Part shown: in pieces, positions 1-64,000 of the stretch
Layout of the letters: each line of letters starts with the position of its first letter
Position numbering within the stretch: position 1 is the stretch's first letter
Virus record (IMG/VR): IMGVR_UViG_3300017917_001996
Location: 186,001-250,000 of that record
Reading direction: 5' to 3' (one strand)
Length of the DNA stretch: 64,000 nt
The notes under the pieces: model-generated
What the model saw: only the letters and a program-made list of their open reading frames with translations
The model's database searches: none
What the model was told of the DNA's origin: nothing
Translations under genes and position numbers: made by a program

Positions 1-1434
1 GGCACGGATGCAAACGGATATCTATCAGCGTGGCTAACTGGCGATGTAGCAGACATAACCGGAAGCACATCAATGACTTTGAATGCTTGGCATCATTTTG
101 CATTATCTGGTCAAACAGGATCTATTAATTTATTTTTAAATGGAATACAGCAAGGAGCAACTTATACAGGTGGAACAACTATCAGTTCTGGCGGATTACT
201 AACCCTGGGTGTAACGTCAACGGCTTTTCAAAATCTTTTGACAGGCTATTTAAGTAACATACGAATACTTAAAGGACAGGCGTTATATACATCGAATTTT
301 ACCGTTCCTACTGCACCACTAACAGCAATTGAAAATACAAGTTTGTTGACCTGCCAAAATACTACAATAGTAGATAACAGTACCAATAATTATACTATTA
401 CAAAAACAGGTTCTCCGTCTGTAAGTAGTCTAAGTCCTTTTGCAGTAGAGCCCGGTACGGTTCAATTGACAACCAATGGACGAACTCTTGATTTCCCTAT
501 CACTTTCGGTGAATTAACTAACGGATCAGGTGTAGTAAAATTAGATGGTGCGTTAACATTAGGAAGTACCAGATCTGTTACTCATACTATTGGTACCTTA
601 GATTTAAATGATTTTACTTTAACTGCATTAACGTATGTTTCTAATATTGGCAACAACAGATCTATTAATTTTAGATCAACGGGTCTAATTGTGTTGTCTG
701 GTAGCGCCGCAACAGTATGGGACACATCTACAGGTACAGGTTTCTCCTGGTCGGGTAACTTTCAAGTTAATTCAACATACGCCGGATCCACTGGAACTAG
801 AACATTTAACTTTGGAAATATCTCCGAAACATATGCACCTAATGTTAAGGTTAGCACAGGAGCAGGCGTGTTTAGTTTAGGTACTGCTGCTGATGTAAAA
901 GTAGTTACAGGATCTATAAATGACTTTGACCTAACTAGTTTTGCTGGTAACTTAAACAACAGCACAAGAACTATTTACGGTAATTTAACTATACCATCAA
1001 CTGGGGGAAATATAATTGCTGGTACTTCGACAACCACATTTGGTTCAACTTCAGGTGTAGTTAAAACTGTTAACACCAATGCTAGAACAACGGATTTTCC
1101 GTATACCTTTGACGGAGTTGGTGGTAACTGGCAGCTGACAAATAATTTAGTAACTAGCGCAAGTCGTATAGTAACACTAACCAATGGTACTGTTGATTTT
1201 AATCAGAAATCAGTAACCGCTGCTAACATTAGAGTATTAACTGGAAATGCTGCACTAACCAATTTATCAACGACATTAAATATTGTACACACCAGTGGAA
1301 ATTTAACAATCAATTCAGGAACCATCAATAGCGCAACAACTGGTACATATACATTAACAGCAGGTAATTTAATTTTGAGCGGACCTTTAAGCACTGGAGC
1401 ATTTACCAATAACGGTGGGGGAATTTTGTTATGA
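1..1434 (+). CDS. Tail-fibre/adhesin-like virion protein with LamG (ConA-like) domain and beta-helix-like repeats; 5'-truncated by the window; probably the N-terminal part of the next ORF
   Basis: Frame is open from position 1. LamG-type motifs WHHFALS...INLFLNG...GYLSNIRILKG. T/S/G/N-rich repeats (TTNGRTLDFPITF, LTNGTVDFN) shared with the downstream ORF. Confidence 0.7.
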   Translation, partial: GTDANGYLSAWLTGDVADITGSTSMTLNAWHHFALSGQTGSINLFLNGIQQGATYTGGTTISSGGLLTLGVTSTAFQNLLTGYLSNIRILKGQALYTSNFTVPTAPLTAIENTSLLTCQNTTIVDNSTNNYTITKTGSPSVSSLSPFAVEPGTVQLTTNGRTLDFPITFGELTNGSGVVKLDGALTLGSTRSVTHTIGTLDLNDFTLTALTYVSNIGNNRSINFRSTGLIVLSGSAATVWDTSTGTGFSWSGNFQVNSTYAGSTGTRTFNFGNISETYAPNVKVSTGAGVFSLGTAADVKVVTGSINDFDLTSFAGNLNNSTRTIYGNLTIPSTGGNIIAGTSTTTFGSTSGVVKTVNTNARTTDFPYTFDGVGGNWQLTNNLVTSASRIVTLTNGTVDFNQKSVTAANIRVLTGNAALTNLSTTLNIVHTSGNLTINSGTINSATTGTYTLTAGNLILSGPLSTGAFTNNGGGILL

Positions 1435-4400
1435 GTGACTTAACAGTTACTTCTTTTGTATCAACAGGAACCACTGCACGTAGCATTGATTTTAGTACTG
1501 GCAATATAATAGTGGCCAACAATGCAGGTGGTACATTAATTAATATGACTGCCACTGGTTTAACCGCTACCGGAGAGAGCACCGGCAATGGATTTATCGT
1601 TCAAAACAATAGCGCGAATGCTACAACATTAACCTTTGGGGCATTTACAGAACCCAACGCAATGAACTTGTCTATTGACCGTGGTACATATGCATTAACC
1701 CTAGCATCCAGTGGCGCATATAGAAACTTAAATTTTACTGGATTTGCAGGTTCTCTAACTAACGTAGCAAGTTCTATATATGGAAACTTGATATTGTCTA
1801 CTGGAATGACTCTAGTAGCTGGTACCGCTGCTTGGACACTAGCTGCAACAACAGACAATTGGACTGTCACCACAAATGGCAAAACTCTTGATTTCCCTCT
1901 TACCTTCGGTACTGCTACTAGTGCATTGGCTACCTGGATCTTACAAGATGCACTTACACTAGGAACAACCAGACTTTTAACTCTTACCGGCGGTAATTTA
2001 AATATCAATGACAAAACTGTTACAACTGGGTTGTTTGCTAGCAACAATTCAAATACAAGAAATATTAATTTTGGCAATGGTAAAATAGTCCTTAACGCTA
2101 GCACAGCCGTAACAGTTTGGACTACAGCAACGACCACAGGTTTAACTGTTTCTGGAGTTCCTTTGGTCGAATCCAGAGGTGGTGGTACAGCTATAACAAA
2201 AACTATTACACCTGGATCATTAAACGAAGCTAACGCTATTAATTTTAGCTTGCTTGAAACAACTGGCTCGGTTACGTATGTTATCACAGCCGGTGCAGTC
2301 AAGAACTTAACAATAAATGGTGCACAGACCCTTAGTAATACCGCGTTGAGTATTTACGGTCACATTATTCATGGCACAGGTAATGGCACCACTACTTTTG
2401 CTACTGGTACCAACGCATGGACACTGGCTAATACAGGTACAACTACTGGTAATAATTACGGTGCATTTTTCCCATCGGGCGGGTATTTAACTGTACCAGC
2501 TAATTCAAATTATGTATTCGATGGTGATTTTACTATAGAAGGTTGGATGTACTTTACAAATGTGGGCTTCGTTGACCCGCAAAGTTTATTTTGTATAGGA
2601 AACGTTAGTGCTGGGTTTGATGTTCGTTGGTTTAATAGTCGTTGGCAAATTAGTTTTAATGCTGGCGCCGGTACTGACATGGGAGGCACTGCTACAAATA
2701 ATACATGGATTCACGTGGCTGCTGTTAGAAGTGGGTCATCGGTTAAGTTATACATAAATGGCGTAGCCACAGGCACTACTATTACTAATAGTTCAACGTT
2801 GGGATATAGTAATGTAGCTCTCGGTATTGGCGCAGGCGGGGTGACTGCAGGAAACCCATTGCAAAACGGATATATTTCTAACTTAAGAATAGTAAAAGGA
2901 ATTGCAGTTTATACTAATAATTTTACTCCTCCTAGCGGTCCGCTTACTGCTACACAGAGTGCCGGAACCAATATTGCAGCAATACCAGGAACGGAGACTG
3001 TTCTTTTAACTTGCCAGAGCAGCACGTTTGTTGATAATTCGTCTTACGGAGTCACTCCTACTCAGGTATCTAATGCAGCAGTTTCTGCTTTAAGTCCTTT
3101 TACACTTTACTCAACCAGCACCAAAGCTGTAGGTCTTCGAGCAACTGTGGATTTCCCAATTACCGTAAACGGCGTTGGCGGAGAATGGGAATTAGATAAT
3201 AACTTAACATTGGGTGCAACAAGGGTATTCACTTTAACCAATGGTACTTTTGACTTTAATAATAGAACAATAACTGCCAGCGGCATAACTGTCTTAACAG
3301 GATCAGCAACTGCTCGAAATCTAATAACTACTCTAGCAGTTACACATACCAGCGGTAGTTTGACTTTGGGTTCAAACATCAGTACCGGAGCTTATACATT
3401 AACTGCCGGTAATCTGTTCTTGGGCACAAATACACTAACAATGCTATCGTTTGCTAGCAACAATTCAAATATAAGAAATATAGATTTTGCCACAGGCAAG
3501 ATAGTCCTCAGTAACAGTGCAACAGCAACAATTTGGACTACAGCAACTGTTACAAATTTAACAACTTCAGGATCTCGATTAATCGAATCTACTGGCGGAG
3601 GAACCAGCGTTTTAAAAACAATTAATCCTGGATCATTAAGTGAAGCTAATGCTCTTAATTTTAGTTTATTGAACGTTGGCGGTACAGTAACATATTCATT
3701 TAATTCTGGTTCAGTGAATAATTTATTAATTAACGGACAACAAACATTTGATAACACAGCTACATTGACTATATACGGTAACTATACACATAGCATCTCT
3801 AACGGAACTACAACATTTACTGCTAGACCAAGTGCGTGGGTATTTGCGAGTACAACGGGAATCAAAACAATAACTACCGCGTCTGCAACACACGAATTTC
3901 CTTGGACATTCAATGGTGTTGGTGGCACATGGTTATTGCAATCCTCGGTTACGCTTGGTATCAATGGTACACTAACTTTGACTAACGGAAATGTAGACTT
4001 AAACGGATATACACTAACCAGCGGTTTGTTTGCAACAGCAGCCGGAACTAAGTCGTTAATATTCAATGGCGGAACACTGGCAATTACAGGCTCTGGTGCT
4101 ACCACATTTAATAATGCAAATACCTCGCAGCTAATCCTTGATAAAGGTAGTAGTGTTGGTACAATTAGTCTGACTAGCGCCATCGCCAAAACATTTATAG
4201 GCGGCAACTTTGATTATTCAGGTGTTATTTTAAATCAAGGTGGCACAGGAACACTAACTGTAGCCGGATCAAACACCTTCGAAGATTTGTCGGCTACTAT
4301 TAGCACTACTGCAAACTCTACAATAACTTTTAGTTCAGGAACAACTACTACATGGAAAAAGTTTACACTCAATGGTACAGCCACATACCAACCAACTGTG

Positions 4401-5555
4401 GCTTCGGATACAGTTGATAGCCCGGCTACTTTCTACAAAGAACCAGAACCAAGTGGATTTATTACAGGTATTAACTACATTCGAGCACAGGATATAACTT
4501 TTACTCCTTTCGCAACAGATGGCACAGACTTTATACGCTGGCATATAGGAGCAAATTCTGTTATTGTCAGTAGTACTGGTGCCCTAGCGCAAACTTACCT
4601 TGCTGGTTCTACGCCTAAAGTCTATGTTATTGAAACAGGATCATCCTGGAAAGTGCCGAATGATTTTAATACTACTAATAATAGTATACACTTATTCGGA
4701 GGCGGTGGTGGCGGCGGCTCGAGTGTTAGCGCAATAACAGCCCGAATTGGTAGAAGCGCAGGAGCCGGCGGCGGGGGCGGCTATACTCGAGTAACTAACT
4801 TTAATCCAAAGAATTTAATTTCTGTAGATTATACAGTTGGTGCAGGCGGGCAAGGATCGACAATTTATTCATCGCCTGGGGGTAACGGTGGTTCTACAGT
4901 ATTTTCAACATTTAGCGCAGGTGGCGGATCAGGCGGTGCTGCAATGGCAACTTCGTTAAGCGGAGGAGCAGGTGGTACAGGATCCACAGCAAACGGCGGT
5001 GCAGGCGGTAACGGTACTGATGGTGGTTTAAGTACATATACCGGCGGCGGAGGCGGTGGCGGAGCAGGCGGCGTGTATGGCAACGGCGCTAGCGGAGCTA
5101 TTGGTGGATCCACTAATAGTGATTCAGTTGCAGGCGGTGGTGGTGGCGGTGGCGCAGCCAGCGGCGGTACTGCAGGATCCGCTGGATCGGGTGTTAGCGG
5201 CGGTAGCGGTGGTAACAACTCTTTTGGCATCGGCGGAAGCGTTTTCTCAACAACTGTTTTTTCACGAGCTTTTGCTGGTGGCGGTGGCGCTGGTTCTTAT
5301 GGTGGCGTGTACCTTGGCGCATCACCTAGACCTGCAACAGCAGGCGGTCATGGAACTGATATTTTAAATTCTGTTGGTGCTGGCGGCGGCGGTGGCGGCC
5401 AAAACCAACGAGCTGCTGGTGGAACAGGCGGAAAATACGGCGGCGGCGGCGCAGGCGGTGCCCGATCGGGGTCTTCTGGTCTTAATGGTGCTACTGGCGG
5501 CATTATCATTCAATATCTACCAGTTACACCAAAATTCCTAGGCTGGTTCAATTAA
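1431..5555 (+). CDS. Large tail-fibre/adhesin-like protein (1374 aa): beta-helix repeats, LamG domain, C-terminal Gly-rich domain
   Basis: Duplicated blocks (FASNNSNxRNIxF...PGSLxEANAxNFSLL). LamG motifs DFTIEGW, WIHVAAVR, GYISNLRIVKG. GGGGG-rich C-terminal third typical of phage fibre tips. Confidence 0.7.
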   Translation: MSDLTVTSFVSTGTTARSIDFSTGNIIVANNAGGTLINMTATGLTATGESTGNGFIVQNNSANATTLTFGAFTEPNAMNLSIDRGTYALTLASSGAYRNLNFTGFAGSLTNVASSIYGNLILSTGMTLVAGTAAWTLAATTDNWTVTTNGKTLDFPLTFGTATSALATWILQDALTLGTTRLLTLTGGNLNINDKTVTTGLFASNNSNTRNINFGNGKIVLNASTAVTVWTTATTTGLTVSGVPLVESRGGGTAITKTITPGSLNEANAINFSLLETTGSVTYVITAGAVKNLTINGAQTLSNTALSIYGHIIHGTGNGTTTFATGTNAWTLANTGTTTGNNYGAFFPSGGYLTVPANSNYVFDGDFTIEGWMYFTNVGFVDPQSLFCIGNVSAGFDVRWFNSRWQISFNAGAGTDMGGTATNNTWIHVAAVRSGSSVKLYINGVATGTTITNSSTLGYSNVALGIGAGGVTAGNPLQNGYISNLRIVKGIAVYTNNFTPPSGPLTATQSAGTNIAAIPGTETVLLTCQSSTFVDNSSYGVTPTQVSNAAVSALSPFTLYSTSTKAVGLRATVDFPITVNGVGGEWELDNNLTLGATRVFTLTNGTFDFNNRTITASGITVLTGSATARNLITTLAVTHTSGSLTLGSNISTGAYTLTAGNLFLGTNTLTMLSFASNNSNIRNIDFATGKIVLSNSATATIWTTATVTNLTTSGSRLIESTGGGTSVLKTINPGSLSEANALNFSLLNVGGTVTYSFNSGSVNNLLINGQQTFDNTATLTIYGNYTHSISNGTTTFTARPSAWVFASTTGIKTITTASATHEFPWTFNGVGGTWLLQSSVTLGINGTLTLTNGNVDLNGYTLTSGLFATAAGTKSLIFNGGTLAITGSGATTFNNANTSQLILDKGSSVGTISLTSAIAKTFIGGNFDYSGVILNQGGTGTLTVAGSNTFEDLSATISTTANSTITFSSGTTTTWKKFTLNGTATYQPTVASDTVDSPATFYKEPEPSGFITGINYIRAQDITFTPFATDGTDFIRWHIGANSVIVSSTGALAQTYLAGSTPKVYVIETGSSWKVPNDFNTTNNSIHLFGGGGGGGSSVSAITARIGRSAGAGGGGGYTRVTNFNPKNLISVDYTVGAGGQGSTIYSSPGGNGGSTVFSTFSAGGGSGGAAMATSLSGGAGGTGSTANGGAGGNGTDGGLSTYTGGGGGGGAGGVYGNGASGAIGGSTNSDSVAGGGGGGGAASGGTAGSAGSGVSGGSGGNNSFGIGGSVFSTTVFSRAFAGGGGAGSYGGVYLGASPRPATAGGHGTDILNSVGAGGGGGGQNQRAAGGTGGKYGGGGAGGARSGSSGLNGATGGIIIQYLPVTPKFLGWFN

Positions 5556-5558
5556 TTT

Positions 5559-5587
5559 TTGACAAAACTAAAACTAGGCTATATAAT
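5559..5587 (+). promoter_or_regulatory. sigma70-type promoter, probably leaderless
   Basis: TTGACA(5559)-N17-TATAAT(5582-5587); ATG 5 nt downstream; no SD. Confidence 0.8.
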
Positions 5588-5592
5588 AGCGT

Positions 5593-8500
5593 ATGAAAAT
5601 TGCTATTATAGATATAATTGGGCTTCCGTATGATGGTACAACGGTACACAATCAAGGACTAGGCGGAAGTGAAAGCGCAGTAACATTCATGGCCGAGCAG
5701 CTGGCTCGGTTGAATTTTGATGTAACTGTTTTTAATAACTGCAACATTGATCACGCCCGTCCTGGGGTATATTCGGGTGTACTGTATAGACCACTTGAAG
5801 ATCTAACTCAAGATCACGAGTTTGATATTGTTATTAGCAGCCGAACTATAATTCCATTTGTTGACCCACACAGGTATCACGAACTTAACGACAATCGTGC
5901 ATTTGCACTGCAACACTATAATCTCTATGACCGTGTAGTCTCCCGAGCACAAATGAGAATTCTTTGGATGCATGACACCTTTTGTCTAGGTGATAACATG
6001 ATCGAAGAGTTGGCTGTCAGCAATCGGATTACCGATATCTTTACACTAAGTGACTTTCATCTAACCTATGTGGCTAACTGCCATCACGGACGCCGCAGAA
6101 ATTTTGAAGTACTTAAACCAAAGTTGTTTATTACTAGAAACGGTGCTAACTGTTATCACAAAGAAATCGATCTAAAGAAAAAAGACCCAAATCTCTTTGT
6201 CTATAATGCCAGTGTGACCAAAGGAATGATACCCTTGGTTAATGAAGTTTGGCCAAGATTAAAAGCACAAATACCCGAAGCTCGGTTAAAGGTAATCGGT
6301 GGTTATTACAGATTTAGCGAAAGCTCGGGACCCGATCAGCAAGAACAAGATTGGCGACGAATGGTTGCTGATTCAAGGTATGCTGAGTTGGATATTGAGT
6401 TCACCGGAGTTATTCCACAAAAAGCAATCGGTGACATCTTAGCAGAATCTAATTTTATGATATACCCAACGGCGTTTCCTGAAACGTTTGGAATATCAAC
6501 ATTAGAATCATTACTTTACAATACTCCAGCAATTACTTGTAGATTCGGTGCTCTTGAAGAAATTGCAGTCGAAGGTGCTTGTTACCTAATAGACTATGCC
6601 GTTGAACCTAACAGTTTATTTCCTGATATCAATCGAGTTGAGCAAGTACAAAAATTTGTAGACCTGGCTGTACGTGCTTATCGTGATCCATATCTACATC
6701 AACAAAAACAACAATACTGTAACGTGGTCAAAGACATCGCTGGTTGGGATAGTGTAGCTCTACAGTGGAAGCAGCATTTCTATAAGAAAGCTGGAGAGTA
6801 TTTGTCGCGAGACGAATATCGTGCTGTGAGCAAAATCAATCACAAAGTGCACAAAATTTGGAATCGTCGATACACTAACCCTATAGAGTTTGAACACTAC
6901 AAGCCGGGTAATGAACAACCCATTGTGGTTGTGAGTACATTCTATAACTGTGCCAACTACATTGCACGTTGCATCAAAAGTGTAGCCTCTCAAGATTACG
7001 ATAATTACAGTGTCTACCTGGTTAATGATGCCAGCACAGACAACACGCTAGAAGTAATCAACCAAACATTATCCACATTGCCTGTGGATATTAGATCAAA
7101 GTTTAAAACAATCAATCGTGATACAAATGTTGGTGCAGTAAAAAATCAAGTTGAAGTATTTAGAAGTATTCGAGATCCTGAATCAATTGTTATGATTCTA
7201 GATGGCGACGACAGTTTAATAAACAACAATTCCATTTTTAGCTACTACAATTCTATCTATGATGGAACAACAGAGTTTACCTATGGTAGCTGTTGGAGTA
7301 TGGTTGACCGCATACCTTTGATCAGCCAACCTTATCCAGAACACATCAAACAGTCTCGAGCATATAGAGAGCATAGGTTTAATTGGAATATGCCTTACAC
7401 GCATCTTCGCACATTTAAACAATATTTGATTAACAATATTAACAATTCGGTATTCAAGGATCAAGATGGTAATTGGTTCCGTGCTGGCGGCGATGGTGCT
7501 ACTTTTTATAACTTAATTGAAGCAGCTGATCCAGATAAGGTTAAATGCTTACAGGAAGTTGTCTATAACTACAACGACACTAATCCACTGAATGATTACA
7601 AGATAAATGGTCACGAACAAAATAAAACTGCCGATGCTATTCTAAATCAAAAGAAAACAGAAAGCAAATTGTATTCGGTGATTGTTCCTACAATGTGGAA
7701 GACTGCTAAAACATTTGCAGGCTTTGCCAAATCTTTGTGTGCACACCCGTTAGTGGGCGAATTAATCATTATTAATAATCAAAGTGAGTTGACCCCTGAA
7801 GGACTCAACAATCCTAAAATTAGAATGATCGATCCGGGCAGAAATATCTATGTTAATCCTGCCTGGAACCTAGGAGTAAAAACAAGCAGATACGATCGTT
7901 TGTGTATTGTCAATGACGATGTTATATTTGATCTGACTGTACTAGAACGATTAAAAGATAGGCTAACACCCGAATCAGGAGTATTTGGACTTTGTCCTGG
8001 TGTAGCCGATTTTAACCAACCTCCGGTTATTAACGGTAATATCGATATTATTCCATGGTCTGGCCAACACACCTACGGCTTTGGTTGCTTGATGTTTATA
8101 CACAAAAAGTCTTGGCGAGAGATTCCTGCAGGATTAGAAATTTACTATGGCGACAACTTTATCTTTGACTTGCAGCTACATGAAAAGAAAACTAACTATC
8201 TAATAACCAACATGTTGTTCAAGTCCCAGTTTGCAGCCACGACATCAGACAAATCTATTACTGCTGGATTCTTAGAAAAAGAAACACCGATTTACGAACA
8301 AATAAAAAGCCAAGGATTTACAACTAAAAAACAAGAGATAGCACCTGCTATAAACAAAACCGCAATGCCTAAAAAAAGAATTTTAATTGCTATCCCTACT
8401 GCACGTAACATAGAAGCAGAAACATTTAAAAGCATATATGATTTAGAAATACCCGAAGGGTATACTGCCACGTTCCAATACTTCTATGGTTACAACGTTG

Positions 8501-9651
8501 ATCAAGTTAGAAATCTGATTGCTGATTGGGTAGTTAGAGGATTTGATTATTTGTTTAGTGTAGACAGTGATATTGCATTTCCGCCAGACACTTTGAAGAA
8601 GTTATTAGCACACGATAAAGACATGGTTTCTGGTTTGTATATTCAGCGCAAGCCCGGGCAGCATATCTTAGAAGTCTATGAGCATAATGGTCGAGGTGGT
8701 TCGAGTAACATACCCTATGAGAAAATTGTTGGACGAGGATTAGTAGAAATTGCCGGCTGCGGCTTTGGTTGTGTGCTAGTTAAAGCCGAAGTAATGCGAG
8801 CCATTCCTTACCCGCATTTTGTTTATCATAGTGCAATCGACCATAAAGACACTATCAGCGAAGATGTTGATTTTTGCCGTAAAGTGTTAGCTAAAAACTT
8901 TAAGATCTGGGCTGACACAACAGTGCAGTGCCGACATATTGGTTCAGCCGAGTTTGTTATTAACAACAACATTAAGCCAGTATCTGCCGAATCGAGACTT
9001 AGAGAATTACACAGTCAACGACTATTGCCACAAGCACATGTTGAATACTTGCAAAGACTAGCAGCATTGGGATTAAATCCTCCTGTGATATATGATCTCG
9101 GTGCTTGTGTGTTACATTGGACCAACGAAGCTCGTAGAATATGGCCCAATGCAAAGTACTATGCATTCGAAGCCATGAGCAGTTGCGAGTTCTTATACAA
9201 AGAAGATGGTATCGAGTACGCTATGGGTTTGCTCAGCGATGTCGATGGCAAAGAATTAGACTTTTATCAAAATGAAGAACATCCCGGCGGTAACAGTTAT
9301 TATCGAGAAAACTCAGAGGTGAATCCGCAGGCTCCTATGTATTTTAATGAATCTCATCGACGTCGTTTAATTAGTCGTAGTCTAGACAGCCTGGTAAAAG
9401 AAAAAGGTTTTGCTATGCCTGCCTTATTAAAAATGGACATACAAGGTGCTGAACTAGATGTACTACGCGGCTCTACACAGGTACTTCAGTCCGTGACTGA
9501 TGTTATCTTAGAGTTGCAAGTTGTTGAATACAATAAAGGTGCACCACTTCGAGATACCGTATTAGCATATATGGACAGTATCGGTTTTGACTGTATAGGT
9601 ATGTTCTGTAATAACGGTCCAGACGGGGACTATCATTTCAGAAAAAGATGA
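5593..9651 (+). CDS. Multidomain glycosyltransferase-methyltransferase fusion: GT-B (GT4-like), three GT-A (GT2-like) and an FkbM-type methyltransferase
   Basis: GT-B motifs GLGGSE and FPETFGISTLE; GT-A DxD motifs ILDGDD, IVNDDV, FSVDSDI; FkbM motifs IYDLGA and LKMDIQGAEL. Confidence 0.8.
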   Translation: MKIAIIDIIGLPYDGTTVHNQGLGGSESAVTFMAEQLARLNFDVTVFNNCNIDHARPGVYSGVLYRPLEDLTQDHEFDIVISSRTIIPFVDPHRYHELNDNRAFALQHYNLYDRVVSRAQMRILWMHDTFCLGDNMIEELAVSNRITDIFTLSDFHLTYVANCHHGRRRNFEVLKPKLFITRNGANCYHKEIDLKKKDPNLFVYNASVTKGMIPLVNEVWPRLKAQIPEARLKVIGGYYRFSESSGPDQQEQDWRRMVADSRYAELDIEFTGVIPQKAIGDILAESNFMIYPTAFPETFGISTLESLLYNTPAITCRFGALEEIAVEGACYLIDYAVEPNSLFPDINRVEQVQKFVDLAVRAYRDPYLHQQKQQYCNVVKDIAGWDSVALQWKQHFYKKAGEYLSRDEYRAVSKINHKVHKIWNRRYTNPIEFEHYKPGNEQPIVVVSTFYNCANYIARCIKSVASQDYDNYSVYLVNDASTDNTLEVINQTLSTLPVDIRSKFKTINRDTNVGAVKNQVEVFRSIRDPESIVMILDGDDSLINNNSIFSYYNSIYDGTTEFTYGSCWSMVDRIPLISQPYPEHIKQSRAYREHRFNWNMPYTHLRTFKQYLINNINNSVFKDQDGNWFRAGGDGATFYNLIEAADPDKVKCLQEVVYNYNDTNPLNDYKINGHEQNKTADAILNQKKTESKLYSVIVPTMWKTAKTFAGFAKSLCAHPLVGELIIINNQSELTPEGLNNPKIRMIDPGRNIYVNPAWNLGVKTSRYDRLCIVNDDVIFDLTVLERLKDRLTPESGVFGLCPGVADFNQPPVINGNIDIIPWSGQHTYGFGCLMFIHKKSWREIPAGLEIYYGDNFIFDLQLHEKKTNYLITNMLFKSQFAATTSDKSITAGFLEKETPIYEQIKSQGFTTKKQEIAPAINKTAMPKKRILIAIPTARNIEAETFKSIYDLEIPEGYTATFQYFYGYNVDQVRNLIADWVVRGFDYLFSVDSDIAFPPDTLKKLLAHDKDMVSGLYIQRKPGQHILEVYEHNGRGGSSNIPYEKIVGRGLVEIAGCGFGCVLVKAEVMRAIPYPHFVYHSAIDHKDTISEDVDFCRKVLAKNFKIWADTTVQCRHIGSAEFVINNNIKPVSAESRLRELHSQRLLPQAHVEYLQRLAALGLNPPVIYDLGACVLHWTNEARRIWPNAKYYAFEAMSSCEFLYKEDGIEYAMGLLSDVDGKELDFYQNEEHPGGNSYYRENSEVNPQAPMYFNESHRRRLISRSLDSLVKEKGFAMPALLKMDIQGAELDVLRGSTQVLQSVTDVILELQVVEYNKGAPLRDTVLAYMDSIGFDCIGMFCNNGPDGDYHFRKR

Positions 9652-9653
9652 AA

Positions 9654-9679
9654 CTAAATATCTAATACTAGATATTTAG
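9654..9679 (+). promoter_or_regulatory. Late-type promoter (CTAAATA) inside a perfect 11-bp inverted repeat
   Basis: CTAAATATCTA-ATAC-TAGATATTTAG, ending 4 nt before ATG 9684. Confidence 0.6.
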
Positions 9680-9683
9680 AAAT

Positions 9684-10613
9684 ATGACATTTGACCTAGG
9701 CGTTATACAAAGACAACAAAAACGTATTCCCTACGGTGAAGCGGTGTTTACAACTCCAGGTACATTTACCTGGACTGCACCCTTTTATGTTGATAGAGTT
9801 TGTGTAGTCTGCATTGGCGGCGGCGGTGGGGGCCAAGCTAGAAAAGATTCAACTCCAAATCATCTTCGTGGTGGTGCAGGCGGCGGTCTCGGCTGGCGCA
9901 ATCAAATTCCGGTAGTACCAGGACAAACCTATACTGTAGTAGTTGGTGGCGGTGCACCGGGCGGCGCAACTTCCGCTGCTATGACAGATAATGTTTACCC
10001 AACTAGCAATGGTGGAGATAGTTATTTTATTGATACTAACACTGTAAAAGGTGGCGGTGGCGCCAGTGCATCACCAGACGTATTTTATGCTCCAGGCGGC
10101 GACTACATTGGTGACGGCGGTGGCCTTGGTGGCGCAGGCGCCGGAGGTTTTGGGTTTTCTGGTTTAGGAAGCACAGGTGGCGGTGGCGGCGCTGGTGGCT
10201 ATCTCGGTGCAGGCGGAAATGCCGGAGGCTCTTTACAAGGGATGGATCCACAGCCAGGTCAAGGAGGTGCAGGAGGCGGCGGCGGTTCTCTCGATGATGG
10301 AGTAAATCCTAATCACGGCACAGGCGCCGGCGGCGGCGGTACTGGTATATATGGCATAGGTGAAAGCGGTATAGCAGGCACAAATTCGGCTACTACGCCT
10401 ACCGGTGGTTTAGGTGGTAGCAACGGCACCAATGGTATACGGCATAGCACTGTGTTTGTCGGCGGACGTGGAGGCGGACAGTACGGCGGCGGCGGTGCAG
10501 CCACTGGTTTTGATCCTATACCAATGGTAATTAAAGGTGCCGATGGCGGTTCGGGTGCAGTTAGAATAATATGGGGAACCAGCCGAAACTTCCCTGATGC
10601 CAATGTTGGTTAA
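9684..10613 (+). CDS. Glycine-rich virion/fibre-associated protein
   Basis: FTTPGTFTWTAP...VVCIGGGGGG...GAGGGLGW...VVPGQTYTVVVG...GSGAVRIIWG, a typical phage Gly-rich domain. Confidence 0.65.
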   Translation: MTFDLGVIQRQQKRIPYGEAVFTTPGTFTWTAPFYVDRVCVVCIGGGGGGQARKDSTPNHLRGGAGGGLGWRNQIPVVPGQTYTVVVGGGAPGGATSAAMTDNVYPTSNGGDSYFIDTNTVKGGGGASASPDVFYAPGGDYIGDGGGLGGAGAGGFGFSGLGSTGGGGGAGGYLGAGGNAGGSLQGMDPQPGQGGAGGGGGSLDDGVNPNHGTGAGGGGTGIYGIGESGIAGTNSATTPTGGLGGSNGTNGIRHSTVFVGGRGGGQYGGGGAATGFDPIPMVIKGADGGSGAVRIIWGTSRNFPDANVG

Positions 10614-10620
10614 TTGAGAC

Positions 10621-10656
10621 TTGATCTTTTGATTGGCATTTGCTATAGTAGCAAAT
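10621..10656 (+). promoter_or_regulatory. sigma70-type promoter with extended -10, overlapped by an 8-bp palindrome
   Basis: TTGATC-N17-TATAGT with TG at 10641; ATTTGCTA-TAG-TAGCAAAT at 10638-10656; ATG 10657. Confidence 0.65.
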
Positions 10657-11058
10657 ATGAAAAAAGTGTTTGTTAACGGCTCCTTTGATTTATTACATCC
10701 TGGGCACATTAAGTTATTAAATACTGCTCGTAGTCTAGGTGACTATCTAATGGTAGCCATAGACTCTGATCGACGAATAGCCGAAAAGAAAGGTCCAGAC
10801 CGTCCTGTTAACAATCAATTTACTAGATACGTTTTGATGAGCAACATCAAAGCAGTTGATCAAGTTGTTGTTTTTGACAGCGACAGTGAATTAGAAGATA
10901 TTATTAAAAATTTTCAACCAGACATTATGATGGTAGGCAGCGACTGGCGAGGACGTACAGTAATTGGATCGCAGTATGCAGGCCATTTAGAGTTTTTCGA
11001 AAGACAAGATGATTATTCAACTACCAGTATACTCCAAAATTATATTAATCGGAGATAA
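10657..11058 (+). CDS. Sugar-phosphate nucleotidyltransferase (RfaE/HldE domain II or TagD-like cytidylyltransferase family)
   Basis: GSFDLLHPGH (HxGH), IDSDRRI, KGPDRP, VGSDW, YSTTSI. Start placed at ATG 10657 after the promoter. Confidence 0.85.
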   Translation: MKKVFVNGSFDLLHPGHIKLLNTARSLGDYLMVAIDSDRRIAEKKGPDRPVNNQFTRYVLMSNIKAVDQVVVFDSDSELEDIIKNFQPDIMMVGSDWRGRTVIGSQYAGHLEFFERQDDYSTTSILQNYINRR

Positions 11059-11767
11059 CTGCATCGATCAATACCAATACGGCACTGTAGATCGTATTAG
11101 CCCTGAAGCTCCTGTTCCGGTGTTTAAGCCTGAATCAGAAGAATCTCGCCCTGGTATGGCTGCAAATGTTCAAAAAAACCTTGAAGCACTAGGACTAACA
11201 GTGGATGCATATTTAGGTCCGGCAAGCACTAAAACAAGATTGATAGATACCAGGAGTCAACAGCATATTGTTAGAATTGATAACGATGTACTGGCAGACC
11301 CAATTGATATATCAGGAATTGATTTCAAACACGCTCAGGCTGTGGTAATATCTGATTACAACAAAGGTTCAGTTACATACGACATGGTTGAACAAATTGT
11401 AGACCAATTTAAAGGACCTATTTTTGTTGATTCTAAAAAACACGAATTGGCAAGATTCGATGGATGCATTGTTAAGATAAATGAAAATGAATACCGTTCT
11501 AGAAATAGTATCAATGACAACTTAATTGTTACATTAGGTGCATATGGTGCTATGTGGAAACAGTACAACAATGAAGAATTCTTTGATGCAGAAAATGTAG
11601 AGATAGCTGATGTATGTGGAGCAGGTGACACCTTCCTTGCAGCTCTAGTTTATCAATATCTGAAATCAAAAAATATACCTGATGCGATTCGATTTGCTAT
11701 CCGTGCCAGCGCAGTTACAGTACAACATATAGGAGTATATGCTCCTAGACTAGAGGAAATTAAATGA
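11009..11767 (+). CDS. PfkB-family sugar kinase, RfaE/HldE domain I (heptose-7-phosphate kinase)-like
   Basis: RISPEAPVPV, ISDYNKG and DVCGAGDTF signatures. Confidence 0.85.
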   Translation: MIIQLPVYSKIILIGDNCIDQYQYGTVDRISPEAPVPVFKPESEESRPGMAANVQKNLEALGLTVDAYLGPASTKTRLIDTRSQQHIVRIDNDVLADPIDISGIDFKHAQAVVISDYNKGSVTYDMVEQIVDQFKGPIFVDSKKHELARFDGCIVKINENEYRSRNSINDNLIVTLGAYGAMWKQYNNEEFFDAENVEIADVCGAGDTFLAALVYQYLKSKNIPDAIRFAIRASAVTVQHIGVYAPRLEEIK

Positions 11768-12123
11768 CAAGACTAATGGGTCGAGTAGAAAAAGGTTGGG
11801 GTTCTGAAGAAATTTGGGCCACTAACGACAAGTATTGTGGCAAGCTAATGCACTTCAACACAGGTGCAAAATTCAGTATGCACTTCCATGCTACAAAGGA
11901 TGAAACTTGGTATGTTCTCAGTGGGCAGTTTAGTGTATTCTATATTGATACTAAAGATGCTACTTTACACGAAGCACAATTAAGTACTGGTGACACTTGG
12001 CACAATGCTCCGTTATTACCTCACCAGTTAGTATGCGTAGAAGCAGGTACAATTATTGAAGTCAGTACTCCGGACTCAGTTGAGGATAATTATAGAGTAG
12101 CAAAAGGTGATAGTCAAAAATGA
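11764..12123 (+). CDS. Cupin-fold protein (sugar isomerase/epimerase-like)
   Basis: KGWGSE...SMHFHATKDETWYVLSG...PHQL...IEVST cupin motifs. Confidence 0.75.
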   Translation: MTRLMGRVEKGWGSEEIWATNDKYCGKLMHFNTGAKFSMHFHATKDETWYVLSGQFSVFYIDTKDATLHEAQLSTGDTWHNAPLLPHQLVCVEAGTIIEVSTPDSVEDNYRVAKGDSQK

Positions 12124-12431
12124 AATATATTGTAGACATTGATGGTACTATCTGTACCAACACTAAAGGTGATTATCAAAGTGCAGAACCTTTTATGGAC
12201 AGGATTTCATACTTCAATAATCTGTTTGACCAAGGGCACGAAATACATTATTGGACTGCTCGTGGGGGCAATTCGGGTATCGATTGGACCACACTAACAC
12301 AACAGCAATTTGCCAATTGGCAGGTGAAATACACTACATTGAAGTTGGGTAAGCCTGTTTATGATGTATGGATTGATGACAAGGCTTTTAACGGTGACAC
12401 CTACTTTGAGGATGTTAAGCGTTACAGTTAA
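12120..12431 (+). CDS. Small HAD-superfamily phosphatase (capsule-biosynthesis-type)
   Basis: YIVDIDGTIC (DxDGT), YWTARG, GKP, WIDDKA. Confidence 0.75.
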   Translation: MKYIVDIDGTICTNTKGDYQSAEPFMDRISYFNNLFDQGHEIHYWTARGGNSGIDWTTLTQQQFANWQVKYTTLKLGKPVYDVWIDDKAFNGDTYFEDVKRYS

Positions 12432-12837
12432 CTTCGGCTACTTTAATTTTAGCCATAATAGTTTCTGAGTTAAAAGTTCTATTAACGCCAGGGTGTGTAG
12501 GTTTCGGAATAGAGGTCAATGGCACCCAAGCATAACCTACGTGTTCATTGTTTAACACAGGAACAAACTCGTACTCAACAGCAATAAAAAACGTATGGTA
12601 AACAAACTGTTCGTTGTTGCTGGTAAACATCTCAATGGGTACCATTTTAGGTGCAATGATAGTACCACCTAGTTCTTCTAGGATTTCTCTTTCTAGTCCC
12701 TGTGAAACAGTTTCGCCAGGGTTTATCTTTCCGCCTGGTAAACCCCATGTTGCTGACCAACTTCCTGACCCTCGTAACAAGAAAAGATAACGCTGAGTAT
12801 CTTTAGCATAAATCAGTGCGCCAACACCTTCGGTCAA
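12415..12837 (-). CDS. NUDIX hydrolase
   Basis: GGKINPGETVSQGLEREILEELG Nudix box. Start placed at the TTG overlapping the upstream TGA; the ORF track extends it to 12906. Confidence 0.85.
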   Translation of the reverse strand: MTEGVGALIYAKDTQRYLFLLRGSGSWSATWGLPGGKINPGETVSQGLEREILEELGGTIIAPKMVPIEMFTSNNEQFVYHTFFIAVEYEFVPVLNNEHVGYAWVPLTSIPKPTHPGVNRTFNSETIMAKIKVAEVNCNA

Positions 12838-14216
12838 GGCACGAAACTCCACGCCCCTGCGCCGTAACGTCCTTCCACTGATTTGGTCCATTGATTGTCT
12901 TTCCATTTGTATTGAGTATTAGTTCTAAGGTTGGTTACGTATTTTACATTAGTTGAGGCATTACTGTCAAAGGAAACAGTCCACTTAGCACCATCAAATT
13001 CAATAATATCATTGGTTTGAGCAATTAACTCAGGTTGACCTGGCTTGTGCCAAACGGCTGCGCCTTCGTCGTTGGCTGCATTGCCAATGTCATTGAGTAT
13101 CAAATACCTTGTTCCAGCAGCTGGTGTAAGTAAATCAGAATCTACTTTAACGTTTAAAGGATCAATGATTGCAGTGACAGGAGCAAGGTTATTAGCCGGA
13201 AGAGTGTCAATGATAGGTGTAAACAATAATAATGTAGCATCGCTTGGATGATATGCTACAGTACCGACTACAGTGGTTCCTGCTTGACTTAGTCTGATTT
13301 GACTGATGCCGTTGGTTAATGTTCCGTAATCTCTAATAATATCGACCCATTTTATATCATTAGTAGTAAATGAAGTAGCACCTGGTATAAAATCACTGGT
13401 GTAATCTGATGTAGAAATTTTCAATGTGTTGCCTATATACAGAACACCATAATTCGAAGGTGTGTAGATTCGTCTAGACAGTAACGTTGATTGACTTAGA
13501 TCAAATGTACCAGCAGCATGGTCGATGGTATTATTTGAATCCCATATGCTTTCAATGATACGCTGTATGACGCCCATCTTTTTAACTTTAGCAGGTGCAC
13601 TAAACCAAATTGGAATATCAAATGTTAATGTGGCTATGTCAATGGCGTCTTCGGCACCCATTGGAATTGTGCGGCTAGTAAAGTTAGTATCGGTTAATGT
13701 AACGTAGGTTAAGCTGGTCCAGTCTACATAGTTGTCTGTGCTTTGTATTTCTAAACTTGGATTGAACAAAACTGAAATTTGTTCTAGTAACTGTAACTTT
13801 TGCTCAGTATTACTGGTCCAGATATCGCATTTTAACGTCAGCATATATGGAACAGGCATTAATCTTTCAACTGTAATTAAGTCTCCCTGTTCGCTTGTAA
13901 ACTCGCCTGCTTCATTAATAGCACGTTCACGAAGATGTACCTTGCTGACATGGAATGGTTCTTGCATTCTTTTTTGGTCATAGCGTAATGCACTAATGTA
14001 CACACTCATAGCAGGCACAGTTGGTGTACTGTTTTCGCTATTGTTGCGTAGAATCATAGCTACCTGGCGGCTGCCGTCACCGTAATATATAGGTACCTGA
14101 AGTAGTGTAGGATTTCCTTGGTCATTGTATCCAATGGCCACTTGGAAATTACTCATCATCCTTATAAACTGCTGTAAGAATCTTCTTATCTGCCCTGAGT
14201 AAAAATATGAATTCAT
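12834..14216 (-). CDS. gp15: Tail sheath stabiliser / tail completion protein, T4 gp15-like, with C-terminal extension
   Basis: YFYSGQIRRF...QVPIYYG...PAMSVYISALRYD...PVPY pattern; adjacent to the neck gene. Confidence 0.65.
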   Translation of the reverse strand: MNSYFYSGQIRRFLQQFIRMMSNFQVAIGYNDQGNPTLLQVPIYYGDGSRQVAMILRNNSENSTPTVPAMSVYISALRYDQKRMQEPFHVSKVHLRERAINEAGEFTSEQGDLITVERLMPVPYMLTLKCDIWTSNTEQKLQLLEQISVLFNPSLEIQSTDNYVDWTSLTYVTLTDTNFTSRTIPMGAEDAIDIATLTFDIPIWFSAPAKVKKMGVIQRIIESIWDSNNTIDHAAGTFDLSQSTLLSRRIYTPSNYGVLYIGNTLKISTSDYTSDFIPGATSFTTNDIKWVDIIRDYGTLTNGISQIRLSQAGTTVVGTVAYHPSDATLLLFTPIIDTLPANNLAPVTAIIDPLNVKVDSDLLTPAAGTRYLILNDIGNAANDEGAAVWHKPGQPELIAQTNDIIEFDGAKWTVSFDSNASTNVKYVTNLRTNTQYKWKDNQWTKSVEGRYGAGAWSFVP

Positions 14217-14221
14217 TTTAA

Positions 14222-15331
14222 TTATTTGTAATCAGCACGAGGTTTCAATACTTCGTGTAAGTTTTGTTTTTCGTTGTGCGTATTACCATTCTTATCAACA
14301 AAGGTATTGCTATTGTTGATAAAGGTGTTACGTAGTGTATCATTACCATCGACACCATTGGTCAAATTGGTTCTTACAGAATCTTCGATCTTAATCCAAC
14401 GACGGCCGTCATATCTAAATAACCTATTTGGCATGTAATCAACACGCAGGCAGTAATCTCCTGTTGCAGGATTAGCTGGAAAACTAATACCAGAGGTCAT
14501 TGGTAAACCGTTTGGTGTTGAACCATCGCCAGTTAGATAACCTTTAACTGAAAAGTCCGGTGTTTCTGCGTTTTTAGATTTATGATAGATAGGAATAGTG
14601 TCGTATCCACTGCGTGGAACTTCAGTTTCTGCTTGTTCAACAATAGCGTCATTGATAAATTTATAGTTGTTGTAGGTACTAATCAAATCACCTAATGGTG
14701 TAGAATCAGGTTCGCCATCACCATCTGTGTCCACTGTCTTAATATTCTTAAGTATGTCTTTGTATTCTTGGCTATCTACTAGAGGATTTAATTTAACACG
14801 CCAAATGTGTGGCCACCAAGTTGCGCTAAATCCTTCAGAACTTCTAGTACAGTCGCTGACCACAAAGAAACGTTTTAGTGCAGCAGGTAAATCTGGGTTC
14901 AGCGCATCATAATCAGTTAGGTGTACTAACTCAAGTACGTCGCCGTTCATGATCCTACGCCCTAGAGTTTCAACCATGTCATTTAAGTGAAATGACATGA
15001 ATAGAGTACCTGTTTGTAAAAATAAACCAAATTGCGTTAGATCAAAGTCATTGTCGCTAACGGTGTAAATACCTCGTAGGCTGTAAACACTGGTATCGTA
15101 TTTGCGATCTCTGTTTTCCAAAAATAGTAAATCTTGGATGTTGAGTTCGCTTTGTGTAGTGTACGCAGGCCTAGTAGCATCTCCGGGTGGTTGATTGCTA
15201 GCTGCGGCACCTAGATATTTGTGTACTAAGATAGACGTACCGCCGATAAAAAACATCTCTGACATTCTGCGGTCAAAGAATTTGTAATCGTTTGTATGTT
15301 TGCCGTCTTTCCAAAGTGATAAACGTGGCAC
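14222..15331 (-). CDS. gp14: Neck / head-closure protein, T4 gp14-like
   Basis: QDLLFLENRDRKYD...LTQFGLF...MSFHLN...GRRIMNGDVLEL pattern; late promoter upstream. Confidence 0.6.
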   Translation of the reverse strand: MPRLSLWKDGKHTNDYKFFDRRMSEMFFIGGTSILVHKYLGAAASNQPPGDATRPAYTTQSELNIQDLLFLENRDRKYDTSVYSLRGIYTVSDNDFDLTQFGLFLQTGTLFMSFHLNDMVETLGRRIMNGDVLELVHLTDYDALNPDLPAALKRFFVVSDCTRSSEGFSATWWPHIWRVKLNPLVDSQEYKDILKNIKTVDTDGDGEPDSTPLGDLISTYNNYKFINDAIVEQAETEVPRSGYDTIPIYHKSKNAETPDFSVKGYLTGDGSTPNGLPMTSGISFPANPATGDYCLRVDYMPNRLFRYDGRRWIKIEDSVRTNLTNGVDGNDTLRNTFINNSNTFVDKNGNTHNEKQNLHEVLKPRADYK

Positions 15332-15354
15332 AATAATGTCCTTAGAGTATTAAT

Positions 15355-15362
15355 TATTTATG
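15355..15362 (-). promoter_or_regulatory. T4 late-type promoter CATAAATA
   Basis: Plus strand TATTTATG at 15355-15362, upstream of the GTG at 15331 with an SD-like TAAGGA. Confidence 0.65.
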
Positions 15363-15364
15363 GT

Positions 15365-15393
15365 TTGACAGGCTAACCGTTTTAGTGTATAAT
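15365..15393 (+). promoter_or_regulatory. sigma70-type promoter, back-to-back with the late promoter
   Basis: TTGACA-N17-TATAAT; ATG 15401 is 7 nt downstream. Confidence 0.8.
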
Positions 15394-15400
15394 TACAGTT

Positions 15401-15667
15401 ATGGACGACTTAGAAGCTGCAAAACAACGTTATGAAGCAATTTTGCCTGCGGCTACTGCAATTCGCAGTTCCAACGTCTGGATTGACTTACGTAGGATGA
15501 CTCGAAATTGTGTCAAAATCTTGGATGAAATCAGCAAAGAAAGTGTTGTTTGTAGACAACGGCATACGGTCACTGCAAAATATAATACTTTAGTTAAAGA
15601 TTATGTAGAAGCTGTAGATGTACTAGAAAAGTACGTAATGCTGGCACACCTATCTGGAGCCAGTTGA
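15401..15667 (+). CDS. Hypothetical protein (88 aa)
   Basis: ORF directly after a consensus promoter. Confidence 0.65.
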   Translation: MDDLEAAKQRYEAILPAATAIRSSNVWIDLRRMTRNCVKILDEISKESVVCRQRHTVTAKYNTLVKDYVEAVDVLEKYVMLAHLSGAS

Positions 15668-15692
15668 CACCCTGTCCAAAAGGCTATATAAT
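15664..15692 (+). promoter_or_regulatory. sigma70-type promoter
   Basis: TTGACA-N17-TATAAT, then SD AGGAG before ATG 15717. Confidence 0.8.
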
Positions 15693-15716
15693 ACAGTATT
15701 CACAACAGGAGTTCAC

Positions 15717-16874
15717 ATGGCTACAGTTGCCGGCGTTAAAATTAAGACCAAAGTGCCCAAGGCACGCAACCCGATCTTCTTTGACGAAAAGTACACTGGT
15801 GGTGAGCCCACATGGCCTGCTGAAGCCAAAGACTGGCCCGAAGATAAATTTGATAGCCGACTTCGAAAGAGTTTTTATTACTACAATTATTACTACAGTC
15901 AGAAAGACTGCAAGAAGTATGTTGTAGAATGGATGAAGTCTACTACAGAGTTTGACCGTGACGAAGTTCGTGCTTTTGAGCGAGCTAACGACAAATGGTT
16001 ACCTATGACAGCCTGTAGCCTAATTATGGCACATCGCCAAGGTATGCCTTTGCGTCCACGCCACATCGAGTTTTTGGACAAGTGTATTCTGGAAGTCATT
16101 GAGCGTAGCAAGGGCGAACCACAGGAAGAAGATGCAGTAGCAACACCTGCCCAGGTTGCAGCCAAACCTACTATCCAAGATCGTCTTAATGAAAAAACCA
16201 GTGAGCTAATTGGTGAGCTTGAAGGCAAATACGACGAGCTCGAAGGCACAAAATTCTATGATTGGTTTGTAGCCAATAACGTTGTGCAAAGCCAACTTGG
16301 CAAGTATGAAGCGGTCTACACCAAGCGTAAAGCTGAACTCGAAGAAGCACAAAGCAAAAAGGATGCACAGCTCAAAGAAGCCTATGCACATTACAAAGCC
16401 TCAGACTTTAAAAAGCACATTTCCTGGATCGATGATCTGCTAACTGCTATCGAGCAATACCGCGGTGTCAAGAAAGCGGCCAAGAAGGCACGAGTTAAAA
16501 AGGCACCTAGCAAAGAGAAAATGGTTGCCAAGCTCAAGTACGCCAAAGAGAACAAAACTCTTAAGGTTGTTAGCATTAATCCCGCTGATATTGTTGGCAG
16601 TGGCGAACTTTGGGTGTATAACCTTAAAACACGCAAGTTGGGCAAGTATGTAGCCGCAAGCTACCAGACTCTGGGCATTAAAGGTACAAGTATCACAGGG
16701 TACGATGTAGATAAGAGTGTGGCCAAGACCCTACGCAAGCCCGAGGAACAGCTCAAAGAGTTTGCCAAAGCGGGTAAAGTAGCTCTTCGTACATATCTAA
16801 AAGATATTAAGGCTGTTGAAGTTAAGCTAAACGGACGTATCAGCGAAGATGTTCTACTGCTAAAAGTGGCCTAA
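15717..16874 (+). CDS. Hypothetical Lys-rich early protein (385 aa)
   Basis: Long ORF with strong promoter and SD; no recognisable motif. Confidence 0.75.
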   Translation: MATVAGVKIKTKVPKARNPIFFDEKYTGGEPTWPAEAKDWPEDKFDSRLRKSFYYYNYYYSQKDCKKYVVEWMKSTTEFDRDEVRAFERANDKWLPMTACSLIMAHRQGMPLRPRHIEFLDKCILEVIERSKGEPQEEDAVATPAQVAAKPTIQDRLNEKTSELIGELEGKYDELEGTKFYDWFVANNVVQSQLGKYEAVYTKRKAELEEAQSKKDAQLKEAYAHYKASDFKKHISWIDDLLTAIEQYRGVKKAAKKARVKKAPSKEKMVAKLKYAKENKTLKVVSINPADIVGSGELWVYNLKTRKLGKYVAASYQTLGIKGTSITGYDVDKSVAKTLRKPEEQLKEFAKAGKVALRTYLKDIKAVEVKLNGRISEDVLLLKVA

Positions 16875-16884
16875 GAGTACCCTG

Positions 16885-16937
16885 TACAGTCCTGTTACAA
16901 GTATAAGTTTTTGACTAAATACTTGAACAGGATTGTA
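16885..16937 (+). promoter_or_regulatory. Late promoter CTAAATA (16915-16921) within a long hairpin that covers the SD of the gp13-like gene
   Basis: TACAGTCCTGTT-A-CAAGTAT (16885-16904) pairs with ATACTTGAACAGGATTGTA (16919-16937). Confidence 0.6.
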
Positions 16938-16942
16938 TTTTT

Positions 16943-18076
16943 ATGGCTACAATTAAACCCGGTTTAGACCCAATCACCAAAACACTTACAGCAGACAGCC
17001 TTGGTGGCCCAGGGCCTATTGCCTTTGACGAAACCACAGTTACTGCACTTGACACTAAGCGTAACGAAATAATTGATTACATCAGGTTGCGTCTCGGCGA
17101 CGGAATGGTCGATGTTGAATTAGATTCCGATCATTACTATTTGGCAATTAAAAATGCCTTGATTAAGTATCGTCAAAAAGCGCAAAATGCATACGAAGAA
17201 AGCTATGCATTTTTAAACTTGTTGCCCGAAACACAAGAATACATTCTACCACAAGAAATAATTACAGTCAGACAAGTATTTCGTAGAGGCATTGGTAGTA
17301 TCACTGGTACCACTGCAAGTCAGTTTGAACCTTTTGCATCGGGTTACTTGAACACTTACATGTTGGTAGCAGGCCGCGTCGGTGGCTTGTTAAACTATGA
17401 TCTGTTTGTGCAGTATCAAGAGCAAGCTATGAAGATGTTTGGTGGTTTTATGAATTTCCAATGGAATTCAGTTAGCAAGAAATTAACCTTGGTACGTAAG
17501 ATTCCAGACACTGGGCACACTTACGTAAGATTAAACTCTTTGACTGCTAGCGGAACAGCAGCCGGTAGCACAATAACTATCGTTACTGAAGATGTTTGGA
17601 ATGTTAGTGTAGGCAATAGTCTAGTAATCACCAATTGCCGAGTCAAAGGTTACAATGGTACCTATCAAATACAAACAGTCGATCTAGTTAATAAGACTGT
17701 CACTATTACTGCTAACGGCGAATTACAGGATACTTCGGTAGTTACATTTGATCTAAGAAGCACACAAGTTTGGAGCCCGACCACCGACGTTCCAACTGAA
17801 ACAGTTCTATTGCATACCTACAATTACAAACCTGATGTAATGTTGCTTAACGATCATTTAGTTTATCCTTGGTTACAGGAATATGCCTATAGCTTTGCTA
17901 AAATGATGCTAGGCGAAGCACGTAGCAAGTTTGCACAAATTGCTGGCCCACAGGGTGGCACCACACTTAATGGTGATGCATTAAAAACTGAAGCACTAAC
18001 TGAAATGCAAAAGCTCGAAGAAGAATTAAAGAACTATTCCGACGGTTCTATGCCACTAACTTGGGTAATTGGATAA
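16943..18076 (+). CDS. gp13: Neck protein / head-tail adaptor, T4 gp13-like, with an internal beta-rich insertion
   Basis: IIDYIRLRLG...VDVELD...H; C-terminal AKMMLGEARSKF...GPQGGTTLNGDALK..A...E. Confidence 0.75.
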   Translation: MATIKPGLDPITKTLTADSLGGPGPIAFDETTVTALDTKRNEIIDYIRLRLGDGMVDVELDSDHYYLAIKNALIKYRQKAQNAYEESYAFLNLLPETQEYILPQEIITVRQVFRRGIGSITGTTASQFEPFASGYLNTYMLVAGRVGGLLNYDLFVQYQEQAMKMFGGFMNFQWNSVSKKLTLVRKIPDTGHTYVRLNSLTASGTAAGSTITIVTEDVWNVSVGNSLVITNCRVKGYNGTYQIQTVDLVNKTVTITANGELQDTSVVTFDLRSTQVWSPTTDVPTETVLLHTYNYKPDVMLLNDHLVYPWLQEYAYSFAKMMLGEARSKFAQIAGPQGGTTLNGDALKTEALTEMQKLEEELKNYSDGSMPLTWVIG

Positions 18077-18441
18077 TGAAAATAAATGAAATAATCACCG
18101 AAGGCAAGCATAGAGAACCCTTGCGTCCAATGCATCGTTTAGCTTTGGACAATCTTACACAGTACGACCAATTAGACAACAATGCTAACCCTTATCTAGC
18201 ATATCGATTTGGTGTAGCATTAGCTGGTAGCCCTTCTCAAGATATCGATCAACGTGGACCAATTGGTAGTAATTTCAACATGGTTGATTACACCGATGCC
18301 GATGAAGAAATTCGAAAAGGTGCAGAAAAAGTTATGGGAATCAAGGCAAGTCGCAGCACAGGTCGAGGCTCCGAAGAGTTGCCATCTGTAAATACAACCA
18401 GTCCGGTGGCAAAACCTAAGAAAAACAAGTACGGCGTATAA
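18076..18441 (+). CDS. Probable internal head protein (N-terminal MKINEIITE leader)
   Basis: ATG overlaps the upstream TAA; leader resembles T4 capsid-targeting / I-x-E cleavage sequences. Confidence 0.6.
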   Translation: MKINEIITEGKHREPLRPMHRLALDNLTQYDQLDNNANPYLAYRFGVALAGSPSQDIDQRGPIGSNFNMVDYTDADEEIRKGAEKVMGIKASRSTGRGSEELPSVNTTSPVAKPKKNKYGV

Positions 18442-18487
18442 CTTGACACTGCTCTTTATGTAAATGTTTAGTATCTTATCCACTTCG

Positions 18488-18495
18488 TATAAATA
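18488..18495 (+). promoter_or_regulatory. T4 late promoter TATAAATA
   Basis: Exact consensus; ATG at 18501. Confidence 0.7.
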
Positions 18496-18504
18496 ATTAT
18501 ATGA

Positions 18505-18933
18505 GTGAAGAGATTTTTATTAAAATCTACTAGAAATAAAATGTCAAAATCTCAACTCAAACGTTTTCAAAAAAATAACGGAACTTTCCTCGGAAGGGCA
18601 CACAGCGTTGAGACGCGAGCAAAAATGTCACAGAAAGCATCACGACCTAAATCAGACAAATGGAGAGAGAGTGCATCTAAGAATAGAAAAGGTAGACAGG
18701 CACATAATAAAGGTATTTTACATTCAGAAGAAACTAAGCAAAAAATAAGAGAATCAGTTAAAGGTGAAAAAAACGGATTTTATGGTAAACACCATTCCGC
18801 TGAACAACGTGAAAAAAAACGACAGGAAAAACTTACATCTCCTAGACATACTTGTCCTCATTGTAGTAAAATAGTTGATGCAATGAATTATGCTAGATGG
18901 CACGGCAATAATTGTAAAAAGAGGATTATATGA
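18505..18933 (+). CDS. NUMOD3-repeat protein without a nuclease domain (homing-endonuclease remnant)
   Basis: HSVETRAKMS, HSEETKQKIRES, KNGFYGKHHS; C-terminal CPHC...RWHGNNCK; A-rich DNA. Confidence 0.6.
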   Translation: MKRFLLKSTRNKMSKSQLKRFQKNNGTFLGRAHSVETRAKMSQKASRPKSDKWRESASKNRKGRQAHNKGILHSEETKQKIRESVKGEKNGFYGKHHSAEQREKKRQEKLTSPRHTCPHCSKIVDAMNYARWHGNNCKKRII

Positions 18934-19538
18934 TATTAGGCTTAGTGGGTTTCATTGGTTCTGGCAAAGATACAGCAGCAGATTATCTAGTTAACTTTCA
19001 CGAGTTCCAGCGTGAAAGTTTTGCCTCTACACTTAAAGATGCAGTGTCTAATGTGTTCGGTTGGAACAGAGAATTACTCGAAGGGCGCACAAAGCATAGT
19101 CGAGAATGGCGTGAACAGCCCGATGAATGGTGGAGCAATCGACTAAACATGCATATTACTCCACGTTGGATATTGCAAAACTGGGGTACTAATGTACTGC
19201 GACAGCATTTCCATGATGATATCTGGATTGCCAGCTTAGAAAACAAACTGCGCCAAAGTAAAAACAATGTGGTAATTAGCGATTGTAGATTCCCTAACGA
19301 AATTACAGCACTACGACGCCAGGGTGGGCGTGTAATTTGGATCAAGCGTGGACACCTTCCTGTATGGTACGAGAATGCAGTATTAGCTAACCAAGGCGAT
19401 ATCTATGCTATTGAGTATCTTGAAGAAAACAATATACATCCTAGCGAAACGTCGTGGGCAGGAACTAACTTTGATCAGGTAATTGACAATAATGGGTCCA
19501 TTGAAGACCTATATAGCCAACTTAAAAATCTGGTATAA
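18930..19538 (+). CDS. gp1: Deoxynucleoside monophosphate kinase (T4 gp1-like)
   Basis: GFIGSGKDT P-loop, SFASTLKD, PRWILQNWGT, VISDCRFPNE, HPSE, IDNNGS. Confidence 0.85.
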   Translation: MILGLVGFIGSGKDTAADYLVNFHEFQRESFASTLKDAVSNVFGWNRELLEGRTKHSREWREQPDEWWSNRLNMHITPRWILQNWGTNVLRQHFHDDIWIASLENKLRQSKNNVVISDCRFPNEITALRRQGGRVIWIKRGHLPVWYENAVLANQGDIYAIEYLEENNIHPSETSWAGTNFDQVIDNNGSIEDLYSQLKNLV

Positions 19539-19863
19539 TTGGACCAGGCCGCCAACCAGTTTTTGTTATTTCTGCTTGGCAGTTCAAACACACTGTTTTT
19601 AAGTTAGCCCAATTGATGTTGTCTGTATTTCCGTCTGTATAGAACACATTTGACTGACTAAGGAACTTAAACTTAAACCCACAGCGGTCACATTTATCAG
19701 ATTTGCGGTAACCCGAGCGATACCAATTTGGTGCCTCGGGCTTTACCTTTTTTCCTCTGTGAATACAGCTAATGCAGGTTGTTCGATAATAAGCCTTACC
19801 ATTGCGGTAGTAGTTTAATGACACAGGATATTGTCGGCAAACAGGGCATATCTTTCTTTGCAT
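19522..19863 (-). CDS. Zn-binding protein with a degenerate HNH-like C-terminus
   Basis: CPVC...CISC; CDRCG...FYTDGNTDNINWANLKTVCLNC. Start placed at ATG 19863, 5 nt after GATAAGTA. Confidence 0.6.
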   Translation of the reverse strand: MQRKICPVCRQYPVSLNYYRNGKAYYRTTCISCIHRGKKVKPEAPNWYRSGYRKSDKCDRCGFKFKFLSQSNVFYTDGNTDNINWANLKTVCLNCQAEITKTGWRPGPIIPDF

Positions 19864-19928
19864 ATACTTACTTATCCTTAAAGGACCATGTAAAGGACCG
19901 CTAACCAGCTCGTTTTTGTAACTTAAAA

Positions 19929-19935
19929 ATAAATA
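19929..19935 (+). promoter_or_regulatory. Late-type promoter ATAAATA for the tail sheath gene
   Basis: Upstream of SD AAAGGA and ATG 19967. Confidence 0.6.
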
Positions 19936-19966
19936 ACTACAACCACGTTTACAAAGGACGATTATC

Positions 19967-22900
19967 ATGGCATTAGTATCACCAGGTTTACAACTAACAA
20001 TCACAGACGAGAGCCAGTACCTACCAACAGCAGTTGGTACTGTACCGTTTGTTGTTGTTGCTACCGCTGAAAATAAAAAAATTAATAACGTAACTGCACC
20101 AGGAACCTTAAAGGCTAATGCTGGTAAAGTCTACGGAATCACAAGCCAGCGCGAGTTGGCAACTACATTTGGTTACCCACTATTCCGTCAGAGTAGTGCT
20201 GGAACACCACTACACGGAAATGAATTAAACGAATATGGCTTAATGGCTGCTTACAGTGCATTAGGACTTGGAAATCGTGTTTGGGTAGTACGTGCTGACA
20301 TTGACCTAGATCAACTAGTTGGTACTTCTACTAGACCAACAGGAAATCCTGCAGATGGTACAAATTGGTTTGACACATCCTCAACCAGTTTTGGACTATT
20401 TGAATACAATAGAGAAAAAGACAAGTATGACAAAGTAACACCAATGTTGCTGACAACATACGATCAAGTTGATCTAGTTGGCGGTGTTGCAACACCAAAA
20501 GCATCTATTGGATCTATCGGTGACTATGCTGTATTTGTAAAAGAAGATACAAATAAGCTATTTTACAAAGCATCTGACAATGCTTGGAAGGCAGTTGGTT
20601 CTGCAAGCTGGAAAGATGCTCTACCTGTTGCAACAAGTACGACTTCAACAGTTAGTTTACCAGCTGGTAGTGCATTTAAGATTAACGGCACAACTGTTGA
20701 ATACACTAATGCTGGAGCCACAGCACTTACTTCAATGTCAGCACTAAAGACATTGATCGATTCGGCTGCAATTGCTGGTATTACTACTAGAATTAACTCA
20801 AATGGACAGTTAGAAATTCTTGCTGCCTCAAATGCTACCAACGGTGCTGCAAAAATTGAGTCTGCGAGTATTGCCACAGTAACTGCTGGTAATTTTGTAG
20901 TAGGACGTAGATACAAAATTAAAACAGTTGGTACAACAAGTTTTACAGCAATCGGGGCCTCGGCAAACGTAATAGGCACTATCTTCACTGCAAGTGGTGT
21001 TGGTTCTGGTAACGGCGATGCTGATCCTGTAGTTGAAAGTAGCTTAACAAGCATTGGTATTGACAATGCAACTTATGGCCGCGCTGAAGTACAGCATAGC
21101 TCATATGCATCTGTTCCAGAGTGGGCAATTGGAGAAACTGTTACTCGTCCAAGCGGAAGCCTATGGATCAAGACTACTGCACAAAGCAATGGTGCTAATT
21201 TTGTTGTTAAAAAATACAATTCTAGCCTAGGTGCTTGGAACACAATTGCAATGCCAATGTATGCTGACGGTTTTGAGGCTCTAAACGGGCTAGATCCTCT
21301 AGGTGGTGGCGTTAATATTTCCGTTGGAAGTTCTTTTGTCAAGTACAATCCTTTAAACAACGGTCAAGTTGGCTTCAAGTTTTACACATTAAAAACTCGT
21401 GGCGCTACAAAAGTAACAGGTGCTACTCCTGGCGTATTCACTTCAGGTGATTCTTTCAGTATAGTAGCTTCGAGTCCTGGTACTGCCAGTGTTACAACAT
21501 ACAATTGCACTATTAGTGGTACAACTGCAAGTGATTTTGTAGCATCTATTCTAGCAGCCAACATTCCAAATGTTACAGCACAACTTGATAATGGTGTTGT
21601 CAGTATTACTCATAAAACTGGCGGTATTGTTACACTAACAAACCTAACTGGAACACCAGTTACAACTGCTGGTTTCAATGCAAACACCTCCGGTGTTGTT
21701 GCTGATATTTGCTCAGGTGCTATTAACCTAACAAATTGGATCCCTACAGTTTACACATTCAGTAACCTTAAGCCATCTACCGATCCTAGCACCGGTACAC
21801 TTTGGTACTATATGAACCCAGCTGATGTTGATGTTATGATTAACACATCAACTGGTTGGAAAGGTTACCGTAATGTAACACGTGATGCTAGAGGTTACGA
21901 TCTATCCTTAACAGATCCAAATGGCGTTATTGTAAGCCCAACCAAGCCAACAACACAAAGTGGCTCTGCTGGTTCTGCACTAAAGCCAGGCGATCTATGG
22001 CTAGACACTAGCGATCTAGAAAACTATCCAAAGATTTATCGTTACAATGTAACAAATACTTGGGATTTAATTGATAATACCGACAAGACAAGCCAAAACG
22101 GCATTGCGTTTGCTGATGCACGTTGGGGCGGTTCTGGTACTGTAAATCCAGTTAGCGATGCATTCCCATCCGTTGCTAGCTTATTGACTAGCGATTATCT
22201 AGATCCAGATGCTCCAGACTATCGTTTATATCCACGTGGTACATTGTTGTTTAATACACGCCGCAGCGGCTACACCGTTAAGCGTTTTGTTGTTAATCAC
22301 TTTAACACAACATCGTTTAATGTTTCTGCAGGCGAGCTACCAGAGCAAACATCTGCATGGGTAAGCCAGCTTTCATTTAAGGCTGATGGTTCACCATACA
22401 TGGGTCACCAGGCACAGCGTCAAGCTGTAGTTGGCGCAATGAAGGCTGCTGTCGATGGAAACCTAGAGCTAAGAGAAGAAGGTTATCAGTTTAACATTCT
22501 AACTGCTCCTGGATATCCTGAACTAGTTAGCAACCTAGTAGCTCTGAACAGAGATCGTGCTGAGACTGGTTTCATTATTGGTGACACACCAATGGATCTA
22601 GTTGGTACATTAGGCGCAATTACCAAGTATGGCAACTCTATTGCAACTGGTGATTCTAATGTTGGATTGTTCTATCCAAGCGCATTAACCACAGACTTGA
22701 GTGGTAATGAAATTGCTGTTCCTGCTAGCCACATGATGTTACGTGTATTCCTACACAGCGACAACATGAGCTATCAGTGGTTTGCGCCAGCTGGTACACG
22801 TCGTGGTCTAGTAGACAATGCTACTGCAATTGGTTATGTTGACAGCAAAACTGGTCTATTTGTAAGAACAGGTGTAAGCCAACAGCTACGTGACGCTCTA

Positions 22901-23314
22901 TACGAGCTACGTATTAACCCAATTACACTACTACCAGGTTCTGGAATTGTTGCTTATGGTCAGAAGACTCTAAACCCAACAGCAGGATCGGCACTAGATC
23001 GCATCAACGTTGCACGTTTGGTAAACTATCTACGTACAGTACTACGTGGTGTAGCTAACCAGTTCTTGTTTGAGCCTAACGATAAGTTAACTCGTGATCA
23101 AGTTAAGCAAACTGTTGAAAGCGTATTCAACGATTTAGTTGCCAAGCGTGGTGTTTATGACTACCTAGTTGTTTGCGACACAACTAACAACACGCCAGAC
23201 CGTATTGCTCGTAATGAACTATACGTTGATGTTGCAGTTGAGCCAATGAAGGATGTCGAATTCATCTACATCCCAATTAGATTGAAGAACCCAGGATCAA
23301 TCGCTGCTGCTTAA
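19967..23314 (+). CDS. gp18: Contractile tail sheath protein (T4 gp18-like), enlarged (1115 aa)
   Basis: MALVSPGLQLTITDES; C-terminal WFAPAGTRRG, LYELRINPI, RINVARL, FLFEPND, IDxNELYVDVAVEP-type motifs. Confidence 0.92.
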   Translation: MALVSPGLQLTITDESQYLPTAVGTVPFVVVATAENKKINNVTAPGTLKANAGKVYGITSQRELATTFGYPLFRQSSAGTPLHGNELNEYGLMAAYSALGLGNRVWVVRADIDLDQLVGTSTRPTGNPADGTNWFDTSSTSFGLFEYNREKDKYDKVTPMLLTTYDQVDLVGGVATPKASIGSIGDYAVFVKEDTNKLFYKASDNAWKAVGSASWKDALPVATSTTSTVSLPAGSAFKINGTTVEYTNAGATALTSMSALKTLIDSAAIAGITTRINSNGQLEILAASNATNGAAKIESASIATVTAGNFVVGRRYKIKTVGTTSFTAIGASANVIGTIFTASGVGSGNGDADPVVESSLTSIGIDNATYGRAEVQHSSYASVPEWAIGETVTRPSGSLWIKTTAQSNGANFVVKKYNSSLGAWNTIAMPMYADGFEALNGLDPLGGGVNISVGSSFVKYNPLNNGQVGFKFYTLKTRGATKVTGATPGVFTSGDSFSIVASSPGTASVTTYNCTISGTTASDFVASILAANIPNVTAQLDNGVVSITHKTGGIVTLTNLTGTPVTTAGFNANTSGVVADICSGAINLTNWIPTVYTFSNLKPSTDPSTGTLWYYMNPADVDVMINTSTGWKGYRNVTRDARGYDLSLTDPNGVIVSPTKPTTQSGSAGSALKPGDLWLDTSDLENYPKIYRYNVTNTWDLIDNTDKTSQNGIAFADARWGGSGTVNPVSDAFPSVASLLTSDYLDPDAPDYRLYPRGTLLFNTRRSGYTVKRFVVNHFNTTSFNVSAGELPEQTSAWVSQLSFKADGSPYMGHQAQRQAVVGAMKAAVDGNLELREEGYQFNILTAPGYPELVSNLVALNRDRAETGFIIGDTPMDLVGTLGAITKYGNSIATGDSNVGLFYPSALTTDLSGNEIAVPASHMMLRVFLHSDNMSYQWFAPAGTRRGLVDNATAIGYVDSKTGLFVRTGVSQQLRDALYELRINPITLLPGSGIVAYGQKTLNPTAGSALDRINVARLVNYLRTVLRGVANQFLFEPNDKLTRDQVKQTVESVFNDLVAKRGVYDYLVVCDTTNNTPDRIARNELYVDVAVEPMKDVEFIYIPIRLKNPGSIAAA

Positions 23315-23325
23315 TTGGCAGTAAC

Positions 23326-23354
23326 AAAATAGGCACAGCAATGTGCCTATTTTT
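23326..23354 (+). terminator. Rho-independent terminator
   Basis: AAAATAGGCACA-GCAA-TGTGCCTATTTTT. Confidence 0.8.
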
Positions 23355-23417
23355 ATGACCAAAAATTAACAATAGTTTTAATGATTTTTATACCCGAAGA
23401 AAATTTATCCAAAAAAT

Positions 23418-23425
23418 GATAAATA
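23418..23425 (+). promoter_or_regulatory. Late-type promoter GATAAATA
   Basis: Upstream of SD AGGAG and ATG 23451. Confidence 0.65.
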
Positions 23426-23450
23426 TTTTTAACAGATTTAGGAGAAGACC

Positions 23451-24068
23451 ATGGCAGTAGCCTCACTCACAAGATTTACAGTACCTTTAGCAAACAACCA
23501 GAGTGCTAGCACTCAAGGTCTACTAATGCCTAAGCTACAGTATCGTTTCAGAGTTAGTTTCGAAGGCTTTGGTGTAAGCACCAACCGTATGGAACTAACT
23601 AAACAAGTTGTTTCTTTTACTCGTCCAACAGTTAACTTTGTTGATGTTGACGTTCATGTTTACAACAGTATTGTTAGACTAGCAGGTAAGCATTCGTGGA
23701 CTGACGTAACCACAAGCATCCGTGATGATGCAGCTGGTAACGTTACACGATTAGTTGGCGAACAGCTACAAAAGCAATTTGACTTTATGGAGCAAAGTAG
23801 TGCAGCCAGCGGCAGCGATTACAAGTTCATCACACGTTGCGAAATGTTAGATGGTGGTAACGGTGCTAATGAGCCAACTATCCTTGAGACATGGGAACTA
23901 TACGGTTGCTACATTAAAGAAGCTAACTATCAAGAAGTTAACTATGCTAACAGCGACCCTGTAACTATCCAGTTAAGCATTAGATTTGATAATGCTGTGC
24001 AAGTTCCAGGTGGTTCTGGTATTGGTACATTTATTGGACGTACTATCGGCGAAAACATTACTCAGTAA
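23451..24068 (+). CDS. gp19: Tail tube protein (T4 gp19-like)
   Basis: Follows the sheath; RPTVNF...LAGKHSW..VTTSIRDD...WELYGCYI...ITxRFDNA-type pattern. Confidence 0.85.
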   Translation: MAVASLTRFTVPLANNQSASTQGLLMPKLQYRFRVSFEGFGVSTNRMELTKQVVSFTRPTVNFVDVDVHVYNSIVRLAGKHSWTDVTTSIRDDAAGNVTRLVGEQLQKQFDFMEQSSAASGSDYKFITRCEMLDGGNGANEPTILETWELYGCYIKEANYQEVNYANSDPVTIQLSIRFDNAVQVPGGSGIGTFIGRTIGENITQ

Positions 24069-24084
24069 TATATTCGCTTACTCT

Positions 24085-24110
24085 AAAAGGGCCCTAGTTG
24101 GCCCTTTTTT
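24085..24110 (+). terminator. Rho-independent terminator
   Basis: AAAAGGGCC-CTAGTT-GGCCCTTTTTT. Confidence 0.8.
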
Positions 24111-24141
24111 TATGGCATAAATATTTGTACTAAGGATTATT

Positions 24142-25752
24142 ATGGCCGATATTTTTTCTGATTTAGCTAACTTTGCTGGAGACACTCTAAGGCAGGTGAT
24201 TACTCCTGACAATGTCAGGGATTATACTCATGCCAGTAAGTTGTTTGTTGGCGACCAGTATAGACTAGTTCCAAAGAACGGCTTTCTGTTTCACGTATTC
24301 ATTGATATTAATAATCCCTACCTAGACTTTCAAAATCCAAACTCACTAAGTGAAGTAGGTCTTATGGTTAAGAGTGCGGATCTACCGAGATTTACCGTTG
24401 AAACAAAAACACTCAATGCCTATAACAGACCAAACATTGTACAAAATAAAATTCGTTACGATCCTATAACAATTGCATTCCATGACGACAGTAATAACCT
24501 AATTCGTAATTTTTGGTCATCGTACATGAAGTATTACTACAGAGATAGTGATTACGCAGAGAATTCTTATGCTATCCCACACAAGTATTCACCACAACAA
24601 CTTAGTGGCTTTGGTTATTCGCCGCAACAGACTGCGCCTTATTTAAAGTGTATTCGTTTATATAGTTTGCATCAAAAGAGATTCAGTGAATACATTCTTA
24701 TTAATCCTATAATTAAGTCGATGAGACATGGTTCACATGCCCAGGATAAAATGGAAACTATGCAACATGAGATGACCATCGAATACGAAGCAGTTTTGTA
24801 CAACAGTGGTCGTACTTCTTTGGGTAACCCTAAAGGATTTGCTTTGTTACACTATGACACAATGCCAAGTCCAATTACCGGAGCAGGTGGTGGAGCAAGA
24901 TCGATATTTGGCCCAGGCGGTCTAATAGACACTGGCAAAGATGTTTTAGATGATATAAGTAATGGTAACTTTGGATCTGCGATATTCAAGGCAGCACGTG
25001 GTATTAACAATGCACGTGGTATGAATCTAAAAACCACTGCTATTACAGAGATAACAGATGCATTTAACCGCAGTATCAGGGAAAGTGTGACTTCTCAAAG
25101 AATTATGGTACCCAATATGACAGGGACATCTGGTATTGTTAATTCACCTTACAGTGGAATTGGAGTTAGCAATGCTGTGGCTGCTCTCGCTGGTGTTGTT
25201 GCTATCAGAGAAACAAGAGTTCCGGAACCGTTGAACAATCAACGCATCAATGACATACGACAGTCTACAGCCAGTGAGTATTCGTCGCAACTTACAAATT
25301 ATAAAAAAACCTTTCCTCCTAATCCTGGTATAGTTGCCAGTGCAAGTAATACAGGATCGTTGACGTTGCTCAATGACCAAAATACAATAAGACCGATTGG
25401 AGTTCAAGGTACAATTAACGAGACTACTCGAAAACAACAATTAGATAATAATATTAAATCAGCATCGGATGCAGTTACCAACGCCACTGTAGAATTAGCC
25501 AGAGCTAAGAATCAAGAAGCTAATGCCACTGCTGCTATAAGCATGTTAAACATAAAATTAAATGCAGCTCGTGCATTACCTTTATACAATCCTAGTAGAG
25601 AAGGCCTAATTCAACAATTAACACAAAGCATCGAACAGCAACAAAAAATTAAAGAAGATGCTGCTGCATTGGTTGCTACACTGACTGCCAAGCTGGCATT
25701 GCTAACACAAAAATTACAGGCTTTGAAATCTGAAAAGGATGCAATAAGATAA
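24142..25752 (+). CDS. Tail-tube-like baseplate protein (gp54/gp48-like) with a long C-terminal coiled-coil extension
   Basis: VKSADLPRFTVET...YNRP...YDPITIAFHDD tube-fold motifs; late promoter CATAAATA at 24116-24123. Confidence 0.6.
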   Translation: MADIFSDLANFAGDTLRQVITPDNVRDYTHASKLFVGDQYRLVPKNGFLFHVFIDINNPYLDFQNPNSLSEVGLMVKSADLPRFTVETKTLNAYNRPNIVQNKIRYDPITIAFHDDSNNLIRNFWSSYMKYYYRDSDYAENSYAIPHKYSPQQLSGFGYSPQQTAPYLKCIRLYSLHQKRFSEYILINPIIKSMRHGSHAQDKMETMQHEMTIEYEAVLYNSGRTSLGNPKGFALLHYDTMPSPITGAGGGARSIFGPGGLIDTGKDVLDDISNGNFGSAIFKAARGINNARGMNLKTTAITEITDAFNRSIRESVTSQRIMVPNMTGTSGIVNSPYSGIGVSNAVAALAGVVAIRETRVPEPLNNQRINDIRQSTASEYSSQLTNYKKTFPPNPGIVASASNTGSLTLLNDQNTIRPIGVQGTINETTRKQQLDNNIKSASDAVTNATVELARAKNQEANATAAISMLNIKLNAARALPLYNPSREGLIQQLTQSIEQQQKIKEDAAALVATLTAKLALLTQKLQALKSEKDAIR

Positions 25753-26132
25753 TGGCAACAAAACCGTCAAACTTAACTTCAGTAAATGCAGTAGAAATTA
25801 CATCTGGACAAGTTCCTTCATTTTTTAATAATTTCTATCAACCTGCCTATTCAGTGTCTCAGAATGTTGACGATGCTGTGCTAGCATTTTTTGAAAAAAT
25901 AACAGATGGACGTGAAGCTGCTAAAATTATGGCCAGTGCAGTTATCTATACTAGTTTGGCACAAAACATAGATCCATTGGAAACACTGCAAAAGTTTTCT
26001 ACTATGTCGTCGGAAGACTTAAATTCTTATGTAGCCATGTTCTTAAACTTAAACAGAGTTGGCACAAGCTACTTAGGAATTAATAATCGCCCACGTACAG
26101 GAAAATACGTGGCAAGAATGATTCGTCCATGA
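25752..26132 (+). CDS. Hypothetical protein (126 aa)
   Basis: ATG overlaps the upstream TAA in the structural operon. Confidence 0.65.
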   Translation: MATKPSNLTSVNAVEITSGQVPSFFNNFYQPAYSVSQNVDDAVLAFFEKITDGREAAKIMASAVIYTSLAQNIDPLETLQKFSTMSSEDLNSYVAMFLNLNRVGTSYLGINNRPRTGKYVARMIRP

Positions 26133-26563
26133 GTAAGTACGCACAAGGAAAGTATCAGATAAAAAATCCCGAAAAGTACACAGGCCGTAAAACCCCTACA
26201 TACCGTAGTTCGTGGGAATTTACATTTTGTACTTTTTGCGACAATAACCCAGCAGTGATACAATGGGCCAGTGAACCCTTTATGATTCCTTACAGGAATC
26301 CTTTAACTGGTAAGAATACTATATACGTTCCAGATTTTTTAATTGTGTACATGGATAAAAATCAGCAAAAACACGCTGAAGTAATTGAAGTAAAACCATT
26401 GAAAGAAACAACATTTGAGTCAGCTAAGACTGTTAGAGATAAAGCCGCTGTAGCACTTAATATGGCTAAATGGGAAGCTGCTCGTGCTTTTTGTAAGTCA
26501 TACGGGTTAAAGTTTAGAGTAGTTACAGAACATGATATCTATCAGGGCGCCCGCCGCCGATAA
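26129..26563 (+). CDS. gp4: Head completion nuclease (T4 gp4-like, TnsA-like fold)
   Basis: KNPEKY...YRSSWE...WASE...IPY...YVPDF...IEVKP...N.AKWEAA..FC......FRVVTE. Confidence 0.88.
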   Translation: MSKYAQGKYQIKNPEKYTGRKTPTYRSSWEFTFCTFCDNNPAVIQWASEPFMIPYRNPLTGKNTIYVPDFLIVYMDKNQQKHAEVIEVKPLKETTFESAKTVRDKAAVALNMAKWEAARAFCKSYGLKFRVVTEHDIYQGARRR

Positions 26564-26571
26564 ATATTCAT

Positions 26572-27066
26572 ATGACTAAGAAACTTGAAGAATTGTTTAA
26601 TTTGCCCGAAGGCGCCGAGCCTACACCTGAGCAAGAGAAAATGATTGCAGAAAGCCAAGAAAACCTTGAAGTGGCTAATGATATAATTGACCGAATCGAT
26701 CAAGCATTACCACAAGTCAAAGAACTGGATTCTGCTGACGATGAACTAGATGAGCTATCTAACCTTGCCAAGGAAAAGTTTCAAGATTTAATGGATTTAG
26801 GCATGAATGTTGAAGCACGTTTTAGTGGTACTATACTACAAACTGCTGGAGTCTTATTAGGACATGCTATTACTGCTAAACAAGCCAAAATTGATAAAAA
26901 GCTACGGATGGTTGATCTTCAATTAAAGAAAATGCGTTTAGATCAAGCTGCTAGTAAAGATGGAGATAAACTGCCTCCGATTGAAGGACATGCTACAGTA
27001 ATTGATAGAAATGAGCTGCTAAAGCAGATTCTAGCTAGTTCTAAATCCGAAAAGTCAGACAAATAA
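26572..27066 (+). CDS. Probable terminase small subunit (gp16-like)
   Basis: Helical acidic protein; the LxDLQLKK and terminal VIDRNELLK segments parallel gp16-like proteins; late promoter GATAAATA at 26559. Confidence 0.4.
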   Translation: MTKKLEELFNLPEGAEPTPEQEKMIAESQENLEVANDIIDRIDQALPQVKELDSADDELDELSNLAKEKFQDLMDLGMNVEARFSGTILQTAGVLLGHAITAKQAKIDKKLRMVDLQLKKMRLDQAASKDGDKLPPIEGHATVIDRNELLKQILASSKSEKSDK

Positions 27067-27092
27067 CATAAATATAGATATTAGGATTACCT

Positions 27093-27671
27093 ATGAAACC
27101 CTTTGCTCAATACCTACATGAAATGAATAAAGTCTATGAGTTCAGCATTAAAGTTGCTGGCATAGACTGCGACAAAACCCAACAGGAAAAGCTAAAGTCT
27201 GCTTTGGAGACTTATGCGGTTGAACATTTTGGACCAGTTAAAAGACTGCCAATTCAAGAACACGCAGACTTTCCGGGCTGTGGTCCAATGGAATGCCACA
27301 TGATTGATGTATCAGTTCGTTATCCTGTAGTCAGTGATCAAGTTGCACAATTAGTTGCCGAGAAGCTAAACATGCCTCGCAAGCAAGTCTTAGTTCGTAC
27401 CAAGGGCGAAGAAGCAATTCTAACCCAAACATTTGAGCCCAAAAAAGCCAAAGATGGTAGCGTACTAAACAATCCAGAACTAGACAGTGGTTCGGCTCAG
27501 GACCTAGTCGGTGAAGCTCGTAAAGAAAGTATGCTCAAAGAGTTAGAGTCACGTAAGTATGAATTTGCTGCCAAACCGGAAGCAGTTAAGACAGCAGACA
27601 TTCCAACTAACAACACAAGCCCAGTTGGTTCACGTCAAAACAAAATACCCAGCCCAGTAAAAGGAAAATAA
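27093..27671 (+). CDS. Probable internal head protein (leader MKPFAQYLHE)
   Basis: Leader resembles the T4 capsid-targeting sequence; late promoter CATAAATA at 27067. Confidence 0.6.
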   Translation: MKPFAQYLHEMNKVYEFSIKVAGIDCDKTQQEKLKSALETYAVEHFGPVKRLPIQEHADFPGCGPMECHMIDVSVRYPVVSDQVAQLVAEKLNMPRKQVLVRTKGEEAILTQTFEPKKAKDGSVLNNPELDSGSAQDLVGEARKESMLKELESRKYEFAAKPEAVKTADIPTNNTSPVGSRQNKIPSPVKGK

Positions 27672-27672
27672 A

Positions 27673-28815
27673 ATGGATTTCGCAAAAATATTAGCAAAAC
27701 TAGATTCTTTCGAGTCTAAACAAAATCTCAACGAGGGTTGGGACGATATGATGAAAGCTTCTAAAGAGAAGTCTAAGGAAGCCGACAAAGAAAAAGGCAC
27801 AGGCAAGTTTGATAAAAAAGAAACTAGCACTGGTACAGTTTACACACGTAAGTCTAGCACATTCGACGATGGCGGCGACGATAAGGACGTAAAGAAAGCT
27901 AAAAAGAAAGACAAGGAAGCCAAGAAAGATAAAAAAGATGTCAGCGAGTCAATGGCTGATTTGTTGAAGACCCTTGACGCTATTGTTGAGTCCGAGAAGA
28001 AGCCCGACGAAGATGGCGACGGTGTTCCTGATTGGGCTGACAAGAAGCCAGGCAAGGACGACAACAAAGACAAAGACGAAGATGACGACAAGGACGACGA
28101 CAAGGACGATGACAAAGAAAAAGTCGACGAAAGTAAAATTGACGAAGAAGAAGTTGAAGAAGGTCCTGAGATCCTAAAACTCAAAGCAGACCAAGCAAAA
28201 GCTAAAGGTGAAAAGTCATTTAAAGTCGGTGACAAAACTTTCCCAGTTAAAGAGTCCGATGAAGAAGTCGAAGAAGGTGTCGAAGACCGATTAAAGGATC
28301 TAGATCCTAAGAACCCAGTGAACATTCCTGCTTATCAGCGTAAAGCAAAGAGCGGCGACACTGCTGCCCTAGCTAAAGCTGCCACACCACCAAAGTCGTT
28401 GCAAGAGTGCTACGATCAAGCTATGATGGGCCAAGACGAGTCTGGCATGAACATTAGCAGCAACATGGATACTAAAACTGGCAGCAAGAGCTTGACTGTT
28501 AGCGCACGTGGCCAAGCTGCTGAAGAACTAGCACAGATTCTAAAACTATCTGGCCTAGTAGGTGGTGGTTCACATGCCGAAGAACCTGAAATGCATGTAG
28601 TAGCACAGGAAGAGTATGCTAACGAACCAAATCCAGTTGTACAAGGTATGGACGTACAAATGCAACAAGGCAACGACCTAAATCGTCCAAAGGGCACATA
28701 TCCTAAGGTTGCTGGTGGTGACAACCCAATGCAAGCAATGATGGAAGACAAGGAACTAATGATCCTTGAGGCTCGTTTAATGCAAGAACTTGAAAGCATT
28801 AAAGTTAAGAAATGA
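27673..28815 (+). CDS. Highly charged low-complexity protein, prohead core/scaffold-like
   Basis: D/K/E-rich tracts with repeated (L/V/I)-x-E-(S/G) motifs: LNEG, VSES, IVES, VDES, VEEG, VKES. Confidence 0.55.
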   Translation: MDFAKILAKLDSFESKQNLNEGWDDMMKASKEKSKEADKEKGTGKFDKKETSTGTVYTRKSSTFDDGGDDKDVKKAKKKDKEAKKDKKDVSESMADLLKTLDAIVESEKKPDEDGDGVPDWADKKPGKDDNKDKDEDDDKDDDKDDDKEKVDESKIDEEEVEEGPEILKLKADQAKAKGEKSFKVGDKTFPVKESDEEVEEGVEDRLKDLDPKNPVNIPAYQRKAKSGDTAALAKAATPPKSLQECYDQAMMGQDESGMNISSNMDTKTGSKSLTVSARGQAAEELAQILKLSGLVGGGSHAEEPEMHVVAQEEYANEPNPVVQGMDVQMQQGNDLNRPKGTYPKVAGGDNPMQAMMEDKELMILEARLMQELESIKVKK

Positions 28816-29030
28816 AATCTTTCAAGCAATACTTGGCTGAAGCAGAAATGCTCAGCCAAGTAAATGAAAACAGTAATCTGCCTGTTGCCAATGATAGCAC
28901 TAGTCCTATAAATGGTAGCAAGGTAGATTACGAGTTTGCAAATAAACTCAGACGTAACCCTCCAAAACCTAAACCACATGAAAGAATACAGAGTCCGGGC
29001 AAACCACTTTTCCCAACCAGAAATTCCTGA
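28812..29030 (+). CDS. Small probable internal head protein (leader MKSFKQYLAE)
   Basis: Close match to the T4 capsid-targeting sequence MKTYQEFIAE. Confidence 0.65.
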   Translation: MKSFKQYLAEAEMLSQVNENSNLPVANDSTSPINGSKVDYEFANKLRRNPPKPKPHERIQSPGKPLFPTRNS

Positions 29031-29262
29031 TGCTGTTATGGACAATCAGGACCTTGCAAATCTGCAAAGGTTAGCTGGTATACAGACCATTGGTGTTGGC
29101 AAACTTGCCGAAGGCAGTAACATATCAGTAACTGGTAACGAGAAAGGCGAGTTAATGAAGAAACACAATATTAAACCAGGAACCCCAGAATGGTTCCAAC
29201 TTTGGTTTACACTGCCATATCTGACAAACACTTCTCCATTGGACCCAAAATTTAATAGATAA
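28978..29262 (+). CDS. Hypothetical protein with LQRLAG motif
   Basis: ATG 28978 in the ORF-track frame; shares the LxRLAG motif with 32791. Confidence 0.55.
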
Positions 29263-29293
29263 TTTTTTTACCTTACTGGTGATAAATAAACAT

Positions 29294-30060
29294 ATGAATA
29301 ATTACTATGTTTATGCTTATCTCAGAGAAGATGGAACTCCTTACTATATTGGTAAAGGCAATAAAAATCGAGCATGGACTAAAGGTAAAGGGGAAATAGG
29401 AAAACCTAAGGACCTTAACAGAATAATAATTGTCGAAAAGAATTTAACACTAACTGGTAGTTTAGCAATCGAAAGAAGATTAATCAGATGGTATGGTAGA
29501 AAAGATATAGGAACTGGAATACTTCGAAACCGAACCGACGGTGGTGATGGAGGAAAAGGCGCTAATGCCGGCAATAAATTATCAGAAAAAATAAAAAGAA
29601 AATATCATTGTCACACAAAGGCAAAAAGAGAACCCCTATGTCTGAAGAATCAAAAAAGAAACTTTCAGAATCATTAAAGGGCAAAAACCTTGGAAAACAA
29701 AGATCAATTGAAACAAAACTTAAAATGTCTCTAACTCTCAAAGGAAGAAAAAGAGAACCGATGTCGGAAGAGACAAAGAAAAAATTAAGTGAGGCAAATT
29801 TGGGTAAACATATAGAACCATTTACAGAAGAGCATAAACAAAAAATATCAAATGCTCTTAAAGGAAAGCCTAAAAAACGAGAATCTGTAGAAAAACAAAG
29901 ACAAAAAATAATCGGAAGAAAACCAAGTATAAGCGAAAGAGAAGCATATTTAAATGCTTTAGAAAAAGGAAAAACTGTGTGCGAACACTGTAAAAAGATT
30001 TTTACATTGGGTAACTATCGTAGATGGCACGGTGACAAATGTAAGTTAAATCAAATTTAA
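29294..30060 (+). pseudogene. GIY-YIG homing endonuclease with NUMOD3 repeats, broken by a 1-nt frameshift near 29590
   Basis: YYVYAY...PYYIGKG...IERRLI...LRNRTDGG in one frame; NUMOD3 repeats (PMSEExKKKLSE) and CEHC...RWHGDKCK in the -1 frame; late promoter GATAAATA at 29281. Confidence 0.75.
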
Positions 30061-30086
30061 TATGTACCAGGATAAGTACATATATT

Positions 30087-31001
30087 ATGAGCGCTGAAAA
30101 TTCTCTAATTAAAAGACCGTATTCATCAGAATCCTATTCTCTCGAACAGTTACAGGAATTTGCTCGATGTGCTGACCCAATCAACGGGCCCAGGCATTTC
30201 ATGAGTAATTACTTTTATATACAGCATCCTATCAAGGGCAGAATGAACTATGTGCCCTTTGAATATCAAGATAGACTAATTGAAACATATCATAATTATA
30301 GATTCAGTATTAGTCTAATGCCTCGACAAACAGGCAAGACAACCAGCGCCGCAGGATATTTATTGTGGTATGCAATGTTTAATCCTGATAGTACTATTCT
30401 TATTGCTGCACACAAATACACAGGCGCTCAGGAAATTATGCAGCGTATTCGTTATGCTTATGAATTGTGTCCTGACTTTATTCGTGCAGGTTGTACCAGT
30501 TATAACAAGGGCAGTATTGAATTTGAAAATGGGTCGCGTATTGTGTCGCAGACAACCACAGAAACAACAGGTCGTGGTATGTCTATTACACTCCTATACT
30601 GTGACGAGTTTGCATTCGTAAGACCTACCATTGCTACAGAATTCTGGACTTCAATTTCGCCTACACTAAGCACTGGTGGTAAGGCTATTATTACTAGTAC
30701 CCCTAACAGTGACGAAGATCAATTTGCCTTGATCTGGAAAGGCAGTCAAAAGTGTATCGACGAGTTTGGCAATAAAACTGAACTTGGTGTAAATGGGTTT
30801 AAAGGTTACCAAGCCAATTGGTGGGAGCATCCTGACCGTGACGAAAAGTGGAAAGCTGAAGAAATAGGTCGTATTGGCGAAGAACGTTTTCGACGTGAGC
30901 ACGGGTGTTTATGTGGTTCATCTCTTATTAAAATAAAACATCCTAATGGTCTAATAGAAGAAGTTACTATAAATGCTTTAAAGTCTCTATTAAGTTCGTA
31001 A
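30087..31001 (+). CDS. terL: Terminase large subunit, N-terminal ATPase half fused to a 31-aa intein N-fragment
   Basis: Walker A MPRQTGKTT, Walker B LLYCDEFAF, ITSTPN; ends RFRREHG|CLCGSSLIKI...SS*. Confidence 0.93.
   Translation: MSAENSLIKRPYSSESYSLEQLQEFARCADPINGPRHFMSNYFYIQHPIKGRMNYVPFEYQDRLIETYHNYRFSISLMPRQTGKTTSAAGYLLWYAMFNPDSTILIAAHKYTGAQEIMQRIRYAYELCPDFIRAGCTSYNKGSIEFENGSRIVSQTTTETTGRGMSITLLYCDEFAFVRPTIATEFWTSISPTLSTGGKAIITSTPNSDEDQFALIWKGSQKCIDEFGNKTELGVNGFKGYQANWWEHPDRDEKWKAEEIGRIGEERFRREHGCLCGSSLIKIKHPNGLIEEVTINALKSLLSS
30906..31001 (+). mobile_element. Split intein N-fragment (31 aa)
   Basis: Starts with Cys1 at the conserved REHG|C site; intein block A-like CLCGSSLIKI; ends in a stop codon. 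Confidence 0.85.
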
Positions 31002-31016
31002 TTTTTGATGAAACGG

Positions 31017-31024
31017 TATAAATA
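31017..31024 (+). promoter_or_regulatory. T4 late promoter TATAAATA
   Basis: Exact consensus, 5 nt before ATG 31030; would drive the HNH gene and the IntC-TerL(C) gene. Confidence 0.75.
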
Positions 31025-31029
31025 ATAAT

Positions 31030-31713
31030 ATGAGAAAGCATAAACATCATATTATTCCTAAGCATGCCGGTGGAACCAATGATCCATCAAATCTAATAGA
31101 ATTGACTATAGAGGAACATGCAGAAGCTCATCGTTTGTTATATGAAACTTACGGTAGGTGGCAAGATCGTGTAGCCTGGCTAAGTTTGTCTGGCATAATG
31201 ACAAACCAAGAAAGGATATATGAGATTTTAAAAAATTCAAATCCCGGCGGGTATAAGCATTCTGAAGAAATAAAAAAACAACTTTCTGAAATGCGTAAAG
31301 GTAATAAAAATCCAATGTTTGGAAAAGTTGCTGCTAATAGTGGAATTAAACGACCTGGTATCGGTGGCCGGAAAAAAGGGTCAGGATGGTCTGACGCAGA
31401 AAGATTAAAACAATTAGAAGTTCGATCTCAACCGGGTTATTATGATTTTACTAAAGATCCGGAGAGGAATAAAAAAATAAGTCAGGCAACTAAAGGTAGA
31501 AAAGGTTCGGCATTAGGAAAAAAATGGTTTCATAATAACGAAATTGAAACATATTCATTTAGTTGTCCTATAGGCTTTATACCTGGTAGGTTACCTGGCA
31601 GAAAATCAAACAAGGAAGGACTGCTCTGGTACAATAACGGAATTGTTAATAAGCAATTTAAAGAAGGACAACAAGTAGAAGGATTTACTCGTGGAAGAAT
31701 TAATAAAAAATAA
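31030..31713 (+). CDS. Free-standing HNH homing endonuclease with NUMOD3 and two C-terminal W-x-N-N..G..(R/P)GR repeats
   Basis: HKHHIIPKHAGGTNDPSNLIELTIEEHAEAH; HSEEIKKQLSE..KGNKNPMFGK. Confidence 0.85.
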   Translation: MRKHKHHIIPKHAGGTNDPSNLIELTIEEHAEAHRLLYETYGRWQDRVAWLSLSGIMTNQERIYEILKNSNPGGYKHSEEIKKQLSEMRKGNKNPMFGKVAANSGIKRPGIGGRKKGSGWSDAERLKQLEVRSQPGYYDFTKDPERNKKISQATKGRKGSALGKKWFHNNEIETYSFSCPIGFIPGRLPGRKSNKEGLLWYNNGIVNKQFKEGQQVEGFTRGRINKK

Positions 31714-32023
31714 CATCGGCCTGCAAATTTTAACAGACACAGGCTGGTCTGATTTTTCAGGACTTCTAGTAAGGGGCAGAAAGAAAACGGTACAAATACA
31801 AACGACAAATAAAAATGTTATATGTACTCTAGATCATAAATTTTTTAAACCTGATTTTACATTTGTTGAAGCACAACAATTAAGACCTCGACAAAAAATT
31901 CTAACAATTAATGGAACAGAACAAGTAGTATCAATTAAGATTCTTGACGAAAGAGAAGTATACGACTTATTTCATGTCTCGAAAAATTATAGATTTTATG
32001 CAAACGGTATACTTGCTAAAAAT
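31691..32023 (+). mobile_element. Split intein C-fragment (111 aa)
   Basis: TxxH at residues 46-49; terminal Asn111 followed by +1 Cys at 32024. Confidence 0.85.
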
Positions 32024-32758
32024 TGCGAATTCTTAATTTTCGACGAAACACTGATCAATGCTTCTACCTTATTAGAAATGCAGGGCACAGACCCAATCGA
32101 AAAACAAGGACAAGTACGCTGGTATCATAAACCCAAACGTGGAAGTACCTATGTGGTTGCCTTAGATCCAAGTCTTGGTACAGGTGGCGATGCTGCTGCT
32201 ATACAAGTTGTTGAACTGCCAGCATGTAAGCAAGTTGCCGAGTGGCAACACAATAAAACAGATATACGTGGGCAAATTCGAGTACTTAAAGAAATCTGTA
32301 ATTATCTTTACGAAGAAATTGGAACACAAAACGACATCTACTACAGTGTTGAGAACAACACCTTAGGAGAAGCTGCCCTAATTGCTATCAGTGAAGTTGG
32401 AGAAGAAAACATACGTGGATCTTTTGCCAGTGAACCGCGTAATGGTCAGTCTCGTAAATATAGAAGAGGTTTTACAACTACAAACAAATCAAAACTAGCA
32501 GCCTGTGCTAAGTTAAAGAGCTTGATAGAAAGCAAGAAGATGACTATATCTAGCTCTAATTTAATTTCGGAACTTAAGAACTTTGTATCTCACGGCAGCT
32601 CGTTTGAAGCTAAAATTGGCGAAACTGACGACCTAGTAATGGCAATGATCCTGGTTATCCGTGTGATACAGTATCTACAGAGCTTTGATCCCACTCTAGA
32701 CAGTTATGTTAAGGATCACGACGAGTTCATAGAACCCATGCCCTTTATTTTGATGTAA
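31691..32758 (+). CDS. terL: Intein C-fragment (111 aa) fused to the terminase large subunit C-terminal nuclease half
   Basis: GTG start with AAGGA SD; CTLDH (block B), VYDL and YANGILAKN|CEFL (blocks F/G); RNase H-like nuclease motifs VALDPS, VENN, TDDLVMA. Confidence 0.9.
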   Translation: MEELIKNNIGLQILTDTGWSDFSGLLVRGRKKTVQIQTTNKNVICTLDHKFFKPDFTFVEAQQLRPRQKILTINGTEQVVSIKILDEREVYDLFHVSKNYRFYANGILAKNCEFLIFDETLINASTLLEMQGTDPIEKQGQVRWYHKPKRGSTYVVALDPSLGTGGDAAAIQVVELPACKQVAEWQHNKTDIRGQIRVLKEICNYLYEEIGTQNDIYYSVENNTLGEAALIAISEVGEENIRGSFASEPRNGQSRKYRRGFTTTNKSKLAACAKLKSLIESKKMTISSSNLISELKNFVSHGSSFEAKIGETDDLVMAMILVIRVIQYLQSFDPTLDSYVKDHDEFIEPMPFILM

Positions 32759-32790
32759 CTAAATATAGTATTAGGACTCAAGGTCGGAAT

Positions 32791-34206
32791 ATGAAAAATA
32801 TTGAAAAAATAGCTGAGGAACTGTTTGACAAGATCCGTAGTAGATTTGAAAAGATCACCATTGGTAACGAAGAAGCCAATGAAACTGATGATCCTGCTCA
32901 GGCACGTTTCTTTAATTTTGATTATGTTGACAGGAATGGAAAAAACTACGGCAACATCATGATTAATATCGTTGATGAAGAAAGTTTAAAAATTTACTTC
33001 AGCAAAAACATCAGCGACGAGTTAAGCGAAGAAGAACAACAGGAATGGTACAACTTTCTTAAAGATCTAAGATATTTTGCCAAGCGTAATTTGCTAACAT
33101 TCGATACCAGAGATATTAGCAGAAACAATTTAACTATAAGAGATGTAAAACAAGTAGCCAAAGATACATCAGTTGTGGATTCATCTGCGGCACCTACCAA
33201 TACTGCTACTTCAGTTAACGAAAGCAAGTTATATGGTAGCACAAGAACCAGTATCCAAGAGTTTGGCCCTGTACGTTTAATCATTCGTCACAACGAAGCA
33301 GTTAACGAAGAAATTCCTGGGGCACGTAGCCGCAAGATCCGTGCCTTGTTCATTGAGACAGATCAGGGCGAACGTTTCCGTATGCCGTTTACTAAACTAA
33401 GTGCGGGTCGTGCCATGGCACAACACCTAGCACACGGTGGACAAGTTCATGACGAAGCTGGACATCACATTGTGGAGATGGTCGAAGAAATGAATAGTCT
33501 AGCATTCTTTGCTCGTAACACAAGACATAGGATGTTCGAAGAATCTGAAACACAAGCCATGGTTGAAGCCGCAGTTGAACGTTATCAAACACTACGTTCA
33601 AATCTAAAGCACATGGGCGGCACTCGTGGTTATCAAAACTTTGCTGAAAATTTTGTACCAAATACTCCAGTTGACGAAGAATTTGATTTAGATGCACTTA
33701 AAGAACGTTTTGTTAAAAAGATGTTTGATGAGAGATTAACACAGGCATTACCTTATGTACAACGAGCATATCAGCAAAGACAAGCTGAATCTAATGATCG
33801 ATATGTTAACGAATTTGATACATGGGCCGACGATTTGGTGCAAGAGCAAGACGATGCAGAAACGCAAAATATAATGAAACTTGCCGATGTTATGCAGTCG
33901 CCTATTGCGGTAGGCATTGATGGTATTGATGCAATTAATGCCATCAAAGATTACGTATCCGATGACCAACTCTTTTCGGATATTACAGAACTAAGTCGTA
34001 ATGCTGGAATTGAAGCAGATGCTCGTCCACTAATTAACCAATGGGCAATGGACCAAGGCCATTCGGCATTGTACACCTCGGAACCAACTATTCCGACACA
34101 AGAACCTCCTGTACAAGATGACGATCAGCCGATAGCACCAAAACCGGAAGCAGATATTACAGAATCCGGTTTGCGGATGTTAAAAAGGCTAGCAGGACTA
34201 GCATAA
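32791..34206 (+). CDS. Hypothetical late protein (471 aa), possibly head-associated
   Basis: Late promoter CTAAATA at 32759; VNES and ITES motifs; C-terminal LKRLAGLA. Confidence 0.7.
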   Translation: MKNIEKIAEELFDKIRSRFEKITIGNEEANETDDPAQARFFNFDYVDRNGKNYGNIMINIVDEESLKIYFSKNISDELSEEEQQEWYNFLKDLRYFAKRNLLTFDTRDISRNNLTIRDVKQVAKDTSVVDSSAAPTNTATSVNESKLYGSTRTSIQEFGPVRLIIRHNEAVNEEIPGARSRKIRALFIETDQGERFRMPFTKLSAGRAMAQHLAHGGQVHDEAGHHIVEMVEEMNSLAFFARNTRHRMFEESETQAMVEAAVERYQTLRSNLKHMGGTRGYQNFAENFVPNTPVDEEFDLDALKERFVKKMFDERLTQALPYVQRAYQQRQAESNDRYVNEFDTWADDLVQEQDDAETQNIMKLADVMQSPIAVGIDGIDAINAIKDYVSDDQLFSDITELSRNAGIEADARPLINQWAMDQGHSALYTSEPTIPTQEPPVQDDDQPIAPKPEADITESGLRMLKRLAGLA

Positions 34207-34208
34207 TA

Positions 34209-34235
34209 AAAAGGCAGATCAATTCTGCCTTTTTT
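34209..34235 (+). terminator. Terminator hairpin, copy 1 of a direct repeat
   Basis: AAAAGGCAGA-TCAAT-TCTGCCTTTTTT. Confidence 0.8.
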
Positions 34236-34236
34236 C

Positions 34237-34265
34237 TTGCGTAATCAAAAAACATATTCTATAAT
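34237..34265 (+). promoter_or_regulatory. sigma70-type promoter for the OMP gene
   Basis: TTGCGT-N17-TATAAT. Confidence 0.7.
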
Positions 34266-34301
34266 AGTCGGAGTCTATGACTATTTAGAAGGAAATAAAA
34301 T

Positions 34302-34754
34302 ATGAAGAAAATCGCAATCGCATCTGTAATCGCTTTGGCTGCTACCGCAGCATCTGCATTAGAAGTTGGCACATCTGTCACTCGTGACTACTCTGGCGCA
34401 GAAAACCGTAATGGTGGCGGTATTAACCTAACTCAGCGTTATGGTGCAGTTGGCGTTACAGCCGGCTTTGATCGCTTTACAAAAGGCGAAAATGACCAAG
34501 ATCGTTACAGCGTTGTCGCTGGCTATGATGTTGCTAAGGTTGGCTCATTCACAGTGACTCCTAAGTTAGGTGTTGCGTATTTGAACAACCAAGTTGGTGA
34601 AAACGGCTATGCAATGACCGCAGGTGTTGGTGTTTCTACACCTATTACTAAACGAGTCACCCTAGGGCTAGACCTAGCAAGTCAACGTGGCCAAGACCGC
34701 GTTAAAGCCAGTGATGGCAACACTGTAGCAGTTGGCCTAAGCTATAAGTTCTAA
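34302..34754 (+). CDS. Outer-membrane beta-barrel protein (OmpA/OmpX/Ail-like, about 8 strands) with a signal peptide
   Basis: MKKIAIASVIALAATAASA| Sec signal; alternating amphipathic strands; C-terminal VGLSYKF BAM signal. Confidence 0.85.
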   Translation: MKKIAIASVIALAATAASALEVGTSVTRDYSGAENRNGGGINLTQRYGAVGVTAGFDRFTKGENDQDRYSVVAGYDVAKVGSFTVTPKLGVAYLNNQVGENGYAMTAGVGVSTPITKRVTLGLDLASQRGQDRVKASDGNTVAVGLSYKF

Positions 34755-34775
34755 TTTGAAAATTAGACTTAACCT

Positions 34776-34801
34776 AAAAGGCAGATTTATTCTGCCTTTT
34801 T
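34776..34801 (+). terminator. Terminator hairpin, copy 2 of the direct repeat
   Basis: AAAAGGCAGA-TTTAT-TCTGCCTTTTT. Confidence 0.8.
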
Positions 34802-34803
34802 CT

Positions 34804-34833
34804 TTGACATTGATAAATACTATATCATATACT
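34804..34833 (+). promoter_or_regulatory. Nested sigma70-type (TTGACA-N18-TATACT) and late-type (GATAAATA) promoters for the SSB gene
   Basis: Both motifs visible; GATAAATA at 34812-34819. Confidence 0.6.
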
Positions 34834-34900
34834 AATGCTTGTGCATTATTGTATGATTAGGCACTTTGTAAGACCATCTTAATTTTAAGGAGAAAACATT

Positions 34901-35932
34901 ATGGCAACATCATTGGCAGAAATTCGCGCTCGATTACAAGCGGCTGAGAACCGTGGCTCAACTGGTTCAACTATGAATGGCGAGTCAGCCATTTACGCAC
35001 ACTGGAACATTGCGGAAGGTACCAGTGCAAAAGTTCGATTCCTTCCTGACGCAGATACTAATAACACCTTCTTCTGGGTCGAACGAGCAATGATCAAGCT
35101 CCCATTTAGCGGAGTAAAGGGACAAGTAGATAGCAGACCAGTTGTTGTACAAGTTCCTTGTATGGAAATGTATGGTAAAGATGTTCCGTGTCCAATCCTT
35201 ACTGAAGTCCGTACTTGGTTTAAGGATCCATCACTGGAAGATATGGGTCGCAAGTACTGGAAAAAGAAGTCGTATCTCTTTCAAGGTTTTGTTCGAGAAA
35301 ATCCGCTGGCAGACGATAAAGCACCTGAAAACCCAATTCGTAGATTCATTATTAGTCCACAGATTTTTAATCTCATTAAGGCTGCGCTTATGGATCCTGA
35401 ACTTGAGAATCTTCCGACTGACTATGATGCTGGTTTGGATTTCACTATTACTAAGACTAGCAAGGGTGGGTACAGTGACTACAACACCAGCAAGTGGGCA
35501 AGAAAAGAAACAGCCCTAACATCCACAGAACAAGCTGCTATCGAGAATTACGGTTTGTTTGATCTATCCAGCTTCCTACCTAAGAAGCCTGGCGATGTTG
35601 AACTTAAGGTTATCAAGGAAATGTTTGAGGCCAGCGTTAACGGCGAAGAATACGATCCTGAGCGCTGGGGTCAATACTTCAAGCCAAGTGGTATGAACAT
35701 CGGTGGCAATGCGGCTGTACCAGCATCTGATGTAGATGCCGCAGAAGCAAGTTTTAAAGCCCCTACTACACCGGCACCAACAGCCGCAGCACCTGCTGAA
35801 TCGGCTAGTTCTCCCTGGGAAGACGATGCTGCTGAAGCAGCCGAAGCACCTGTTGTTACACCTAGTGCTAACAAAACATCAAGCCAACGTGCCGAAGACA
35901 TCTTGGCAATGATCCGTAATCGTCAGAAGTAA
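34901..35932 (+). CDS. gp32: Single-stranded DNA-binding protein (T4 gp32-like)
   Basis: AKVRFLP...CMEMYG..CP...YWKKKSY...NLPTDY..G.DF...K...GYSDYNTSKW; acidic C-terminal tail. Confidence 0.88.
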   Translation: MATSLAEIRARLQAAENRGSTGSTMNGESAIYAHWNIAEGTSAKVRFLPDADTNNTFFWVERAMIKLPFSGVKGQVDSRPVVVQVPCMEMYGKDVPCPILTEVRTWFKDPSLEDMGRKYWKKKSYLFQGFVRENPLADDKAPENPIRRFIISPQIFNLIKAALMDPELENLPTDYDAGLDFTITKTSKGGYSDYNTSKWARKETALTSTEQAAIENYGLFDLSSFLPKKPGDVELKVIKEMFEASVNGEEYDPERWGQYFKPSGMNIGGNAAVPASDVDAAEASFKAPTTPAPTAAAPAESASSPWEDDAAEAAEAPVVTPSANKTSSQRAEDILAMIRNRQK

Positions 35933-35945
35933 AATGTAAACTGAG

Positions 35946-35980
35946 AACCCTGCCGGTGCAACACCGGTGGGTTTCTTTCT
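35946..35980 (+). terminator. Probable terminator hairpin
   Basis: AACCC-T-GCCGGTG-CAA-CACCGGT-GGGTT followed by a T-rich tail. Confidence 0.6.
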
Positions 35981-35995
35981 ATAAGGGGAATATCA

Positions 35996-37060
35996 ATGGC
36001 CAAACCTTTTGACCTAAGTAAATTTAGAAAAAACATCACAAAAAGTATTGAAGGCTTGAGTATCGGATTTAACGATCCAACAGACTGGGTTAGTACTGGT
36101 AACTATGCACTTAACTATTTGATCTCTGGAGACTTCCATCGCGGAGTACCCTTGGGCAAAGTTACTGTGTTTGCTGGCGAATCTGGCGCAGGCAAATCTT
36201 ATATCTGTTCAGGTAATTTAATTCGACACGCACAAGAACAAGGCATCTATCCAATTCTAATCGATTCGGAAAATGCTCTAGACGAAGCTTGGTTACACGC
36301 ACTAGGCGTTGACACCAGTGAAGAAAAACTATTAAAAGTTAATATGGCTATGATTGATGACGTAGCCAAAATGATTTCGGAGTTTGTCAAAGAATACAAA
36401 ACATTACCCGATGACCAGCGTCCTAAGGTCTTGTTCATTCTCGACAGCCTTGGTATGTTGTTGACACCTACTGATGTTAATCAGTTTGAAGCAGGTGAAA
36501 TGAAAGGTGACTTGGGTCGTAAGCCTAAAGCACTGACAGCACTTGTTCGTAACTGTGTTAACATGTTTGGTAGCTTGAACATTGGTCTGGTTGCCACTAA
36601 CCATACCTATGCTAGCCAGGACATGTTTGACCCGGATGACAAGATCAGCGGTGGTCAAGGCTTTATCTATGCCAGCTCGATTGTTGTTGCTATGAAGAAA
36701 CTCAAACTTAAAGAGGACGATGATGGCAATAAGATTAGTGAGGTACGCGGTATCCGTGCTGCTTGTAAGATCATGAAAACTCGTTACGCAAAACCTTTTG
36801 AAAGCGTACAGGTTAAGATTCCCTACGAGACAGGTATGAATCCGTATTCTGGTCTCACCGATCTGGTTGAAGCCAAAGGTATGCTTAAGAAGGAAGGCAA
36901 TAGTCTTGTGTATACTACAACAGACGGCGAAATCATTAAGAAGTTCCGCAAGGGCTGGGAACGTAATGATGATGGTTGCTTGGATGTGATTATGAAAGAT
37001 ATTACTGCAAATCCTCAAGCCATAAGTAGTCAAGCAACAGTTGAAGAAACTGTTGAATAA
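35996..37060 (+). CDS. uvsX: RecA-like recombinase (UvsX)
   Basis: GESGAGKS, LIDSENA, FILDSLG, VATNHTY, SGGQGFIYASS, KTRYAKPF. Confidence 0.92.
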   Translation: MAKPFDLSKFRKNITKSIEGLSIGFNDPTDWVSTGNYALNYLISGDFHRGVPLGKVTVFAGESGAGKSYICSGNLIRHAQEQGIYPILIDSENALDEAWLHALGVDTSEEKLLKVNMAMIDDVAKMISEFVKEYKTLPDDQRPKVLFILDSLGMLLTPTDVNQFEAGEMKGDLGRKPKALTALVRNCVNMFGSLNIGLVATNHTYASQDMFDPDDKISGGQGFIYASSIVVAMKKLKLKEDDDGNKISEVRGIRAACKIMKTRYAKPFESVQVKIPYETGMNPYSGLTDLVEAKGMLKKEGNSLVYTTTDGEIIKKFRKGWERNDDGCLDVIMKDITANPQAISSQATVEETVE

Positions 37061-37076
37061 CTTCTAAAGGAAAAAT

Positions 37077-37304
37077 ATGAGCATTGAAGTAGATGTTCTC
37101 AGCGAAGTATATACTATTTTAAAGCAATACATTCCACAAAAAGATCGCCAGGAAGCTGCTGACCATATTATGAGCGTTGTAGTTGATTTACTCGACGATA
37201 ACGAACTTAAAGAATTCGGCGCTACTGATAACAATTTAAGTCGTGCATTTAAGGAATACGCCGGAGATGCTGACGACGAAGATTATGAGGACTACGACGA
37301 ATAA
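37077..37304 (+). CDS. Hypothetical acidic protein (75 aa)
   Basis: SD AAGGA; lies between uvsX and uvsY. Confidence 0.65.
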   Translation: MSIEVDVLSEVYTILKQYIPQKDRQEAADHIMSVVVDLLDDNELKEFGATDNNLSRAFKEYAGDADDEDYEDYDE

Positions 37305-37756
37305 TGTGGTACAATCGAGTTGTCGATGACATCTCAAACATACCGGACTTTATCACTTACTACGAAAATGAACTGGAGATAGCTAAGAAAGAATGCCGTA
37401 TCTCCGGTCATGTAGAAAAGAGTATTTCTGCTTTACCCGGTATTACCGAGCACCGTTTTAATCAACTACAGGAGATTGAAGCGGTGCTTAACTACCTCAA
37501 CATCCAGCTACGCAAAATTCGACGTAAGCATTTCCAAAAGTATTTGGAAGCCTATAATCGAGTTTTAACTAGCCGTGATGCTGAAAAGTATGTTGACGGC
37601 GAAGATGAAGTTATCGACTACGAAACAATTATTAACAGCGTGGCTCTGTTGCGTAATAAGTACTTGGGCATACTCAAGGGACTAGAGAGTAAGAACTTTA
37701 TGCAAGGGCATTTAGTTAGACTCAAATGTGCCGGTATGGAAGATTATACCATTTAA
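37304..37756 (+). CDS. uvsY: Recombination mediator UvsY
   Basis: YLEAYNR.LTSRDAEKYVDGE...YLGILKGLESKNF..G..RL..AG.ED pattern. Confidence 0.8.
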   Translation: MWYNRVVDDISNIPDFITYYENELEIAKKECRISGHVEKSISALPGITEHRFNQLQEIEAVLNYLNIQLRKIRRKHFQKYLEAYNRVLTSRDAEKYVDGEDEVIDYETIINSVALLRNKYLGILKGLESKNFMQGHLVRLKCAGMEDYTI

Positions 37757-37757
37757 A

Positions 37758-38018
37758 GTGAAAACATCTCAGCAACGGGCACAAGATTTACTAGATCAAT
37801 GGCAGCAGTTTAGAACCAGTGGTATCTGTGCCGATCTTTGGAATATACAAGAAAGCAAAGAGCAGCTAGAGCACCTTGCTCTTGGATTGTCTACTATTCT
37901 ATACTGTAATCCTGAAGATGTTAGTTTGGATCAGTCTTGTCAAGACTTTGAGCGTGAGCTTAGTAGATTTAAAAACAAAATCTACGACGACCTGCTCAAG
38001 GGTTTAAAAACTAAATAA
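37758..38018 (+). CDS. Hypothetical protein
   Basis: GTG directly after the uvsY stop, in the ORF-track frame. Confidence 0.5.
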   Translation: MKTSQQRAQDLLDQWQQFRTSGICADLWNIQESKEQLEHLALGLSTILYCNPEDVSLDQSCQDFERELSRFKNKIYDDLLKGLKTK

Positions 38019-38023
38019 CAGTT

Positions 38024-39556
38024 ATGCGAGATCTAATTAATATCATCACTGAATCACGTGGGCTTGGCGCACGTAAACCTGGCGAGGAGTTTGTTAATAC
38101 AACTAACCCCGAAGACAAAATCTTTATTAAAAGCGTGAGCTTTTACCCTGAAGATCGAGTTGCCTATGGTTCGTATGAAGAAATGGCCGCGGCGCTACAG
38201 AAAATTGTTAACGCTATCCCTAACGCCTATGTTGATTTAATTGGTAAATTTACTAACAAGGATCTAGCATTTGGTATTGCTATATTCTCTCGTCCTGGCT
38301 CGCAGGATCTAGCATTTGTAAAACCATACCGCGCAGTTAAGCCGGACCCAACACAAAACGCCTGGGATAATCAAACGGGTATTCCCGGTTTTAGATATAA
38401 CAGTAAATCGGCAGCTAAAACACAAGCAGGTATGACACCTCAGGATGTGTTAACCAAGCTGTCTGACCTAACTGCACAAGAAGTAGTAGACCAAGTTCAC
38501 GCTAAGTTTGGATCAACAAGTCCGTTGACTAAGTTTGCACAGTCTATTGCAGCAGGACAAAAACTTCCTATTGCTATTCCTGCAGATTCCACCATGAGCT
38601 TCTCGGCGTTTAGAGATTACTTCTGTGAACTCATGCATCCTATTGCACTACAGACAGGTAACTACAAAGGCAATGCTGGCGAAGCTGCCAGTAAGTTTTT
38701 AGGTGTTGGTGGTTTTGCTGAAACATTGATTAGTTTTGGTTCAGATAAGACCGAAGGACTCAGTGACAGTATTTTGATATCCGACACTGGCAAGAAAATT
38801 AAAGTAAGTAGTAAAGGTGCAGTTGGCGCAGAAGCCAGTAGCAAGAACGTTCTTGATGCTATCAATGAACTACAAGACTCTGATCTTAATAAAAAACACG
38901 CAGAAGTTATTGACTTGGTAAGAGACGTAGTTAAAGGTGGCCAAGGTGGTGCTCCATTGATATTGGGTGTTCGTTACAAAATCATTGGTACCGAGGATGC
39001 ACAAGACATACAAAACTTTAAAAAACTTCCTCCGACTAACTTGGATGCAGTTGCTCAGATGAAATTGAGCCCAAAATTAAAAAAGTTAATTGAAGAAAGA
39101 AACACAAACACACCTGAAAATTTAAATTTGTATTTTCACAGCATAGCCGCAGTAGCACATAAGGTCGCAGAATATGTTAACGAAAATACTAATTTCAGCC
39201 AGGCAGTTAGCGAGATACTAAACAACGGTGCTTTGGTCCAAGTTTACACCAAAGCCACAGAATCACCTACAGAATGGACAGTACAATCGTTTACAACCGT
39301 CTGGCCTAGCAATACAGTTACTGGTGTTAAGTTCAGCGCCAGCAAAACCTACTACAGTACAGGCATCAAAGGCAACTTTACATTTAAAATTCTACGTAAC
39401 GGTGCTAAAGACGTAGAGGATGAGCGTTCTACAGATGTAGCTATGCAATCCAAAGAGCCTGTGGCTACACCTGGTGTGCTTACAGGAAAACGCACCGAGA
39501 TACGACCAACTCGTGACAAAAAACCCACAGGAGATGTGGGCAGAGAAAAAAGATAA
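38024..39556 (+). CDS. Probable internal head protein (leader MRDLINIITE), possible PD-(D/E)xK-like fold
   Basis: Late promoter CTAAATA at 38011; E...SD...KVSSKG pattern. Confidence 0.6.
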   Translation: MRDLINIITESRGLGARKPGEEFVNTTNPEDKIFIKSVSFYPEDRVAYGSYEEMAAALQKIVNAIPNAYVDLIGKFTNKDLAFGIAIFSRPGSQDLAFVKPYRAVKPDPTQNAWDNQTGIPGFRYNSKSAAKTQAGMTPQDVLTKLSDLTAQEVVDQVHAKFGSTSPLTKFAQSIAAGQKLPIAIPADSTMSFSAFRDYFCELMHPIALQTGNYKGNAGEAASKFLGVGGFAETLISFGSDKTEGLSDSILISDTGKKIKVSSKGAVGAEASSKNVLDAINELQDSDLNKKHAEVIDLVRDVVKGGQGGAPLILGVRYKIIGTEDAQDIQNFKKLPPTNLDAVAQMKLSPKLKKLIEERNTNTPENLNLYFHSIAAVAHKVAEYVNENTNFSQAVSEILNNGALVQVYTKATESPTEWTVQSFTTVWPSNTVTGVKFSASKTYYSTGIKGNFTFKILRNGAKDVEDERSTDVAMQSKEPVATPGVLTGKRTEIRPTRDKKPTGDVGREKR

Positions 39557-39624
39557 CCGTTTTAGTTGACCTGATCTATAACTAGTGCTATTATTATGGT
39601 GTATTAACTCCATATAGGATCACT

Positions 39625-39846
39625 ATGTTGAAACCCAGCCATATTCGTACTCCCCGTACTCTCTCCGAATGCTACTTTTCTGCCGGTGATTCGACTATCG
39701 AACCTGCAATGTGGGGAAGTCGGTGGAATTCTGGTCTTCCACCAAAGAAACGTTTTATACTTAATAACCTGTCTGCGCTTTCTTCTATTGGTATAGGACT
39801 AGTTGTTATTGTTGCGGCATCTCTGTTAATGACCAATCTTAAATAA
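39625..39846 (+). CDS. Small membrane protein
   Basis: C-terminal hydrophobic helix; promoter TTGACC-N17-TATTAT at 39566-39594. Confidence 0.55.
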   Translation: MLKPSHIRTPRTLSECYFSAGDSTIEPAMWGSRWNSGLPPKKRFILNNLSALSSIGIGLVVIVAASLLMTNLK

Positions 39847-39855
39847 GGATCAAAA

Positions 39856-40005
39856 ATGTTTGAATCAATTGAAATCCGCCGTGCGGCTAATGGCTTTATC
39901 CTAGTCATTACTACCGAAGACGAGACCAAAGAATATGTCTACGACACTAGTCGTAAAACACTTAAAGTCCTCAAGGACTACCTGGAGTCAAAGTCTGCCC
40001 AATGA
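39856..40005 (+). CDS. Small hypothetical protein (49 aa, MFESIEIRRAANGFIL...), not in the ORF track
   Basis: SD TAAGGA; TGA overlaps the next ATG. Confidence 0.65.
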   Translation: MFESIEIRRAANGFILVITTEDETKEYVYDTSRKTLKVLKDYLESKSAQ

Positions 40006-40724
40006 ACCAATATGCATTTTTAGTAACCAGTGCTATTAATACCAAATTTGGTATCTTTAATAGTGAACAAAGACTTGAGCAAACTCTTGCTACTATTGCT
40101 AGCATAAAATCTCGTGTACCCGGTGCTAAGATTATCCTAGTTGAAATGGGAGCTATTCCCTTGACTGCAGAACAAACTCAAAGTCTTAGTAAAGAGGTTG
40201 ATCGAGTTCTAAGTTTTAACAGTGATCAAACTGTAATTGATCTTTTTAATAGCACTGACAATTGGGATGTTGTAAAAAACGTTACTGAGGTAATGTGTTT
40301 TGGTCAGGCATTGGCCACTTTAACTAATCACACCGACGTTCTTGATGGAGTACAGCGAGCTTTTAAAGTTAGCGGTAGATATACTCTTACTGACGACTTT
40401 GACATTAATTACTACAACCAGTATAATGTTCAGCATCATATTGTAGTTAGTCAGGCTAGATCTAGTCAGTTTCCTTATAACGTCACTGGCGTTGAACGTC
40501 AGTACATGAGTAGGCTATGGAGTTGGCCGATTTCTCTTACATCGGAAATACTTGATGTGTACACCCATGGTCTTGTTTATATGCAAGAGCGTATTGTCAA
40601 CGGTGGCTACTGCGATATTGAACACATGCTATATAAATTCCTAGATCACAATAAAATTATAGAAAAGGAACTGGTAGGTATTTGTGGTAATATTGGACCC
40701 AACGGTGCCGCAGTAAAAGATTAA
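40002..40724 (+). CDS. Putative glycosyltransferase-like protein
   Basis: FLVTSAI...FKVSGRY...SRLWS...DIEH; first gene of the second glyco island. Confidence 0.5.
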   Translation: MNQYAFLVTSAINTKFGIFNSEQRLEQTLATIASIKSRVPGAKIILVEMGAIPLTAEQTQSLSKEVDRVLSFNSDQTVIDLFNSTDNWDVVKNVTEVMCFGQALATLTNHTDVLDGVQRAFKVSGRYTLTDDFDINYYNQYNVQHHIVVSQARSSQFPYNVTGVERQYMSRLWSWPISLTSEILDVYTHGLVYMQERIVNGGYCDIEHMLYKFLDHNKIIEKELVGICGNIGPNGAAVKD

Positions 40725-41486
40725 ATGAATCCTTATATTAACGAACAAGACTGGAATAAGCTGCACGAACAATTTCAAACAGCACAGCCTTTTAGGCATG
40801 TCGTCATTGATAATTTTTTTAAACCTGAAGTTGCACAACAGTTATTTGACGAATTTCCAAACTATAATAGTGATGTTTGGAATGCACATTACAATAATCC
40901 GGTAGAAAACAAAAAGGCCTGCGATCATTGGACTAAATTTCCTCCGATGACCTATAGGGTCTTTAATTTTTTTTGCGGGCGTGAGTTTACGCACACTGTA
41001 GAACAGATCACAGGGCATCCTGAAGTGCTTCCTGATATTGGTCTACACGGCGGCGGCTGGCATGCTCATGCTAAAAGTGGCAAGTTAAACATACACTTAG
41101 ATTACAGTATTCATCCTAAACTCAAACTAGAGCGCCACTATAATCTAATTGTATATCTTACTCCAAATTGGAATTCCAGTTGGGGTGGCGGCCTTGAGTT
41201 TTGGTCACACAATCATGAAACTAATCAGCCCTTGCAGTGTGTTACTACAGTTGAGAATAAGTTTAATCGTGCTGTGATTTTTGATACAACACAAAATTCA
41301 TGGCACGGCTTACCCGAGGATTTAATTTGCCCTGATGATCAAATACGACGTAGCCTAGCTATGTATTATGTAACAAATCCTGAGACCAATGCCCCTGACC
41401 GCCTAAGAGCCAAATTTGCTCCGTATCGAGAGCAGAATCAAGACCAAGAAATTTTAGACTTTATTGAAAAGAGACAAAAACTATGA
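40725..41486 (+). CDS. 2OG-Fe(II) oxygenase (prolyl-hydroxylase-like)
   Basis: PFRHVVIDNF, HLD (HxD), WGGGLE, FNRAVIF, SWHG, RRSLAMYY. Confidence 0.88.
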   Translation: MNPYINEQDWNKLHEQFQTAQPFRHVVIDNFFKPEVAQQLFDEFPNYNSDVWNAHYNNPVENKKACDHWTKFPPMTYRVFNFFCGREFTHTVEQITGHPEVLPDIGLHGGGWHAHAKSGKLNIHLDYSIHPKLKLERHYNLIVYLTPNWNSSWGGGLEFWSHNHETNQPLQCVTTVENKFNRAVIFDTTQNSWHGLPEDLICPDDQIRRSLAMYYVTNPETNAPDRLRAKFAPYREQNQDQEILDFIEKRQKL

Positions 41487-42103
41487 ACGAAACTAGTAAA
41501 GCATTAATCCGTAGGCTTAACGACTCTCGTTATGCTAGTACATATTTCCGAGGTAACGGAATTGATATTGGTGCAGGGGACGATTCCCTTGGGCGTTATC
41601 AACAACAGTTTCCTTTGATTGAATCGGTTCGTGCTTGGGATATTCCCGATGGTGATGCCCAGTTAATGGAAAGTGTTGTAGATAATACTTACGATTTTGT
41701 ACACAGCAGTCATTGTCTTGAACATTTAAATAATCCTTTTGAAGCATTTAAAAACTGGATTAGAATTTGTCGTCCCGGCGGACATATTATTACTACAATA
41801 CCCGACGAAGATCTTTATGAACAAGGTGTGTTTCCTAGCACATTTAATAATGATCATAAGAGTTCATGGACCATTCTTAAAGGTAAGAGTTGGAGCCCTG
41901 TAAGCGTTAATGTTATTGAACTTCTTTATCAATTCCGTAACGAGATTGAAATCTTAAAGATTGAATTAGTTAATGGTAGTTTTAACTACAACCAGCCGCG
42001 CTACGATCAAACTCTTTATGGAATTAGCGAATGCGCCATTGAATTCATTGTTAGAAAGCGCCCACAGTCAGAAATTGATCGTCTAGGAAGACTACCCGAA
42101 TGA
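41483..42103 (+). CDS. Class I SAM-dependent methyltransferase
   Basis: GIDIGAG, DFVHSSHCLEHL, RICRPGG. Confidence 0.85.
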   Translation: MNETSKALIRRLNDSRYASTYFRGNGIDIGAGDDSLGRYQQQFPLIESVRAWDIPDGDAQLMESVVDNTYDFVHSSHCLEHLNNPFEAFKNWIRICRPGGHIITTIPDEDLYEQGVFPSTFNNDHKSSWTILKGKSWSPVSVNVIELLYQFRNEIEILKIELVNGSFNYNQPRYDQTLYGISECAIEFIVRKRPQSEIDRLGRLPE

Positions 42104-42930
42104 AAGACATCACTATTGTAGCCGTTGACACTTATGCACACGATCTGACTCGTTGTGCTATAGAACGTACTCTAGAAGAAATACCTTGTCGAGAAGTTCT
42201 AGTATTCAGCGACAAAAACATTTTTCCTGATGGTCGCTGGATCGATATTAATCCTATTGACATAGTTGGTTATAATACTTTGATGGTTAAACATTTATGG
42301 CCTTTTATTCGTACCGAACATGTACTAATTGTTCAGTACGACGGACTGGCTGTGAATTCCAATAATTGGACTGATGACTTTTTAAACTATGATTATATCG
42401 GCGCAATCTGGCCCTGGGATCACCACCCTCCTGAATATAAGGTGGGCAACGGCGGATTTAGTCTGCGTAGTCGAAAATTGATTGAAGCCTGTAAGAATCA
42501 TGACATGGCATTAACTAACAAGCTGCCCATGTACGAAGATTTGTATATCTGTGTGCACTACAAGAAGTACTTAGAAAGCCAGGGTATCCGTTATGCCGAC
42601 ATAAGTACAGCTAAAAAGTTTAGTCATGAGCACCATCCTGGTTACCAAGATACTTTCGGGTTTCACGGCACATTTAATGTTCCGTACTACTTAGACGATC
42701 AGTATTGTGAAAAGTTTATTGAACTGTTACCAGGGTGGACTAGCGAGGGCGTTCTTTTAATGGTAGCACATTGTTTCCAGGCAGGGAAATTTGAATTAGG
42801 TAAACTTGCACTAGAACAAGGTCGCCGAAAAACAGATAACTTTGATTCTCGTGTTAGACAGATTTTAACACAACATTCTAGCCAGTTTAACGGCGAAGAT
42901 TTTCAAACAATTTATCGACACTTAAAATGA
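42100..42930 (+). CDS. DUF5672-like putative glycosyltransferase
   Basis: LIVQYDG, YDYIGAIW, VGNGGFSLRS, EDLYIC, FGFHG. Confidence 0.75.
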   Translation: MKDITIVAVDTYAHDLTRCAIERTLEEIPCREVLVFSDKNIFPDGRWIDINPIDIVGYNTLMVKHLWPFIRTEHVLIVQYDGLAVNSNNWTDDFLNYDYIGAIWPWDHHPPEYKVGNGGFSLRSRKLIEACKNHDMALTNKLPMYEDLYICVHYKKYLESQGIRYADISTAKKFSHEHHPGYQDTFGFHGTFNVPYYLDDQYCEKFIELLPGWTSEGVLLMVAHCFQAGKFELGKLALEQGRRKTDNFDSRVRQILTQHSSQFNGEDFQTIYRHLK

Positions 42931-43814
42931 CAAGAACAAGTATATTAGTTAATAGACAAGGTGCAAGCGGCGATGTACTAATGACATCGCCTATTGTTCG
43001 TAAGTTGCATCAAGACTACCAAGGTAACTGCGACATTGATTTTTCTGTATGGCATGAATGTGCTCCGATGATCGAAAAGAATCCTTACATTAGGAAAGTT
43101 CTTCACACAAAACCTACAGAAGATTTAATTGCACAGTATGATCGTTATATTGACTTAGATCTAGTCTACGAACGTAACCCAGAAATTCATGCTGTTGATG
43201 CTTATGCACTACACGCCTTTGGTACTACAGACTTTGATCGAAGTTTAGAATTGCACACCGACAGCGCCGATCAAGAAGTTGGCAACAAGTTCCAAGAGAT
43301 TCTCGGAGGCAATTACATTGTGTTACATCAGCGTCGTTGGGCATGGCCAAGTAGAAACATTGACCCTGACATGTGGGCACAAGTAGTTAAACAAATACTT
43401 GAAAATACTTCGGTATATATTGTACAGGTTGGTCAGGCACACGAACCTTGTTTTACTGATCATCCGAGATTAATCGATGCTCGGGGACAATTTACTGTAC
43501 ACGAACTCAAAGAAGTTATTGGCAAAAGCAAATTATTCATGGGTGTCGACTCTGCACCCGGGCACATTGCGGCTGCAACCGAAACTGATATGTTGCTATT
43601 GTTCACCAGTGTGCGCGAAGAATATCGCAGACCCCTGCGTTCGAAAGGGCAATTTGTTCCTATCATTCCCGACATTGATTGCTACGGTTGTCATGCCAAG
43701 AACCCTGCACCGTGTACAACATTTATTTGTCACCGTGGTGATGTGGACTGCGTAAATAAGTTTAACTCGGAAGACATTGCACAACGAGCAATTGAATTAA
43801 TAAACGCACAATGA
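42927..43814 (+). CDS. GT9-family (ADP-heptose:LPS heptosyltransferase-like) glycosyltransferase
   Basis: [31 protein letters not shown]...C. Confidence 0.82.
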
Positions 43815-44950
43815 GATTCCATATTCTAGGATTACCTCACACGGTAACAAACAAAGCATACAATGCCTGTGCATACACACAGAAGGTTTGGAAATTTGGT
43901 AAAATGATGAAAGCTCGAGGGCACGAGATTATTCATTACGGGCACCCTGACAGTGACGTTATCTGCGACGAACATGTTAATGTTATTAGCAACCAAGATT
44001 TAGAAATTGCCTATGGTAATTACGATTGGCGTCGGAACTTTTTTAAGTTTGATGTTAACGACCATGCTTACCAGACATTCTATAAAAATGCTATTCGTGA
44101 AGTTGGCTTACGTAAAAAGAAACACGACTTTATCTTGCCGTTCTGGGGTTCCGGGCATAAACCAATCTGCGACGCACATCCTGACCTAATTACTGTTGAG
44201 CCTGGTATTGGGTATGCCGGTGGACATTGGGCAAGGTTTAAGATATTCGAAAGTTATGCGATTTATCATGCATATTATGGTTTAGATGCAGTAGGTAGAT
44301 GTAAACAGGACTGGTATGACGTTGTTATTCCTAATTATTTTGACCCTGATGATTTTGAATATGCACCTGAAAACAAAGAAGATTATTTCTTGTTTGTGGG
44401 TCGAGTATATGACGGTAAAGGTGTAAATGTTGCTATTCAAGCAACAGAAGCGATTGGCGCTCGATTAAAGATTGCCGGTCAAGGTAGTTTACAGGATATG
44501 GGATATCAAGAAATCCCCAAGCATGTAGAATTTATTGGTTATGCTGATATCGAAACTCGTCGACAGTTAATGAGTCGGGCACGAGCCGCATTTGCACCTA
44601 GTATGTATGTAGAACCATTTGGCGGTGTGCAAATTGAAATGTTAATGTCAGGTACTCCTACAATCACCACAGATTGGGGTAGTTTCTCTGAAAATAATAT
44701 TCATGGATTAACTGGTTATCGGTGCCGTACATTTGAACATTTTAAATGGGCTGCACAGAATATCGGTAATATCAAACCAGAAAACTGCCGTGCTTGGGCC
44801 ATGGATAATTTTAGTTTAGATCGCGTGGCTAAAATGTATGAGGAGTATTTTCAGTCAGTATTAAATATATACACTGGAAAAGGTTGGTATGAGTCAAATG
44901 ATAATCGAAAAGATTTAGATTATCTAGGTAGATTTATTCCAAAAATGTAG
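43811..44950 (+). CDS. GT-B (GT4-family) glycosyltransferase
   Basis: FLFVGRV...[25 protein letters not shown]. Confidence 0.85.
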
Positions 44951-44961
44951 GAGATAATATT

Positions 44962-45126
44962 ATGTCGTTTAGAGCCTGGTTACAAGAAATGTGGTATCTT
45001 CATGTAATTGAAATAGAACAATGGACCGGGCGAGAACCGACATATAACAGTCAAGATTATTTTCAACGTAATAAATGGTGGTTAAGACAAGCATTTAGAC
45101 AGTGGCAAAATCGAGAAATTTTGTAA
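44962..45126 (+). CDS. Small Trp-rich hypothetical protein (54 aa), not in the ORF track
   Basis: SD AGGAG; MSFRAWLQEMWYLH...NKWWLR. Confidence 0.6.
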   Translation: MSFRAWLQEMWYLHVIEIEQWTGREPTYNSQDYFQRNKWWLRQAFRQWQNREIL

Positions 45127-45190
45127 TACTTTTTGTGTACTAAAACCCTGTTCTTGACAGGGTTTTATTTTGGCAGTATAATTAGGGCAT
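45122..45190 (+). promoter_or_regulatory. Strong sigma70 promoter with an inverted repeat across the -35 box (copy 1 of a conserved element)
   Basis: AAAACCCTG-TTCTTGA-CAGGGTTTT; TTGACA(45154)-N17-TATAAT(45177); upstream TGTAATACTT..GTACTA. Confidence 0.8.
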
Positions 45191-45209
45191 GTCCAACAAG
45201 GAGATGCTG

Positions 45210-45536
45210 ATGCAAACTACATACCTCGACACTAAAGAAGCACCTAACAAGTGGTTTGCTCTGCAAGATCGTCGTATGCGTAATCACGCAAATCGTACAC
45301 TGTACACCGATGCCCAACAAGTTCGCCTTGAGCGCATTCGCCTTGCCCTGGAGATGGTTGTGCGCGGTACTGTTTACGAAGTTGCATACGGCCGTCGTAG
45401 CGCATCTGTAAAAGTACAAAACGGTGCAATCATTGCAGATCGTAAAATGTTGGCCTTGCTCGAATCAGACTGGAGTAAGGAAGGTATCACCAAGAAAGAA
45501 ACACCGCAAGGTTTTCAATATCACATGCCTCTTTGA
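45210..45536 (+). CDS. Hypothetical early protein
   Basis: SD AAGGAG favours ATG 45210; the ORF track starts at 45189. Confidence 0.65.
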   Translation: MQTTYLDTKEAPNKWFALQDRRMRNHANRTLYTDAQQVRLERIRLALEMVVRGTVYEVAYGRRSASVKVQNGAIIADRKMLALLESDWSKEGITKKETPQGFQYHMPL

Positions 45537-45546
45537 AAGTTAAATT

Positions 45547-45882
45547 ATGCCTTGTATGAACTACGACGACTCCTGGCGAGATAACTGGCACGACAGAGCA
45601 AAAATTACAGCACTATCAGAAATTACCAATAGGGTCTCTCGGGTCGCCTGCCGGGCACTTCGTGCCTTGGAACAAGGTACTAAAATCGAAGATGTCCTTA
45701 AAGATAAGGAAACTCGAGATTGGTGGGCCGCCCACAAGAAAGCCGACGACGCACGTATTGCTAAGGAAGAAAAAGCCAAGCAAAAACAGCTCGAGCTCAC
45801 AGAAGTTAAAAAGCAAGCTATTGCCAAATTGACCGACGAAGAGCTTGAAGCATTCGGCTTACGCAAAGATAAGAAGAAATAA
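45547..45882 (+). CDS. Hypothetical protein
   Basis: Tightly packed ORF in the early operon. Confidence 0.65.
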   Translation: MPCMNYDDSWRDNWHDRAKITALSEITNRVSRVACRALRALEQGTKIEDVLKDKETRDWWAAHKKADDARIAKEEKAKQKQLELTEVKKQAIAKLTDEELEAFGLRKDKKK

Positions 45883-45883
45883 C

Positions 45884-46222
45884 ATGGAAGAATCGCAACA
45901 AATTCCTGGTCTCGAAGACGATATTGTTGATGCTATTATCAACGGTGTCGGTAGTGGCTACATGGGTAAGTCTGAACGAGTAGCCAGAAAAGTCATGATC
46001 GAACTTCTACGTGCAGAACGAGCAGATTTCCTTTTACTGCGAGATGGCGAAGTCCAAGAATGGTGGGGTTCTGTATATAGTGGCATTCGTAAAAAGATTG
46101 ACGCATATAGAGAAAAGGTTCGTATTTACGAAGTCAAACTCAACGCATATAATCGACTTACCGCTCAAGAGCGTAAATCTCTTGGTATTAGAAAACCCAC
46201 TAAACCTAAGGCAGAACTATGA
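45884..46222 (+). CDS. Hypothetical protein
   Basis: ATG 1 nt after the upstream stop. Confidence 0.65.
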   Translation: MEESQQIPGLEDDIVDAIINGVGSGYMGKSERVARKVMIELLRAERADFLLLRDGEVQEWWGSVYSGIRKKIDAYREKVRIYEVKLNAYNRLTAQERKSLGIRKPTKPKAEL

Positions 46223-46398
46223 AACATGTAATCGAAACCCTTGAATCTAAAAACATTTACGATGTTTATTTTGCTAATGGTAAATTGTTTTTCCTTAATG
46301 AATGGGATGAGGATTCTATTCGCCGATTAATGAAAGATATTGCACCCGAGCTTAAAGAAACCGATATTGAATTAGATAGTCCAGAAACTAATTATTGA
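46219..46398 (+). CDS. Hypothetical protein (59 aa), not in the ORF track
   Basis: ATGA overlap with the upstream stop; fills the gap to the next promoter. Confidence 0.55.
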   Translation: MKHVIETLESKNIYDVYFANGKLFFLNEWDEDSIRRLMKDIAPELKETDIELDSPETNY

Positions 46399-46423
46399 CA
46401 CTGCTCTAGCTTAGTGCTACAAT
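46395..46423 (+). promoter_or_regulatory. sigma70-type promoter with extended -10
   Basis: TTGACA-N17-TACAAT with TG. Confidence 0.75.
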
Positions 46424-46447
46424 GCAGTTTTACACACAGAGGTCAAG

Positions 46448-46783
46448 ATGAAAGTTGTTCGCGAAACTACTGTTTGGAATCCTCCTGCCCCTAACGGCAA
46501 CCATACATATTTTGTCAATGACTCAATGACGCAGATGGTTGCCTACATTCGAGCTGGCACTCGCAAGAAGGTTACCTTTAGTAAACCAATAACCTTTGAC
46601 CGACGTGGTCGTACCTTTGTTGTTGTCAAGAACGTCGAAGATGAAAAGGAAAGCATCCGAGTCGAAGGTAGCAAAGGGCAAGTGTATAGTCTAACCAAGC
46701 ATGATGGCCAATGGCGTTGCAGTTGCCCTGGTCATGTGTACCGGGGTACCTGCAAGCACCTAAGCCTTGCGCCTAAGGAATAA
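46448..46783 (+). CDS. SWIM zinc-finger protein
   Basis: WRCSCPGHVYRGTCKHL (CxC...CxH). Confidence 0.75.
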   Translation: MKVVRETTVWNPPAPNGNHTYFVNDSMTQMVAYIRAGTRKKVTFSKPITFDRRGRTFVVVKNVEDEKESIRVEGSKGQVYSLTKHDGQWRCSCPGHVYRGTCKHLSLAPKE

Positions 46784-46785
46784 TT

Positions 46786-47025
46786 ATGGAAAAATGTTCA
46801 ACCTGCAGAAAAGATATAGACCCAAATTGTGATTACAATCAAGGACGGTGTCCGCATCGTCCTGCCACTACTACTGTTGAAAAAATTAAATCAGTAATGG
46901 CTTGGATCATTGTGGTTTTATCTGCAATTAACATATACCTTTACTGGGGAACTTCGGATGCCGTATATGCCTGGATTGTGGCATTTGTTGGCTGGTTAAA
47001 TGTTGCATTTTGTAAAGGAAAATAA
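46786..47025 (+). CDS. Membrane protein with a Cys-rich N-terminus
   Basis: CSTC...C...C..H followed by two hydrophobic helices. Confidence 0.55.
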   Translation: MEKCSTCRKDIDPNCDYNQGRCPHRPATTTVEKIKSVMAWIIVVLSAINIYLYWGTSDAVYAWIVAFVGWLNVAFCKGK

Positions 47026-47192
47026 TGGAAGTACAACCTAAAGATACTAGCCGCGGACATTTTTATGTTAGCCTTGTAAAAAGTTTTATTCGAATAGGAG
47101 CAGGTTGCTGGCTAATGGCAGGAAATTTGCTAATGGCAGGGGTATGTCTTATCCTAGCAGAAGTGTTAGGAATCGTTGAGGAATTGGTTTAA
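47025..47192 (+). CDS. Small membrane protein (55 aa), not in the ORF track
   Basis: HFYVSLVKSFIRIGAG...AEVLGIVEELV; overlaps both neighbouring start/stop codons. Confidence 0.6.
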   Translation: MEVQPKDTSRGHFYVSLVKSFIRIGAGCWLMAGNLLMAGVCLILAEVLGIVEELV

Positions 47193-47845
47193 TGAATTTT
47201 TCAAATGTCTTTTTAGATTTTCACTCGCCAAAGGTAGAAAAGCGTTCAGTTGAATTGCCTAATTCGGTAAATCGAAGACTGCTTATGAGCAACGTTTTCG
47301 GCGCCAAATTAGCAAAGTTTCTTGATCTATCAATGGATGGTGGCCCCTGGCTTGCAGGCGGTGCCGTTCGCAAAGTACTACTTGGCCAAACAATAGGGCA
47401 GTCTGATTGGGACATTTGGTTTAAATCTGCAGAGCAGTTTAGTCGCGCCGAAACTCTTATGCATCAACTAGGTGCTTCGGTTGCACACTCGTCTGAAAAT
47501 GCAATATCTTTTAAATGCGAATACGATGGGACCTTTCACAATGTTCAATTGATTCGTCGTAGGTATTTTGAGCGTCCAGAACAAGTTATTGGACAGTTTG
47601 ATTTTACTATTTGTCAGTTACTAACAGACGGCAACACTATACTAATGGGCGATGATACCGCCCTGGATCTTGATTCTAAGACAATACGTTTAGGGTCGTC
47701 ACCTATGCAGAACTATGTAATTTCTAGGTTAATCAAATACATGGTCTACGGTTATTACCCAAGTCAAGAACTCATTGAACACATCGAGTCGCAATCGGTT
47801 AATATTAATTGGACAGAGGGTCAACATGACTACGACGCAAGCTGA
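47192..47845 (+). CDS. Nucleotidyltransferase (CCA-adding / poly(A) polymerase head-domain-like)
   Basis: LAGGAVR, DWDIWF (DxD), FDFTICQ. Confidence 0.75.
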   Translation: MNFSNVFLDFHSPKVEKRSVELPNSVNRRLLMSNVFGAKLAKFLDLSMDGGPWLAGGAVRKVLLGQTIGQSDWDIWFKSAEQFSRAETLMHQLGASVAHSSENAISFKCEYDGTFHNVQLIRRRYFERPEQVIGQFDFTICQLLTDGNTILMGDDTALDLDSKTIRLGSSPMQNYVISRLIKYMVYGYYPSQELIEHIESQSVNINWTEGQHDYDAS

Positions 47846-48218
47846 TGCAGTCCTTCTTAGCCTACTAGGCCCAAGACCTGTGTTTTGGCGTAATCCTAAA
47901 TTTCCAGATACATTAACTGCCTGGAACGGTATATGCATGACACAGCGACATGCATTGATGTTAGCTGGAGAAAGATTTTGGGGTGCGTTTCCTACACCAG
48001 AGATGAAACATGCCGCAGACAGTCATTTGATGTTTTTGCACTCTGCAGGTGCGTTTGAGAATAGCGACAACTGGGGCAGGATCATTAACGGAAATTCTGG
48101 ATCAATGCACAATTGGTATCGCCGAAGACTTACACCATTCTTTGACAAAGAGCTAAAGGACCAAAAACCTCACGAAATTTTCAAATGGTTTGATCTAAAA
48201 GAATGGGCTAAAAACTAG
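47826..48218 (+). CDS. Hypothetical protein
   Basis: ATG 47826 in the ORF-track frame. Confidence 0.55.
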   Translation: MTTTQADAVLLSLLGPRPVFWRNPKFPDTLTAWNGICMTQRHALMLAGERFWGAFPTPEMKHAADSHLMFLHSAGAFENSDNWGRIINGNSGSMHNWYRRRLTPFFDKELKDQKPHEIFKWFDLKEWAKN

Positions 48219-48238
48219 GCTAAGTCAACCGAAAAAAT

Positions 48239-48311
48239 GTAATACTTGAGTACTACCTTTTAGAAACCCTAGTCTTGACCTGGGTTTCTGTCTGTGTTAT
48301 AATTTAGGCAT
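48239..48311 (+). promoter_or_regulatory. Strong sigma70 promoter with an inverted repeat across the -35 box (copy 2)
   Basis: AGAAACCC-N12-GGGTTTCT; TTGACC(48275)-N17-TATAAT(48298) with extended TG; upstream TGTAATACTT..GTACTA. Confidence 0.8.
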
Positions 48312-48354
48312 AGTAAGCAATAAGGAACAGCAAAAAACTTGTTTCAAAAAACGG

Positions 48355-48383
48355 TTGCACTGCTATCCAAAATCGCTTATAAT
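48355..48383 (+). promoter_or_regulatory. Second, tandem sigma70 promoter
   Basis: TTGCAC-N17-TATAAT. Confidence 0.7.
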
Positions 48384-48413
48384 AACAGCATACTGACACA
48401 CACAGGAGCCCAA

Positions 48414-49433
48414 ATGTCGCAAGCTAACATCCGCATCAAATCTGGCATGTACCGCACCTTTCCTGCAGACGGTAAGGTGTTTGCACTAGTTGAGCAGTAC
48501 AAGCGTACAGCCAAAGGCGGATATGTAACCGTTGTCAATGGTGGTGCATTTCCTGGCTTCCCTGACGAGATTCGCATCAAAGTTGAGGGACCTGCTGACT
48601 ACGAGTTTGTAACTGGCAACGATGCAGTTGCAGTTGCATCTGCAGAAGTTGCACCTACCCAGACTGATGAAGAACGCATTGCAGAAATTGCAGAGCGTTT
48701 TGACATCCTGCATGACATGACTAAGGCTGCAATCAGTGGCGACATCCGTGCTATGATTGTGTCGGGCCCGCCTGGAGTTGGCAAGAGCTTTGGTGTTGAG
48801 CAAGAAATCGAAAAGGCTTGCCTGTTGGATCAATTGGCTGGCAAACGAATCCGCGCCGAAGTTGTCAAAGGCAGTGCTACTCCTATCGGTCTGTACCAAA
48901 CCCTGTACAAATACTCGGATCCTAACTGCGTGGTTGTGTTCGATGACTGCGATAGTATCCTGCTTGACGATGTGAGTTTGAACTTGCTCAAAGGTGCTTT
49001 GGATTCGGGTAAGAAGCGTAAAATCAGTTGGCTCAGCGAATCCAGTGCCTTGCGCCGCGAAGGCATTCCTGACAGCTTCGAATTCAAAGGTAGTGTGGTA
49101 TTCATTACTAACCTCAAGTTTGATGCAATGAAGAGCCAGAAGCTCAAGGATCACCTGGACGCATTGCAGAGCCGTTGCCACTATCTGGACCTGACTCTTG
49201 ATACTATGCGTGATAAGATTCTGCGTATCAAACAAATTGCTCGAGACGGCGAACTGTTTGCAGACCTGGATATCTCCGAAGCTGGTAGCGATGAGATCAT
49301 CGAGTTTATGGACACTAACAAGAACAAACTGCGCGAAATGAGTCTGCGTATGGCTCTTAAGATCGCTCAACTCTACAAGAGCTTTCCGCTTCGTTGGAAA
49401 GCCCTGGCAACCACTACCTGTATGAAAGTTTAA
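48414..49433 (+). CDS. P-loop (AAA+-like) ATPase with a small N-terminal domain
   Basis: GPPGVGKS, VVVFDDCD, FITN (sensor 1), ALQSR (Arg finger); SD AGGAG before ATG 48414. Confidence 0.85.
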   Translation: MSQANIRIKSGMYRTFPADGKVFALVEQYKRTAKGGYVTVVNGGAFPGFPDEIRIKVEGPADYEFVTGNDAVAVASAEVAPTQTDEERIAEIAERFDILHDMTKAAISGDIRAMIVSGPPGVGKSFGVEQEIEKACLLDQLAGKRIRAEVVKGSATPIGLYQTLYKYSDPNCVVVFDDCDSILLDDVSLNLLKGALDSGKKRKISWLSESSALRREGIPDSFEFKGSVVFITNLKFDAMKSQKLKDHLDALQSRCHYLDLTLDTMRDKILRIKQIARDGELFADLDISEAGSDEIIEFMDTNKNKLREMSLRMALKIAQLYKSFPLRWKALATTTCMKV

Positions 49434-49435
49434 TA

Positions 49436-49588
49436 ATGAATTGGCTGGCACTAATCAATTTATATTTTGTATTTTTCAGTTGGCGTTGGGCTAACGAATC
49501 ATTCAAGAATGGAAACAATGGTGCAGGTTGGTTCAACATCTTTGCTAGTGCATTGAACGCCGCGGCAGTGGCAAGTGTCATTTTTTAA
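49436..49588 (+). CDS. Small membrane protein
   Basis: Two hydrophobic segments. Confidence 0.55.
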   Translation: MNWLALINLYFVFFSWRWANESFKNGNNGAGWFNIFASALNAAAVASVIF

Positions 49589-49598
49589 GGAGTTAGTT

Positions 49599-49781
49599 AT
49601 GACTTGGGTTTTGGTTTTGTTCCTTCATGCAGGTATGCTCAGCGAAAAAGATAGCATGGCTTTGACAAGTGTGCCAGGTTTCAAAACTGAAGCCGCTTGC
49701 CTGGCTGCTGGTAAACAAAGTGAGGCCTTGGGTAAACGCACTACTAAGGAAGTTAAGTTTGTTTGTCTTAAGCAAGACTAA
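49599..49781 (+). CDS. Small secreted/membrane protein with a Cys pair
   Basis: SD AAGGAG; WVLVLFL...FKTEAAC...FVCLK. Confidence 0.6.
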   Translation: MTWVLVLFLHAGMLSEKDSMALTSVPGFKTEAACLAAGKQSEALGKRTTKEVKFVCLKQD

Positions 49782-49792
49782 GGAGATTGATC

Positions 49793-49945
49793 ATGGAAAT
49801 GAAATGGGCAATGATTACCATGTGTGTATTGTTCGGTGGCATGTTTGTAGGTCTTAGTGTTGAAAAGTATCAACAAAACCAATGCCGCATCGCAAGTGTC
49901 CAAGCAGGTAAGTCTTCTGACGACATCGCAAAAATTTGTAAGTGA
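49793..49945 (+). CDS. Small membrane-anchored protein with a Cys pair (50 aa), not in the ORF track
   Basis: SD AAGGAG; N-terminal TM helix, then CRIA...KIC. Confidence 0.6.
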   Translation: MEMKWAMITMCVLFGGMFVGLSVEKYQQNQCRIASVQAGKSSDDIAKICK

Positions 49946-49952
49946 GGTAATT

Positions 49953-50396
49953 ATGGGACTTGATCAATACGCATACGTGGCTGCACAAGCCGGCGAACGT
50001 GATGCATACTATGATGCTGATGGTAGTTTTGAAGACGGCGAATGGGTAGTACCGGGCAAGACTAAGCCGCGTGAAATTGCCTATTGGCGCAAGCATCCTA
50101 ATTTGCAAGGCTGGATGGAGTTTACTTGGAAACGTAAGCTAATTGAGTCAAAACAAGAAGAGCCCAACGACGATGGTTGGGGCAGTAGCTTTAACGGTAT
50201 CGAATTGGAATTAACACTTGAAGATCTCGATGCACTCGAGCAAGATGTGTTGCATGGCAGACTGCCTAAGACTTCAGGTTTCTTCTTTGGTAATGATTCC
50301 GACGATCATTACAAGCAACATGACCTAGAGTTTATTAAACAAGCTCGTGTAGATATTGCATCCGGACTCAAAGTATTTTACAATTCAAGTTGGTAA
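49953..50396 (+). CDS. Conserved phage hypothetical protein (MGLDQY...YWRKH...GFFFG type)
   Basis: SD GAGG; recognisable phage motif set. Confidence 0.7.
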   Translation: MGLDQYAYVAAQAGERDAYYDADGSFEDGEWVVPGKTKPREIAYWRKHPNLQGWMEFTWKRKLIESKQEEPNDDGWGSSFNGIELELTLEDLDALEQDVLHGRLPKTSGFFFGNDSDDHYKQHDLEFIKQARVDIASGLKVFYNSSW

Positions 50397-50397
50397 C

Positions 50398-50610
50398 ATG
50401 AACGAAATAATTGAACAATTAGCTGAACTAGCAACCGAAGACATGGAGTTTGTTGACGATACTGTGTTGCGTGTTACAGCCGAGACAGGTATTGAATACG
50501 AGATACCTGCCGAATTCATTAAAGCATTTGCCGAATTGATTGTTCGTGAATGTGCTACGTTAGCATATGATGGACCTGGGGGCATTTTGGAACATTTTGG
50601 AGTTGAATAA
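50398..50610 (+). CDS. Phage hypothetical protein (FAELIVRECA...HFGVE type)
   Basis: Recognisable motif. Confidence 0.65.
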   Translation: MNEIIEQLAELATEDMEFVDDTVLRVTAETGIEYEIPAEFIKAFAELIVRECATLAYDGPGGILEHFGVE

Positions 50611-50975
50611 TGTCTGGCTACCACATGATTTTGAAGTGTGAAAAGATTAGAGAACGAGCCGACAAACTTGGCTTTATGCTTTGCTATCCTCGTAATGGTT
50701 GGGGTGGCAGTCGCGGTGATGACTATGTTGCTATTAAACCAAAGGACAAAGAAGCATTGCCTATCTATAGTCGCGATGCTGAACTGTTTTGTGGTACAAT
50801 CGACGATCTAGAATCATTCTTTCAAGGTATCGAGTGGGCACGACAGTACGACGACATGCTTAGAGTGTCTACGTCAGTCAAGCGTGAACGCAAAGAACAA
50901 GATTATAGAAATCAGAAACTTCTTCGAATGATTAAAGAAGGGCAAGACCCAGATGACCATTCCGTCCGAACATAA
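50610..50975 (+). CDS. Hypothetical protein
   Basis: Coupled start/stop. Confidence 0.65.
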   Translation: MSGYHMILKCEKIRERADKLGFMLCYPRNGWGGSRGDDYVAIKPKDKEALPIYSRDAELFCGTIDDLESFFQGIEWARQYDDMLRVSTSVKRERKEQDYRNQKLLRMIKEGQDPDDHSVRT

Positions 50976-51345
50976 AGTAGATATTATCCAAAGTGGCATG
51001 ACTTTTATGCGAGCTATCACAGAAGCCTACGGCGTCGACGAAGGCATGCGACTTTGGGATACTATTGCCGACACTCTTGACCCGGATTTCAAAGGTCAGA
51101 TTTTCTTAGCCATGCTCACCGGTCAATATACCAACGTCATTTATGTAACAGGGCACAATATCGGCGCTGATCGTGTTCGTATGATCAAGACTGTACGTAA
51201 CATTGATAAGCGAGGACTTGGTTTGAAAGAAGCCAAAGATATGTGTGATTCATTGAGTGCAGGTGTACCCTTTAAACTTGAAATTAATCCCGAAGCAAGG
51301 TCTATCAGCCTGAGCGAATTGCGTAAAGCAGGATTTTATGTATGA
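50953..51345 (+). CDS. Protein with a C-terminal ribosomal protein L7/L12 (bL12) CTD-like domain
   Basis: RVRMIKTVRNIDKRGLGLKEAKDMCD matches the bL12 KIxVIKxVR...GLGLKEAKxxVE motif. Confidence 0.65.
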   Translation: MTIPSEHKVDIIQSGMTFMRAITEAYGVDEGMRLWDTIADTLDPDFKGQIFLAMLTGQYTNVIYVTGHNIGADRVRMIKTVRNIDKRGLGLKEAKDMCDSLSAGVPFKLEINPEARSISLSELRKAGFYV

Positions 51346-51827
51346 AAAAAACATTCTATGAAAAAGTTGGCCGCAAATACGTACCAGTACGTGAGTACGA
51401 TAGCGACTTGGTAGATTCCTTACCCAAAGGTACTCACGTAATCATGTGCTACCCTGGCGGACAGTCGACTCGCTATAATGTAGACCCGAACTATGTGGCA
51501 CTGATTGCCGCAGGGCGTGTTGCCGAAGATGCTATTTCTGAGGCAATAATGAAAGCTACAGAAATTCGCAGGCAACAACGTTATGAAAAAGGCACACCGT
51601 TGACACCGGGCCAAAAAGCCGCTTGGGAAAAACTCGTCGAAGAGTTTGGCCCAGAAGCTAAACAACTTGAGTGGGCAAGTGTGCGAGAATGCGCTGAAGC
51701 TGGTAATCAGGCTTTACAAGAACAGGCAAATCTGTTATTATCTAATCCTACAGTTCGTGCAGCCTATGAACAATTTATTATGGTTTGCGAACTGTCCAAA
51801 GGTGCCACATACAAGGAAGACAAATGA
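51342..51827 (+). CDS. Hypothetical protein
   Basis: FYEKVGRKYVPV N-terminus; coupled. Confidence 0.65.
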   Translation: MKKTFYEKVGRKYVPVREYDSDLVDSLPKGTHVIMCYPGGQSTRYNVDPNYVALIAAGRVAEDAISEAIMKATEIRRQQRYEKGTPLTPGQKAAWEKLVEEFGPEAKQLEWASVRECAEAGNQALQEQANLLLSNPTVRAAYEQFIMVCELSKGATYKEDK

Positions 51828-52357
51828 TTACTCTTAAAGATTTTATGGAAACAGTTGACTATCGTATCACCGAAGGTAGTGACTACTACGGCCTAGGTCA
51901 GTCTGCATATACATTCACATACTGGAATGGTGATCAGGATGGTTGCAGTGTTAGCATAGTGTTTAGCACCGCCGACCAAGCAGTGCTAATTGCAGAAGTT
52001 TGTGACTATTCTGCAGATCGCGCATATCGTCTAATTTGTCCAAGTGTGCAAAATCAAAGAACGGACAAAGAGGCTTGGGATTCTGTTAAATGGACTGATC
52101 TGGAAACTGATCAAGACTGGCTGGAAAAAGCTGGTGCTATTGTTCGTGGCGAAGAGTACGATACTCGTGTAAGCATTCCTCTGGACTTCACAGACGAGGA
52201 ATTGCTCAAGTACATGATCATGGCACACGAACGTGAAATGACGTTTAATCAATTTGTTGAACAAGCATTGCAGAGTGCTATCGACGATTACAAAAATGAT
52301 CCTGATGGGTTCAAGGCTCGGGCTGCTCGTTGGAAAGAAATGAATGACCCTGCCTGA
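51824..52357 (+). CDS. Hypothetical protein
   Basis: ATGA overlap; SD AAGGA. Confidence 0.65.
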   Translation: MITLKDFMETVDYRITEGSDYYGLGQSAYTFTYWNGDQDGCSVSIVFSTADQAVLIAEVCDYSADRAYRLICPSVQNQRTDKEAWDSVKWTDLETDQDWLEKAGAIVRGEEYDTRVSIPLDFTDEELLKYMIMAHEREMTFNQFVEQALQSAIDDYKNDPDGFKARAARWKEMNDPA

Positions 52358-52598
52358 CGAAAGGTATCGAGCTGTCTTGTGGGCCGGACGTTTTCTTCGA
52401 GATGTGGCCTACAATACAAAACAGTATCCTCGTGTACCTGAGACTGTCAGAAAAGAAGCATCTAGCATTTTACGTCATTTTCCATTGGAATACGAAATGA
52501 AGTGTGCCGCAGAGGCTGCACCGGAAGTATTCCAAGAACGTATGGATCCATTGCATCGATTATTGGTACAGCACCAACAAGAAACCGAACAAAAATGA
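52344..52598 (+). CDS. Conserved phage hypothetical protein (MTLPDERYRA...PRVP...LRHFP type)
   Basis: Recognisable motif. Confidence 0.65.
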   Translation: MTLPDERYRAVLWAGRFLRDVAYNTKQYPRVPETVRKEASSILRHFPLEYEMKCAAEAAPEVFQERMDPLHRLLVQHQQETEQK

Positions 52599-52906
52599 CC
52601 ACATACATTGCTTACTTTGATAGTCTTGGGTTTGAGTTTATATTCGACTTGACTAACTATGAGCACGAGCAGTTGCTAGGTATACTTGGCGACAAGCCAA
52701 TAAGTAATCGTATTCCGCAATACGCTATCCTTCGTGCCAAGTCAAACCCACAAAGATTTCCTGAAATCTGGGCGTTTGATTCTGATGTAGACCAAAACAC
52801 TTTAGATGAGTTAGCAAGGGAATCGCCGCAGATGCTAGCCGACTTAATTAGGAAACACGGCGAGCCAATATATCAAACTCCAAAACAAAAGTCAGTTATA
52901 GTTTAA
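52595..52906 (+). CDS. Hypothetical protein
   Basis: ATGA overlap; ends at a terminator. Confidence 0.6.
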   Translation: MTTYIAYFDSLGFEFIFDLTNYEHEQLLGILGDKPISNRIPQYAILRAKSNPQRFPEIWAFDSDVDQNTLDELARESPQMLADLIRKHGEPIYQTPKQKSVIV

Positions 52907-52931
52907 TACCCGGAGCCCCGGGTATTTTTTT
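52905..52931 (+). terminator. Rho-independent terminator abutting the next -35 box
   Basis: AATACCCGG-AGCC-CCGGGTATT followed by a T run. Confidence 0.8.
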
Positions 52932-52958
52932 GACATTATCCTAGTAGTATGCTAAACT
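52930..52958 (+). promoter_or_regulatory. sigma70-type promoter, probably leaderless
   Basis: TTGACA-N17-TAAACT with extended TG; ATG 6 nt downstream. Confidence 0.7.
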
Positions 52959-52964
52959 TATAAG

Positions 52965-54092
52965 ATGCAAAAACAGTCTTTTCGTTACCTAGAAGATTAT
53001 ATTGAATACCTTGCTGGATTCCCTATGACTAATAATGTTAGGCCGGGTACAGTGAGCTTGGCTAGATACGACACGCAGATTGTTGCTAGTATTGCAAACC
53101 AAACGTTCAATGGTACCGGCTTCAGTGATCGACAAGCCCTACTAGCTCATAAGTTGGTAGTAAAGTATAAAAGGCAATTTGCCAACAATGGAATTCTAAT
53201 TGGCGAACATGAAGAAGACCCAAAGTTTCGATTACCACTTAGACAAGTTGATCGTTCTAAAATTATTACCCTTAATGATAAAAAAATTGTTGTACGTTTT
53301 CCCTACGACGTTAAAATGATTGATGCTCTACGAGAGTATGGTAAAAAGATTCCCAGCGAGTTGAGATTTAACAAACCCAATCGACAGTGGGAAGCTGACA
53401 TTACTGAACCAAGAGTTCTTTGGGCCTGCGAGTTTGCTGATAAATATGAGTTTGAGATTGATACGGTATTGCTAGAGCTTAGAGAAAAGATCGATCATTG
53501 CCAACAAATAAGGTATGCCATTGAGCTGGATTATGTTGACAATCAGATAGTTATTTCTAATGCTGAGTCTAGTCTATTAGATTATATTAACAGCAACGTT
53601 GGTGGACTTGGCAAAGACAATCTACTAAACTTAATTGACCAAAGTAGCATTTTAGGCTACACGGTTAGTGAAAAGATCATTACACTCTATGACTTCGGCC
53701 AAGTTGACAAAAGGTTAGCACTAAAGAAAGAAAGTCATTTTCCTTGGAATGACGAAGGCAGCTTTGAAAAAATCGTAGACTATGCTGAATGGTCGCAAAG
53801 ATATCCTATATTTGTTTTTGATCCATTGAACGAAAATAAACCTAATAACCCAGTCCTTGAAAAATTAAAAAATCATTTTAAAGACGAGTTAGAAGTAGTC
53901 GGCGCTCGACAAAAACGTATCGATTACCAAAATAAGAAGTGTGTATACTTAACCCACTGGCATTCTAGCTGGCAAATGAAGATTCCTTTGCTGGTTACAC
54001 TAACAGGGCTAATGGTTGGGTTAAAGAAACAACACATACTTCAGCACTCAGAAAAGATTGTATTTTCTTCTGAGATTCTCTATAATCCATAA
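52965..54092 (+). CDS. Hypothetical protein with a possible HARP-like segment, upstream of UvsW
   Basis: VVRFPYDVKMIDALRE...RFNKPNRQWE. Confidence 0.6.
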   Translation: MQKQSFRYLEDYIEYLAGFPMTNNVRPGTVSLARYDTQIVASIANQTFNGTGFSDRQALLAHKLVVKYKRQFANNGILIGEHEEDPKFRLPLRQVDRSKIITLNDKKIVVRFPYDVKMIDALREYGKKIPSELRFNKPNRQWEADITEPRVLWACEFADKYEFEIDTVLLELREKIDHCQQIRYAIELDYVDNQIVISNAESSLLDYINSNVGGLGKDNLLNLIDQSSILGYTVSEKIITLYDFGQVDKRLALKKESHFPWNDEGSFEKIVDYAEWSQRYPIFVFDPLNENKPNNPVLEKLKNHFKDELEVVGARQKRIDYQNKKCVYLTHWHSSWQMKIPLLVTLTGLMVGLKKQHILQHSEKIVFSSEILYNP

Positions 54093-54093
54093 T

Positions 54094-55587
54094 ATGCCTG
54101 AATGTATACTAGAAATACTTGACGAAGTAAACGTAAAAATTAAAGGGTTGGATTTAGACAGCCGTCGCCAACTAGTCAATCGATATAAATTTGAAATTCC
54201 TGGAGCAAGGTATTTGCCTGCTGTACGTCTAGGTCGTTGGGATGGCAAAGTAAGTTATTTTCAACTCAGTGGCAGTACTTATATTAACCTGTTGCCGGAA
54301 ATTTTACCTTGGTTAGAAGAACGGGGCTACAATGTTGAACTAGAAGATCAACGTGATTATCGCACACAGTTCAGCTTTGAGCAAGTACACGAAAAAAGTT
54401 TTGAGCACATACTGTGGCCCAAAGGACATCCTGCTGAAGGAAAGCCTATCATGCTACGTGACTACCAAGTTGAGGTAGTTAATAAGTTCTTGTCCAATCC
54501 ACAGTGTATACAGGAAATCGCCACTGGTGCTGGTAAGACAATTATGACTGCTGCCTTGAGCAATGCAGTTAGTCCTTATGGCCGTAGCATTGTTATTGTA
54601 CCTAACAAAGACCTAGTTCGCCAAACAGAAAAAGACTACATTAACATGCAACTGGATGTTGGTGTTTACTTTGGCGACCGCAAAGAATACAATAGGCGGC
54701 ACACTATCTGCACTTGGCAAAGTCTTAATGTTATGCTTAAGAATACCAAGAACCACGAAGCAGAAGTTACTATACACGAATTCTTAGAGGATGTAGTGTG
54801 CGTGATCGTTGACGAAGTGCACATGGCCAAGGCTGATGTACTTAAACAACTGCTAACAGGTCCTATGTCTCGAGTGCCGCTACGTTGGGGTCTAACTGGT
54901 ACAATACCCAAAGAGAAATATGAATTTATGAGCTTGTTCTGTAGTATTGGACAAGTCATTGGACGTCTCAGAGCCAGCGAACTGCAAGAGCAAGGTGTGC
55001 TGGCGCAGTGCCATGTTAACATTGTTCAGTTAGTTGAGTATGCAGAATACAGCAACTATCAAAGCGAATTGAAGTACTTGCTGGAAAACGATAAAAGAAT
55101 CGCTTACATCAGTAAGATGATCAGCAGAATCAAGGATTCGGGTAACACATTGATTCTAGTGGACAGGATTGGTGCAGGCAAGGCATTACAAGCTCATCTC
55201 AGCTCGTTGTTTAGTGTATTAAAAGATGCACCCGACGTAGTGTTTATTTCGGGCAGTACCAAGTCTGCTGATCGTCAAGATGAATACGAACAAGTTAGCA
55301 CAGCAAATAACAAGGTTATGATTGCTACCTACGGTGTAGCTGCTGTGGGCATTAACATTCCACGAATTTTCAATCTAGTGCTAATTGAGCCTGGCAAGAG
55401 CTTTGTGCGTGTTATCCAAAGTATCGGGCGTGGCATTCGTAAAGCCGAAGACAAAGACTTTGTACAGATCTGGGACATTACCAGCACCTGCAAGTTTGCC
55501 AAGAGACACCTAACACAGAGAAAGAACTTTTACAAAGAAGCCAACTATCCATTTACCATAGACAAAGTTGACTATCAAAAACAATAA
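54094..55587 (+). CDS. uvsW: SF2 DNA helicase, UvsW-like
   Basis: LRDYQ, ATGAGKT, IVDEVH, GLTGT, GINIP, QSIGRGIR; promoter TTGTAT-N17-TATAAT at 54058-54086. Confidence 0.9.
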   Translation: MPECILEILDEVNVKIKGLDLDSRRQLVNRYKFEIPGARYLPAVRLGRWDGKVSYFQLSGSTYINLLPEILPWLEERGYNVELEDQRDYRTQFSFEQVHEKSFEHILWPKGHPAEGKPIMLRDYQVEVVNKFLSNPQCIQEIATGAGKTIMTAALSNAVSPYGRSIVIVPNKDLVRQTEKDYINMQLDVGVYFGDRKEYNRRHTICTWQSLNVMLKNTKNHEAEVTIHEFLEDVVCVIVDEVHMAKADVLKQLLTGPMSRVPLRWGLTGTIPKEKYEFMSLFCSIGQVIGRLRASELQEQGVLAQCHVNIVQLVEYAEYSNYQSELKYLLENDKRIAYISKMISRIKDSGNTLILVDRIGAGKALQAHLSSLFSVLKDAPDVVFISGSTKSADRQDEYEQVSTANNKVMIATYGVAAVGINIPRIFNLVLIEPGKSFVRVIQSIGRGIRKAEDKDFVQIWDITSTCKFAKRHLTQRKNFYKEANYPFTIDKVDYQKQ

Positions 55588-55598
55588 AGAAAAACAAT

Positions 55599-56108
55599 AT
55601 GTCAAGAATTTTAAACTTAGATACCAATCGTGCATACGATATGAACGAGATACCCGAAGAGGTTGATGACCTTAGGTTCTGTGTGCTAGATAACAGCGAC
55701 CCGAAGAATCCTGATTACTTTTTTATACCATTAATCTTTTTAGAGAGCTTTAATAGCCCTGCACTGGTACTAAAAATTGGACCTTGGACAGTTAAAATGC
55801 CTGTGGACTGGCAACTGTTAATTGGCGAAAAGGATCTGGGCGATCTAGAAGTAGTACCATTGACCAGTATTAATGATCGCGGCTTTTGTGCATTTTGCTT
55901 TAATCCTATTAGCAGCTTTAGACCTGAATTTCATCCAGTTGAAATTGTAGACATCTATCAAGATGTTAAATGGTATTTTCCTAAACTCAAGCCCGGACAG
56001 ATGTTGGCAGTACCATTGGAGTCAGATACTGATAAACCTATGTGCGTGTATTTTGTCAAAGAGATTAGCCGAATGAGCGAAGTAGTTGATTTTAGCAAGG
56101 CATGGTAA
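55599..56108 (+). CDS. Hypothetical protein, possibly a degenerate Hint fold
   Basis: Beta-rich pattern LKIGPWTVKMPVDWQLLI...EIVDIYQDVKWYFP. Confidence 0.55.
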   Translation: MSRILNLDTNRAYDMNEIPEEVDDLRFCVLDNSDPKNPDYFFIPLIFLESFNSPALVLKIGPWTVKMPVDWQLLIGEKDLGDLEVVPLTSINDRGFCAFCFNPISSFRPEFHPVEIVDIYQDVKWYFPKLKPGQMLAVPLESDTDKPMCVYFVKEISRMSEVVDFSKAW

Positions 56109-56120
56109 TATAATACAGCT

Positions 56121-56579
56121 ATGAGTGATAAACTAAACATTGCCAACGAAATGCGAGCCTTTGATAACAAGGATCGCGGTTTCTATGATAGCCTAACTGA
56201 AGAAGAACGCAAGAAGTTCAGCACCTACTTAATGCTCAAGTGGGGCGCCAACGTAGAAGGCAGTCCCGAATTGCAAGAATGGTATTTGCGTGTGGTCAAT
56301 GATCGTGTAAATCTTAACTTTTTTGATTTAGGAAGACATCCTAAGTTGCAGTGGCTTCTGTGTACAACGGTGAGCCCTGGGCTAGGAGTAAAACGTCACT
56401 ATTGGATTACTTCCAAGCGTGGTAGTACCAGCAAAGCATATAAGTTTATTGAAAAACAATATCCTCATCTTAAACCCGATGAAATTGAACTGATGTTGCA
56501 GATCAACAGTCCAGATCAAATTAAGAGTTATGCACGAGCATTGGGTTGGGATGATAAACAGATCAAATCTGAGCTATGA
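56121..56579 (+). CDS. gp62: Clamp-loader small subunit (T4 gp62-like)
   Basis: FSTYLMLKW...HPKLQWLLC...KRHYWI; promoter TTGATT-N17-TATAAT at 56086-56114. Confidence 0.55.
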   Translation: MSDKLNIANEMRAFDNKDRGFYDSLTEEERKKFSTYLMLKWGANVEGSPELQEWYLRVVNDRVNLNFFDLGRHPKLQWLLCTTVSPGLGVKRHYWITSKRGSTSKAYKFIEKQYPHLKPDEIELMLQINSPDQIKSYARALGWDDKQIKSEL

Positions 56580-57280
56580 TTGTGGCAGAACCTGTAGTCA
56601 AATATACTTGTAAATTTTGTGGGAAGAGTTTTTCAAAAGAAACTACACTGATCTCTCACGTCTGTGAAAAGAAGCGCAGAGCACAACAAGAAAAAGAAGT
56701 CGGCGTACAGCTAGGTCTGCAAGCCTACTTGATGTTCTATCAAAGTACCCAAGCAGGCACTAAAAATAAAACGTATCAAGACTTTGCGGAAAGTCCATAC
56801 TATACTGCATTTGTAAAGTTTGGGCGCTATTGTGTGTCTATTAAGTGTATTAACTTTGCATCATTTACTCGCTGGCTACTACAGAACAACAAAAAGTTAG
56901 ACTACTGGTGTTCAGATAAGTTGTATGAAGAATGGATGGCAGAATACTTAAAGCGAGAGCCTGCACAAGATGCACTGGAACGAGCCATCAAGGAGATAAC
57001 CGAGTATGCAGAAGATCATCCAGAGCTTAAAAACGGCTTTCGGGATTACTTTAGGTATGCTAATAGTAATCGAATTTGTCATCATATCTGTAGCGGCAGG
57101 ATTAGTCCTTGGGTGGTGTTTAACTGCGCTAGTGGGGTAGAGTTTGTTGAGCGATTACCAGCAAATCAAGTTAACCTACTGTTACCGTGGATTGACCCAA
57201 CATACTGGAACGGGTTTTTTAAAGATAATCCCAACGATGTTCAATGGGCTAGGAGCATCTTAGCAGCAGCAGGATTATAA
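56576..57280 (+). CDS. Zinc-finger protein of the replication cluster (remote gp59 helicase-loader resemblance possible)
   Basis: YTCKFCGKSF...L..HVC; C-terminal SGRISPWVVF. Confidence 0.55.
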   Translation: MIVAEPVVKYTCKFCGKSFSKETTLISHVCEKKRRAQQEKEVGVQLGLQAYLMFYQSTQAGTKNKTYQDFAESPYYTAFVKFGRYCVSIKCINFASFTRWLLQNNKKLDYWCSDKLYEEWMAEYLKREPAQDALERAIKEITEYAEDHPELKNGFRDYFRYANSNRICHHICSGRISPWVVFNCASGVEFVERLPANQVNLLLPWIDPTYWNGFFKDNPNDVQWARSILAAAGL

Positions 57281-57281
57281 T

Positions 57282-57659
57282 ATGTCACAACTTAAAACAT
57301 GTGCCAAGTGCAATGAAACAAAAACGCTGGCTGAATTCTGCAAAGCCAGCGGCGGCAACTACTATAGATCCGAGTGCAGGGCGTGTGAAAAAGCATTAGC
57401 TAAAGTCAGAAAGCAAATTAAAGAATCTGCGCCACCGGTACCAGATAACTATTCCTGCCCTATATGCAATAGAACCGAAGCTGAAGTAAAAGGCCGCGGA
57501 GGTAAGAAGTCAGGTACATGGTGTTGTGATCATGATCATGTAACTAACAAGTTCCGGGGGTGGTTGTGTCATCAATGCAATAGAGCATTGGGCGGAATGA
57601 ATGACAGTGTCGATCGACTAAAAAATTCAATTAAGTATTTGGAAAGTTCAAGGAAATGA
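57282..57659 (+). CDS. Endonuclease VII-type (His-Me finger) nuclease
   Basis: CPIC...CCDHDH..NKFRGWLCHQCNRALG; N-terminal CAKC...CRAC. Confidence 0.82.
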   Translation: MSQLKTCAKCNETKTLAEFCKASGGNYYRSECRACEKALAKVRKQIKESAPPVPDNYSCPICNRTEAEVKGRGGKKSGTWCCDHDHVTNKFRGWLCHQCNRALGGMNDSVDRLKNSIKYLESSRK

Positions 57660-58252
57660 AATTCACCAGTGACGTTGATATAGACTTTGCAGATAGACAA
57701 AAAGTCTTAAGTTTAATCCGGCATGTGCCTGCGACTATAGCTGAAGGTACAGATCGTACAGCACACAATACTGGAATTTACGTTACTGACATTCCTGTAG
57801 ACCCATTTACAGGGCGTAGTGCAATAGATTATCGAGAAGCTGAACGTCGTGGTTATATTAAGCTAGACTTTCTTAATGTTGGGTTATATAACCAAGTTAA
57901 AGACGAATCGCATTTGCTAGAACTTATGCACCGCGAGCCACCTTGGCACAGGCTCTACGAGCCGGAGTTTTGTTCACAGTTGATCCACGTGAACAATCAT
58001 TATGATACACTGATTAAAATGCCCGAGGCTGTTAACAGTATTCCTAGGCTAGCTATGTTCTTGGCTATCATCCGCCCTTCTAAGCGACATCTAATAGGTA
58101 AGACTTGGGCAGAAGTTGCTCGGACTATATGGGACAAGCCCACGGATAACAGCTACTACTTTAAAAAGAGCCATAGCGTAGGCTACAGTCATCTAGTAGT
58201 AGTTAATATGAATTTGTTGGATCTAAACGGTCTTACGAATCAAGGTAATTGA
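57656..58252 (+). CDS. Miniature DNA polymerase III alpha (DnaE, family C) catalytic-core protein, 198 aa
   Basis: Collinear DnaE motifs DVDIDF, HNTGIYV, YIKLDFLNV, LAIIRP, YYFKKSHSVGY. Confidence 0.8.
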   Translation: MKFTSDVDIDFADRQKVLSLIRHVPATIAEGTDRTAHNTGIYVTDIPVDPFTGRSAIDYREAERRGYIKLDFLNVGLYNQVKDESHLLELMHREPPWHRLYEPEFCSQLIHVNNHYDTLIKMPEAVNSIPRLAMFLAIIRPSKRHLIGKTWAEVARTIWDKPTDNSYYFKKSHSVGYSHLVVVNMNLLDLNGLTNQGN

Positions 58253-58594
58253 CCGACGCTTACTGCGTTTTGATGCTATCTCTTTGAGATTAATCTGAGG
58301 TCCCATGCGGATCTCAACGTCTTTGCTGTTCATAGTTTTAACGCAAAACTTGAATTCAGCCCATTCTTTCTTTAGGAAAACGTTAATAGGAATTATCCTA
58401 TTGCTTTCCCACCACCATTGCTCTCCTAATTCTAGGAAACGCTTCTTCTGTTCAGGGAACTTTATACTACCAAAGTCGTAAATGGTAGTGATTTGCTCAT
58501 CGGAATTTTGTATGATTCCGATGTATTCGTTGCCCCCGTAAACCAAATAGGTTATAAAAGGGTACCGTGCGAGTAAGGGTTCGATTTCTTCCAC
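58223..58594 (-). CDS. Conserved hypothetical protein (WWWESNR.IPI motif)
   Basis: Coherent ORF convergent with and overlapping the mini-DnaE by 30 nt. Confidence 0.7.
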   Translation of the reverse strand: MEEIEPLLARYPFITYLVYGGNEYIGIIQNSDEQITTIYDFGSIKFPEQKKRFLELGEQWWWESNRIIPINVFLKKEWAEFKFCVKTMNSKDVEIRMGPQINLKEIASKRSKRRSITLIRKTV

Positions 58595-58613
58595 TGGGCT
58601 AAATATAAAAATA

Positions 58614-59108
58614 ATGATAACAATCTATTTATATCCAAATATAATTGACGTTCAATTTTGGGACGTAACTCTTTTCAGTGCAAGGAACCAATATATGTAT
58701 GCTAAACCTGTAGTCGTGTACCAAGGAATTGACAATCCTCTGCAGGTTCGCGTCAAGAACCAGGAGCAAACTCCGGTGAACATGACACCGTATTTACTGC
58801 AGGCCGAAATACAAGACCCTGATAGTTTCCTAACAGTAGAATCCTTTGGTATTCAATTTCAAAATGTTACCAAGGGTATAGGAACATTTGTAATCCCAAA
58901 AGATTTAGTAAATGGTTTAGAGCAGCGACGTTACAAGTTAACGTTTAAAGCTATAAACAAATCAAGCAACCAAGAACAGCCAGCATATATTGACCACAAT
59001 TATATGGTTCCGATGGATTTAATAGTGTTACCTGGTTATTATTCGACAATGCCTCCGGATGCCGAGGAAACCGACGACTTCTTAAAAATTGATGGTGGAA
59101 CAATATGA
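58614..59108 (+). CDS. Virion structural protein (Ig-like / BppU-N-like)
   Basis: Late promoter CTAAATA at 58599; VYQGIDNPLQVRVKN pattern. Confidence 0.5.
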   Translation: MITIYLYPNIIDVQFWDVTLFSARNQYMYAKPVVVYQGIDNPLQVRVKNQEQTPVNMTPYLLQAEIQDPDSFLTVESFGIQFQNVTKGIGTFVIPKDLVNGLEQRRYKLTFKAINKSSNQEQPAYIDHNYMVPMDLIVLPGYYSTMPPDAEETDDFLKIDGGTI

Positions 59109-62100
59109 GCTTAAACAACCAAGTTTTAAATTTAGATGCAAGACAGATCCTTTTAAAAAGAGGAAATGCAATAGTTAGCCAAGGTTACGTGGGTCCAATT
59201 GGCGAAATAACTTTAGATACAACTCTTAATACACTACGTATTCACGACGGTGTTACACCCGGCGGTACTATTATTCCTACTGCTGCTAACGTTGCAGCCG
59301 AAGTCACTGATGCAGTTAATGTAATTGGCGGAACTACTATTTCGGGACAGATTGCTACAGCACTTTTACCAGTATATGCAAATATTGCATTAGTAAATGC
59401 AAATGTATCTAGTTTAATTGGCAATGGCCCAACAACACTTAACACTCTAGCAGAATTGGCTGCTGCGGTTGATAACGATCCAGATTTTGGTGCTAAAGTT
59501 TTGCTAGCATTAACACAGGTACGTGCCAATGTTACCAATGAAGTTAACCGTGCAATTAACGCTGAACAAGTATTACAAACAGCGATCAATAATGAAGTTT
59601 CGGCTAGAACCGCAGCAAATGCAGTATTAGTCAGTTTGATAGGCACCCAATCTAACGCATATATTGCTGCTGACAGCGTACTTCAAAATAATATTAACAC
59701 AGAATCCGGATTACGAGTTGCTGCTTTTAATCAATTACAAACTGATATTAGTAATGAGGCTACTGCAAGATCTTCTGCTGACACAGCATTACAAGGCAAT
59801 ATCATTGCTGAAGCCACTGCAAGAGCTTCTGCAGATACAACACTGCAAACAAATATCAACAACGAAGCAACAACAAGATCTTCTGCTGATGCAGCACTCC
59901 AAGCAAACATTGATTCGTTGAACAATAGTTTATCAACTGTTGCTAAAACTGGTTTGTATTCAGACCTTTCCGGTAAGCCAACTCTATTAAGTCAGTTTAC
60001 CAATGATACAAATTTTGCAAACGTTTCTTATGTTGACACGCAAATTTCCAACATAATAAATGGTGCACCGTCAACTCTGGATACCTTAAAAGAAATTGGT
60101 GATGCATTCCAGTCAGCTGACGGTAATCTACTAGCAGCAATAAATTCTCTAACCAGCTCGAGCTCTTCGACAGTTGATGCCGAAGAAGCAGCTCGAATTG
60201 CAGCAGATACTGCTCTCCAGGCAAACATCGATGCTGAGACTACTGCTCGTATTTCTGCAGATACAACACTGCAAACAAATATCAACAACGAAGCAACAGC
60301 TCGTCTAAATGCAGACGCAGCGTTACAAGGTAATATTGATGCAGAAGCTACTGCTCGTATTGCAGTAGATACTGCACTACAAGGAAACATTTCTGCTGAA
60401 GTTACCGCTCGCACTGTGGCAGATACTGCACTACAAGGCAATATTGATGCAGAAGCTACAGCACGTACTAGTGCAGATACCACTTTACAGACTAACATTA
60501 ATAATGAAGCTACCACTAGGGCAAATGCAGATATAGAATTACAAGGTAATATTATTGCTGAAGAGACAGCCCGAATTGCAGCCGACTTGTCATTGCAAGG
60601 AAATATTACTGCCGAAACTACTGCACGTATTGCAGCAGATTCTGCATTGCAGGCTAATATTACTGCTGAGGAAACAGCCCGCATTGCTGCCGACACAGCA
60701 CTACAAGGAAACATTACTGCTGAAATTAGTGCAAGAGTAAGTGCCGATACTGCACTACAGGGTAACATAACTGCCGAAGAAACAGCAAGAATTGCAGCCG
60801 ATACAGCACTGCAAGGAAATATTACTGCTGAAGCTACTGCTCGTTCTAGTGCCGACACTACATTGCAGACAAACATTAACAATGAAGCCACTGCAAGAGC
60901 AAATGCTGATACTGCACTACAAGGCAATATTGATGCAGAAGCTACAGCACGTATTGCAGCAGACTCTGCATTGCAAGCAAATATTGAGGCAGAAGCAACG
61001 GCTCGTCAGTCTTTACAATCAAATTTACAAAGTCAAATTAATAACATCATTAGTAATGTTGACCCTGGTGCCTTAGACAGCTTAACGGAGATCGTTACAG
61101 CATTCCAAGGTTCTGATGGTAATATTATAACGGCACTTAATACGTTAAGTTCTGGCACAGGCTCTAATATTGCTGCTGAAGCTAATGCTCGTATTGCAAG
61201 TGACTTGTCACTACAGAGTAACATTGAAACACTAACAAATAGTCTAGCCAATGTTGCATTTACTGGAAACTATTCTGACTTATCAAATGTTCCACCAGCT
61301 CTGAATACTGGTGATGTGCAATTCCTCGACGACGAGATTTATACTCAAACAGGAAGGATGTCATTCTATACAGAAGGTGCAGTATTTCCTGAAATTAACA
61401 GAATTGACTTCAGTACAGATCAATTTGGTATTGATGTTACAGGTGAAATACAACTTTATGCTGGCACCAATCTAAGAGTTGTTACAAACAATGCTGTAAA
61501 TGGTAGAACTTGGGAATTCAAAGATACTGGATCTTTAGAACTCCCGGGCATTGAAGACGATACTACACCAGTGCTGGATTTCTTTGGTGGCCCAAGCGGC
61601 TCCTTAGGAAACCATATTGTAACACTAGCCAGCGATTGGACACTGAAAGTCAAGGCTCGTGCCGATGCTGCCAACGAAGGTCACTTATGGTTAGAAGCAG
61701 GACAGAATACCAAGATTGAAATCAATGGCTCGACTTCTAACATAAACTTAATTGCCAGCGATGGAGTGTCCACAAGCACTTGGACCTTTGATAGCAACGG
61801 TGATCTAACTGCTGCCGGTAATGTAATCAGCGGTAATGGCAGAATTAATTTTGTAGCTAACAGTTCCGGCGACGGTTACGGTTACACAACCATGGAACTA
61901 CGACCCGACACCAGTATTTCCAGCGATCAATACATTATCATTGATCCTACTGCTCCAAGCCACATACACATTCGTGCAGGCGGCACCCAGGATCAAAGTG
62001 GCGCACAGCTATTCTTAGGCGGCGAGAAAAACCACTTTACTGTTACCGATGGTGGCCTAACCAGAATGCAAACTGAGCAGCTGATGTCTACTGCTACCTA

Positions 62101-63067
62101 TAGCTTTAATACCACATTGGGCTTTAGTTCTGCGGTATGGAGCAGCGATGGATTAAATCATACGATTCTAATCACCGATCCTACTGTTGATGTTTATACA
62201 GCAGTCTGGGCATTGACCGGCGAAAGTTTAATTGAACTTTATGACGGTAACAACTATTATACTGTAACTTATAGTGGTTATGGTACTCCTGGACATCCTG
62301 CTCCTGTGACTTTAACTGTCAACGAAGCACCGCCTTCGAGTCCAATTAATCTAAATAGTATCTACATTGATATTAGACAGACTAGACAATCCTATGTTGA
62401 AGTCAATGGCACTGATATCCGTATGGAGGCCATGGACGACATCAGAATTTATAGTAACGATGTGTTTAGACTGTATAACAACTCAACAGTTGATCCAATT
62501 GAAATAATTGTTAATGCCGATGTTGGACCAGAAAAGCGATGGACGTTTAATGTTGGCGGAACAATAACCTTCCCCGACGATACAAATCAGTCAACTGCCT
62601 GGCTTGGGTCAATCGATCGAATTGAAAGCGGGTTAGCTAATGTAACTGTTGCCAACACTGGCGTAGTAAGTTTACCAGCGGTAAGCAATAGTCAGGTTAC
62701 AATTTCTGGTGCAACCAAAACTGTTAAAGGTAATCCATATTCAGTAAGAAGTGCCTATAGCAGTGAATACGAAATTTGGAAGGCCAGCTCTGAAGATGTT
62801 GTAGCAGCTAAGGTCACTGTCAGATTACACAATGACTATTATACTTACACTGAATTGTTTGATGTAATGCTAGTCAAAGAAGCAACTAACAATGCTAATG
62901 TCAGCTTTAGTGTGGGACCTAGAATTAAGTCCAATGATTCCTATCCAGACGGCGTTGTTGATGTAAGACTAAGCGACGGAAATAAACTGACCTTGTACTA
63001 TGCAAGTGTTCAAGGTGATGCCAGCTTCTACACATTTGATGCTGTTGAATTTACAAAAACTGTTTAA
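59105..63067 (+). CDS. Long tail fibre: Mtd-N-like head, 18-residue coiled-coil repeats, beta-rich C-terminus
   Basis: LLKRG...GEITLDTTLNTLRIHDGVTPGG; AExTARxxADTALQGNI repeats; APxTLDTLxEI motifs. Confidence 0.75.
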   Translation: MSLNNQVLNLDARQILLKRGNAIVSQGYVGPIGEITLDTTLNTLRIHDGVTPGGTIIPTAANVAAEVTDAVNVIGGTTISGQIATALLPVYANIALVNANVSSLIGNGPTTLNTLAELAAAVDNDPDFGAKVLLALTQVRANVTNEVNRAINAEQVLQTAINNEVSARTAANAVLVSLIGTQSNAYIAADSVLQNNINTESGLRVAAFNQLQTDISNEATARSSADTALQGNIIAEATARASADTTLQTNINNEATTRSSADAALQANIDSLNNSLSTVAKTGLYSDLSGKPTLLSQFTNDTNFANVSYVDTQISNIINGAPSTLDTLKEIGDAFQSADGNLLAAINSLTSSSSSTVDAEEAARIAADTALQANIDAETTARISADTTLQTNINNEATARLNADAALQGNIDAEATARIAVDTALQGNISAEVTARTVADTALQGNIDAEATARTSADTTLQTNINNEATTRANADIELQGNIIAEETARIAADLSLQGNITAETTARIAADSALQANITAEETARIAADTALQGNITAEISARVSADTALQGNITAEETARIAADTALQGNITAEATARSSADTTLQTNINNEATARANADTALQGNIDAEATARIAADSALQANIEAEATARQSLQSNLQSQINNIISNVDPGALDSLTEIVTAFQGSDGNIITALNTLSSGTGSNIAAEANARIASDLSLQSNIETLTNSLANVAFTGNYSDLSNVPPALNTGDVQFLDDEIYTQTGRMSFYTEGAVFPEINRIDFSTDQFGIDVTGEIQLYAGTNLRVVTNNAVNGRTWEFKDTGSLELPGIEDDTTPVLDFFGGPSGSLGNHIVTLASDWTLKVKARADAANEGHLWLEAGQNTKIEINGSTSNINLIASDGVSTSTWTFDSNGDLTAAGNVISGNGRINFVANSSGDGYGYTTMELRPDTSISSDQYIIIDPTAPSHIHIRAGGTQDQSGAQLFLGGEKNHFTVTDGGLTRMQTEQLMSTATYSFNTTLGFSSAVWSSDGLNHTILITDPTVDVYTAVWALTGESLIELYDGNNYYTVTYSGYGTPGHPAPVTLTVNEAPPSSPINLNSIYIDIRQTRQSYVEVNGTDIRMEAMDDIRIYSNDVFRLYNNSTVDPIEIIVNADVGPEKRWTFNVGGTITFPDDTNQSTAWLGSIDRIESGLANVTVANTGVVSLPAVSNSQVTISGATKTVKGNPYSVRSAYSSEYEIWKASSEDVVAAKVTVRLHNDYYTYTELFDVMLVKEATNNANVSFSVGPRIKSNDSYPDGVVDVRLSDGNKLTLYYASVQGDASFYTFDAVEFTKTV
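60176..61039 (+). repeat. 16 tandem degenerate 54-bp (18-aa) coding repeats
   Basis: Counted from the translation; a further 7 copies lie at 59534-59911. Confidence 0.85.
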
Positions 63068-63077
63068 GGTATAAGCA

Positions 63078-64000
63078 ATGACTAAAAAATTATTAAGAAT
63101 AGACGGAATACAAATTGGCGGAGCTTCGCTAACAGCTACTGGTAATACTGTGGTCACTAGTGGACCAGTTGATTTATCTAATAGTACCATTGCATGGACT
63201 TCAGTTAGTGACAAACCTATTTTTTCAAATATTGCCTTAAGCGGTAGTTATGCTGATCTATCAAATATACCAGTTACTGTAGAAACAGCAGCTATAATAG
63301 GAACTGACTTGCAGCTAACATACACTGATTCAACTACTGCTAATTTAGGATCAGTTATGGGCGCAACTGGACCACAAGGCATTCAGGGCGACACAGGAGC
63401 CACTGGACCACAAGGAATTCAGGGCGTTCAAGGCGACACAGGAGCCACTGGACCACAAGGGATTCAAGGGATTCAAGGGATTCAGGGAGATGTTGGAGCT
63501 ACAGGTTTAACTGGAGCCACTGGTGCCCAAGGCGACACAGGAGCCACAGGTCCACAAGGCATTCAAGGTGATGTAGGTGCCACTGGTGCACAAGGCGTTC
63601 AGGGCGTTCAAGGCGATACAGGAGCCACAGGTCCACAAGGGATTCAAGGGATCCAAGGCGACACAGGAGCCACAGGAGCCACAGGTCCACAAGGGATTCA
63701 AGGCGACACAGGAGCCACAGGTCCACAAGGCATTCAGGGCGATGTAGGAGCCACAGGTCCACAAGGGATTCAAGGCGACACAGGAGCCACAGGTCCACAA
63801 GGCATCCAAGGAGATACGGGTGCTACCGGTTTAACTGGAGCAACAGGTGCCCAAGGAAATACAGGATTAGGGTTTAAGATAGCTAAAACTTACTCTAGTG
63901 TTGCTGCTTTAACGGCCGATACTATTCCCACAGGGATCAATCAAGGTGAGTTTGCGTTAATTGACACTGGTGATGTTGAAAATGCAGAAAATTCTAGATT
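63078..64000 (+). CDS. Collagen-like fibre protein, 3'-truncated by the window; not in the ORF track
   Basis: [10 protein letters not shown]... then G-X-Y repeats; frame is open to the end of the window. Confidence 0.85.
63360..63866 (+). repeat. Collagen Gly-X-Y repeat, about 56 triplets ([12 protein letters not shown])
   Basis: Near-identical DNA repeats ggcgacacaggagccacaggtccacaagg. Confidence 0.9.

What the first reader, a model, noticed from the sequence alone, without database searches (positions are those of the whole stretch)
5559..56121. Widespread leaderless transcripts from both early and late promoters
Seen: sigma70 -10 boxes end 5-7 nt before SD-less start codons at 5593, 10657, 15401, 52965, 54094 and 56121. 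Late (T/G/C)ATAA(A/G)TA-type boxes end 5-6 nt before ATGs at 18501, 19863 (minus strand), 26572, 29294, 31030 and 38024. That is where transcription normally starts. Other genes (tail tube, SSB, AAA) have strong SDs. Inferred: a deliberate leaderless regulon that includes replication, glyco and homing-endonuclease genes, perhaps resistant to host translational shutoff or anti-SD-targeting stress responses.
Basis: partly seen in the sequence, partly recalled or inferred. Interest (0 to 1): 0.6.

Follow-up and report, generated by a model that had tools for sequence, protein, structure and literature searches.

The report
Leaderless genes in a jumbo phage
In this uncultivated giant T4-related phage and hundreds of its freshwater relatives, about a tenth of the genes have an early or late promoter box so close to the ATG that the mRNA should begin at the start codon, with no ribosome-binding leader. 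This layout was known from Thermus phages but, in the literature I could search, not from T4-type late promoters.

Summary
Ten of the 12 named sites have a promoter -10 box ending 5-7 nt before an SD-less ATG that is a plausible true start. Site 18501 opens only a 10-codon ORF and is a relic of a homing-endonuclease 5' end. Sites 54094 and 19863(-) are weaker.

In the whole 250-kb genome, 19 of 33 ATGs lying 4-8 nt after TAAATA open long ORFs (2 expected, p=3e-15). Gaps of 9-14 nt are nearly empty, and a second mode at 15-39 nt carries SD sequences.

The geometry is conserved in orthologues on hundreds of related metagenomic contigs while the surrounding sequence drifts: 57/58, 66/78 and 23/31 distinct upstreams for three genes. 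These starts are almost always ATG (197:2:1), have a pyrimidine at -1, lack SD and have unstructured 5' ends. The modal gaps (5 nt late, 6-7 nt early) equal the canonical box-to-start distances. The phage encodes a gp55-type late sigma.

T4, PA5oct, Phosso and an outgroup set lack the pattern.

No RNA data exist, so the start sites remain predicted. Compact, promoter-gated translation is my preferred, inferred function.

The parts
5559..5595 (+). Early-type promoter (TTGACA, 17 nt, TATAAT) plus a 5-nt gap and the ATG of a 1352-aa multi-glycosyltransferase/FkbM methyltransferase gene (5593-9651).
   Evidence: The 37-nt intergenic space is entirely promoter. Among orthologues, 54 of 55 distinct upstreams lack SD and 33 have a -10-like box 4-8 nt before the ATG; most of the rest have one at 9-11 nt.
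10621..10659 (+). Early-type promoter (TTGATC, 17 nt, TG-extended TATAGT), 7-nt gap, ATG of a 133-aa cytidylyl/heptose-adenylyltransferase gene (10657-11058).
   Evidence: phrog_7878 aligns residues 1-129 to profile positions 1-128. Homologues in other phages start with the same MKKVF. The promoter itself is not shared by those unrelated phages.
15365..15403 (+). Perfect early-type promoter (12/12), 7-nt gap, ATG of an 88-aa protein of unknown function (15401-15667), in a divergent intergenic region.
   Evidence: SD dG is +0.1 and there is no SD-backed alternative start. No relatives were recovered for this gene.
52905..52967 (+). Terminator hairpin (52905-52926), then early-type promoter (52930-52958), 6-nt gap, ATG of a 375-aa protein of unknown function (52965-54092).
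   Evidence: 23 of 31 distinct orthologue upstreams keep the layout T-run, TTGAC, 17 nt, -10 box, 5-7 nt, ATG, at only 30-46% protein identity.
54058..54096 (+). Weak early-type promoter (TTGTAT, 17 nt, TATAAT), 7-nt gap, ATG of the UvsW-like helicase gene (54094-55587). The ATG lies 1 nt after the upstream stop codon.
   Evidence: 24 of 60 orthologue upstreams have a -10 box 4-8 nt before the ATG, often with a strong -35 and after a terminator. The others are SD-like or coupled within an operon. In this genome coupling is a live alternative.
56086..56123 (+). Early-type promoter (TTGATT, 17 nt, TATAAT), 6-nt gap, ATG of a 152-aa protein (56121-56579).
   Evidence: The arrangement is shared by the closest relatives only: 7-8 of 52 upstreams. 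Many others carry the promoter 23 nt upstream instead.
45154..45212 (+). Perfect early-type promoter with an ATG after 6 nt (45189), and also an in-frame ATG at 45210 behind a strong AAGGAG. Either a leaderless start or a 21-nt SD leader; ambiguous.
26559..26574 (+). Late-type box GATAAATA, 5-nt gap, ATG of a 164-aa late protein (26572-27066). The TAA inside the box is the stop codon of the head-closure gene upstream.
   Evidence: 57 of 58 distinct orthologue upstreams have an exact or one-mismatch late box (core ATAAATA; variants such as GGTAAATA, GCTAAATA) ending 3-8 nt (mode 5) before the ATG, and none has an SD.
29281..29296 (+). Late-type box GATAAATA, 5-nt gap, ATG of a GIY-YIG-like homing-endonuclease N-domain (29294-29677). 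Its NUMOD3 part lies in another reading frame (29638-30060).
   Evidence: (phrog_15526 aligned from residue 1).
31017..31032 (+). Late-type box TATAAATA, 5-nt gap, ATG of an HNH+NUMOD3 homing endonuclease (31030-31713) that sits between the two halves of the large terminase gene.
   Evidence: The paralogue at genome position 16034 has the same layout.
38010..38026 (+). Late-type box ACTAAATA, 6-nt gap, ATG of a conserved 510-aa protein of unknown fold (38024-39556), directly downstream of the UvsX/UvsY-like genes.
   Evidence: 66 of 78 distinct orthologue upstreams (34-82% identity, from IMG/VR and metagenome contigs) have TAAATA ending 4-8 nt before the ATG. At least five of the 12 exceptions carry a late-type box (exact or the variant GATAAGTA) about 21-25 nt upstream, most of them with an SD-like purine stretch in between.
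19861..19876 (-). Variant late-type box GATAAGTA, 5-nt gap, ATG (19863) of a 113-aa Zn-finger-like protein (19522-19863), divergent from the sheath gene.
   Evidence: The box has one mismatch to the core and no orthologues were recovered. Plausible but weak.
18488..18533 (+). Late-type box TATAAATA, 5-nt gap, ATG 18501 opening only 10 codons. This is a relic of a homing-endonuclease 5' end; a NUMOD3-only remnant follows in another frame (18541-18933).
   Evidence: The 19 nt that include the box, the spacer and the ATG are 18/19 identical to the start of the 31030 endonuclease gene.
12834..14248 (-). Additional candidate: a tail-sheath-family gene whose ATG (14216) lies 4 nt after AATAAT (with TTGAAA 16 nt upstream) and 6 nt after TACAAATA. 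No SD.
   Evidence: (profile aligned from residue 3).

Best explanation
The window is part of a roughly 350-kb T4-related jumbo myovirus from a pond metagenome; 250 kb of it is assembled.

About 28 of its roughly 257 genes are laid out so that RNA polymerase should start transcription on the A of the ATG, or within about 3 nt of it. That gives an mRNA with no 5' leader and no Shine-Dalgarno sequence, presumably translated by the 70S/5'-AUG pathway used for leaderless mRNAs.

Two promoter classes do this:
- Host sigma70-type early promoters (TTGACA, 17 nt, TATAAT), with the ATG 5-7 nt after the -10 box.
- T4-type late promoters (nnTAAATA, read by the phage's gp55-like sigma), with the ATG 4-8 nt (mode 5) after the box.

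About a third of the recognisable promoter-gene pairs are of this kind. The rest have leaders of 15-40 nt, most of them carrying an SD.

Shown here: the geometry, its statistical excess, its conservation across a large clade, and the covariation between promoter distance and SD.

Inferred: the start sites, 70S-type initiation, and the function. My preferred function is compact expression signals in which translation is gated by the promoter. An SD-less ATG is read only when it sits at the 5' end. The gene is therefore translated from its own early or late promoter and not from read-through transcripts of neighbouring genes of another temporal class. Homing endonucleases carry the box-plus-ATG as a minimal portable cassette.
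For: 1. Excess and shape of the distribution.
- 19 of 33 ATGs lying 4-8 nt after TAAATA open long ORFs (2.0 expected, p=2.6e-15). Control gaps of 0-3 and 9-13 nt give 0/11 and 1/7.
- The full early pattern (TTGAC, spacer, TAnnnT, 5-7 nt, ATG) occurs 8 times against 1.8+-1.0 in shuffles.
- The gap histogram has a peak at 4-8 nt (19 sites), a trough at 9-14 (1), and further modes at 15-25 and 31-39.
- Among strong early promoters, 6 are ATG-adjacent and 15 are SD-led.

2. Conservation in orthologues while the flanks diverge.
- w26572: 57/58 distinct upstreams.
- w38024: 66/78.
- w52965: 23/31.
- w5593: 33/55 with a box at 4-8 nt, and most of the rest at 9-11 nt.
- Helicase: 24/60.
- One orthologue of genome gene 13947 swaps a late box for an early promoter but keeps the 6-nt gap.
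- Across 3949 start contexts in the clade, the TAAATA gap peaks at 4-8 (197) and again at 17-27 (217). Early-type promoters peak at 5-7 (69).

3. Signatures of leaderless starts.
- SD is present in 0-7% of adjacent starts, against 70% of leadered early starts and 45% of leadered late starts.
- Start codons at adjacent positions are ATG:GTG:TTG = 197:2:1, against 217:9:33 at leadered positions.
- The base at -1 is a pyrimidine in 99% of gap-5 late sites and in 24/28 sites in this genome.
- The first 36 nt are unusually unstructured: mean MFE -1.6 against -4.1 for random ATG-started 36-mers (p=2e-7).

4. Geometry matches the canon. The T4 TATA box occupies -13 to -6 (PMC2988020), which leaves 5 nt before +1, and 5 nt is the modal late gap here. 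The 6-7-nt early gap is the usual sigma70 distance (established knowledge).

5. The phage encodes a gp55-type late sigma: E=1.4e-6 to T4 gp55, and phrog_12791 at 1.9e-56.

6. N-termini are supported by profiles that align from residue 1-3 and by orthologue alignments with zero offset.

7. Controls lack the peak:
- 80 loci of other phages: TAAATA at 4-8 nt once, against about 50 at 17-36 nt.
- T4: 6 pattern hits against 11 for the reversed control pattern, and the two hits I checked are not gene starts.
- The PA5oct and Phosso orthologues are SD-led.
Against: - No transcription start site has been measured. The only runs that hold this DNA are metagenomic DNA contigs.
- Several sites lie 1-12 nt after the upstream stop codon (54094, 38024, 26572, 56121). 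Termination-reinitiation coupling could translate these without an SD, and in w26572 the TAA of the box doubles as that stop codon.
- At gaps of 7-11 nt (some w5593 orthologues; genome 13947 and 84600) the start would more likely fall 2-4 nt upstream of the ATG, giving very short leaders and not strictly leaderless mRNAs.
- The host is unknown, so its capacity for leaderless translation is unknown.
- The genome is only about 71% complete.
- The gating function is pure inference.
Confidence: 0.78

Rival explanations
1. The SD-less ATGs are translated inside polycistronic mRNAs, by termination-reinitiation coupling or by S1 binding to A/U-rich sequence. On this view the -10-like boxes are incidental A/T-rich sequence, stop codons, or promoters irrelevant to translation of that ATG.
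For: - Intergenic distances are 1, 5, 8 and 12 nt at 54094, 38024, 26572 and 56121.
- The TAA inside the 26572 box is the stop codon of the upstream gene.
- Many helicase orthologues sit in an operon context without any promoter.
- A/U-rich translational enhancers are established knowledge.
Against: - The same arrangement occurs after terminators and in divergent or long intergenic regions: 5593, 15401, 52965, genome 129960, and many orthologues.
- The early class has a complete -35 box, 17-nt spacer and -10 box.
- The same TAAATA box lies 15-39 nt upstream of SD-led genes, which fits a promoter and not a ribosome-binding element.
- The two classes peak at different gaps, and each peak equals that class's own box-to-start distance.
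- Coupling would not demand ATG over GTG/TTG, nor a pyrimidine at -1.
- The outgroup phages and T4 lack the peak.
Confidence: 0.12
2. The boxes are real promoters, but the ATG next to them is not the start codon that is used. Translation would begin at a downstream SD-led codon, so the transcripts have ordinary leaders that happen to begin with an in-frame ATG.
For: - At 45189 an in-frame ATG 7 codons downstream has a strong AAGGAG.
- At 58614 the family profile begins aligning at residue 28, and an SD-backed ATG lies at codon 27.
- Genome 31865(-) and 18573(-) also have SD-backed alternatives.
Against:
- Family profiles and orthologues align from residue 1-3 at 10657, 29294, 54094 and genome 13947 and 31999.
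- The N-terminal residues are conserved from the ATG onward in orthologues.
- ATG is used almost exclusively at the adjacent position.
Confidence: 0.06
3. The conserved motif is an RNA processing signal. A phage or host endoribonuclease would cut just upstream of the AUG and create leaderless mRNAs after transcription.
For: MazF-type generation of leaderless mRNAs has been proposed in E. coli (my own knowledge, and disputed). The motif sits at a fixed distance from the AUG.
Against: - The motif is the T4 late-promoter consensus and the phage encodes gp55.
- The early class has -35 boxes, which an RNA signal would not need.
- No PemK/MazF gene was found.
Confidence: 0.02
4. The juxtapositions are chance in an A/T-rich genome.
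For: Weak sigma70-like matches are no more frequent than in shuffled sequence (29 against 28.4, and 35 against 34.0). TAAATA-N4-8-ATG as a bare pattern is not over-represented (33 against 28.9).
Against: What is enriched is the coincidence with true ORF starts (p=2.6e-15), the sharp gap peak with empty flanks, and conservation across hundreds of diverged contigs.
Confidence: 0.01

Closest known systems
Thermus phages phiYS40 and Lalka27a (leaderless transcription strategy)
   Same: Most transcripts of these phages start with the A or G of the initiator codon, from host-type and phage-modified promoter classes (bioRxiv 10.64898/2026.04.20.719267, which cites Sevostyanova 2007). Here too, both early and late classes place the -10 element next to the start codon.
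   Different: - Those phages infect Deinococcus-Thermus hosts, where a -10 box adjacent to the ORF is the host norm (PMC12340547).
- Their late boxes differ (TAGGGT).
- Their start sites were mapped experimentally.
- Here the phage is a T4-related jumbo myovirus whose nearest cultured relatives infect Proteobacteria. Only about a third of its promoters are of this kind, the late box is the gp55-type TATAAATA, and nothing has been mapped.
T4 late promoters (gp55/gp33/gp45 system)
   Same: An 8-bp TATAAATA-type box at -13..-6 with no -35 element and an A/T-rich spacer. The variants (A/G)C at -13/-12 are known from Aeh1. A gp55 homologue is present.
   Different: T4 shows no excess of ATGs 3-9 nt after the box (6 hits against 11 for the reversed control), and the hits I checked are not gene starts. 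T4 late mRNAs have SD-bearing leaders (established knowledge).
Lambda cI mRNA from PRM, and other single leaderless genes in E. coli phages and transposons
   Same: A sigma70 promoter whose +1 is the A of the AUG. Translation depends on a 5'-terminal AUG (Brock et al. 2008, cited in PMC5312081).
   Different: Those are isolated regulatory genes. Here there are dozens of genes, including structural, replication, glycosylation and homing-endonuclease genes.
Leaderless transcriptomes of Actinobacteria and Deinococcus-Thermus
   Same: A -10 box a few bp upstream of the ORF, no SD, and a large share of genes (PMC4633059, PMC12340547).
   Different: Those are cellular genomes. It is unknown whether this phage's host belongs to such a group. 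The phage also uses SD in about half of its genes.
Cultured jumbo relatives (PA5oct, Atu_ph07, Phosso, Rak2-like) and phiKZ
   Same: Shared T4-like core genes at 35-54% identity.
   Different: The orthologues I examined in PA5oct and Phosso are SD-led. dRNA-seq of phiKZ found no leaderless transcript (PMC8244752).

Membership tests
Leaderless bacterial mRNA | The transcription start coincides with (or lies within a few nt of) the first base of the start codon. | not testable with these tools
   No RNA run holds this phage, and no metagenome contig ends at the ATG. The feature is predicted from box-to-ATG gaps that equal the canonical box-to-start distances.
Leaderless bacterial mRNA | No Shine-Dalgarno sequence or usable 5' UTR. 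| tested here: met
   Anti-SD duplex dG is above -3.5 at all 19 late-type sites and at the early sites. SD is present in 0-7% of adjacent starts across the clade, against 45-70% of leadered starts.
Leaderless bacterial mRNA | Strong preference for AUG as the start codon. | tested here: met
   ATG:GTG:TTG = 197:2:1 (late) and 69:2:2 (early) at adjacent positions, against 217:9:33 and 76:7:12 at leadered positions.
Leaderless bacterial mRNA | A promoter -10 element about 5-8 nt upstream of the start codon. | tested here: met
Sigma70-type promoter | -35 TTGACA-like and -10 TATAAT-like hexamers separated by 17+-1 nt. | tested here: met
   12/12 matches at 5559, 15365 and 45154; 10/12 at 52930 and 56086; 9/12 at 10621 and 54058. 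Activity was not testable.
T4-type late promoter system | An 8-bp TATAAATA-like box without a -35 element. | tested here: met
   Core TAAATA with variable first two bases. Strand bias of 36 to 11 follows gene orientation. The upstream sequence is not conserved.
T4-type late promoter system | A phage-encoded gp55 late sigma. | tested here: met
   Genome 115407-115997: E=1.4e-6 to T4 gp55; phrog_12791 at 1.9e-56 and phrog_234 at 3.6e-22.
T4-type late promoter system | The gp33 co-activator and the gp45 sliding clamp. | tested here: inconclusive
   The gp45 search gave only a marginal hit (E=0.001) inside a 1577-aa frame. gp33 was not searched. The genome is 71% complete.
phiYS40/Lalka27a-like leaderless phage strategy | Most phage transcripts are leaderless, in a host where leaderless expression is the norm. 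| tested here: not met
   About a third of promoter-gene pairs, or about 10% of genes, are of the leaderless type. About half of the genes use SD. The host is unknown.

The most novel reading that the evidence does not exclude
An entire, abundant clade of freshwater T4-related jumbo phages has evolved promoter-gated translation as a genome-wide control layer. SD-less ATGs placed at +1 of sigma70 or gp55 promoters would be read only from their own promoter's transcripts, insulating early and late genes that are interleaved without terminators. Homing endonucleases would spread as minimal 'late box + ATG' cassettes. This would be the first case of gp55-dependent leaderless mRNAs. It would also imply that the still unknown host, or the infected cell, translates 5'-AUG mRNAs efficiently.
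Probability: 0.3. Interest if true: 0.75.

Novelty: new variant of a known kind. Interest (0 to 1): 0.62.

Why it matters
- Gene calling. Start-codon callers that rely on SD will mis-annotate this clade.
- T4 late transcription. It would extend the T4 late-transcription paradigm to transcripts without leaders.
- A testable design principle. Translation that depends on which promoter made the mRNA could be checked with simple reporter constructs.
- Homing endonucleases. It suggests how they stay expressible with about 16 nt of signal.
- Host prediction. It gives a sequence signature (a bimodal box-to-ATG distance) that can be used to screen other phage genomes, and perhaps to infer hosts able to translate leaderless mRNAs.

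Tried and rejected
- RNA evidence. I therefore did not use read laying.
- Contig ends as a proxy for transcript 5' ends. I looked for metagenome contigs that begin exactly at the ATG of the w38024 orthologue and found none. Those loci served only to replicate the motif count.
- DNA identity search. Megablast of the window against cultured phages gave no match. The w38024 protein has no tblastn hit in cultured phages.
- w10657 homologues. They come from unrelated phage lineages. They confirm the N-terminus but not the promoter.
- Missing orthologues. None were recovered for 15401, 19863(-) or 14216(-).
- Phage factors that could favour leaderless translation. No bS21, PemK/MazF or IF3_C was found, and there are no tRNAs.
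- Function of the conserved leaderless late gene w38024. No Pfam, PHROG or PDB sequence match. The AlphaFold2 model has pLDDT 77.9. Foldseek found nothing at E<=0.001 and the wide structural search reached only Z 4.4.
- Literature. I found no paper on leaderless late transcripts in T4-like or jumbo phages. The phiYS40 paper (PMC1885378) is not held.
- Chance. Considered and rejected (see the rival explanations).
- Host identity. Not resolved.

Full report
**What the window is**

The window is bases 186001-250000 of a single 250,289-bp contig with GC 0.41. The record is a linear virus genome judged 71% complete. It is held only by DNA contigs of one pond-metagenome study.

It is a jumbo myovirus with T4-like core genes:
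- an 1115-aa sheath, tail-tube paralogues, SSB, UvsX, a UvsY-like protein and a UvsW-like helicase;
- a large terminase gene that is split in two;
- many homing endonucleases.

The nearest cultured relatives are Phosso, Atu_ph07, the PA5oct group and Rak2-like phages, at only 35-54% protein identity. By contrast, hundreds of related contigs exist in IMG/VR and in lake metagenomes.

The genome encodes a gp55-type late sigma factor next to a gp47-like gene. It has no tRNAs.

**Site-by-site check**

The six early sites have a -35 box, a 17-nt spacer, a -10 box and then 5-7 nt before an ATG. The promoter at 52930 follows a terminator hairpin directly.

The late sites have an 8-mer of the T4 late type ending 5 or 6 nt before the ATG. 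None of these ATGs has an SD, while tail tube, SSB, UvsX and many other genes do.

Three caveats apply:
- The ATG at 18501 opens only ten codons and is out of frame with the NUMOD3-only remnant that follows. The 19 nt spanning the box, spacer and ATG are 18/19 identical to the start of the HNH endonuclease gene at 31030. This is therefore the relic of an endonuclease gene's 5' end and not a gene start.
- 54094 has a poor -35 box and lies 1 nt after the upstream stop codon.
- 19863(-) has a one-mismatch box and no comparators.

The internal ATGs at 10657, 29294 and 54094 are supported as true starts by family profiles that align from residue 1-3 and by homologues beginning with the same residues.

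**Genome-wide statistics**

Of 7774 ATGs on both strands, 6% sit at the top of a long ORF. Among the 33 ATGs lying 4-8 nt after TAAATA, 19 do so (2.0 expected, p=2.6e-15). At control gaps of 0-3 and 9-13 nt the figures are 0/11 and 1/7.

The gap histogram has three parts:
- a sharp peak at 4-8 nt (19 sites, mode 5);
- almost nothing at 9-14 nt;
- broad modes at 15-25 and 31-39 nt.

All 19 sites lack an SD, and 15 have no SD-backed alternative start within 40 codons.

The full early pattern followed by an ATG after 5-7 nt occurs 8 times, against 1.8+-1.0 in shuffled sequence. Among early promoters with at least 10/12 matches that can be assigned to a gene, 6 are ATG-adjacent and 15 have SD-bearing leaders.

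The late-type set includes a tail fibre, virion proteins, a baseplate wedge protein and several homing endonucleases. The early-type set includes the giant glycosyltransferase, a cytidylyltransferase, the helicase, an exonuclease and small proteins of unknown function.

**Comparative evidence**

This is the strongest line. Orthologues on related contigs keep the geometry while the surrounding sequence diverges.

| Gene | Distinct upstreams keeping the geometry | Note |
|---|---|---|
| w26572 | 57 of 58 (exact or one-mismatch late box ending 3-8 nt before ATG) | |
| w38024 | 66 of 78 (TAAATA ending 4-8 nt before ATG) | at least five of the 12 exceptions have a late-type box about 21-25 nt upstream, most with an SD-like purine stretch in between |
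| w52965 | 23 of 31 (T-run, -35, 17 nt, -10, 5-7 nt, ATG) | only 30-46% protein identity |
| w5593 | 54 of 55 lack SD | nearly all have a -10-like box 4-11 nt before the ATG, sometimes an early box overlapping a late box |
| Helicase | 24 of 60 adjacent | the rest are in an operon or promoter-distal |

One orthologue of genome gene 13947 has exchanged the late box for an early promoter yet keeps a 6-nt gap.

Pooled over the six families, 212 of 335 distinct contexts are box-adjacent, and only 2 of those carry a strong SD.

Over 3949 distinct start contexts in 328 related loci, the TAAATA gap peaks at 4-8 nt (197) and 17-27 nt (217), with a trough between. Early-type promoters peak at 5-7 nt (69).

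**Signatures expected of leaderless starts**

- SD is present at 0-7% of adjacent starts, against 70% of leadered early and 45% of leadered late starts.
- The start codon at adjacent positions is ATG in 197 cases, against 2 GTG and 1 TTG. Leadered positions show 217:9:33.
- The base before the ATG is a pyrimidine in 99% of gap-5 late sites and in 24 of 28 sites in this genome. This fits the usual pyrimidine(-1)/purine(+1) start preference.
- The first 36 nt are much less structured than random ATG-started 36-mers: mean MFE -1.6 against -4.1 (p=2e-7).
- The T4 late box occupies -13 to -6 (PMC2988020), leaving 5 nt before +1, which is the modal late gap here.
- The modal early gap of 6-7 nt is the usual sigma70 distance (established knowledge).

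Two promoter classes each placing the A of the ATG at their own +1 is hard to explain in any other way.

**Controls**

- Eighty loci from other phage lineages carry TAAATA 17-36 nt upstream of starts about 50 times, but 4-8 nt upstream only once.
- T4 has no excess of the pattern (6 hits against 11 for the reversed control), and the two hits I checked are not gene starts.
- The PA5oct and Phosso orthologues are SD-led.

The feature is therefore specific to this uncultivated clade.

**Mechanism and function**

Shown: the geometry, its excess, its conservation, and the covariation between promoter distance and SD.

Inferred: transcription starts on the ATG, and these mRNAs are translated by the 5'-AUG/70S route.

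No bS21, MazF-type RNase or IF3 gene was found. Roughly half of the phage's own genes depend on SD.

I favour compactness plus promoter-gated translation. Two examples fit this:
- w38024, a late gene, lies 5 nt after an open frame (37728-38018) that follows the UvsY-like gene (37304-37756), with no terminator that I could see.
- w5593, an early gene, follows a large gene that is probably a late fibre gene.

An SD-less ATG in read-through RNA should stay silent. Five endonuclease genes or relics (18501, 29294, 31030, and genome 16034 and 65882) carry the late box plus ATG as a minimal cassette. All of this remains to be tested.

**Relation to what is known**

Leaderless phage transcripts are documented for Thermus phages phiYS40 and Lalka27a and for single genes such as lambda cI. 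A -10 box adjacent to the ORF is common in Deinococcus-Thermus and in mycobacteria. phiKZ has no leaderless transcripts.

I found no report of leaderless transcripts from gp55-type late promoters, or in T4-related jumbo phages. I therefore rate this as a new variant of a known kind.

**What led nowhere**

No RNA runs hold this phage, and no transcript-like contig ends were found. The conserved late protein w38024 has no identifiable fold or family. The host remains unidentified.

Noticed in passing
window 30087-32758: The large terminase gene is split. 30087-31001 matches phrog_36964 positions 433-628 and 31691-32758 matches positions 626-885. An HNH+NUMOD3 homing endonuclease (31030-31713) lies between the halves and overlaps the second one. 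Whether this is an intron, an intein-free split gene or two subunits is open.
   Followed up: partly
window 29294-30060: A GIY-YIG-like endonuclease N-domain (YVY...YIGKG motif) at 29294-29677 and a NUMOD3-only part in another frame (29638-30060). This looks like a frameshifted homing endonuclease just upstream of the terminase gene.
   Followed up: partly
window 18488-18933: A decayed homing endonuclease. The late box and ATG are retained (18/19 identical to the start of the 31030 gene), followed by a 10-codon ORF and then a NUMOD3 remnant out of frame.
   Followed up: yes
window 38024-39556: A 510-aa late protein conserved throughout the clade (34-82% identity), with a confident AlphaFold2 model (pLDDT 78). 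It has no Pfam, PHROG, PDB sequence or structural match (best Z 4.4) and no homologue in cultured phages.
   Followed up: partly
window 45154-45212: A perfect sigma70-type promoter with two possible in-frame starts: an ATG at the predicted +1 (45189) and an SD-led ATG 21 nt downstream (45210). It may be a dual-mode start.
   Followed up: partly
loci L338, L340-L342, L344, L347, L363 (orthologues of w5593): In some relatives an extended -10 early box (TGTATAGT or TGTATAAT) overlaps a late TAAATA box that ends 4 nt before the ATG. This suggests the glycosyltransferase gene is served by both temporal classes from one compact element.
   Followed up: no
locus L421 (orthologue of genome gene 13947): The promoter class is swapped. 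The orthologue has an early-type promoter (TTGACT, 17 nt, TATACT) instead of the late box, but keeps a 6-nt gap to the ATG.
   Followed up: no
window 5593-11058: A glycosylation cluster: a 1352-aa protein that combines GT1, GT2 and FkbM-methyltransferase domains, a tail-fibre-assembly-like protein, and a cytidylyl/heptose-adenylyltransferase. The last has homologues scattered in unrelated phage lineages, so it has probably moved between phages.
   Followed up: partly
window 12834-14216 (-), 19967-23314 (+), 23451-25752 (+): Two sheath-family genes (460 aa and 1115 aa) and two tail-tube-family genes (205 aa and 536 aa) in one tail module.
   Followed up: no
window 59105-63067: A 1320-aa protein with a bactofilin domain and a weak Mtd_N (tropism determinant) match. 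It is probably a fibre or receptor-binding protein.
   Followed up: no
genome 115407-116997 (outside the window; locus L333): A gp55-type late sigma gene immediately followed by a gp47/SbcD-like gene.
   Followed up: yes
whole genome: No tRNA genes in 250 kb of a jumbo phage (aragorn). The record is about 71% complete, so this is not conclusive.
   Followed up: partly

Follow-up and report, generated by a model that had tools for sequence, protein, structure and literature searches.

The large terminase subunit (TerL) of a jumbo phage, known from a contig of 250 kb of which a 64-kb stretch was examined (the window), is encoded in two pieces that are separated by an endonuclease gene. Such loci are currently annotated as two "terminase large subunit" genes and a hypothetical protein, as in Yersinia phage MHG19, Vibrio phage Va1 and Atu_ph07, and there is no second TerL copy within the 64-kb window of this 250-kb contig. 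The locus is very probably a fractured gene that harbors a genuine TerL intein of the atypically split kind, and a 517-aa TerL would be produced from it by protein trans-splicing, with an HNH endonuclease as the driver of the cassette.

Anatomy of the Locus

The features of the locus are as follows, in window coordinates.

30087 to 30905, + strand: N-extein, the TerL ATPase half, 273 aa, ending in ...RFRREHG (Pfam Terminase_6N, 4e-16; PHROG 36964)
30906 to 31001, + strand: IntN, 31 aa (CLCGSS...LLSS; 30906-30998) and a TAA stop, with block A only (Cys1 in 19/19; CatN match)
31017 to 31024, + strand: TATAAATA, a putative T4-type late-promoter-like element with a conserved core, 5 nt 5' of the HNH ATG
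31024 to 31056, + strand: 10-bp inverted repeat, a weak predicted stem, with its 5' arm over the HNH start codon
31030 to 31713, + strand: free-standing HNH-NUMOD3 homing endonuclease gene, 227 aa (Pfam HNH and NUMOD3; PHROG 655)
31677 to 31683, + strand: AGAAGGA, read from the sequence as the ribosome-binding site that serves IntC, within the 3' end of the HNH gene and 7 nt before the GTG
31691 to 32023, + strand: IntC, 111 aa, with a GTG start and the terminal Asn as its last residue, comprising block B (TLDH), block F (VYDL) and block G (...AKN) (PDB matches, fold, invariant residues)
32024 to 32758, + strand: C-extein, the TerL nuclease half, 244 aa, beginning with CEFLIFDE, and a stop (Pfam Terminase_6C; RB49/T4 gp17 nuclease)

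The ATPase-IntN ORF (30087 to 31001, 304 aa, with its stop after IntN), the HNH ORF and the IntC-nuclease ORF (31691, a GTG, to 32758, 355 aa, with the motifs TLDH, VYDL and YANGILAKN and then CEFLIFDE) lie in three different frames. The 3' end of the HNH gene overlaps the start of the IntC gene by 23 nt, and the non-coding part of the locus amounts to 28 nt only. The layout proposed in an earlier note, namely a 31-aa IntN, an HNH gene and an IntC of 111 aa that continues into the nuclease half, with exteins that add up to a TerL of 517 aa (273 + 244), is confirmed to the residue, and the two-part arrangement is far beyond what chance would produce. The adjoining GIY-YIG/NUMOD3 endonuclease gene (29279-30060) has a frameshift.

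The Exteins and the Empty Insertion Site

The N half matches Pfam Terminase_6N (4e-16) and the C half Terminase_6C, and the two meet at positions 626-628 of one PHROG TerL profile, the N-extein covering positions 433-628 of the PHROG 36964 TerL profile. The C-extein resembles the RB49/T4 gp17 nuclease in both sequence (1.6e-15) and fold (TM 0.81). In about 60 intein-free relatives, the exteins are joined in frame at the exact predicted splice point; up to residue 273 their identity is 72-84%, and the C-extein follows directly, and the intein-less homologues of the IntC-nuclease ORF begin to match it at residue 111/112. The earlier proposal that the exteins join as REHG-CEFL is borne out by nine intein-free relatives that carry exactly REHG|CEFL. 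The inserted element is, consequently, what is expected of an intein: an in-frame insertion, the removal of which restores the host protein exactly.

Identity and Catalytic Residues of the Intein

Searched against the PDB as a single sequence, IntC matches gp41-1 (1.7e-6) and VidaL (6e-6), and its family profile matches gp41-1 (5e-14), CatC (2.3e-13) and VidaL (4e-12), with CatC 11-114 aligned to IntC 5-113 and the +1 Cys-Glu included in the alignment to the family profile. IntN as a single sequence has no PDB match; with the family profile alone CatN (6dsl_A) is found, from end to end (2.8e-7), as the sole significant match. An AlphaFold2 model of IntC, built without IntN, has a mean pLDDT of 82.8 and on its own already displays the HINT fold: Foldseek relates it to VidaL, Cat and gp41-1 (TM 0.64-0.73), and to these together with DnaB/DnaE inteins at a probability of 1.00 and a target TM of 0.6-0.73. 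The reading of the inserted element as a HINT/intein domain, which the earlier note had put forward, is thus supported by both its sequence likeness to gp41-1, CatC and VidaL and its predicted fold.

The catalytic set of class 1 inteins (Cys/Ser1, the block B TxxH, the block F Asp, the terminal Asn and Cys/Ser/Thr at +1) is complete. Among 120 representatives of the IntC family and 19 related IntN sequences, with an overall identity of 46-77%, T46 and H49 (block B), D92 (block F), the terminal N111 and Cys+1 are present without exception in 120/120, as is Cys1 in 19/19. A penultimate His is common in inteins, yet not defining. Here the penultimate IntC residue is Lys and not the usual His, and across the family it is Lys in 68 and Ser in 52 of the 120 representatives. 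Position 100 is His in 89/120 relatives and Tyr in this allele alone, and this copy could therefore be slow in splicing. dN/dS is well below 1 for all parts of the locus, at 0.09-0.23 for the intein halves and 0.07-0.14 for the HNH gene, and the intein is under purifying selection.

The Endonuclease Gene and Its Control Elements

The HNH gene recognized earlier between the halves holds up as a free-standing homing endonuclease gene: its product contains the Pfam HNH and NUMOD3 domains and matches PHROG 655, "homing endonuclease" (2e-19), and orthologues occupy the same position in loci L005, L006, L013, L015 and others. A fractured gene is recognized by a free-standing homing endonuclease gene that parts the split-intein halves, brings control elements of its own and overlaps the next gene at its 3' end, and this locus is of that form. 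At the distal end, the AGAAGGA stretch is invariant across relatives and coincides with the part of the HNH gene that is kept in the endonuclease-less locus L008, and the position of the IntC start codon, a GTG here, is occupied by ATG in L018 and L030.

The late promoter that had been proposed for this gene is a candidate element. The 8-mer TATAAATA, a single copy of which precedes the gene, is not enriched in the 64-kb window (3 found, 4.8 expected), and was rejected as a general motif of the window. The informative motif is the shorter ATAAATA core: ATAAATA-N5-ATG is found four times in the window against 0.31 expected, a count reached in 0/100 shuffles, 10 of the 13 ATAAATA sites in the window lie just 5' of same-strand gene starts, and the core is present at the same place in eight related loci. 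Scans of sigma-70 and terminator consensus sequences yielded nothing above shuffles. The inverted repeat at the HNH start folds no better than shuffles (z = −0.37), its 3' arm being coding sequence for the HNH motif, and translational control of the HNH gene by this repeat is a faint possibility.

Alternative Explanations

The halves might never splice, with IntN and IntC holding the chains together non-covalently or the chains acting separately. Such two-chain enzymes exist, as genes split by HNH endonucleases can yield active products, exemplified by Aeh1 nrdA as cited in PMC2677866, and the missing penultimate His, together with Tyr100 in place of the common His, would be in keeping with this. 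Against it stand the invariance, across 120 diverged relatives, of residues that serve splicing only (Cys1, the block B Thr/His, the block F Asp and the terminal Asn), the purifying selection on the intein, and the finding that the homologous Cat, AceL and GOS TerL inteins do splice (PMC11766414); this explanation is improbable. More improbable still is that the gene is broken and dead, either through the recent insertion of an endonuclease gene or as an assembly or sequencing artefact in a defective or mis-assembled genome. The contig is of the metagenome type and the frameshifted gene next door could be taken as a sign of decay, but the three-gene layout recurs with the same stop and start positions in many independent contigs as well as in cultured phages, the dN/dS of all parts is well below 1, and the IntC gene has a conserved start codon as well as a conserved ribosome-binding site.

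RNA splicing would offer yet another route if the HNH gene were the ORF of a self-splicing intron, the removal of which would yield a contiguous mini-intein that splices in cis. Phage group I introns often carry HNH and GIY-YIG endonuclease genes, and a contiguous mini-intein allele is known (L009). A group I or II intron was nevertheless rejected, as a permissive Rfam scan of 29000-33500 gave noise only, with no intron model up to E = 10; furthermore, the 28 nt of non-coding sequence and the overlap of the HNH ORF with the IntC gene leave little room for one, and in the alignments the tail of IntN and the head of IntC coincide with the ends of the CatN and CatC proteins. In L008 and L035, the halves are separate genes with spacers of 35 nt and 1 nt, which are too short to harbor an intron. 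This explanation has the least to recommend it and is exceedingly improbable.

A Model for TerL Maturation

In the favored model, the TerL gene is a fractured gene. A class-1 mini-intein occupies the conserved RREH(G/E)|CEF hinge that links the ATPase domain to the nuclease domain, and the free-standing HNH-NUMOD3 gene interrupts the coding sequence of this intein after block A. Two proteins result, ATPase-IntN, with its 31-aa IntN, and IntC-nuclease, the 111-aa IntC of which is translated from the GTG by means of the ribosome-binding site that lies within the end of the HNH gene. The short IntN would dock into the nearly complete IntC, as in AceL/GOS/Cat-TerL, upon which Cys1, the block B Thr/His, the block F Asp, the terminal Asn and Cys+1 would perform protein trans-splicing to yield the 517-aa TerL that reads ...REHG-CEFL... 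across the junction. Trans-splicing is, we infer, almost certainly functional. Because the catalytic residues are invariant and the locus is under purifying selection, DNA packaging would be expected to require it.

The HNH enzyme would be the selfish driver of this arrangement. It most likely cuts the intein-free TerL alleles of co-infecting relatives, and the ensuing repair would copy in the whole IntN-HNH-IntC cassette; the activity and target of the enzyme, as well as the use of its promoter, are presumed here. Provided that splicing proceeds as we infer, the locus is a well-supported natural case of an essential virion-assembly enzyme that needs post-translational stitching.

A Family at All Stages of Gene Breaking

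Clustered at 90% identity, the TerL intein family comprises at least 125 clusters. A further 18 related loci are split in the same way, some with an endonuclease gene in between and some lacking one, and the cultured Vibrio phage Va1 and Yersinia phage MHG19 have the same architecture. At this one site, relatives display a contiguous mini-intein (P0024/L009), inserts of HNH or DUF7487 genes, a truncated endonuclease gene, and split genes that are endonuclease-less; in place of HNH-NUMOD3, the endonuclease genes of relatives at the site may be of the DUF7487, DUF559/Vsr-like or SegE-like GIY-YIG kinds. Among the loci without an endonuclease gene, L008 has a 35-nt spacer that is a remnant of the HNH 3' end and L035 a spacer of 1 nt; the split is thus stable in the absence of the gene. 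Because every stage is present at one site, a comparison within the family lends support to the model in which split inteins originate through invasion by endonuclease genes.

The cassette is also mobile. Between L006 and L015 it is 88-97% identical while the exteins are about 70% identical, with the identity stepping at the splice junctions, and sequence comparison thereby demonstrates the transfer of the cassette as one unit. On the C-extein TerL tree, the presence of the intein calls for at least nine gains or losses, at least six of which are forced by strongly supported branches. The designation "new, divergent member" given to this intein earlier holds, at about 23-28% identity to characterized inteins, but the intein is one allele of a family with at least 125 clusters.

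A broader proposition, for which the odds are about even, is that these sequences make up a large and biochemically uncharacterized clade of atypically split TerL inteins without the penultimate His (Lys or Ser instead), that metagenomes keep all stages of the proposed gene-breaking path (contiguous intein, at least three unrelated endonuclease families, decay and endonuclease-free split), and that the whole cassette is still mobile. If true, the Lys/Ser clade would be a natural test bed for split-intein origins and a source of new short-IntN splicing pairs, maybe orthogonal to Cat and VidaL. The intein of the present locus could enlarge the small set of characterized atypical split inteins (AceL-TerL, GOS-TerL, Cat, VidaL and PolB16). 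The practical value is modest, consisting of a 31-aa IntN within the reach of peptide synthesis and an unusual penultimate Lys/Ser chemistry.

Comparison with Known Split Inteins and Fractured Genes

The AceL-TerL, GOS-TerL and Cat split inteins reportedly go back to work by Thiel in 2014, Bachmann and Mootz in 2015 and Stevens in 2018. VidaL, which its PDB entry names as an intein only, we take to be naturally split at an atypical point, and gp41-1 presumably has the canonical split and a long IntN; the host proteins of both are, we assume, other than TerL. These two phage mini-inteins (PDB 6vgv and 6qaz) are among the best matches to IntC in sequence and fold.

The comparison with the AceL/GOS/Cat type was based on PDB 6dsl and the review PMC11766414. 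An atypical split is one that falls between blocks A and B, with an IntN of about 25-37 aa and an IntC of more than 100 aa; here the split lies after block A, with block B (TLDH) in IntC, and the halves are 31 and 111 aa, compared with 25/104 aa for AceL-TerL and 37/115 aa for GOS-TerL (PMC11766414). The shared features thus include the TerL host, the block A split, the sizes of IntN (25-37 aa) and IntC (104-115 aa), the presence of blocks B, F and G in IntC, a Cys at position 1, and a Cys-Glu pair from +1 onward. As the profiles of the two halves match CatN and CatC over their full lengths, the intein is split at the same point as Cat, the AceL/GOS-TerL-type consensus, and the AceL/GOS-TerL-type architecture that the earlier note had named is, consequently, supported by alignment. 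IntC is, however, only about 23% identical to CatC, and has Lys at the penultimate position, whereas the solved CatC chain has His before a mutated terminal position. The junctions of the Cat chains are EFE| and |Cys-Glu, versus EHG| and |CEF here, and judged by these ends the insertion site in TerL may be the same. IntC is about equally similar to gp41-1, VidaL and CatC, and the closeness to AceL/GOS-TerL derives mainly from IntN, the split point and the putatively shared host site. By these measures of sequence, the intein is related to the AceL/GOS/Cat type at a distance and is not one of its close members.

As a fractured gene, the locus resembles Aeh1 nrdA-mobE, in which an HNH endonuclease gene likewise separates the two parts of an essential phage gene and for which a late-promoter TATAAATA and a hairpin at the start of the endonuclease gene are reported (as cited in PMC2677866); it differs in that Aeh1 nrdA has no intein and its halves act as a non-covalent complex. 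Another counterpart is the terminase fractured at an unusual point that was described by Dassa et al. 2009 (PMC2677866), with TATAAATA 5' of the endonuclease gene and a 3' overlap of that gene with the next. In this terminase case, the gp17-like locus from Lake Gatun, the C part is 122 aa long and has all of the N motifs but N1, and the endonucleases of the survey are GIY-YIG or Vsr-like, in contrast to the HNH-NUMOD3 enzyme found here (PMC2677866). The fractured split-intein TerL is a kind of gene that has been described since 2009 and is common in phage metagenomes.

Organization of the TerL Locus

The gene for the terminase large subunit (TerL) is broken in the window into an ATPase half and a nuclease half, each bearing one piece of an intein (IntN and IntC), with an endonuclease gene lying between them:

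30087..31001, TerL ATPase half with IntN, 304 aa (Pfam Terminase_6N, 4e-16)
30906-30998, IntN, 31 aa, Cys first, preceded by ...RFRREHG and followed by TAA
31030..31713, HNH gene, 227 aa, with HNH and NUMOD3 matches (PHROG 655 homing endonucleases, 2e-19)
31691-32758, ORF3, starting with GTG, IntC and nuclease half (Terminase_6C nuclease domain)

The IntN stop is separated from the HNH gene by 28 non-coding bases, and the GTG of ORF3 lies 23 nt inside the 3' end of the HNH gene, 7 nt past an AGAAGGA ribosome-binding site. IntC comprises ORF3 residues 1-111, including TLDH, VYDL and ...YANGILAKN, and is followed by CEFLIFDE and the nuclease domain. Because each of the three ORFs is in a different frame, they cannot be joined by read-through. 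The ORF listing and direct reading reproduce, exactly to the residue, the layout proposed in an earlier note, and its joined TerL of 517 aa equals the sum of the exteins (273 + 244 residues). For the protein encoded at 32791-34206, after TerL, the PHROG match is a virion structural protein, and further downstream lie a RecA/UvsX-like recombinase and a UvsW-like helicase (35996-37060 and 54058-55587), a T4-like context.

Scanning IMG/VR with the family alignment yielded 80 loci, in about 60 of which the N-extein match, at 72-84% identity and extending through residue 271-273, is followed directly and in frame by the C-extein match. The junction ...RIGEERFRREHG/CEFLIYDETLIN... (slash, splice site) is found in nine of the uninterrupted TerL genes with printed junctions, so that the REHG-CEFL join predicted in the earlier note exists in intein-free relatives exactly as written. 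The remaining uninterrupted junctions read REME/CEFI, REHE/CEFL and similar, and Agrobacterium phage Atu_ph07 has QEHE/CEFV at this hinge site. Consistent with these boundaries, intein-free phage TerLs start matching at ORF3 residue 111/112 in tblastn, and the two halves meet at positions 626-628 of a single PHROG TerL profile.

By sequence matches and predicted fold, the inserted part of TerL is a HINT domain. In the PDB, ORF3 residues 2-111 match two inteins, gp41-1 (1.7e-6) and VidaL (6e-6), and a profile built from 18 related IntC segments matches gp41-1 (5e-14), CatC (2.3e-13), VidaL (4e-12) and Spl DnaX (1e-11), CatC being the C-terminal chain of the consensus-engineered Cat intein. The AlphaFold model of ORF3 (mean pLDDT 82.8) has two domains, an intein domain matching the VidaL, Cat and gp41-1 inteins (target TM 0.64-0.73) and a nuclease domain matching that of T4/RB49 gp17 (target TM 0.81).

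Relatives at the Same Site

When ORF3 residues 1-130 were searched against a collection of 5.8 billion proteins, at least 125 clusters were retrieved, whose members are IntC-nuclease proteins of 355-365 aa with an identical start point, on contigs reaching 352 kb in length, compared with 250 kb for the contig of the window. All stages, from a contiguous mini-intein to an endonuclease-less split, are seen among relatives at this one site. In one protein (P0024, locus L009), an 8-residue linker connects IntN to IntC. HNH-NUMOD3 inserts are found in the window and at related loci L005, L006, L012-L018, L020-22 and L030; DUF7487, another endonuclease-like gene, lies between the halves in L024, L025 and L029; and L010 has a truncated HNH gene fused in frame to IntN. 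The split genes of L008 and L035 lack an endonuclease, and the L008 spacer aligns to the final ~45 nt of the HNH gene, the part bearing the IntC ribosome-binding site and start. Among cultured phages, Yersinia phage MHG19 (Tevenvirinae) has ...FKQEH/C..., a 37-aa IntN, a SegE-like GIY-YIG gene and then IntC ending ...THN/CAEFHGTSGTLIS. Vibrio phage Va1 (L004, 1370-3655) has a 32-aa IntN (CVSGST...LLNS) and, upstream of IntC, a DUF559/Vsr-like domain fused in frame within one annotated 761-aa CDS; this fusion may represent an intein in the course of gaining an endonuclease domain, or else a gene call extended too far.

Is the Split Intein Active?

A broken TerL gene might instead be restored by RNA splicing, but no intron came up in a permissive Rfam scan, only 28 nt between the IntN and HNH ORFs are non-coding, and in L008 and L035, where IntN and IntC are separate genes, spacers of 35 nt and 1 nt leave no room for one. 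The notion of an artefact or a pseudogene is countered by the recurrence of the same layout in many independent contigs and in cultured phages. Conservation and selection also argue against a dead gene: T46, H49, D92, N111 and C112 are unchanged in 120/120 IntC representatives, Cys1 is unchanged in 19/19 related IntN sequences, and pairwise dN/dS is 0.09-0.23 in the intein halves and 0.07-0.14 in HNH. The invariant splicing residues and low dN/dS of the intein halves likewise argue against the two TerL halves working purely as a non-covalent pair. Other positions vary. The penultimate IntC residue is Lys (68/120) or Ser (52/120) and never His, and position 100 (window 31988-31990) is His in 89/120, otherwise Arg, Asn, Ser or Lys, with Tyr in the window alone. 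This conservation, the dN/dS values, a conserved start (ATG in some relatives at the position of the window's GTG) and the failure to find a second TerL copy within the window together argue for an active splicing element, and trans-splicing very probably explains the locus.

Mobility of the Cassette

Between L006 and L015 (locus coordinates 3215-4333), IntN-HNH-IntC is 88-97% identical whereas both exteins are only ~70% identical, with the steps in identity located at the splice junctions. Synonymous divergence reaches saturation in the exteins but only 0.29 in the intein halves. IntN-HNH-IntC thus moved as a single unit, which indicates a recent lateral transfer. At least nine changes in intein presence are required on a tree of 83 C-exteins, and strongly supported branches force at least six of them. 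The window's allele groups with six others in a supported clade, in which four of the seven alleles are intein-free. Homing would be expected to produce such a distribution, with the endonuclease as the putative driver.

The earlier note also placed a late promoter before the HNH gene. TATAAATA itself is not enriched in the window (3 found, 4.8 expected) and a sigma-70 scan was uninformative, but ATAAATA-N5-ATG is enriched (4 found, 0.31 expected; 0/100 shuffles), with three of four sites preceding endonuclease-like genes:

18489, before the NUMOD3/zinc-finger ORF
26560, before a 164-aa ORF
29282, before the GIY-YIG gene
31018, before the HNH gene

ATAAATA overall is depleted (13 found, 19.7 expected; example sites: 15355, minus strand; 19929, 23419, 24117, 26560, 27068, 34813), yet 10 of the 13 sites precede a gene start on the coding strand by 12-88 nt, a placement suggesting that the phage may use a T4-like late-promoter element. 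Relatives retain the ATAAATA core upstream of HNH, and Dassa et al. described the same element with a hairpin upstream of gene-fracturing endonucleases (PMC2677866). A 10-bp stem over the HNH start codon folds no better than shuffles. A putative T4-type late-promoter-like element before the HNH gene is thus plausible.

Directly upstream of TerL, and preceded by ATAAATA-N5-ATG, is a second homing-endonuclease gene (29279-30060), in two overlapping frames that switch in an A-rich run near 29590-29610:

29279-29677, GIY-YIG-like N-terminal part
29608-30060, three NUMOD3 repeats and a zinc-finger tail

The frame change may reflect a pseudogene, a sequencing error or slippage. A 142-aa ORF at 18488-18933 has NUMOD3-like repeats and shares the C-terminal zinc-finger tail of the 29608-30060 ORF; no nuclease domain was seen in it. 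It is preceded by TATAAATAATTATATGAG, near-identical to the sequence before the HNH gene, and looks like a decayed endonuclease cassette.

Apparent Split Inteins at Other TerL Sites

Agrobacterium phage Atu_ph07 (L001, 1665-3856) has TerL annotated as two CDS, the first ending ...GRQLGK plus a ~45-aa tail and the second starting with a ~145-aa HINT-like part ending ...GILSHN/TTVAAAY, an arrangement resembling a further split intein, located at the P-loop and short in its N part. In Salicola phage SCTP-2 (L002, L003), TerL is in pieces on opposite strands, separated by ~40 kb. The IntC that opens gp267 is located at the P-loop site, and the tail of gp267 is IntN-like and located at the Walker B site; the IntC that opens gp224 is also at the Walker B site, and gp224 has a contiguous intein within. 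This TerL seems to need several splicing events. The 'DNA packaging protein' of Campylobacter phage PC14 (L091, 2495-3823) opens with an IntC-like domain ending ...VSHN/CAFIDKW at the Walker B region, not the hinge, as in 40 further Campylobacter phage records; the gene before it encodes a neck protein, so its N half must be encoded at another place. The IntC query also matches 61 Salmonella phage records.

Comparison with Known Split Inteins

The observed layout is confirmed and its reading is supported: the locus is a fractured gene carrying an atypically split TerL intein. TLDH (block B) lies within IntC, so that the break separates block A from block B. When 19 related N-half tails were combined into a profile, its single significant PDB match, end to end, was the 'Consensus engineered intein CatN' (6dsl chain A, 2.8e-7), and CatC residue 11 aligns with IntC residue 5, the alignment continuing through the +1 Cys-Glu. 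Characterized splits are 25/104 aa in AceL-TerL, 37/115 aa in GOS-TerL and 30/104 aa in Cat (PMC11766414, review). Given the position of block B, the CatN/CatC profile matches and these sizes, the window's 31/111 aa fits the atypically split TerL inteins, bearing out the short IntN and long IntC of the earlier note. Dassa et al. (2009) described a gp17-like terminase locus broken at an unusual point, with a C part of 122 residues holding every N motif but N1 (PMC2677866). What is added here is the family picture: how large the family is, its Lys/Ser at the penultimate position, an endonuclease life cycle seen in full at a single site, and the evidence of cassette transfer. The system is of a known kind and not a new one, and the locus is a new, divergent case of it, as had been proposed, its IntC being ~23% identical to CatC and 25-28% identical to VidaL and gp41-1.

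What the first reader, a model, noticed from the sequence alone, without database searches (positions are those of the whole stretch)
34209..34809. Outer-membrane beta-barrel gene as a cassette bounded by duplicated terminator-promoter units
Seen: the OMP gene is flanked by near-identical 25-nt palindromes AAAAGGCAGA-N5-TCTGCCTTTT (34209 and 34776, loops differing at 2 nt). Each runs straight into a -35 box (TTGCGT; TTGACA). Inferred: the gene was acquired by duplication of, or recombination at, the intergenic element upstream of gp32, and can be lost by recombination between the repeats. Known: phage OMPs such as Lom/Ail-type proteins alter the host surface. A small barrel in a lytic-type jumbo phage could be a receptor blocker or decoy.
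Basis: partly seen in the sequence, partly recalled or inferred. Interest (0 to 1): 0.6.

Follow-up and report, generated by a model that had tools for sequence, protein, structure and literature searches.

The report
Phage porin-like gene between duplicated terminators
A small outer-membrane barrel gene has been inserted between two core genes of an uncultured jumbo phage, at a terminator-promoter unit that now stands on both sides of it; this kind of gene shuffling is already known from T4-type phages, so it is a clear example and not a new mechanism.

Summary
A 31-nt direct repeat (hairpin AAAAGGCAGA-N5-TCTGCCTTTT, T-run and the start of a -35 box) lies at 34209-34239 and 34776-34806. It occurs only at these two places in the 250-kb phage contig and brackets a 150-aa gene. 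The product is modelled with good confidence as a signal peptide plus an 8-stranded outer-membrane beta-barrel.

Of 60 relatives that carry both neighbours (a virion protein and a gp32-like SSB), none has the barrel gene there and none has two hairpins. Sixteen have one hairpin. In L033, L042 and L063 it has the same stem and runs into the conserved gp32 promoter. In 27 other phage loci the barrel gene sits in about 18 other contexts, never beside this hairpin, usually with its own sigma-70-type promoter and a terminator.

The gene is therefore a mobile moron that entered at the resident terminator-promoter unit, which became duplicated. This matches the PeSL (promoter-early stem-loop) shuffling model of T4-type phages, here in a PA5oct/Atu_ph07-like jumbo phage. 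Eight-stranded barrels in huge phages are also already described.

Loss by recombination between the repeats, and any receptor-blocking role, remain untested. Verdict: new member of a known kind, moderate-to-low interest.

The parts
32791..34206 (+). 471-aa virion structural protein gene (left core neighbour, 'VSP')
   Evidence: phrog_13484 virion structural protein, E 8.5e-20. Orthologues lie directly upstream of gp32 in relatives.
34209..34239 (+). Left copy of the 31-nt repeat: terminator hairpin 34209-34233, T-run, and start of the -35 box. It serves as the terminator of the virion gene.
   Evidence: fold -14.5 kcal/mol, z -5.5. It starts 2 nt after the VSP stop codon.
34237..34265 (+). 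Sigma-70-type promoter of the barrel gene: TTGCGT, 17 nt, TATAAT
   Evidence: Read. It lies in register with the TTGACA-N17-TATATAAT promoters of the barrel cassettes of other phages (alignment A3). Only 3 of 6 matches in the -35, so the scanner missed it. Function not tested.
34284..34301 (+). Ribosome-binding region (AAGGAAA) of the barrel gene; left limit of DNA homology to other barrel cassettes
   Evidence: blastn homology to L084/L085/L112 starts at 34284. AAAGGAAA-N6-7-ATG is conserved in A3.
34302..34754 (+). 150-aa outer-membrane 8-stranded beta-barrel gene (signal peptide about residues 1-19; C-terminal G-x-x-Y-x-F)
   Evidence: ORF; AF2 pLDDT 85.5, helix 2-18 plus 8 strands; Foldseek matches to NspA/OmpX/OmpA-TM/OprF and to phage OMPs; Pfam YfaZ 18.6 bits, below cut-off; family members hit YfaZ 27/29 and OMP_b-brl 23/29; TIGR01414 autotransporter barrel 18.6 bits, above the cut-off of 16.
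34755..34775 (+). 21-nt spacer after the barrel gene's stop codon; it resembles the spacer that follows the gene in other phages
   Evidence: Alignment A4: TAAtttgaa.. in the window versus L100 TAAtttgaacttta.. and L107 TAAttttagatta... Homology to L100 runs to 34782.
34776..34806 (+). Right copy of the 31-nt repeat: terminator hairpin 34776-34800, T-run, and start of the gp32 -35 box. This is the copy in the resident (orthologous) position.
   Evidence: fold -13.6 kcal/mol. The same hairpin-plus-cTTTGACA unit is seen in the sites of L033, L042 and L063, and with compensatory stem changes in L012 and L031.
34804..34833 (+). gp32 promoter: TTGACA, 18 nt, TATACT
   Evidence: 11 of 12 matches. 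TTGAC-..ATAAATA..-TATACT is conserved in relatives.
34834..34900 (+). Conserved gp32 leader (GTGC..GCAC stem, AAGACCATCTTAA, AAGGAG)
   Evidence: Alignment A2. No Rfam family reaches its threshold.
34901..35932 (+). gp32-like single-stranded-DNA-binding protein gene (right core neighbour)
   Evidence: phrog_1192, E 2.4e-68. About 55% identity to the PA5oct-group SSB.

Best explanation
The 150-aa gene is a moron: a self-contained transcription unit with a sigma-70-type promoter, a ribosome-binding site, an 8-stranded outer-membrane barrel ORF and a terminator. It moves among related freshwater jumbo phages. In this phage lineage it entered the short spacer between two core genes (a virion protein and the gp32-like SSB). 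The entry point was the resident composite unit 'terminator hairpin + T-run + -35 box of the gp32 promoter'. Recombination within that unit left one copy on each side of the insert. The inferred joints lie at the hairpin/AAAAGGC start on the right and at the T-run/TTG of the -35 box on the left. As a result the virion gene is still terminated, the barrel gene is read from a promoter whose -35 abuts the left hairpin, and the right hairpin insulates gp32, which keeps its own conserved promoter and leader. This is the pattern described for PeSL (promoter-early stem-loop) cassettes of T4-type phages, where an ORF flanked by two PeSLs in one phage corresponds to a single PeSL in its relative. Shown here: the repeat, its uniqueness, the single-copy or empty sites in relatives, the mobility of the gene, and the fold class. 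Inferred: the recombination mechanism, the activity of the promoters and terminators, outer-membrane localisation, and reversibility.
For: The repeat is real and occurs only twice in the contig. The structure is confirmed in an independent assembly of the probable source run. None of 80 gp32-relative loci has the barrel gene next to gp32. Of 60 loci with both neighbours, 40 have a 93-192-nt spacer, 20 carry other inserts, 0 have two hairpins and 16 have one. The AAGGCAGA..TCTGCCTT hairpin occurs in other loci only in front of the gp32 promoter (L033, L042, L063) and never next to the barrel gene. L012 and L031 carry the compensatory variant GGCACA/TGTGCC. The barrel gene occurs in 27 other phage loci in about 18 flank combinations, and the window's combination is unique. 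In 11 of those contexts it has a TTGAC(A/T)-..-TATA(A/C)T promoter and in about 16 a downstream terminator. In one 260-kb relative (G001) the barrel protein is 90% identical, against 63% for gp32. There it sits about 30 kb from gp32, and the region upstream of gp32 has no hairpin. Other lineages carry inserts either just before the hairpin (L027, L063) or just after it (L035, L036, L038, L046), so both edges of the hairpin are recombination joints. The PeSL model and its defining features come from PMC2839356 and PMC4122927.
Against: Only two copies of this unit exist in 250 kb, whereas PeSLs form a family of about 50 similar motifs per genome. Homology is only 31 nt at 87%, which is short for homologous recombination, so microhomology or illegitimate joining cannot be excluded. 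The left copy sits 2 nt after the VSP stop codon, while relatives have 16-22 nt there, so the left joint is not a simple copy of the ancestral spacer. No donor carrying this hairpin next to the barrel gene was found. No deletion or circle junction was seen, although contigs cannot show one. The -35 of the barrel gene's promoter is weak (TTGCGT).
Confidence: 0.72

Rival explanations
1. There was no duplication at insertion. The cassette arrived with its own AAAAGGC...GCCTTTT-type terminator next to the resident terminator, and the two similar hairpins were later homogenised by gene conversion, or one was copied over the other.
For: The barrel gene's own terminators in other phages begin with AAAAGGC and end with GCCTTTT(T) (L097, L100, L101, L084). 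That similarity could seed conversion. The 21-nt spacer before the right hairpin looks cassette-derived.
Against: This would place both hairpins downstream of the barrel gene, or need a further event to put one upstream. The left copy lies upstream of the barrel gene's promoter, directly after the virion gene. The repeat also includes the T-run and the TTG of the -35 box, not only the stem.
Confidence: 0.15
2. The insert was placed by a dedicated enzyme, such as a transposase, a homing endonuclease or a site-specific recombinase, and the repeat is a target-site duplication or attachment site.
For: Free-standing HNH and NUMOD3 endonuclease genes lie 2.5-5 kb upstream. The VSP-gp32 and gp32-UvsX spacers are insertion hot spots in relatives.
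Against: The 567-bp unit encodes nothing but the barrel protein. A 31-nt imperfect repeat made of a terminator and a promoter is not a typical target-site duplication. Barrel-gene insertions elsewhere have no such repeat, and their two flanking hairpins differ from each other.
Confidence: 0.06
3. The barrel gene is ancestral at this junction and was lost in all sampled relatives by recombination between the repeats.
For: Deletion between direct repeats would leave exactly the single-hairpin site seen in L033 and L042.
Against: 0 of 80 relatives keep the gene there. 27 other barrel loci are all in other contexts. In relatives the gene lies near a gene cluster that the window's phage has at contig position 6.4-8.3 kb without the barrel gene. 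This rival would need many independent losses against one gain.
Confidence: 0.04
4. Assembly artefact: a repeat-induced mis-join placed an unrelated barrel-gene contig between the two hairpins.
For: The contig comes from a metagenome, and the joins coincide with a repeat.
Against: The longest exact shared runs are only 11 and 13 nt, well below assembler k-mer sizes. An independent Logan contig of the same run spans 32800-35175 with 0 differences, at an even depth of about 101.
Confidence: 0.02

Closest known systems
PeSL (promoter-early stem-loop) regulatory cassettes of T4-type phages (Arbiol et al. 2010, PMC2839356; Comeau et al. 2014, PMC4122927)
   Same: A composite unit of a stem-loop terminator and a sigma-70-like promoter sits between genes. 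A variable ORF is flanked by two such units in one phage, while the relative has a single unit at the same place. The insert brings or keeps its own promoter and terminator. The same excision and insertion by recombination between units can be proposed.
   Different: The host genome is a PA5oct/Atu_ph07-like jumbo phage, not a T4-type phage. The unit is not a genome-wide repeated family: there are only 2 same-sequence copies in 250 kb. The shared stretch is 31 nt rather than about 100 bp. The site lies between two core genes and not in a hyperplastic region. Mini-circles were not tested.
Morons of lambdoid phages (autonomous promoter-gene-terminator units between conserved genes; the concept is recalled from the HK97/HK022 comparisons and was not checked in a paper here)
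   Same: A single extra gene with its own promoter and terminator is inserted between genes that are adjacent in relatives. The product is a cell-envelope protein.
   Different: This is a lytic-type jumbo phage and the expression would be early, not from a prophage. The flanking duplication of the resident terminator-promoter unit is not part of the moron definition.
Eight-stranded outer-membrane barrels encoded by phages: lambda Lom, and the OMPs of huge phages (bioRxiv 10.64898/2026.10.24.761521)
   Same: Signal peptide plus a small 8-stranded barrel. The preprint reports 1,603 barrel OMPs in 18% of huge-phage genomes, with the 8-stranded class the most abundant, and proposes Lom-like receptor masking.
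   Different: There is no sequence membership in Ail_Lom. The barrel is very small (about 130 mature residues) with short gaps between strands in the model. No close bacterial homologue was found in the pattern scan of 185,579 species genomes.
YfaZ / OMP_b-brl (Pfam PF07437 / PF13505) small outer-membrane barrels of Proteobacteria
   Same: These are the best sequence-family matches for the phage family (27/29 and 23/29 members).
   Different: The window's own protein scores below the Pfam cut-off (18.6 against 23 bits). YfaZ itself has no known function.

Membership tests
PeSL cassettes (T4-type phages) | Sigma-70-like promoter (-35 and -10 boxes) in the unit | tested here: met
   Right unit: TTGACA-18-TATACT, 11/12 matches. 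Left unit: TTGCGT-17-TATAAT. These are consensus matches only; activity was not tested.
PeSL cassettes (T4-type phages) | Stable stem-loop next to or overlapping the promoter, acting as a terminator or attenuator | tested here: met
   10-11-bp stems at -14.5 and -13.6 kcal/mol, each followed by a U-run and abutting the -35 box. Termination was not assayed.
PeSL cassettes (T4-type phages) | Many copies (about 50 per genome) of a conserved ~100-bp motif, concentrated in hyperplastic regions | tested here: not met
   There are only 2 copies of this sequence in 250 kb. Other terminator-to--35 units exist (for example at contig 238905 and 3966) but have unrelated stems.
PeSL cassettes (T4-type phages) | A variable ORF flanked by two units where a relative has a single unit | tested here: met
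   The window has two units. L033 and L042 have one same-stem unit in an empty site; L063 has one in front of gp32 beside a different insert. 0 of 60 relatives have two.
PeSL cassettes (T4-type phages) | Resident in a T4-type myovirus genome | tested here: not met
   The nearest named phages by SSB are the PA5oct group, Phosso and Atu_ph07, at 52-57% identity.
PeSL cassettes (T4-type phages) | Excised mini-circles or deletion variants in the population | not testable with these tools
   Only assembled contigs of the source run are held. No such joint appears among those listed, and contigs drop rare variants.
Moron | Extra gene between genes that are adjacent in relatives, with its own promoter and terminator | tested here: met
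   adjacency in relatives; promoter and terminator by sequence.
Eight-stranded outer-membrane beta-barrel (OmpX/OmpA-TM/NspA fold class) | N-terminal signal peptide, 8 antiparallel amphipathic strands, C-terminal aromatic beta-signal | tested here: met
   MKKIAIASVIALAATAASA|LE; 8 strands, pLDDT 85.5. TM-score by query/target: 0.68/0.74 to OmpA-TM 1qjp and 0.71/0.78 to OprF-N 4rlc. The C-terminus is G-L-S-Y-K-F, with F150 invariant in the family. Localisation was not tested.
Ail/Lom family (Pfam PF06316) | Significant match to the family profile | tested here: not met
   No Ail_Lom hit at E<=0.01 for the window protein or for any of the 29 family members. Only fold-level similarity to Ail 2n2l.
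YfaZ (Pfam PF07437) | Score at or above the Pfam gathering cut-off (23 bits) | tested here: inconclusive
   The window protein scores 18.6 bits, E 0.0016. 27 of 29 relatives match at E<=0.01, best 1.7e-06.
Intrinsic (Rho-independent) terminator | G+C-containing stem-loop followed by a U-run at the end of a gene | tested here: met
   Stem changes in orthologous hairpins of relatives are compensatory: GGCAGA/TCTGCC, GGCACA/TGTGCC, GGCACT/AGTGCC, GGCGAA/TTCGCC.

The most novel reading that the evidence does not exclude
Terminator-promoter units act as general recombination joints, a PeSL equivalent, in the PA5oct/Atu_ph07/Rak2-like jumbo phages as well. Modular shuffling by such units would then be a common property of large lytic phages that rely on host sigma-70 RNA polymerase, not a T4-lineage peculiarity. 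The family of minimal 130-residue barrels they carry would be a phage-specific early surface modifier, for example for superinfection exclusion, with no close bacterial counterpart.
Probability: 0.35. Interest if true: 0.45.

Novelty: new member of a known kind. Interest (0 to 1): 0.33.

Why it matters
This is a well-resolved natural example of how a large phage gains an accessory gene without disturbing its core genes. The insert lands on a terminator-promoter unit, and that unit is duplicated, so that upstream termination, the new gene's expression and the downstream gene's regulation are all kept. It extends the PeSL-type shuffling pattern from T4-type phages to a different jumbo-phage lineage. 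It also identifies the VSP-gp32 and gp32-UvsX spacers as insertion hot spots, which helps when annotating related metagenomic phages and when choosing tolerant insertion sites. The cargo is a very small, abundant barrel family with 575 metagenomic homologues in the word search. It would be a tractable candidate for testing whether early phage barrels change adsorption of other phages. None of this overturns current understanding.

Tried and rejected
- A megablast of the 4.3-kb region and a tblastn of the barrel protein against 50,697 deposited phage genomes found nothing. Only the SSB found distant named relatives.
- The simple terminator scanner missed both hairpins because their A/T stem ends use up the T-tail. 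I therefore used my own hairpin scans.
- For deletion-junction reads, only Logan contigs were available. The probable source run holds the full structure. No 34209-to-34776 joint appears among the joints listed, though 59 more were not shown. This is no evidence against rare deletions.
- A pattern scan of 185,579 bacterial and archaeal species genomes with the family alignment found no relative. This scan is insensitive, so it gives no host and no bacterial donor.
- Rfam gave only sub-threshold matches to sRNA terminator tails.
- A profile search against PDB sequences gave only a porin at E 0.2; the fold search was needed.
- A 5'-UTR hairpin of the barrel mRNA is weak in the window (-6.4 kcal/mol, z -1.8) and overlaps the -10 box, so I claim no RNA element there.
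- I rejected 'Lom/Ail family member', an assembly artefact, and the idea that the hairpin travels with the barrel cassette.
No complex prediction was run, because I make no binding claim.

Full report
**Where the window lies**

The window is bases 186001-250000 of a 250,289-bp IMG/VR virus contig, estimated 71% complete. It comes from a pond metagenome. Its SSB is about 55% identical to that of the Pseudomonas PA5oct group, 56% to Sinorhizobium phage Phosso and 52% to Agrobacterium phage Atu_ph07. It is therefore an uncultured jumbo phage of that broad lineage. No deposited phage is close at the DNA level.

**The observation**

- The sequence shows AAAAGGCAGA-TCAAT-TCTGCCTTTT at 34209-34233 and AAAAGGCAGA-TTTAT-TCTGCCTTTT at 34776-34800.
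- Allowing 3 mismatches, these are the only two matches in the window (0 in 100 shuffles). They are also the only two in the whole contig.
- The repeat finder extends them to 31 nt at 87% identity, 34209-34239 and 34776-34806, 567 nt apart. The repeat thus covers the stem-loop, the T-run and the first bases of a -35 box.
- Both fold as strong hairpins followed by a U-run: -14.5 and -13.6 kcal/mol, z -5.5 and -4.9.
- The left copy runs into TTGCGT (34237-42), 17 nt, TATAAT (34260-65). The right copy runs into TTGACA (34804-09), 18 nt, TATACT (34828-33), an 11/12 match.
- My survey of perfect-stem hairpins with T-rich tails gave 29 rows over both strands, about 22 distinct hairpins. No other two share a stem.
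- A separately assembled contig of the probable source run covers 32800-35175 without a single difference at an even depth. The longest exact runs shared by the repeats are 11 and 13 nt. A mis-assembly is therefore excluded for practical purposes.

**The genes**

- 32791-34206 encodes a 471-aa virion structural protein (phrog_13484).
- 34901-35932 encodes the gp32-like SSB (phrog_1192), followed by a UvsX-like recombinase.
- Between the first two lies a 150-aa ORF, 34302-34754.
  - With an alignment of 29 relatives, AlphaFold2 gives pLDDT 85.5: a signal helix (residues 2-18) and eight long antiparallel strands.
  - The best solved matches are NspA, OmpX, the OmpA transmembrane domain (TM 0.68/0.74), the OprF N-terminal barrel (0.71/0.78) and Ail.
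  - The best viral matches are annotated phage outer-membrane barrels.
  - The sequence has an A-S-A|L signal-peptidase site and ends G-L-S-Y-K-F, with the terminal F invariant. By general knowledge of OMP biogenesis, this is the usual C-terminal barrel-assembly signal.
- At the sequence level the family matches YfaZ (27/29 members) and OMP_b-brl (23/29), and never Ail_Lom.

A scan of viral contigs with the SSB gave 80 loci at 63-78% identity. A scan with the barrel protein gave 27 loci at 37-90%.

- Mapping all five local proteins on all loci shows two things. No SSB locus has the barrel gene. No barrel locus has the virion gene, SSB or UvsX within 6 kb.
- In 60 loci that hold both the virion gene and the SSB gene, 40 have a spacer of only 93-192 nt. 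The other 20 hold unrelated inserts of 435-2877 nt. The junction is a hot spot.
- With strict criteria, 16 of the 60 have exactly one terminator hairpin in the spacer, 44 have none and none has two.
- The hairpins belong to one evolving family: AAAAGGCAGA/TCTGCCTTTT in L033, L042 and L063; GGCACA/TGTGCC in L012 and L031; GGCACT/AGTGCC in L035, L036 and L046; GGCGAA/TTCGCC in L027. The stem changes are compensatory.
- Where the unit is complete, the hairpin is followed at once by (c)TTTGAC, the -35 of a promoter, and by a leader conserved across relatives.
- Across all 113 loci, the motif AAGGCAGA..TCTGCCTT occurs only in the window (twice) and in L033, L042 and L063 (once each). In those three it is always in front of the gp32 promoter, and it is never beside a barrel gene.
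- The unit therefore belongs to the gp32 upstream region, and the window's phage has it twice.

**The cargo is mobile**

- The 27 barrel loci, plus two contigs found by exact-protein look-up, fall into about 18 combinations of flanking gene families. The window's combination is unique.
- In 11 contexts the gene has a TTGAC(A/T)-..-TATA(A/C)T promoter, often an ATGAC-N4-6-GTCAT palindrome right after the -10, and an AAAGGAAA ribosome-binding site. In about 16 it is followed after about 20 nt by its own terminator.
- In those phages the upstream and downstream hairpins differ from each other.
- DNA homology between the window and the nearest cassettes runs from 34284 (the ribosome-binding site) to about 34760.
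- The window's promoter lies in register with the cassette promoters. The 21-nt spacer after the stop codon resembles the cassette spacer.
- In a 260-kb relative (G001) the barrel protein is 90% identical while the SSB is only 63% identical. There the barrel gene lies about 30 kb from the SSB gene, and the region upstream of gp32 has no hairpin.
- In G001 and three other loci (L091, L105, L111) the barrel gene lies 0.5-2 kb upstream of genes that the window's phage has at contig positions 6.4-8.3 kb, without a barrel gene there.
- The simplest reading is one gain, or relocation, at the VSP-gp32 junction in this lineage.

**How it most likely happened and works**

The left joint lies between the hairpin and the -10 of the barrel promoter. 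The repeat ends at the TTG of the -35, whose remaining bases (CGT) are non-consensus. The right joint lies at the start of the hairpin. There the cassette's own terminators in other phages share AAAAGGC...GCCTTTT with the resident one.

Other lineages have inserts immediately before the hairpin (L027, L063) or immediately after it (L035, L036, L038, L046). Both edges of this hairpin are therefore recurrent joints.

I infer recombination within the terminator-promoter unit, either short-homology recombination or template switching at the hairpin. This duplicated the unit around the insert. The functional outcome follows from the anatomy:
- the left copy terminates the virion gene;
- the barrel gene is read from its own promoter;
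- the right copy stops read-through into gp32;
- gp32 keeps its conserved promoter and leader.

Activity of these signals, and reversibility, are inferred and not shown.

**Comparison with what is known**

This is the pattern described for PeSLs of T4-type phages: composite sigma-70 promoter plus stem-loop terminator units, shown experimentally to terminate and to promote transcription. ORFan192 of RB49 is flanked by two PeSLs where phage phi1 has one. Recombination between units is proposed to excise and insert genes through mini-circles (PMC2839356; extended to other T4-likes in PMC4122927).

The window meets four features:
- a promoter in the unit;
- a stem-loop in the unit;
- the two-units-versus-one pattern;
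- the insert keeping its own signals.

It fails two:
- a genome-wide family of about 100-bp repeats;
- a T4-type host genome.

I therefore file it as 'works like a PeSL pair' and not as a member of the PeSL family.

The cargo is also not new in kind. A 2026 preprint counts 1,603 barrel OMPs in 18% of huge-phage genomes. The 8-stranded class is the commonest, is rarely next to envelope genes and is often highly transcribed. The authors propose Lom-like receptor masking. For this protein that role is untested. The barrel is very small, with short gaps between strands in the model, so I give the receptor-blocker idea no more than the status of a hypothesis.

**What could not be done**

- Raw reads were not available, so loss by recombination between the repeats is untested.
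- No bacterial relative, and hence no host or donor, was found in a pattern scan.
- No step needed referral.

**Verdict**

Reversibility and function are unproven. This is a new member of a known kind, with interest about 0.33.

Noticed in passing
window 30087-32758: The large terminase gene is in two pieces. The N-part, 30087-31001, carries Terminase_6N and ends with an intein-N-like CLCGSSLIKIK. The C-part, 31691-32758, has a weak HINT/intein-C piece followed by Terminase_6C. A free-standing HNH+NUMOD3 endonuclease gene (31030-31713) lies between them. This looks like a split intein with a free-standing homing endonuclease (a 'fractured gene'). In most relatives the match starts at about residue 111 of the C-part, so they lack the insert; L020 and L033 match from residue 2-9.
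   Followed up: partly
window 29279-30060: Two overlapping ORFs lie just upstream of the terminase gene. One starts like a GIY-YIG endonuclease (YVYAYL..YYIGKG; no Pfam hit). The other has three NUMOD3 motifs. This may be a frameshifted or two-part homing endonuclease.
   Followed up: partly
window 34834-34900 and the same place in L004-L083: The gp32 leader is conserved across relatives at 63-78% protein identity: a GTGC...TAGGCAC stem, AAGACCATCTTAA, then AAGGAG. It is a candidate translational operator, by analogy with T4 gene 32 autoregulation (from memory). No Rfam match.
   Followed up: partly
L091, L093, L095, L097, L100-L102, L105, L107, L108 (about 30 nt upstream of the barrel gene's start codon): A palindrome, ATGAC-N4-6-GTCAT (or GATGA..TCATC), sits right after the -10 box of the barrel gene's promoter in many phages. 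It could be an operator or a 5'-terminal mRNA stem. It is degenerate in the window.
   Followed up: partly
window 35933-35995 and relatives: The gp32-UvsX spacer is a second insertion hot spot. It is 63 nt in the window, with a terminator at 35949-35971, but ranges from about 20 nt to about 4.3 kb in relatives.
   Followed up: no
G000 contig 6406-8348 (outside the window): A cluster of peroxiredoxin (AhpC)-like, AhpD-like and SGNH-hydrolase-like genes (names read by eye from the translations, not scanned). It is homologous to genes that lie just downstream of the barrel gene in L085, L091, L105 and L111. This is the barrel gene's usual neighbourhood, and in this phage it lacks the gene.
   Followed up: partly
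L009/L011, L035/L036, L038/L046, L043/L056/L058, L059/L065, L060, L063, L066/L081: The VSP-gp32 junction of relatives carries at least eight different unrelated cargo sets, 1-3 genes of 187-450 aa each. None has a duplicated hairpin.
   Followed up: partly
Read laying on window 34776-35691, run X5 record 17: A contig about 89% identical, from an unrelated aquatic metagenome, starts matching the window exactly at the first base of the right hairpin (34776). Its 133 upstream bases do not align. This is consistent with the hairpin being a boundary of conserved sequence.
   Followed up: no
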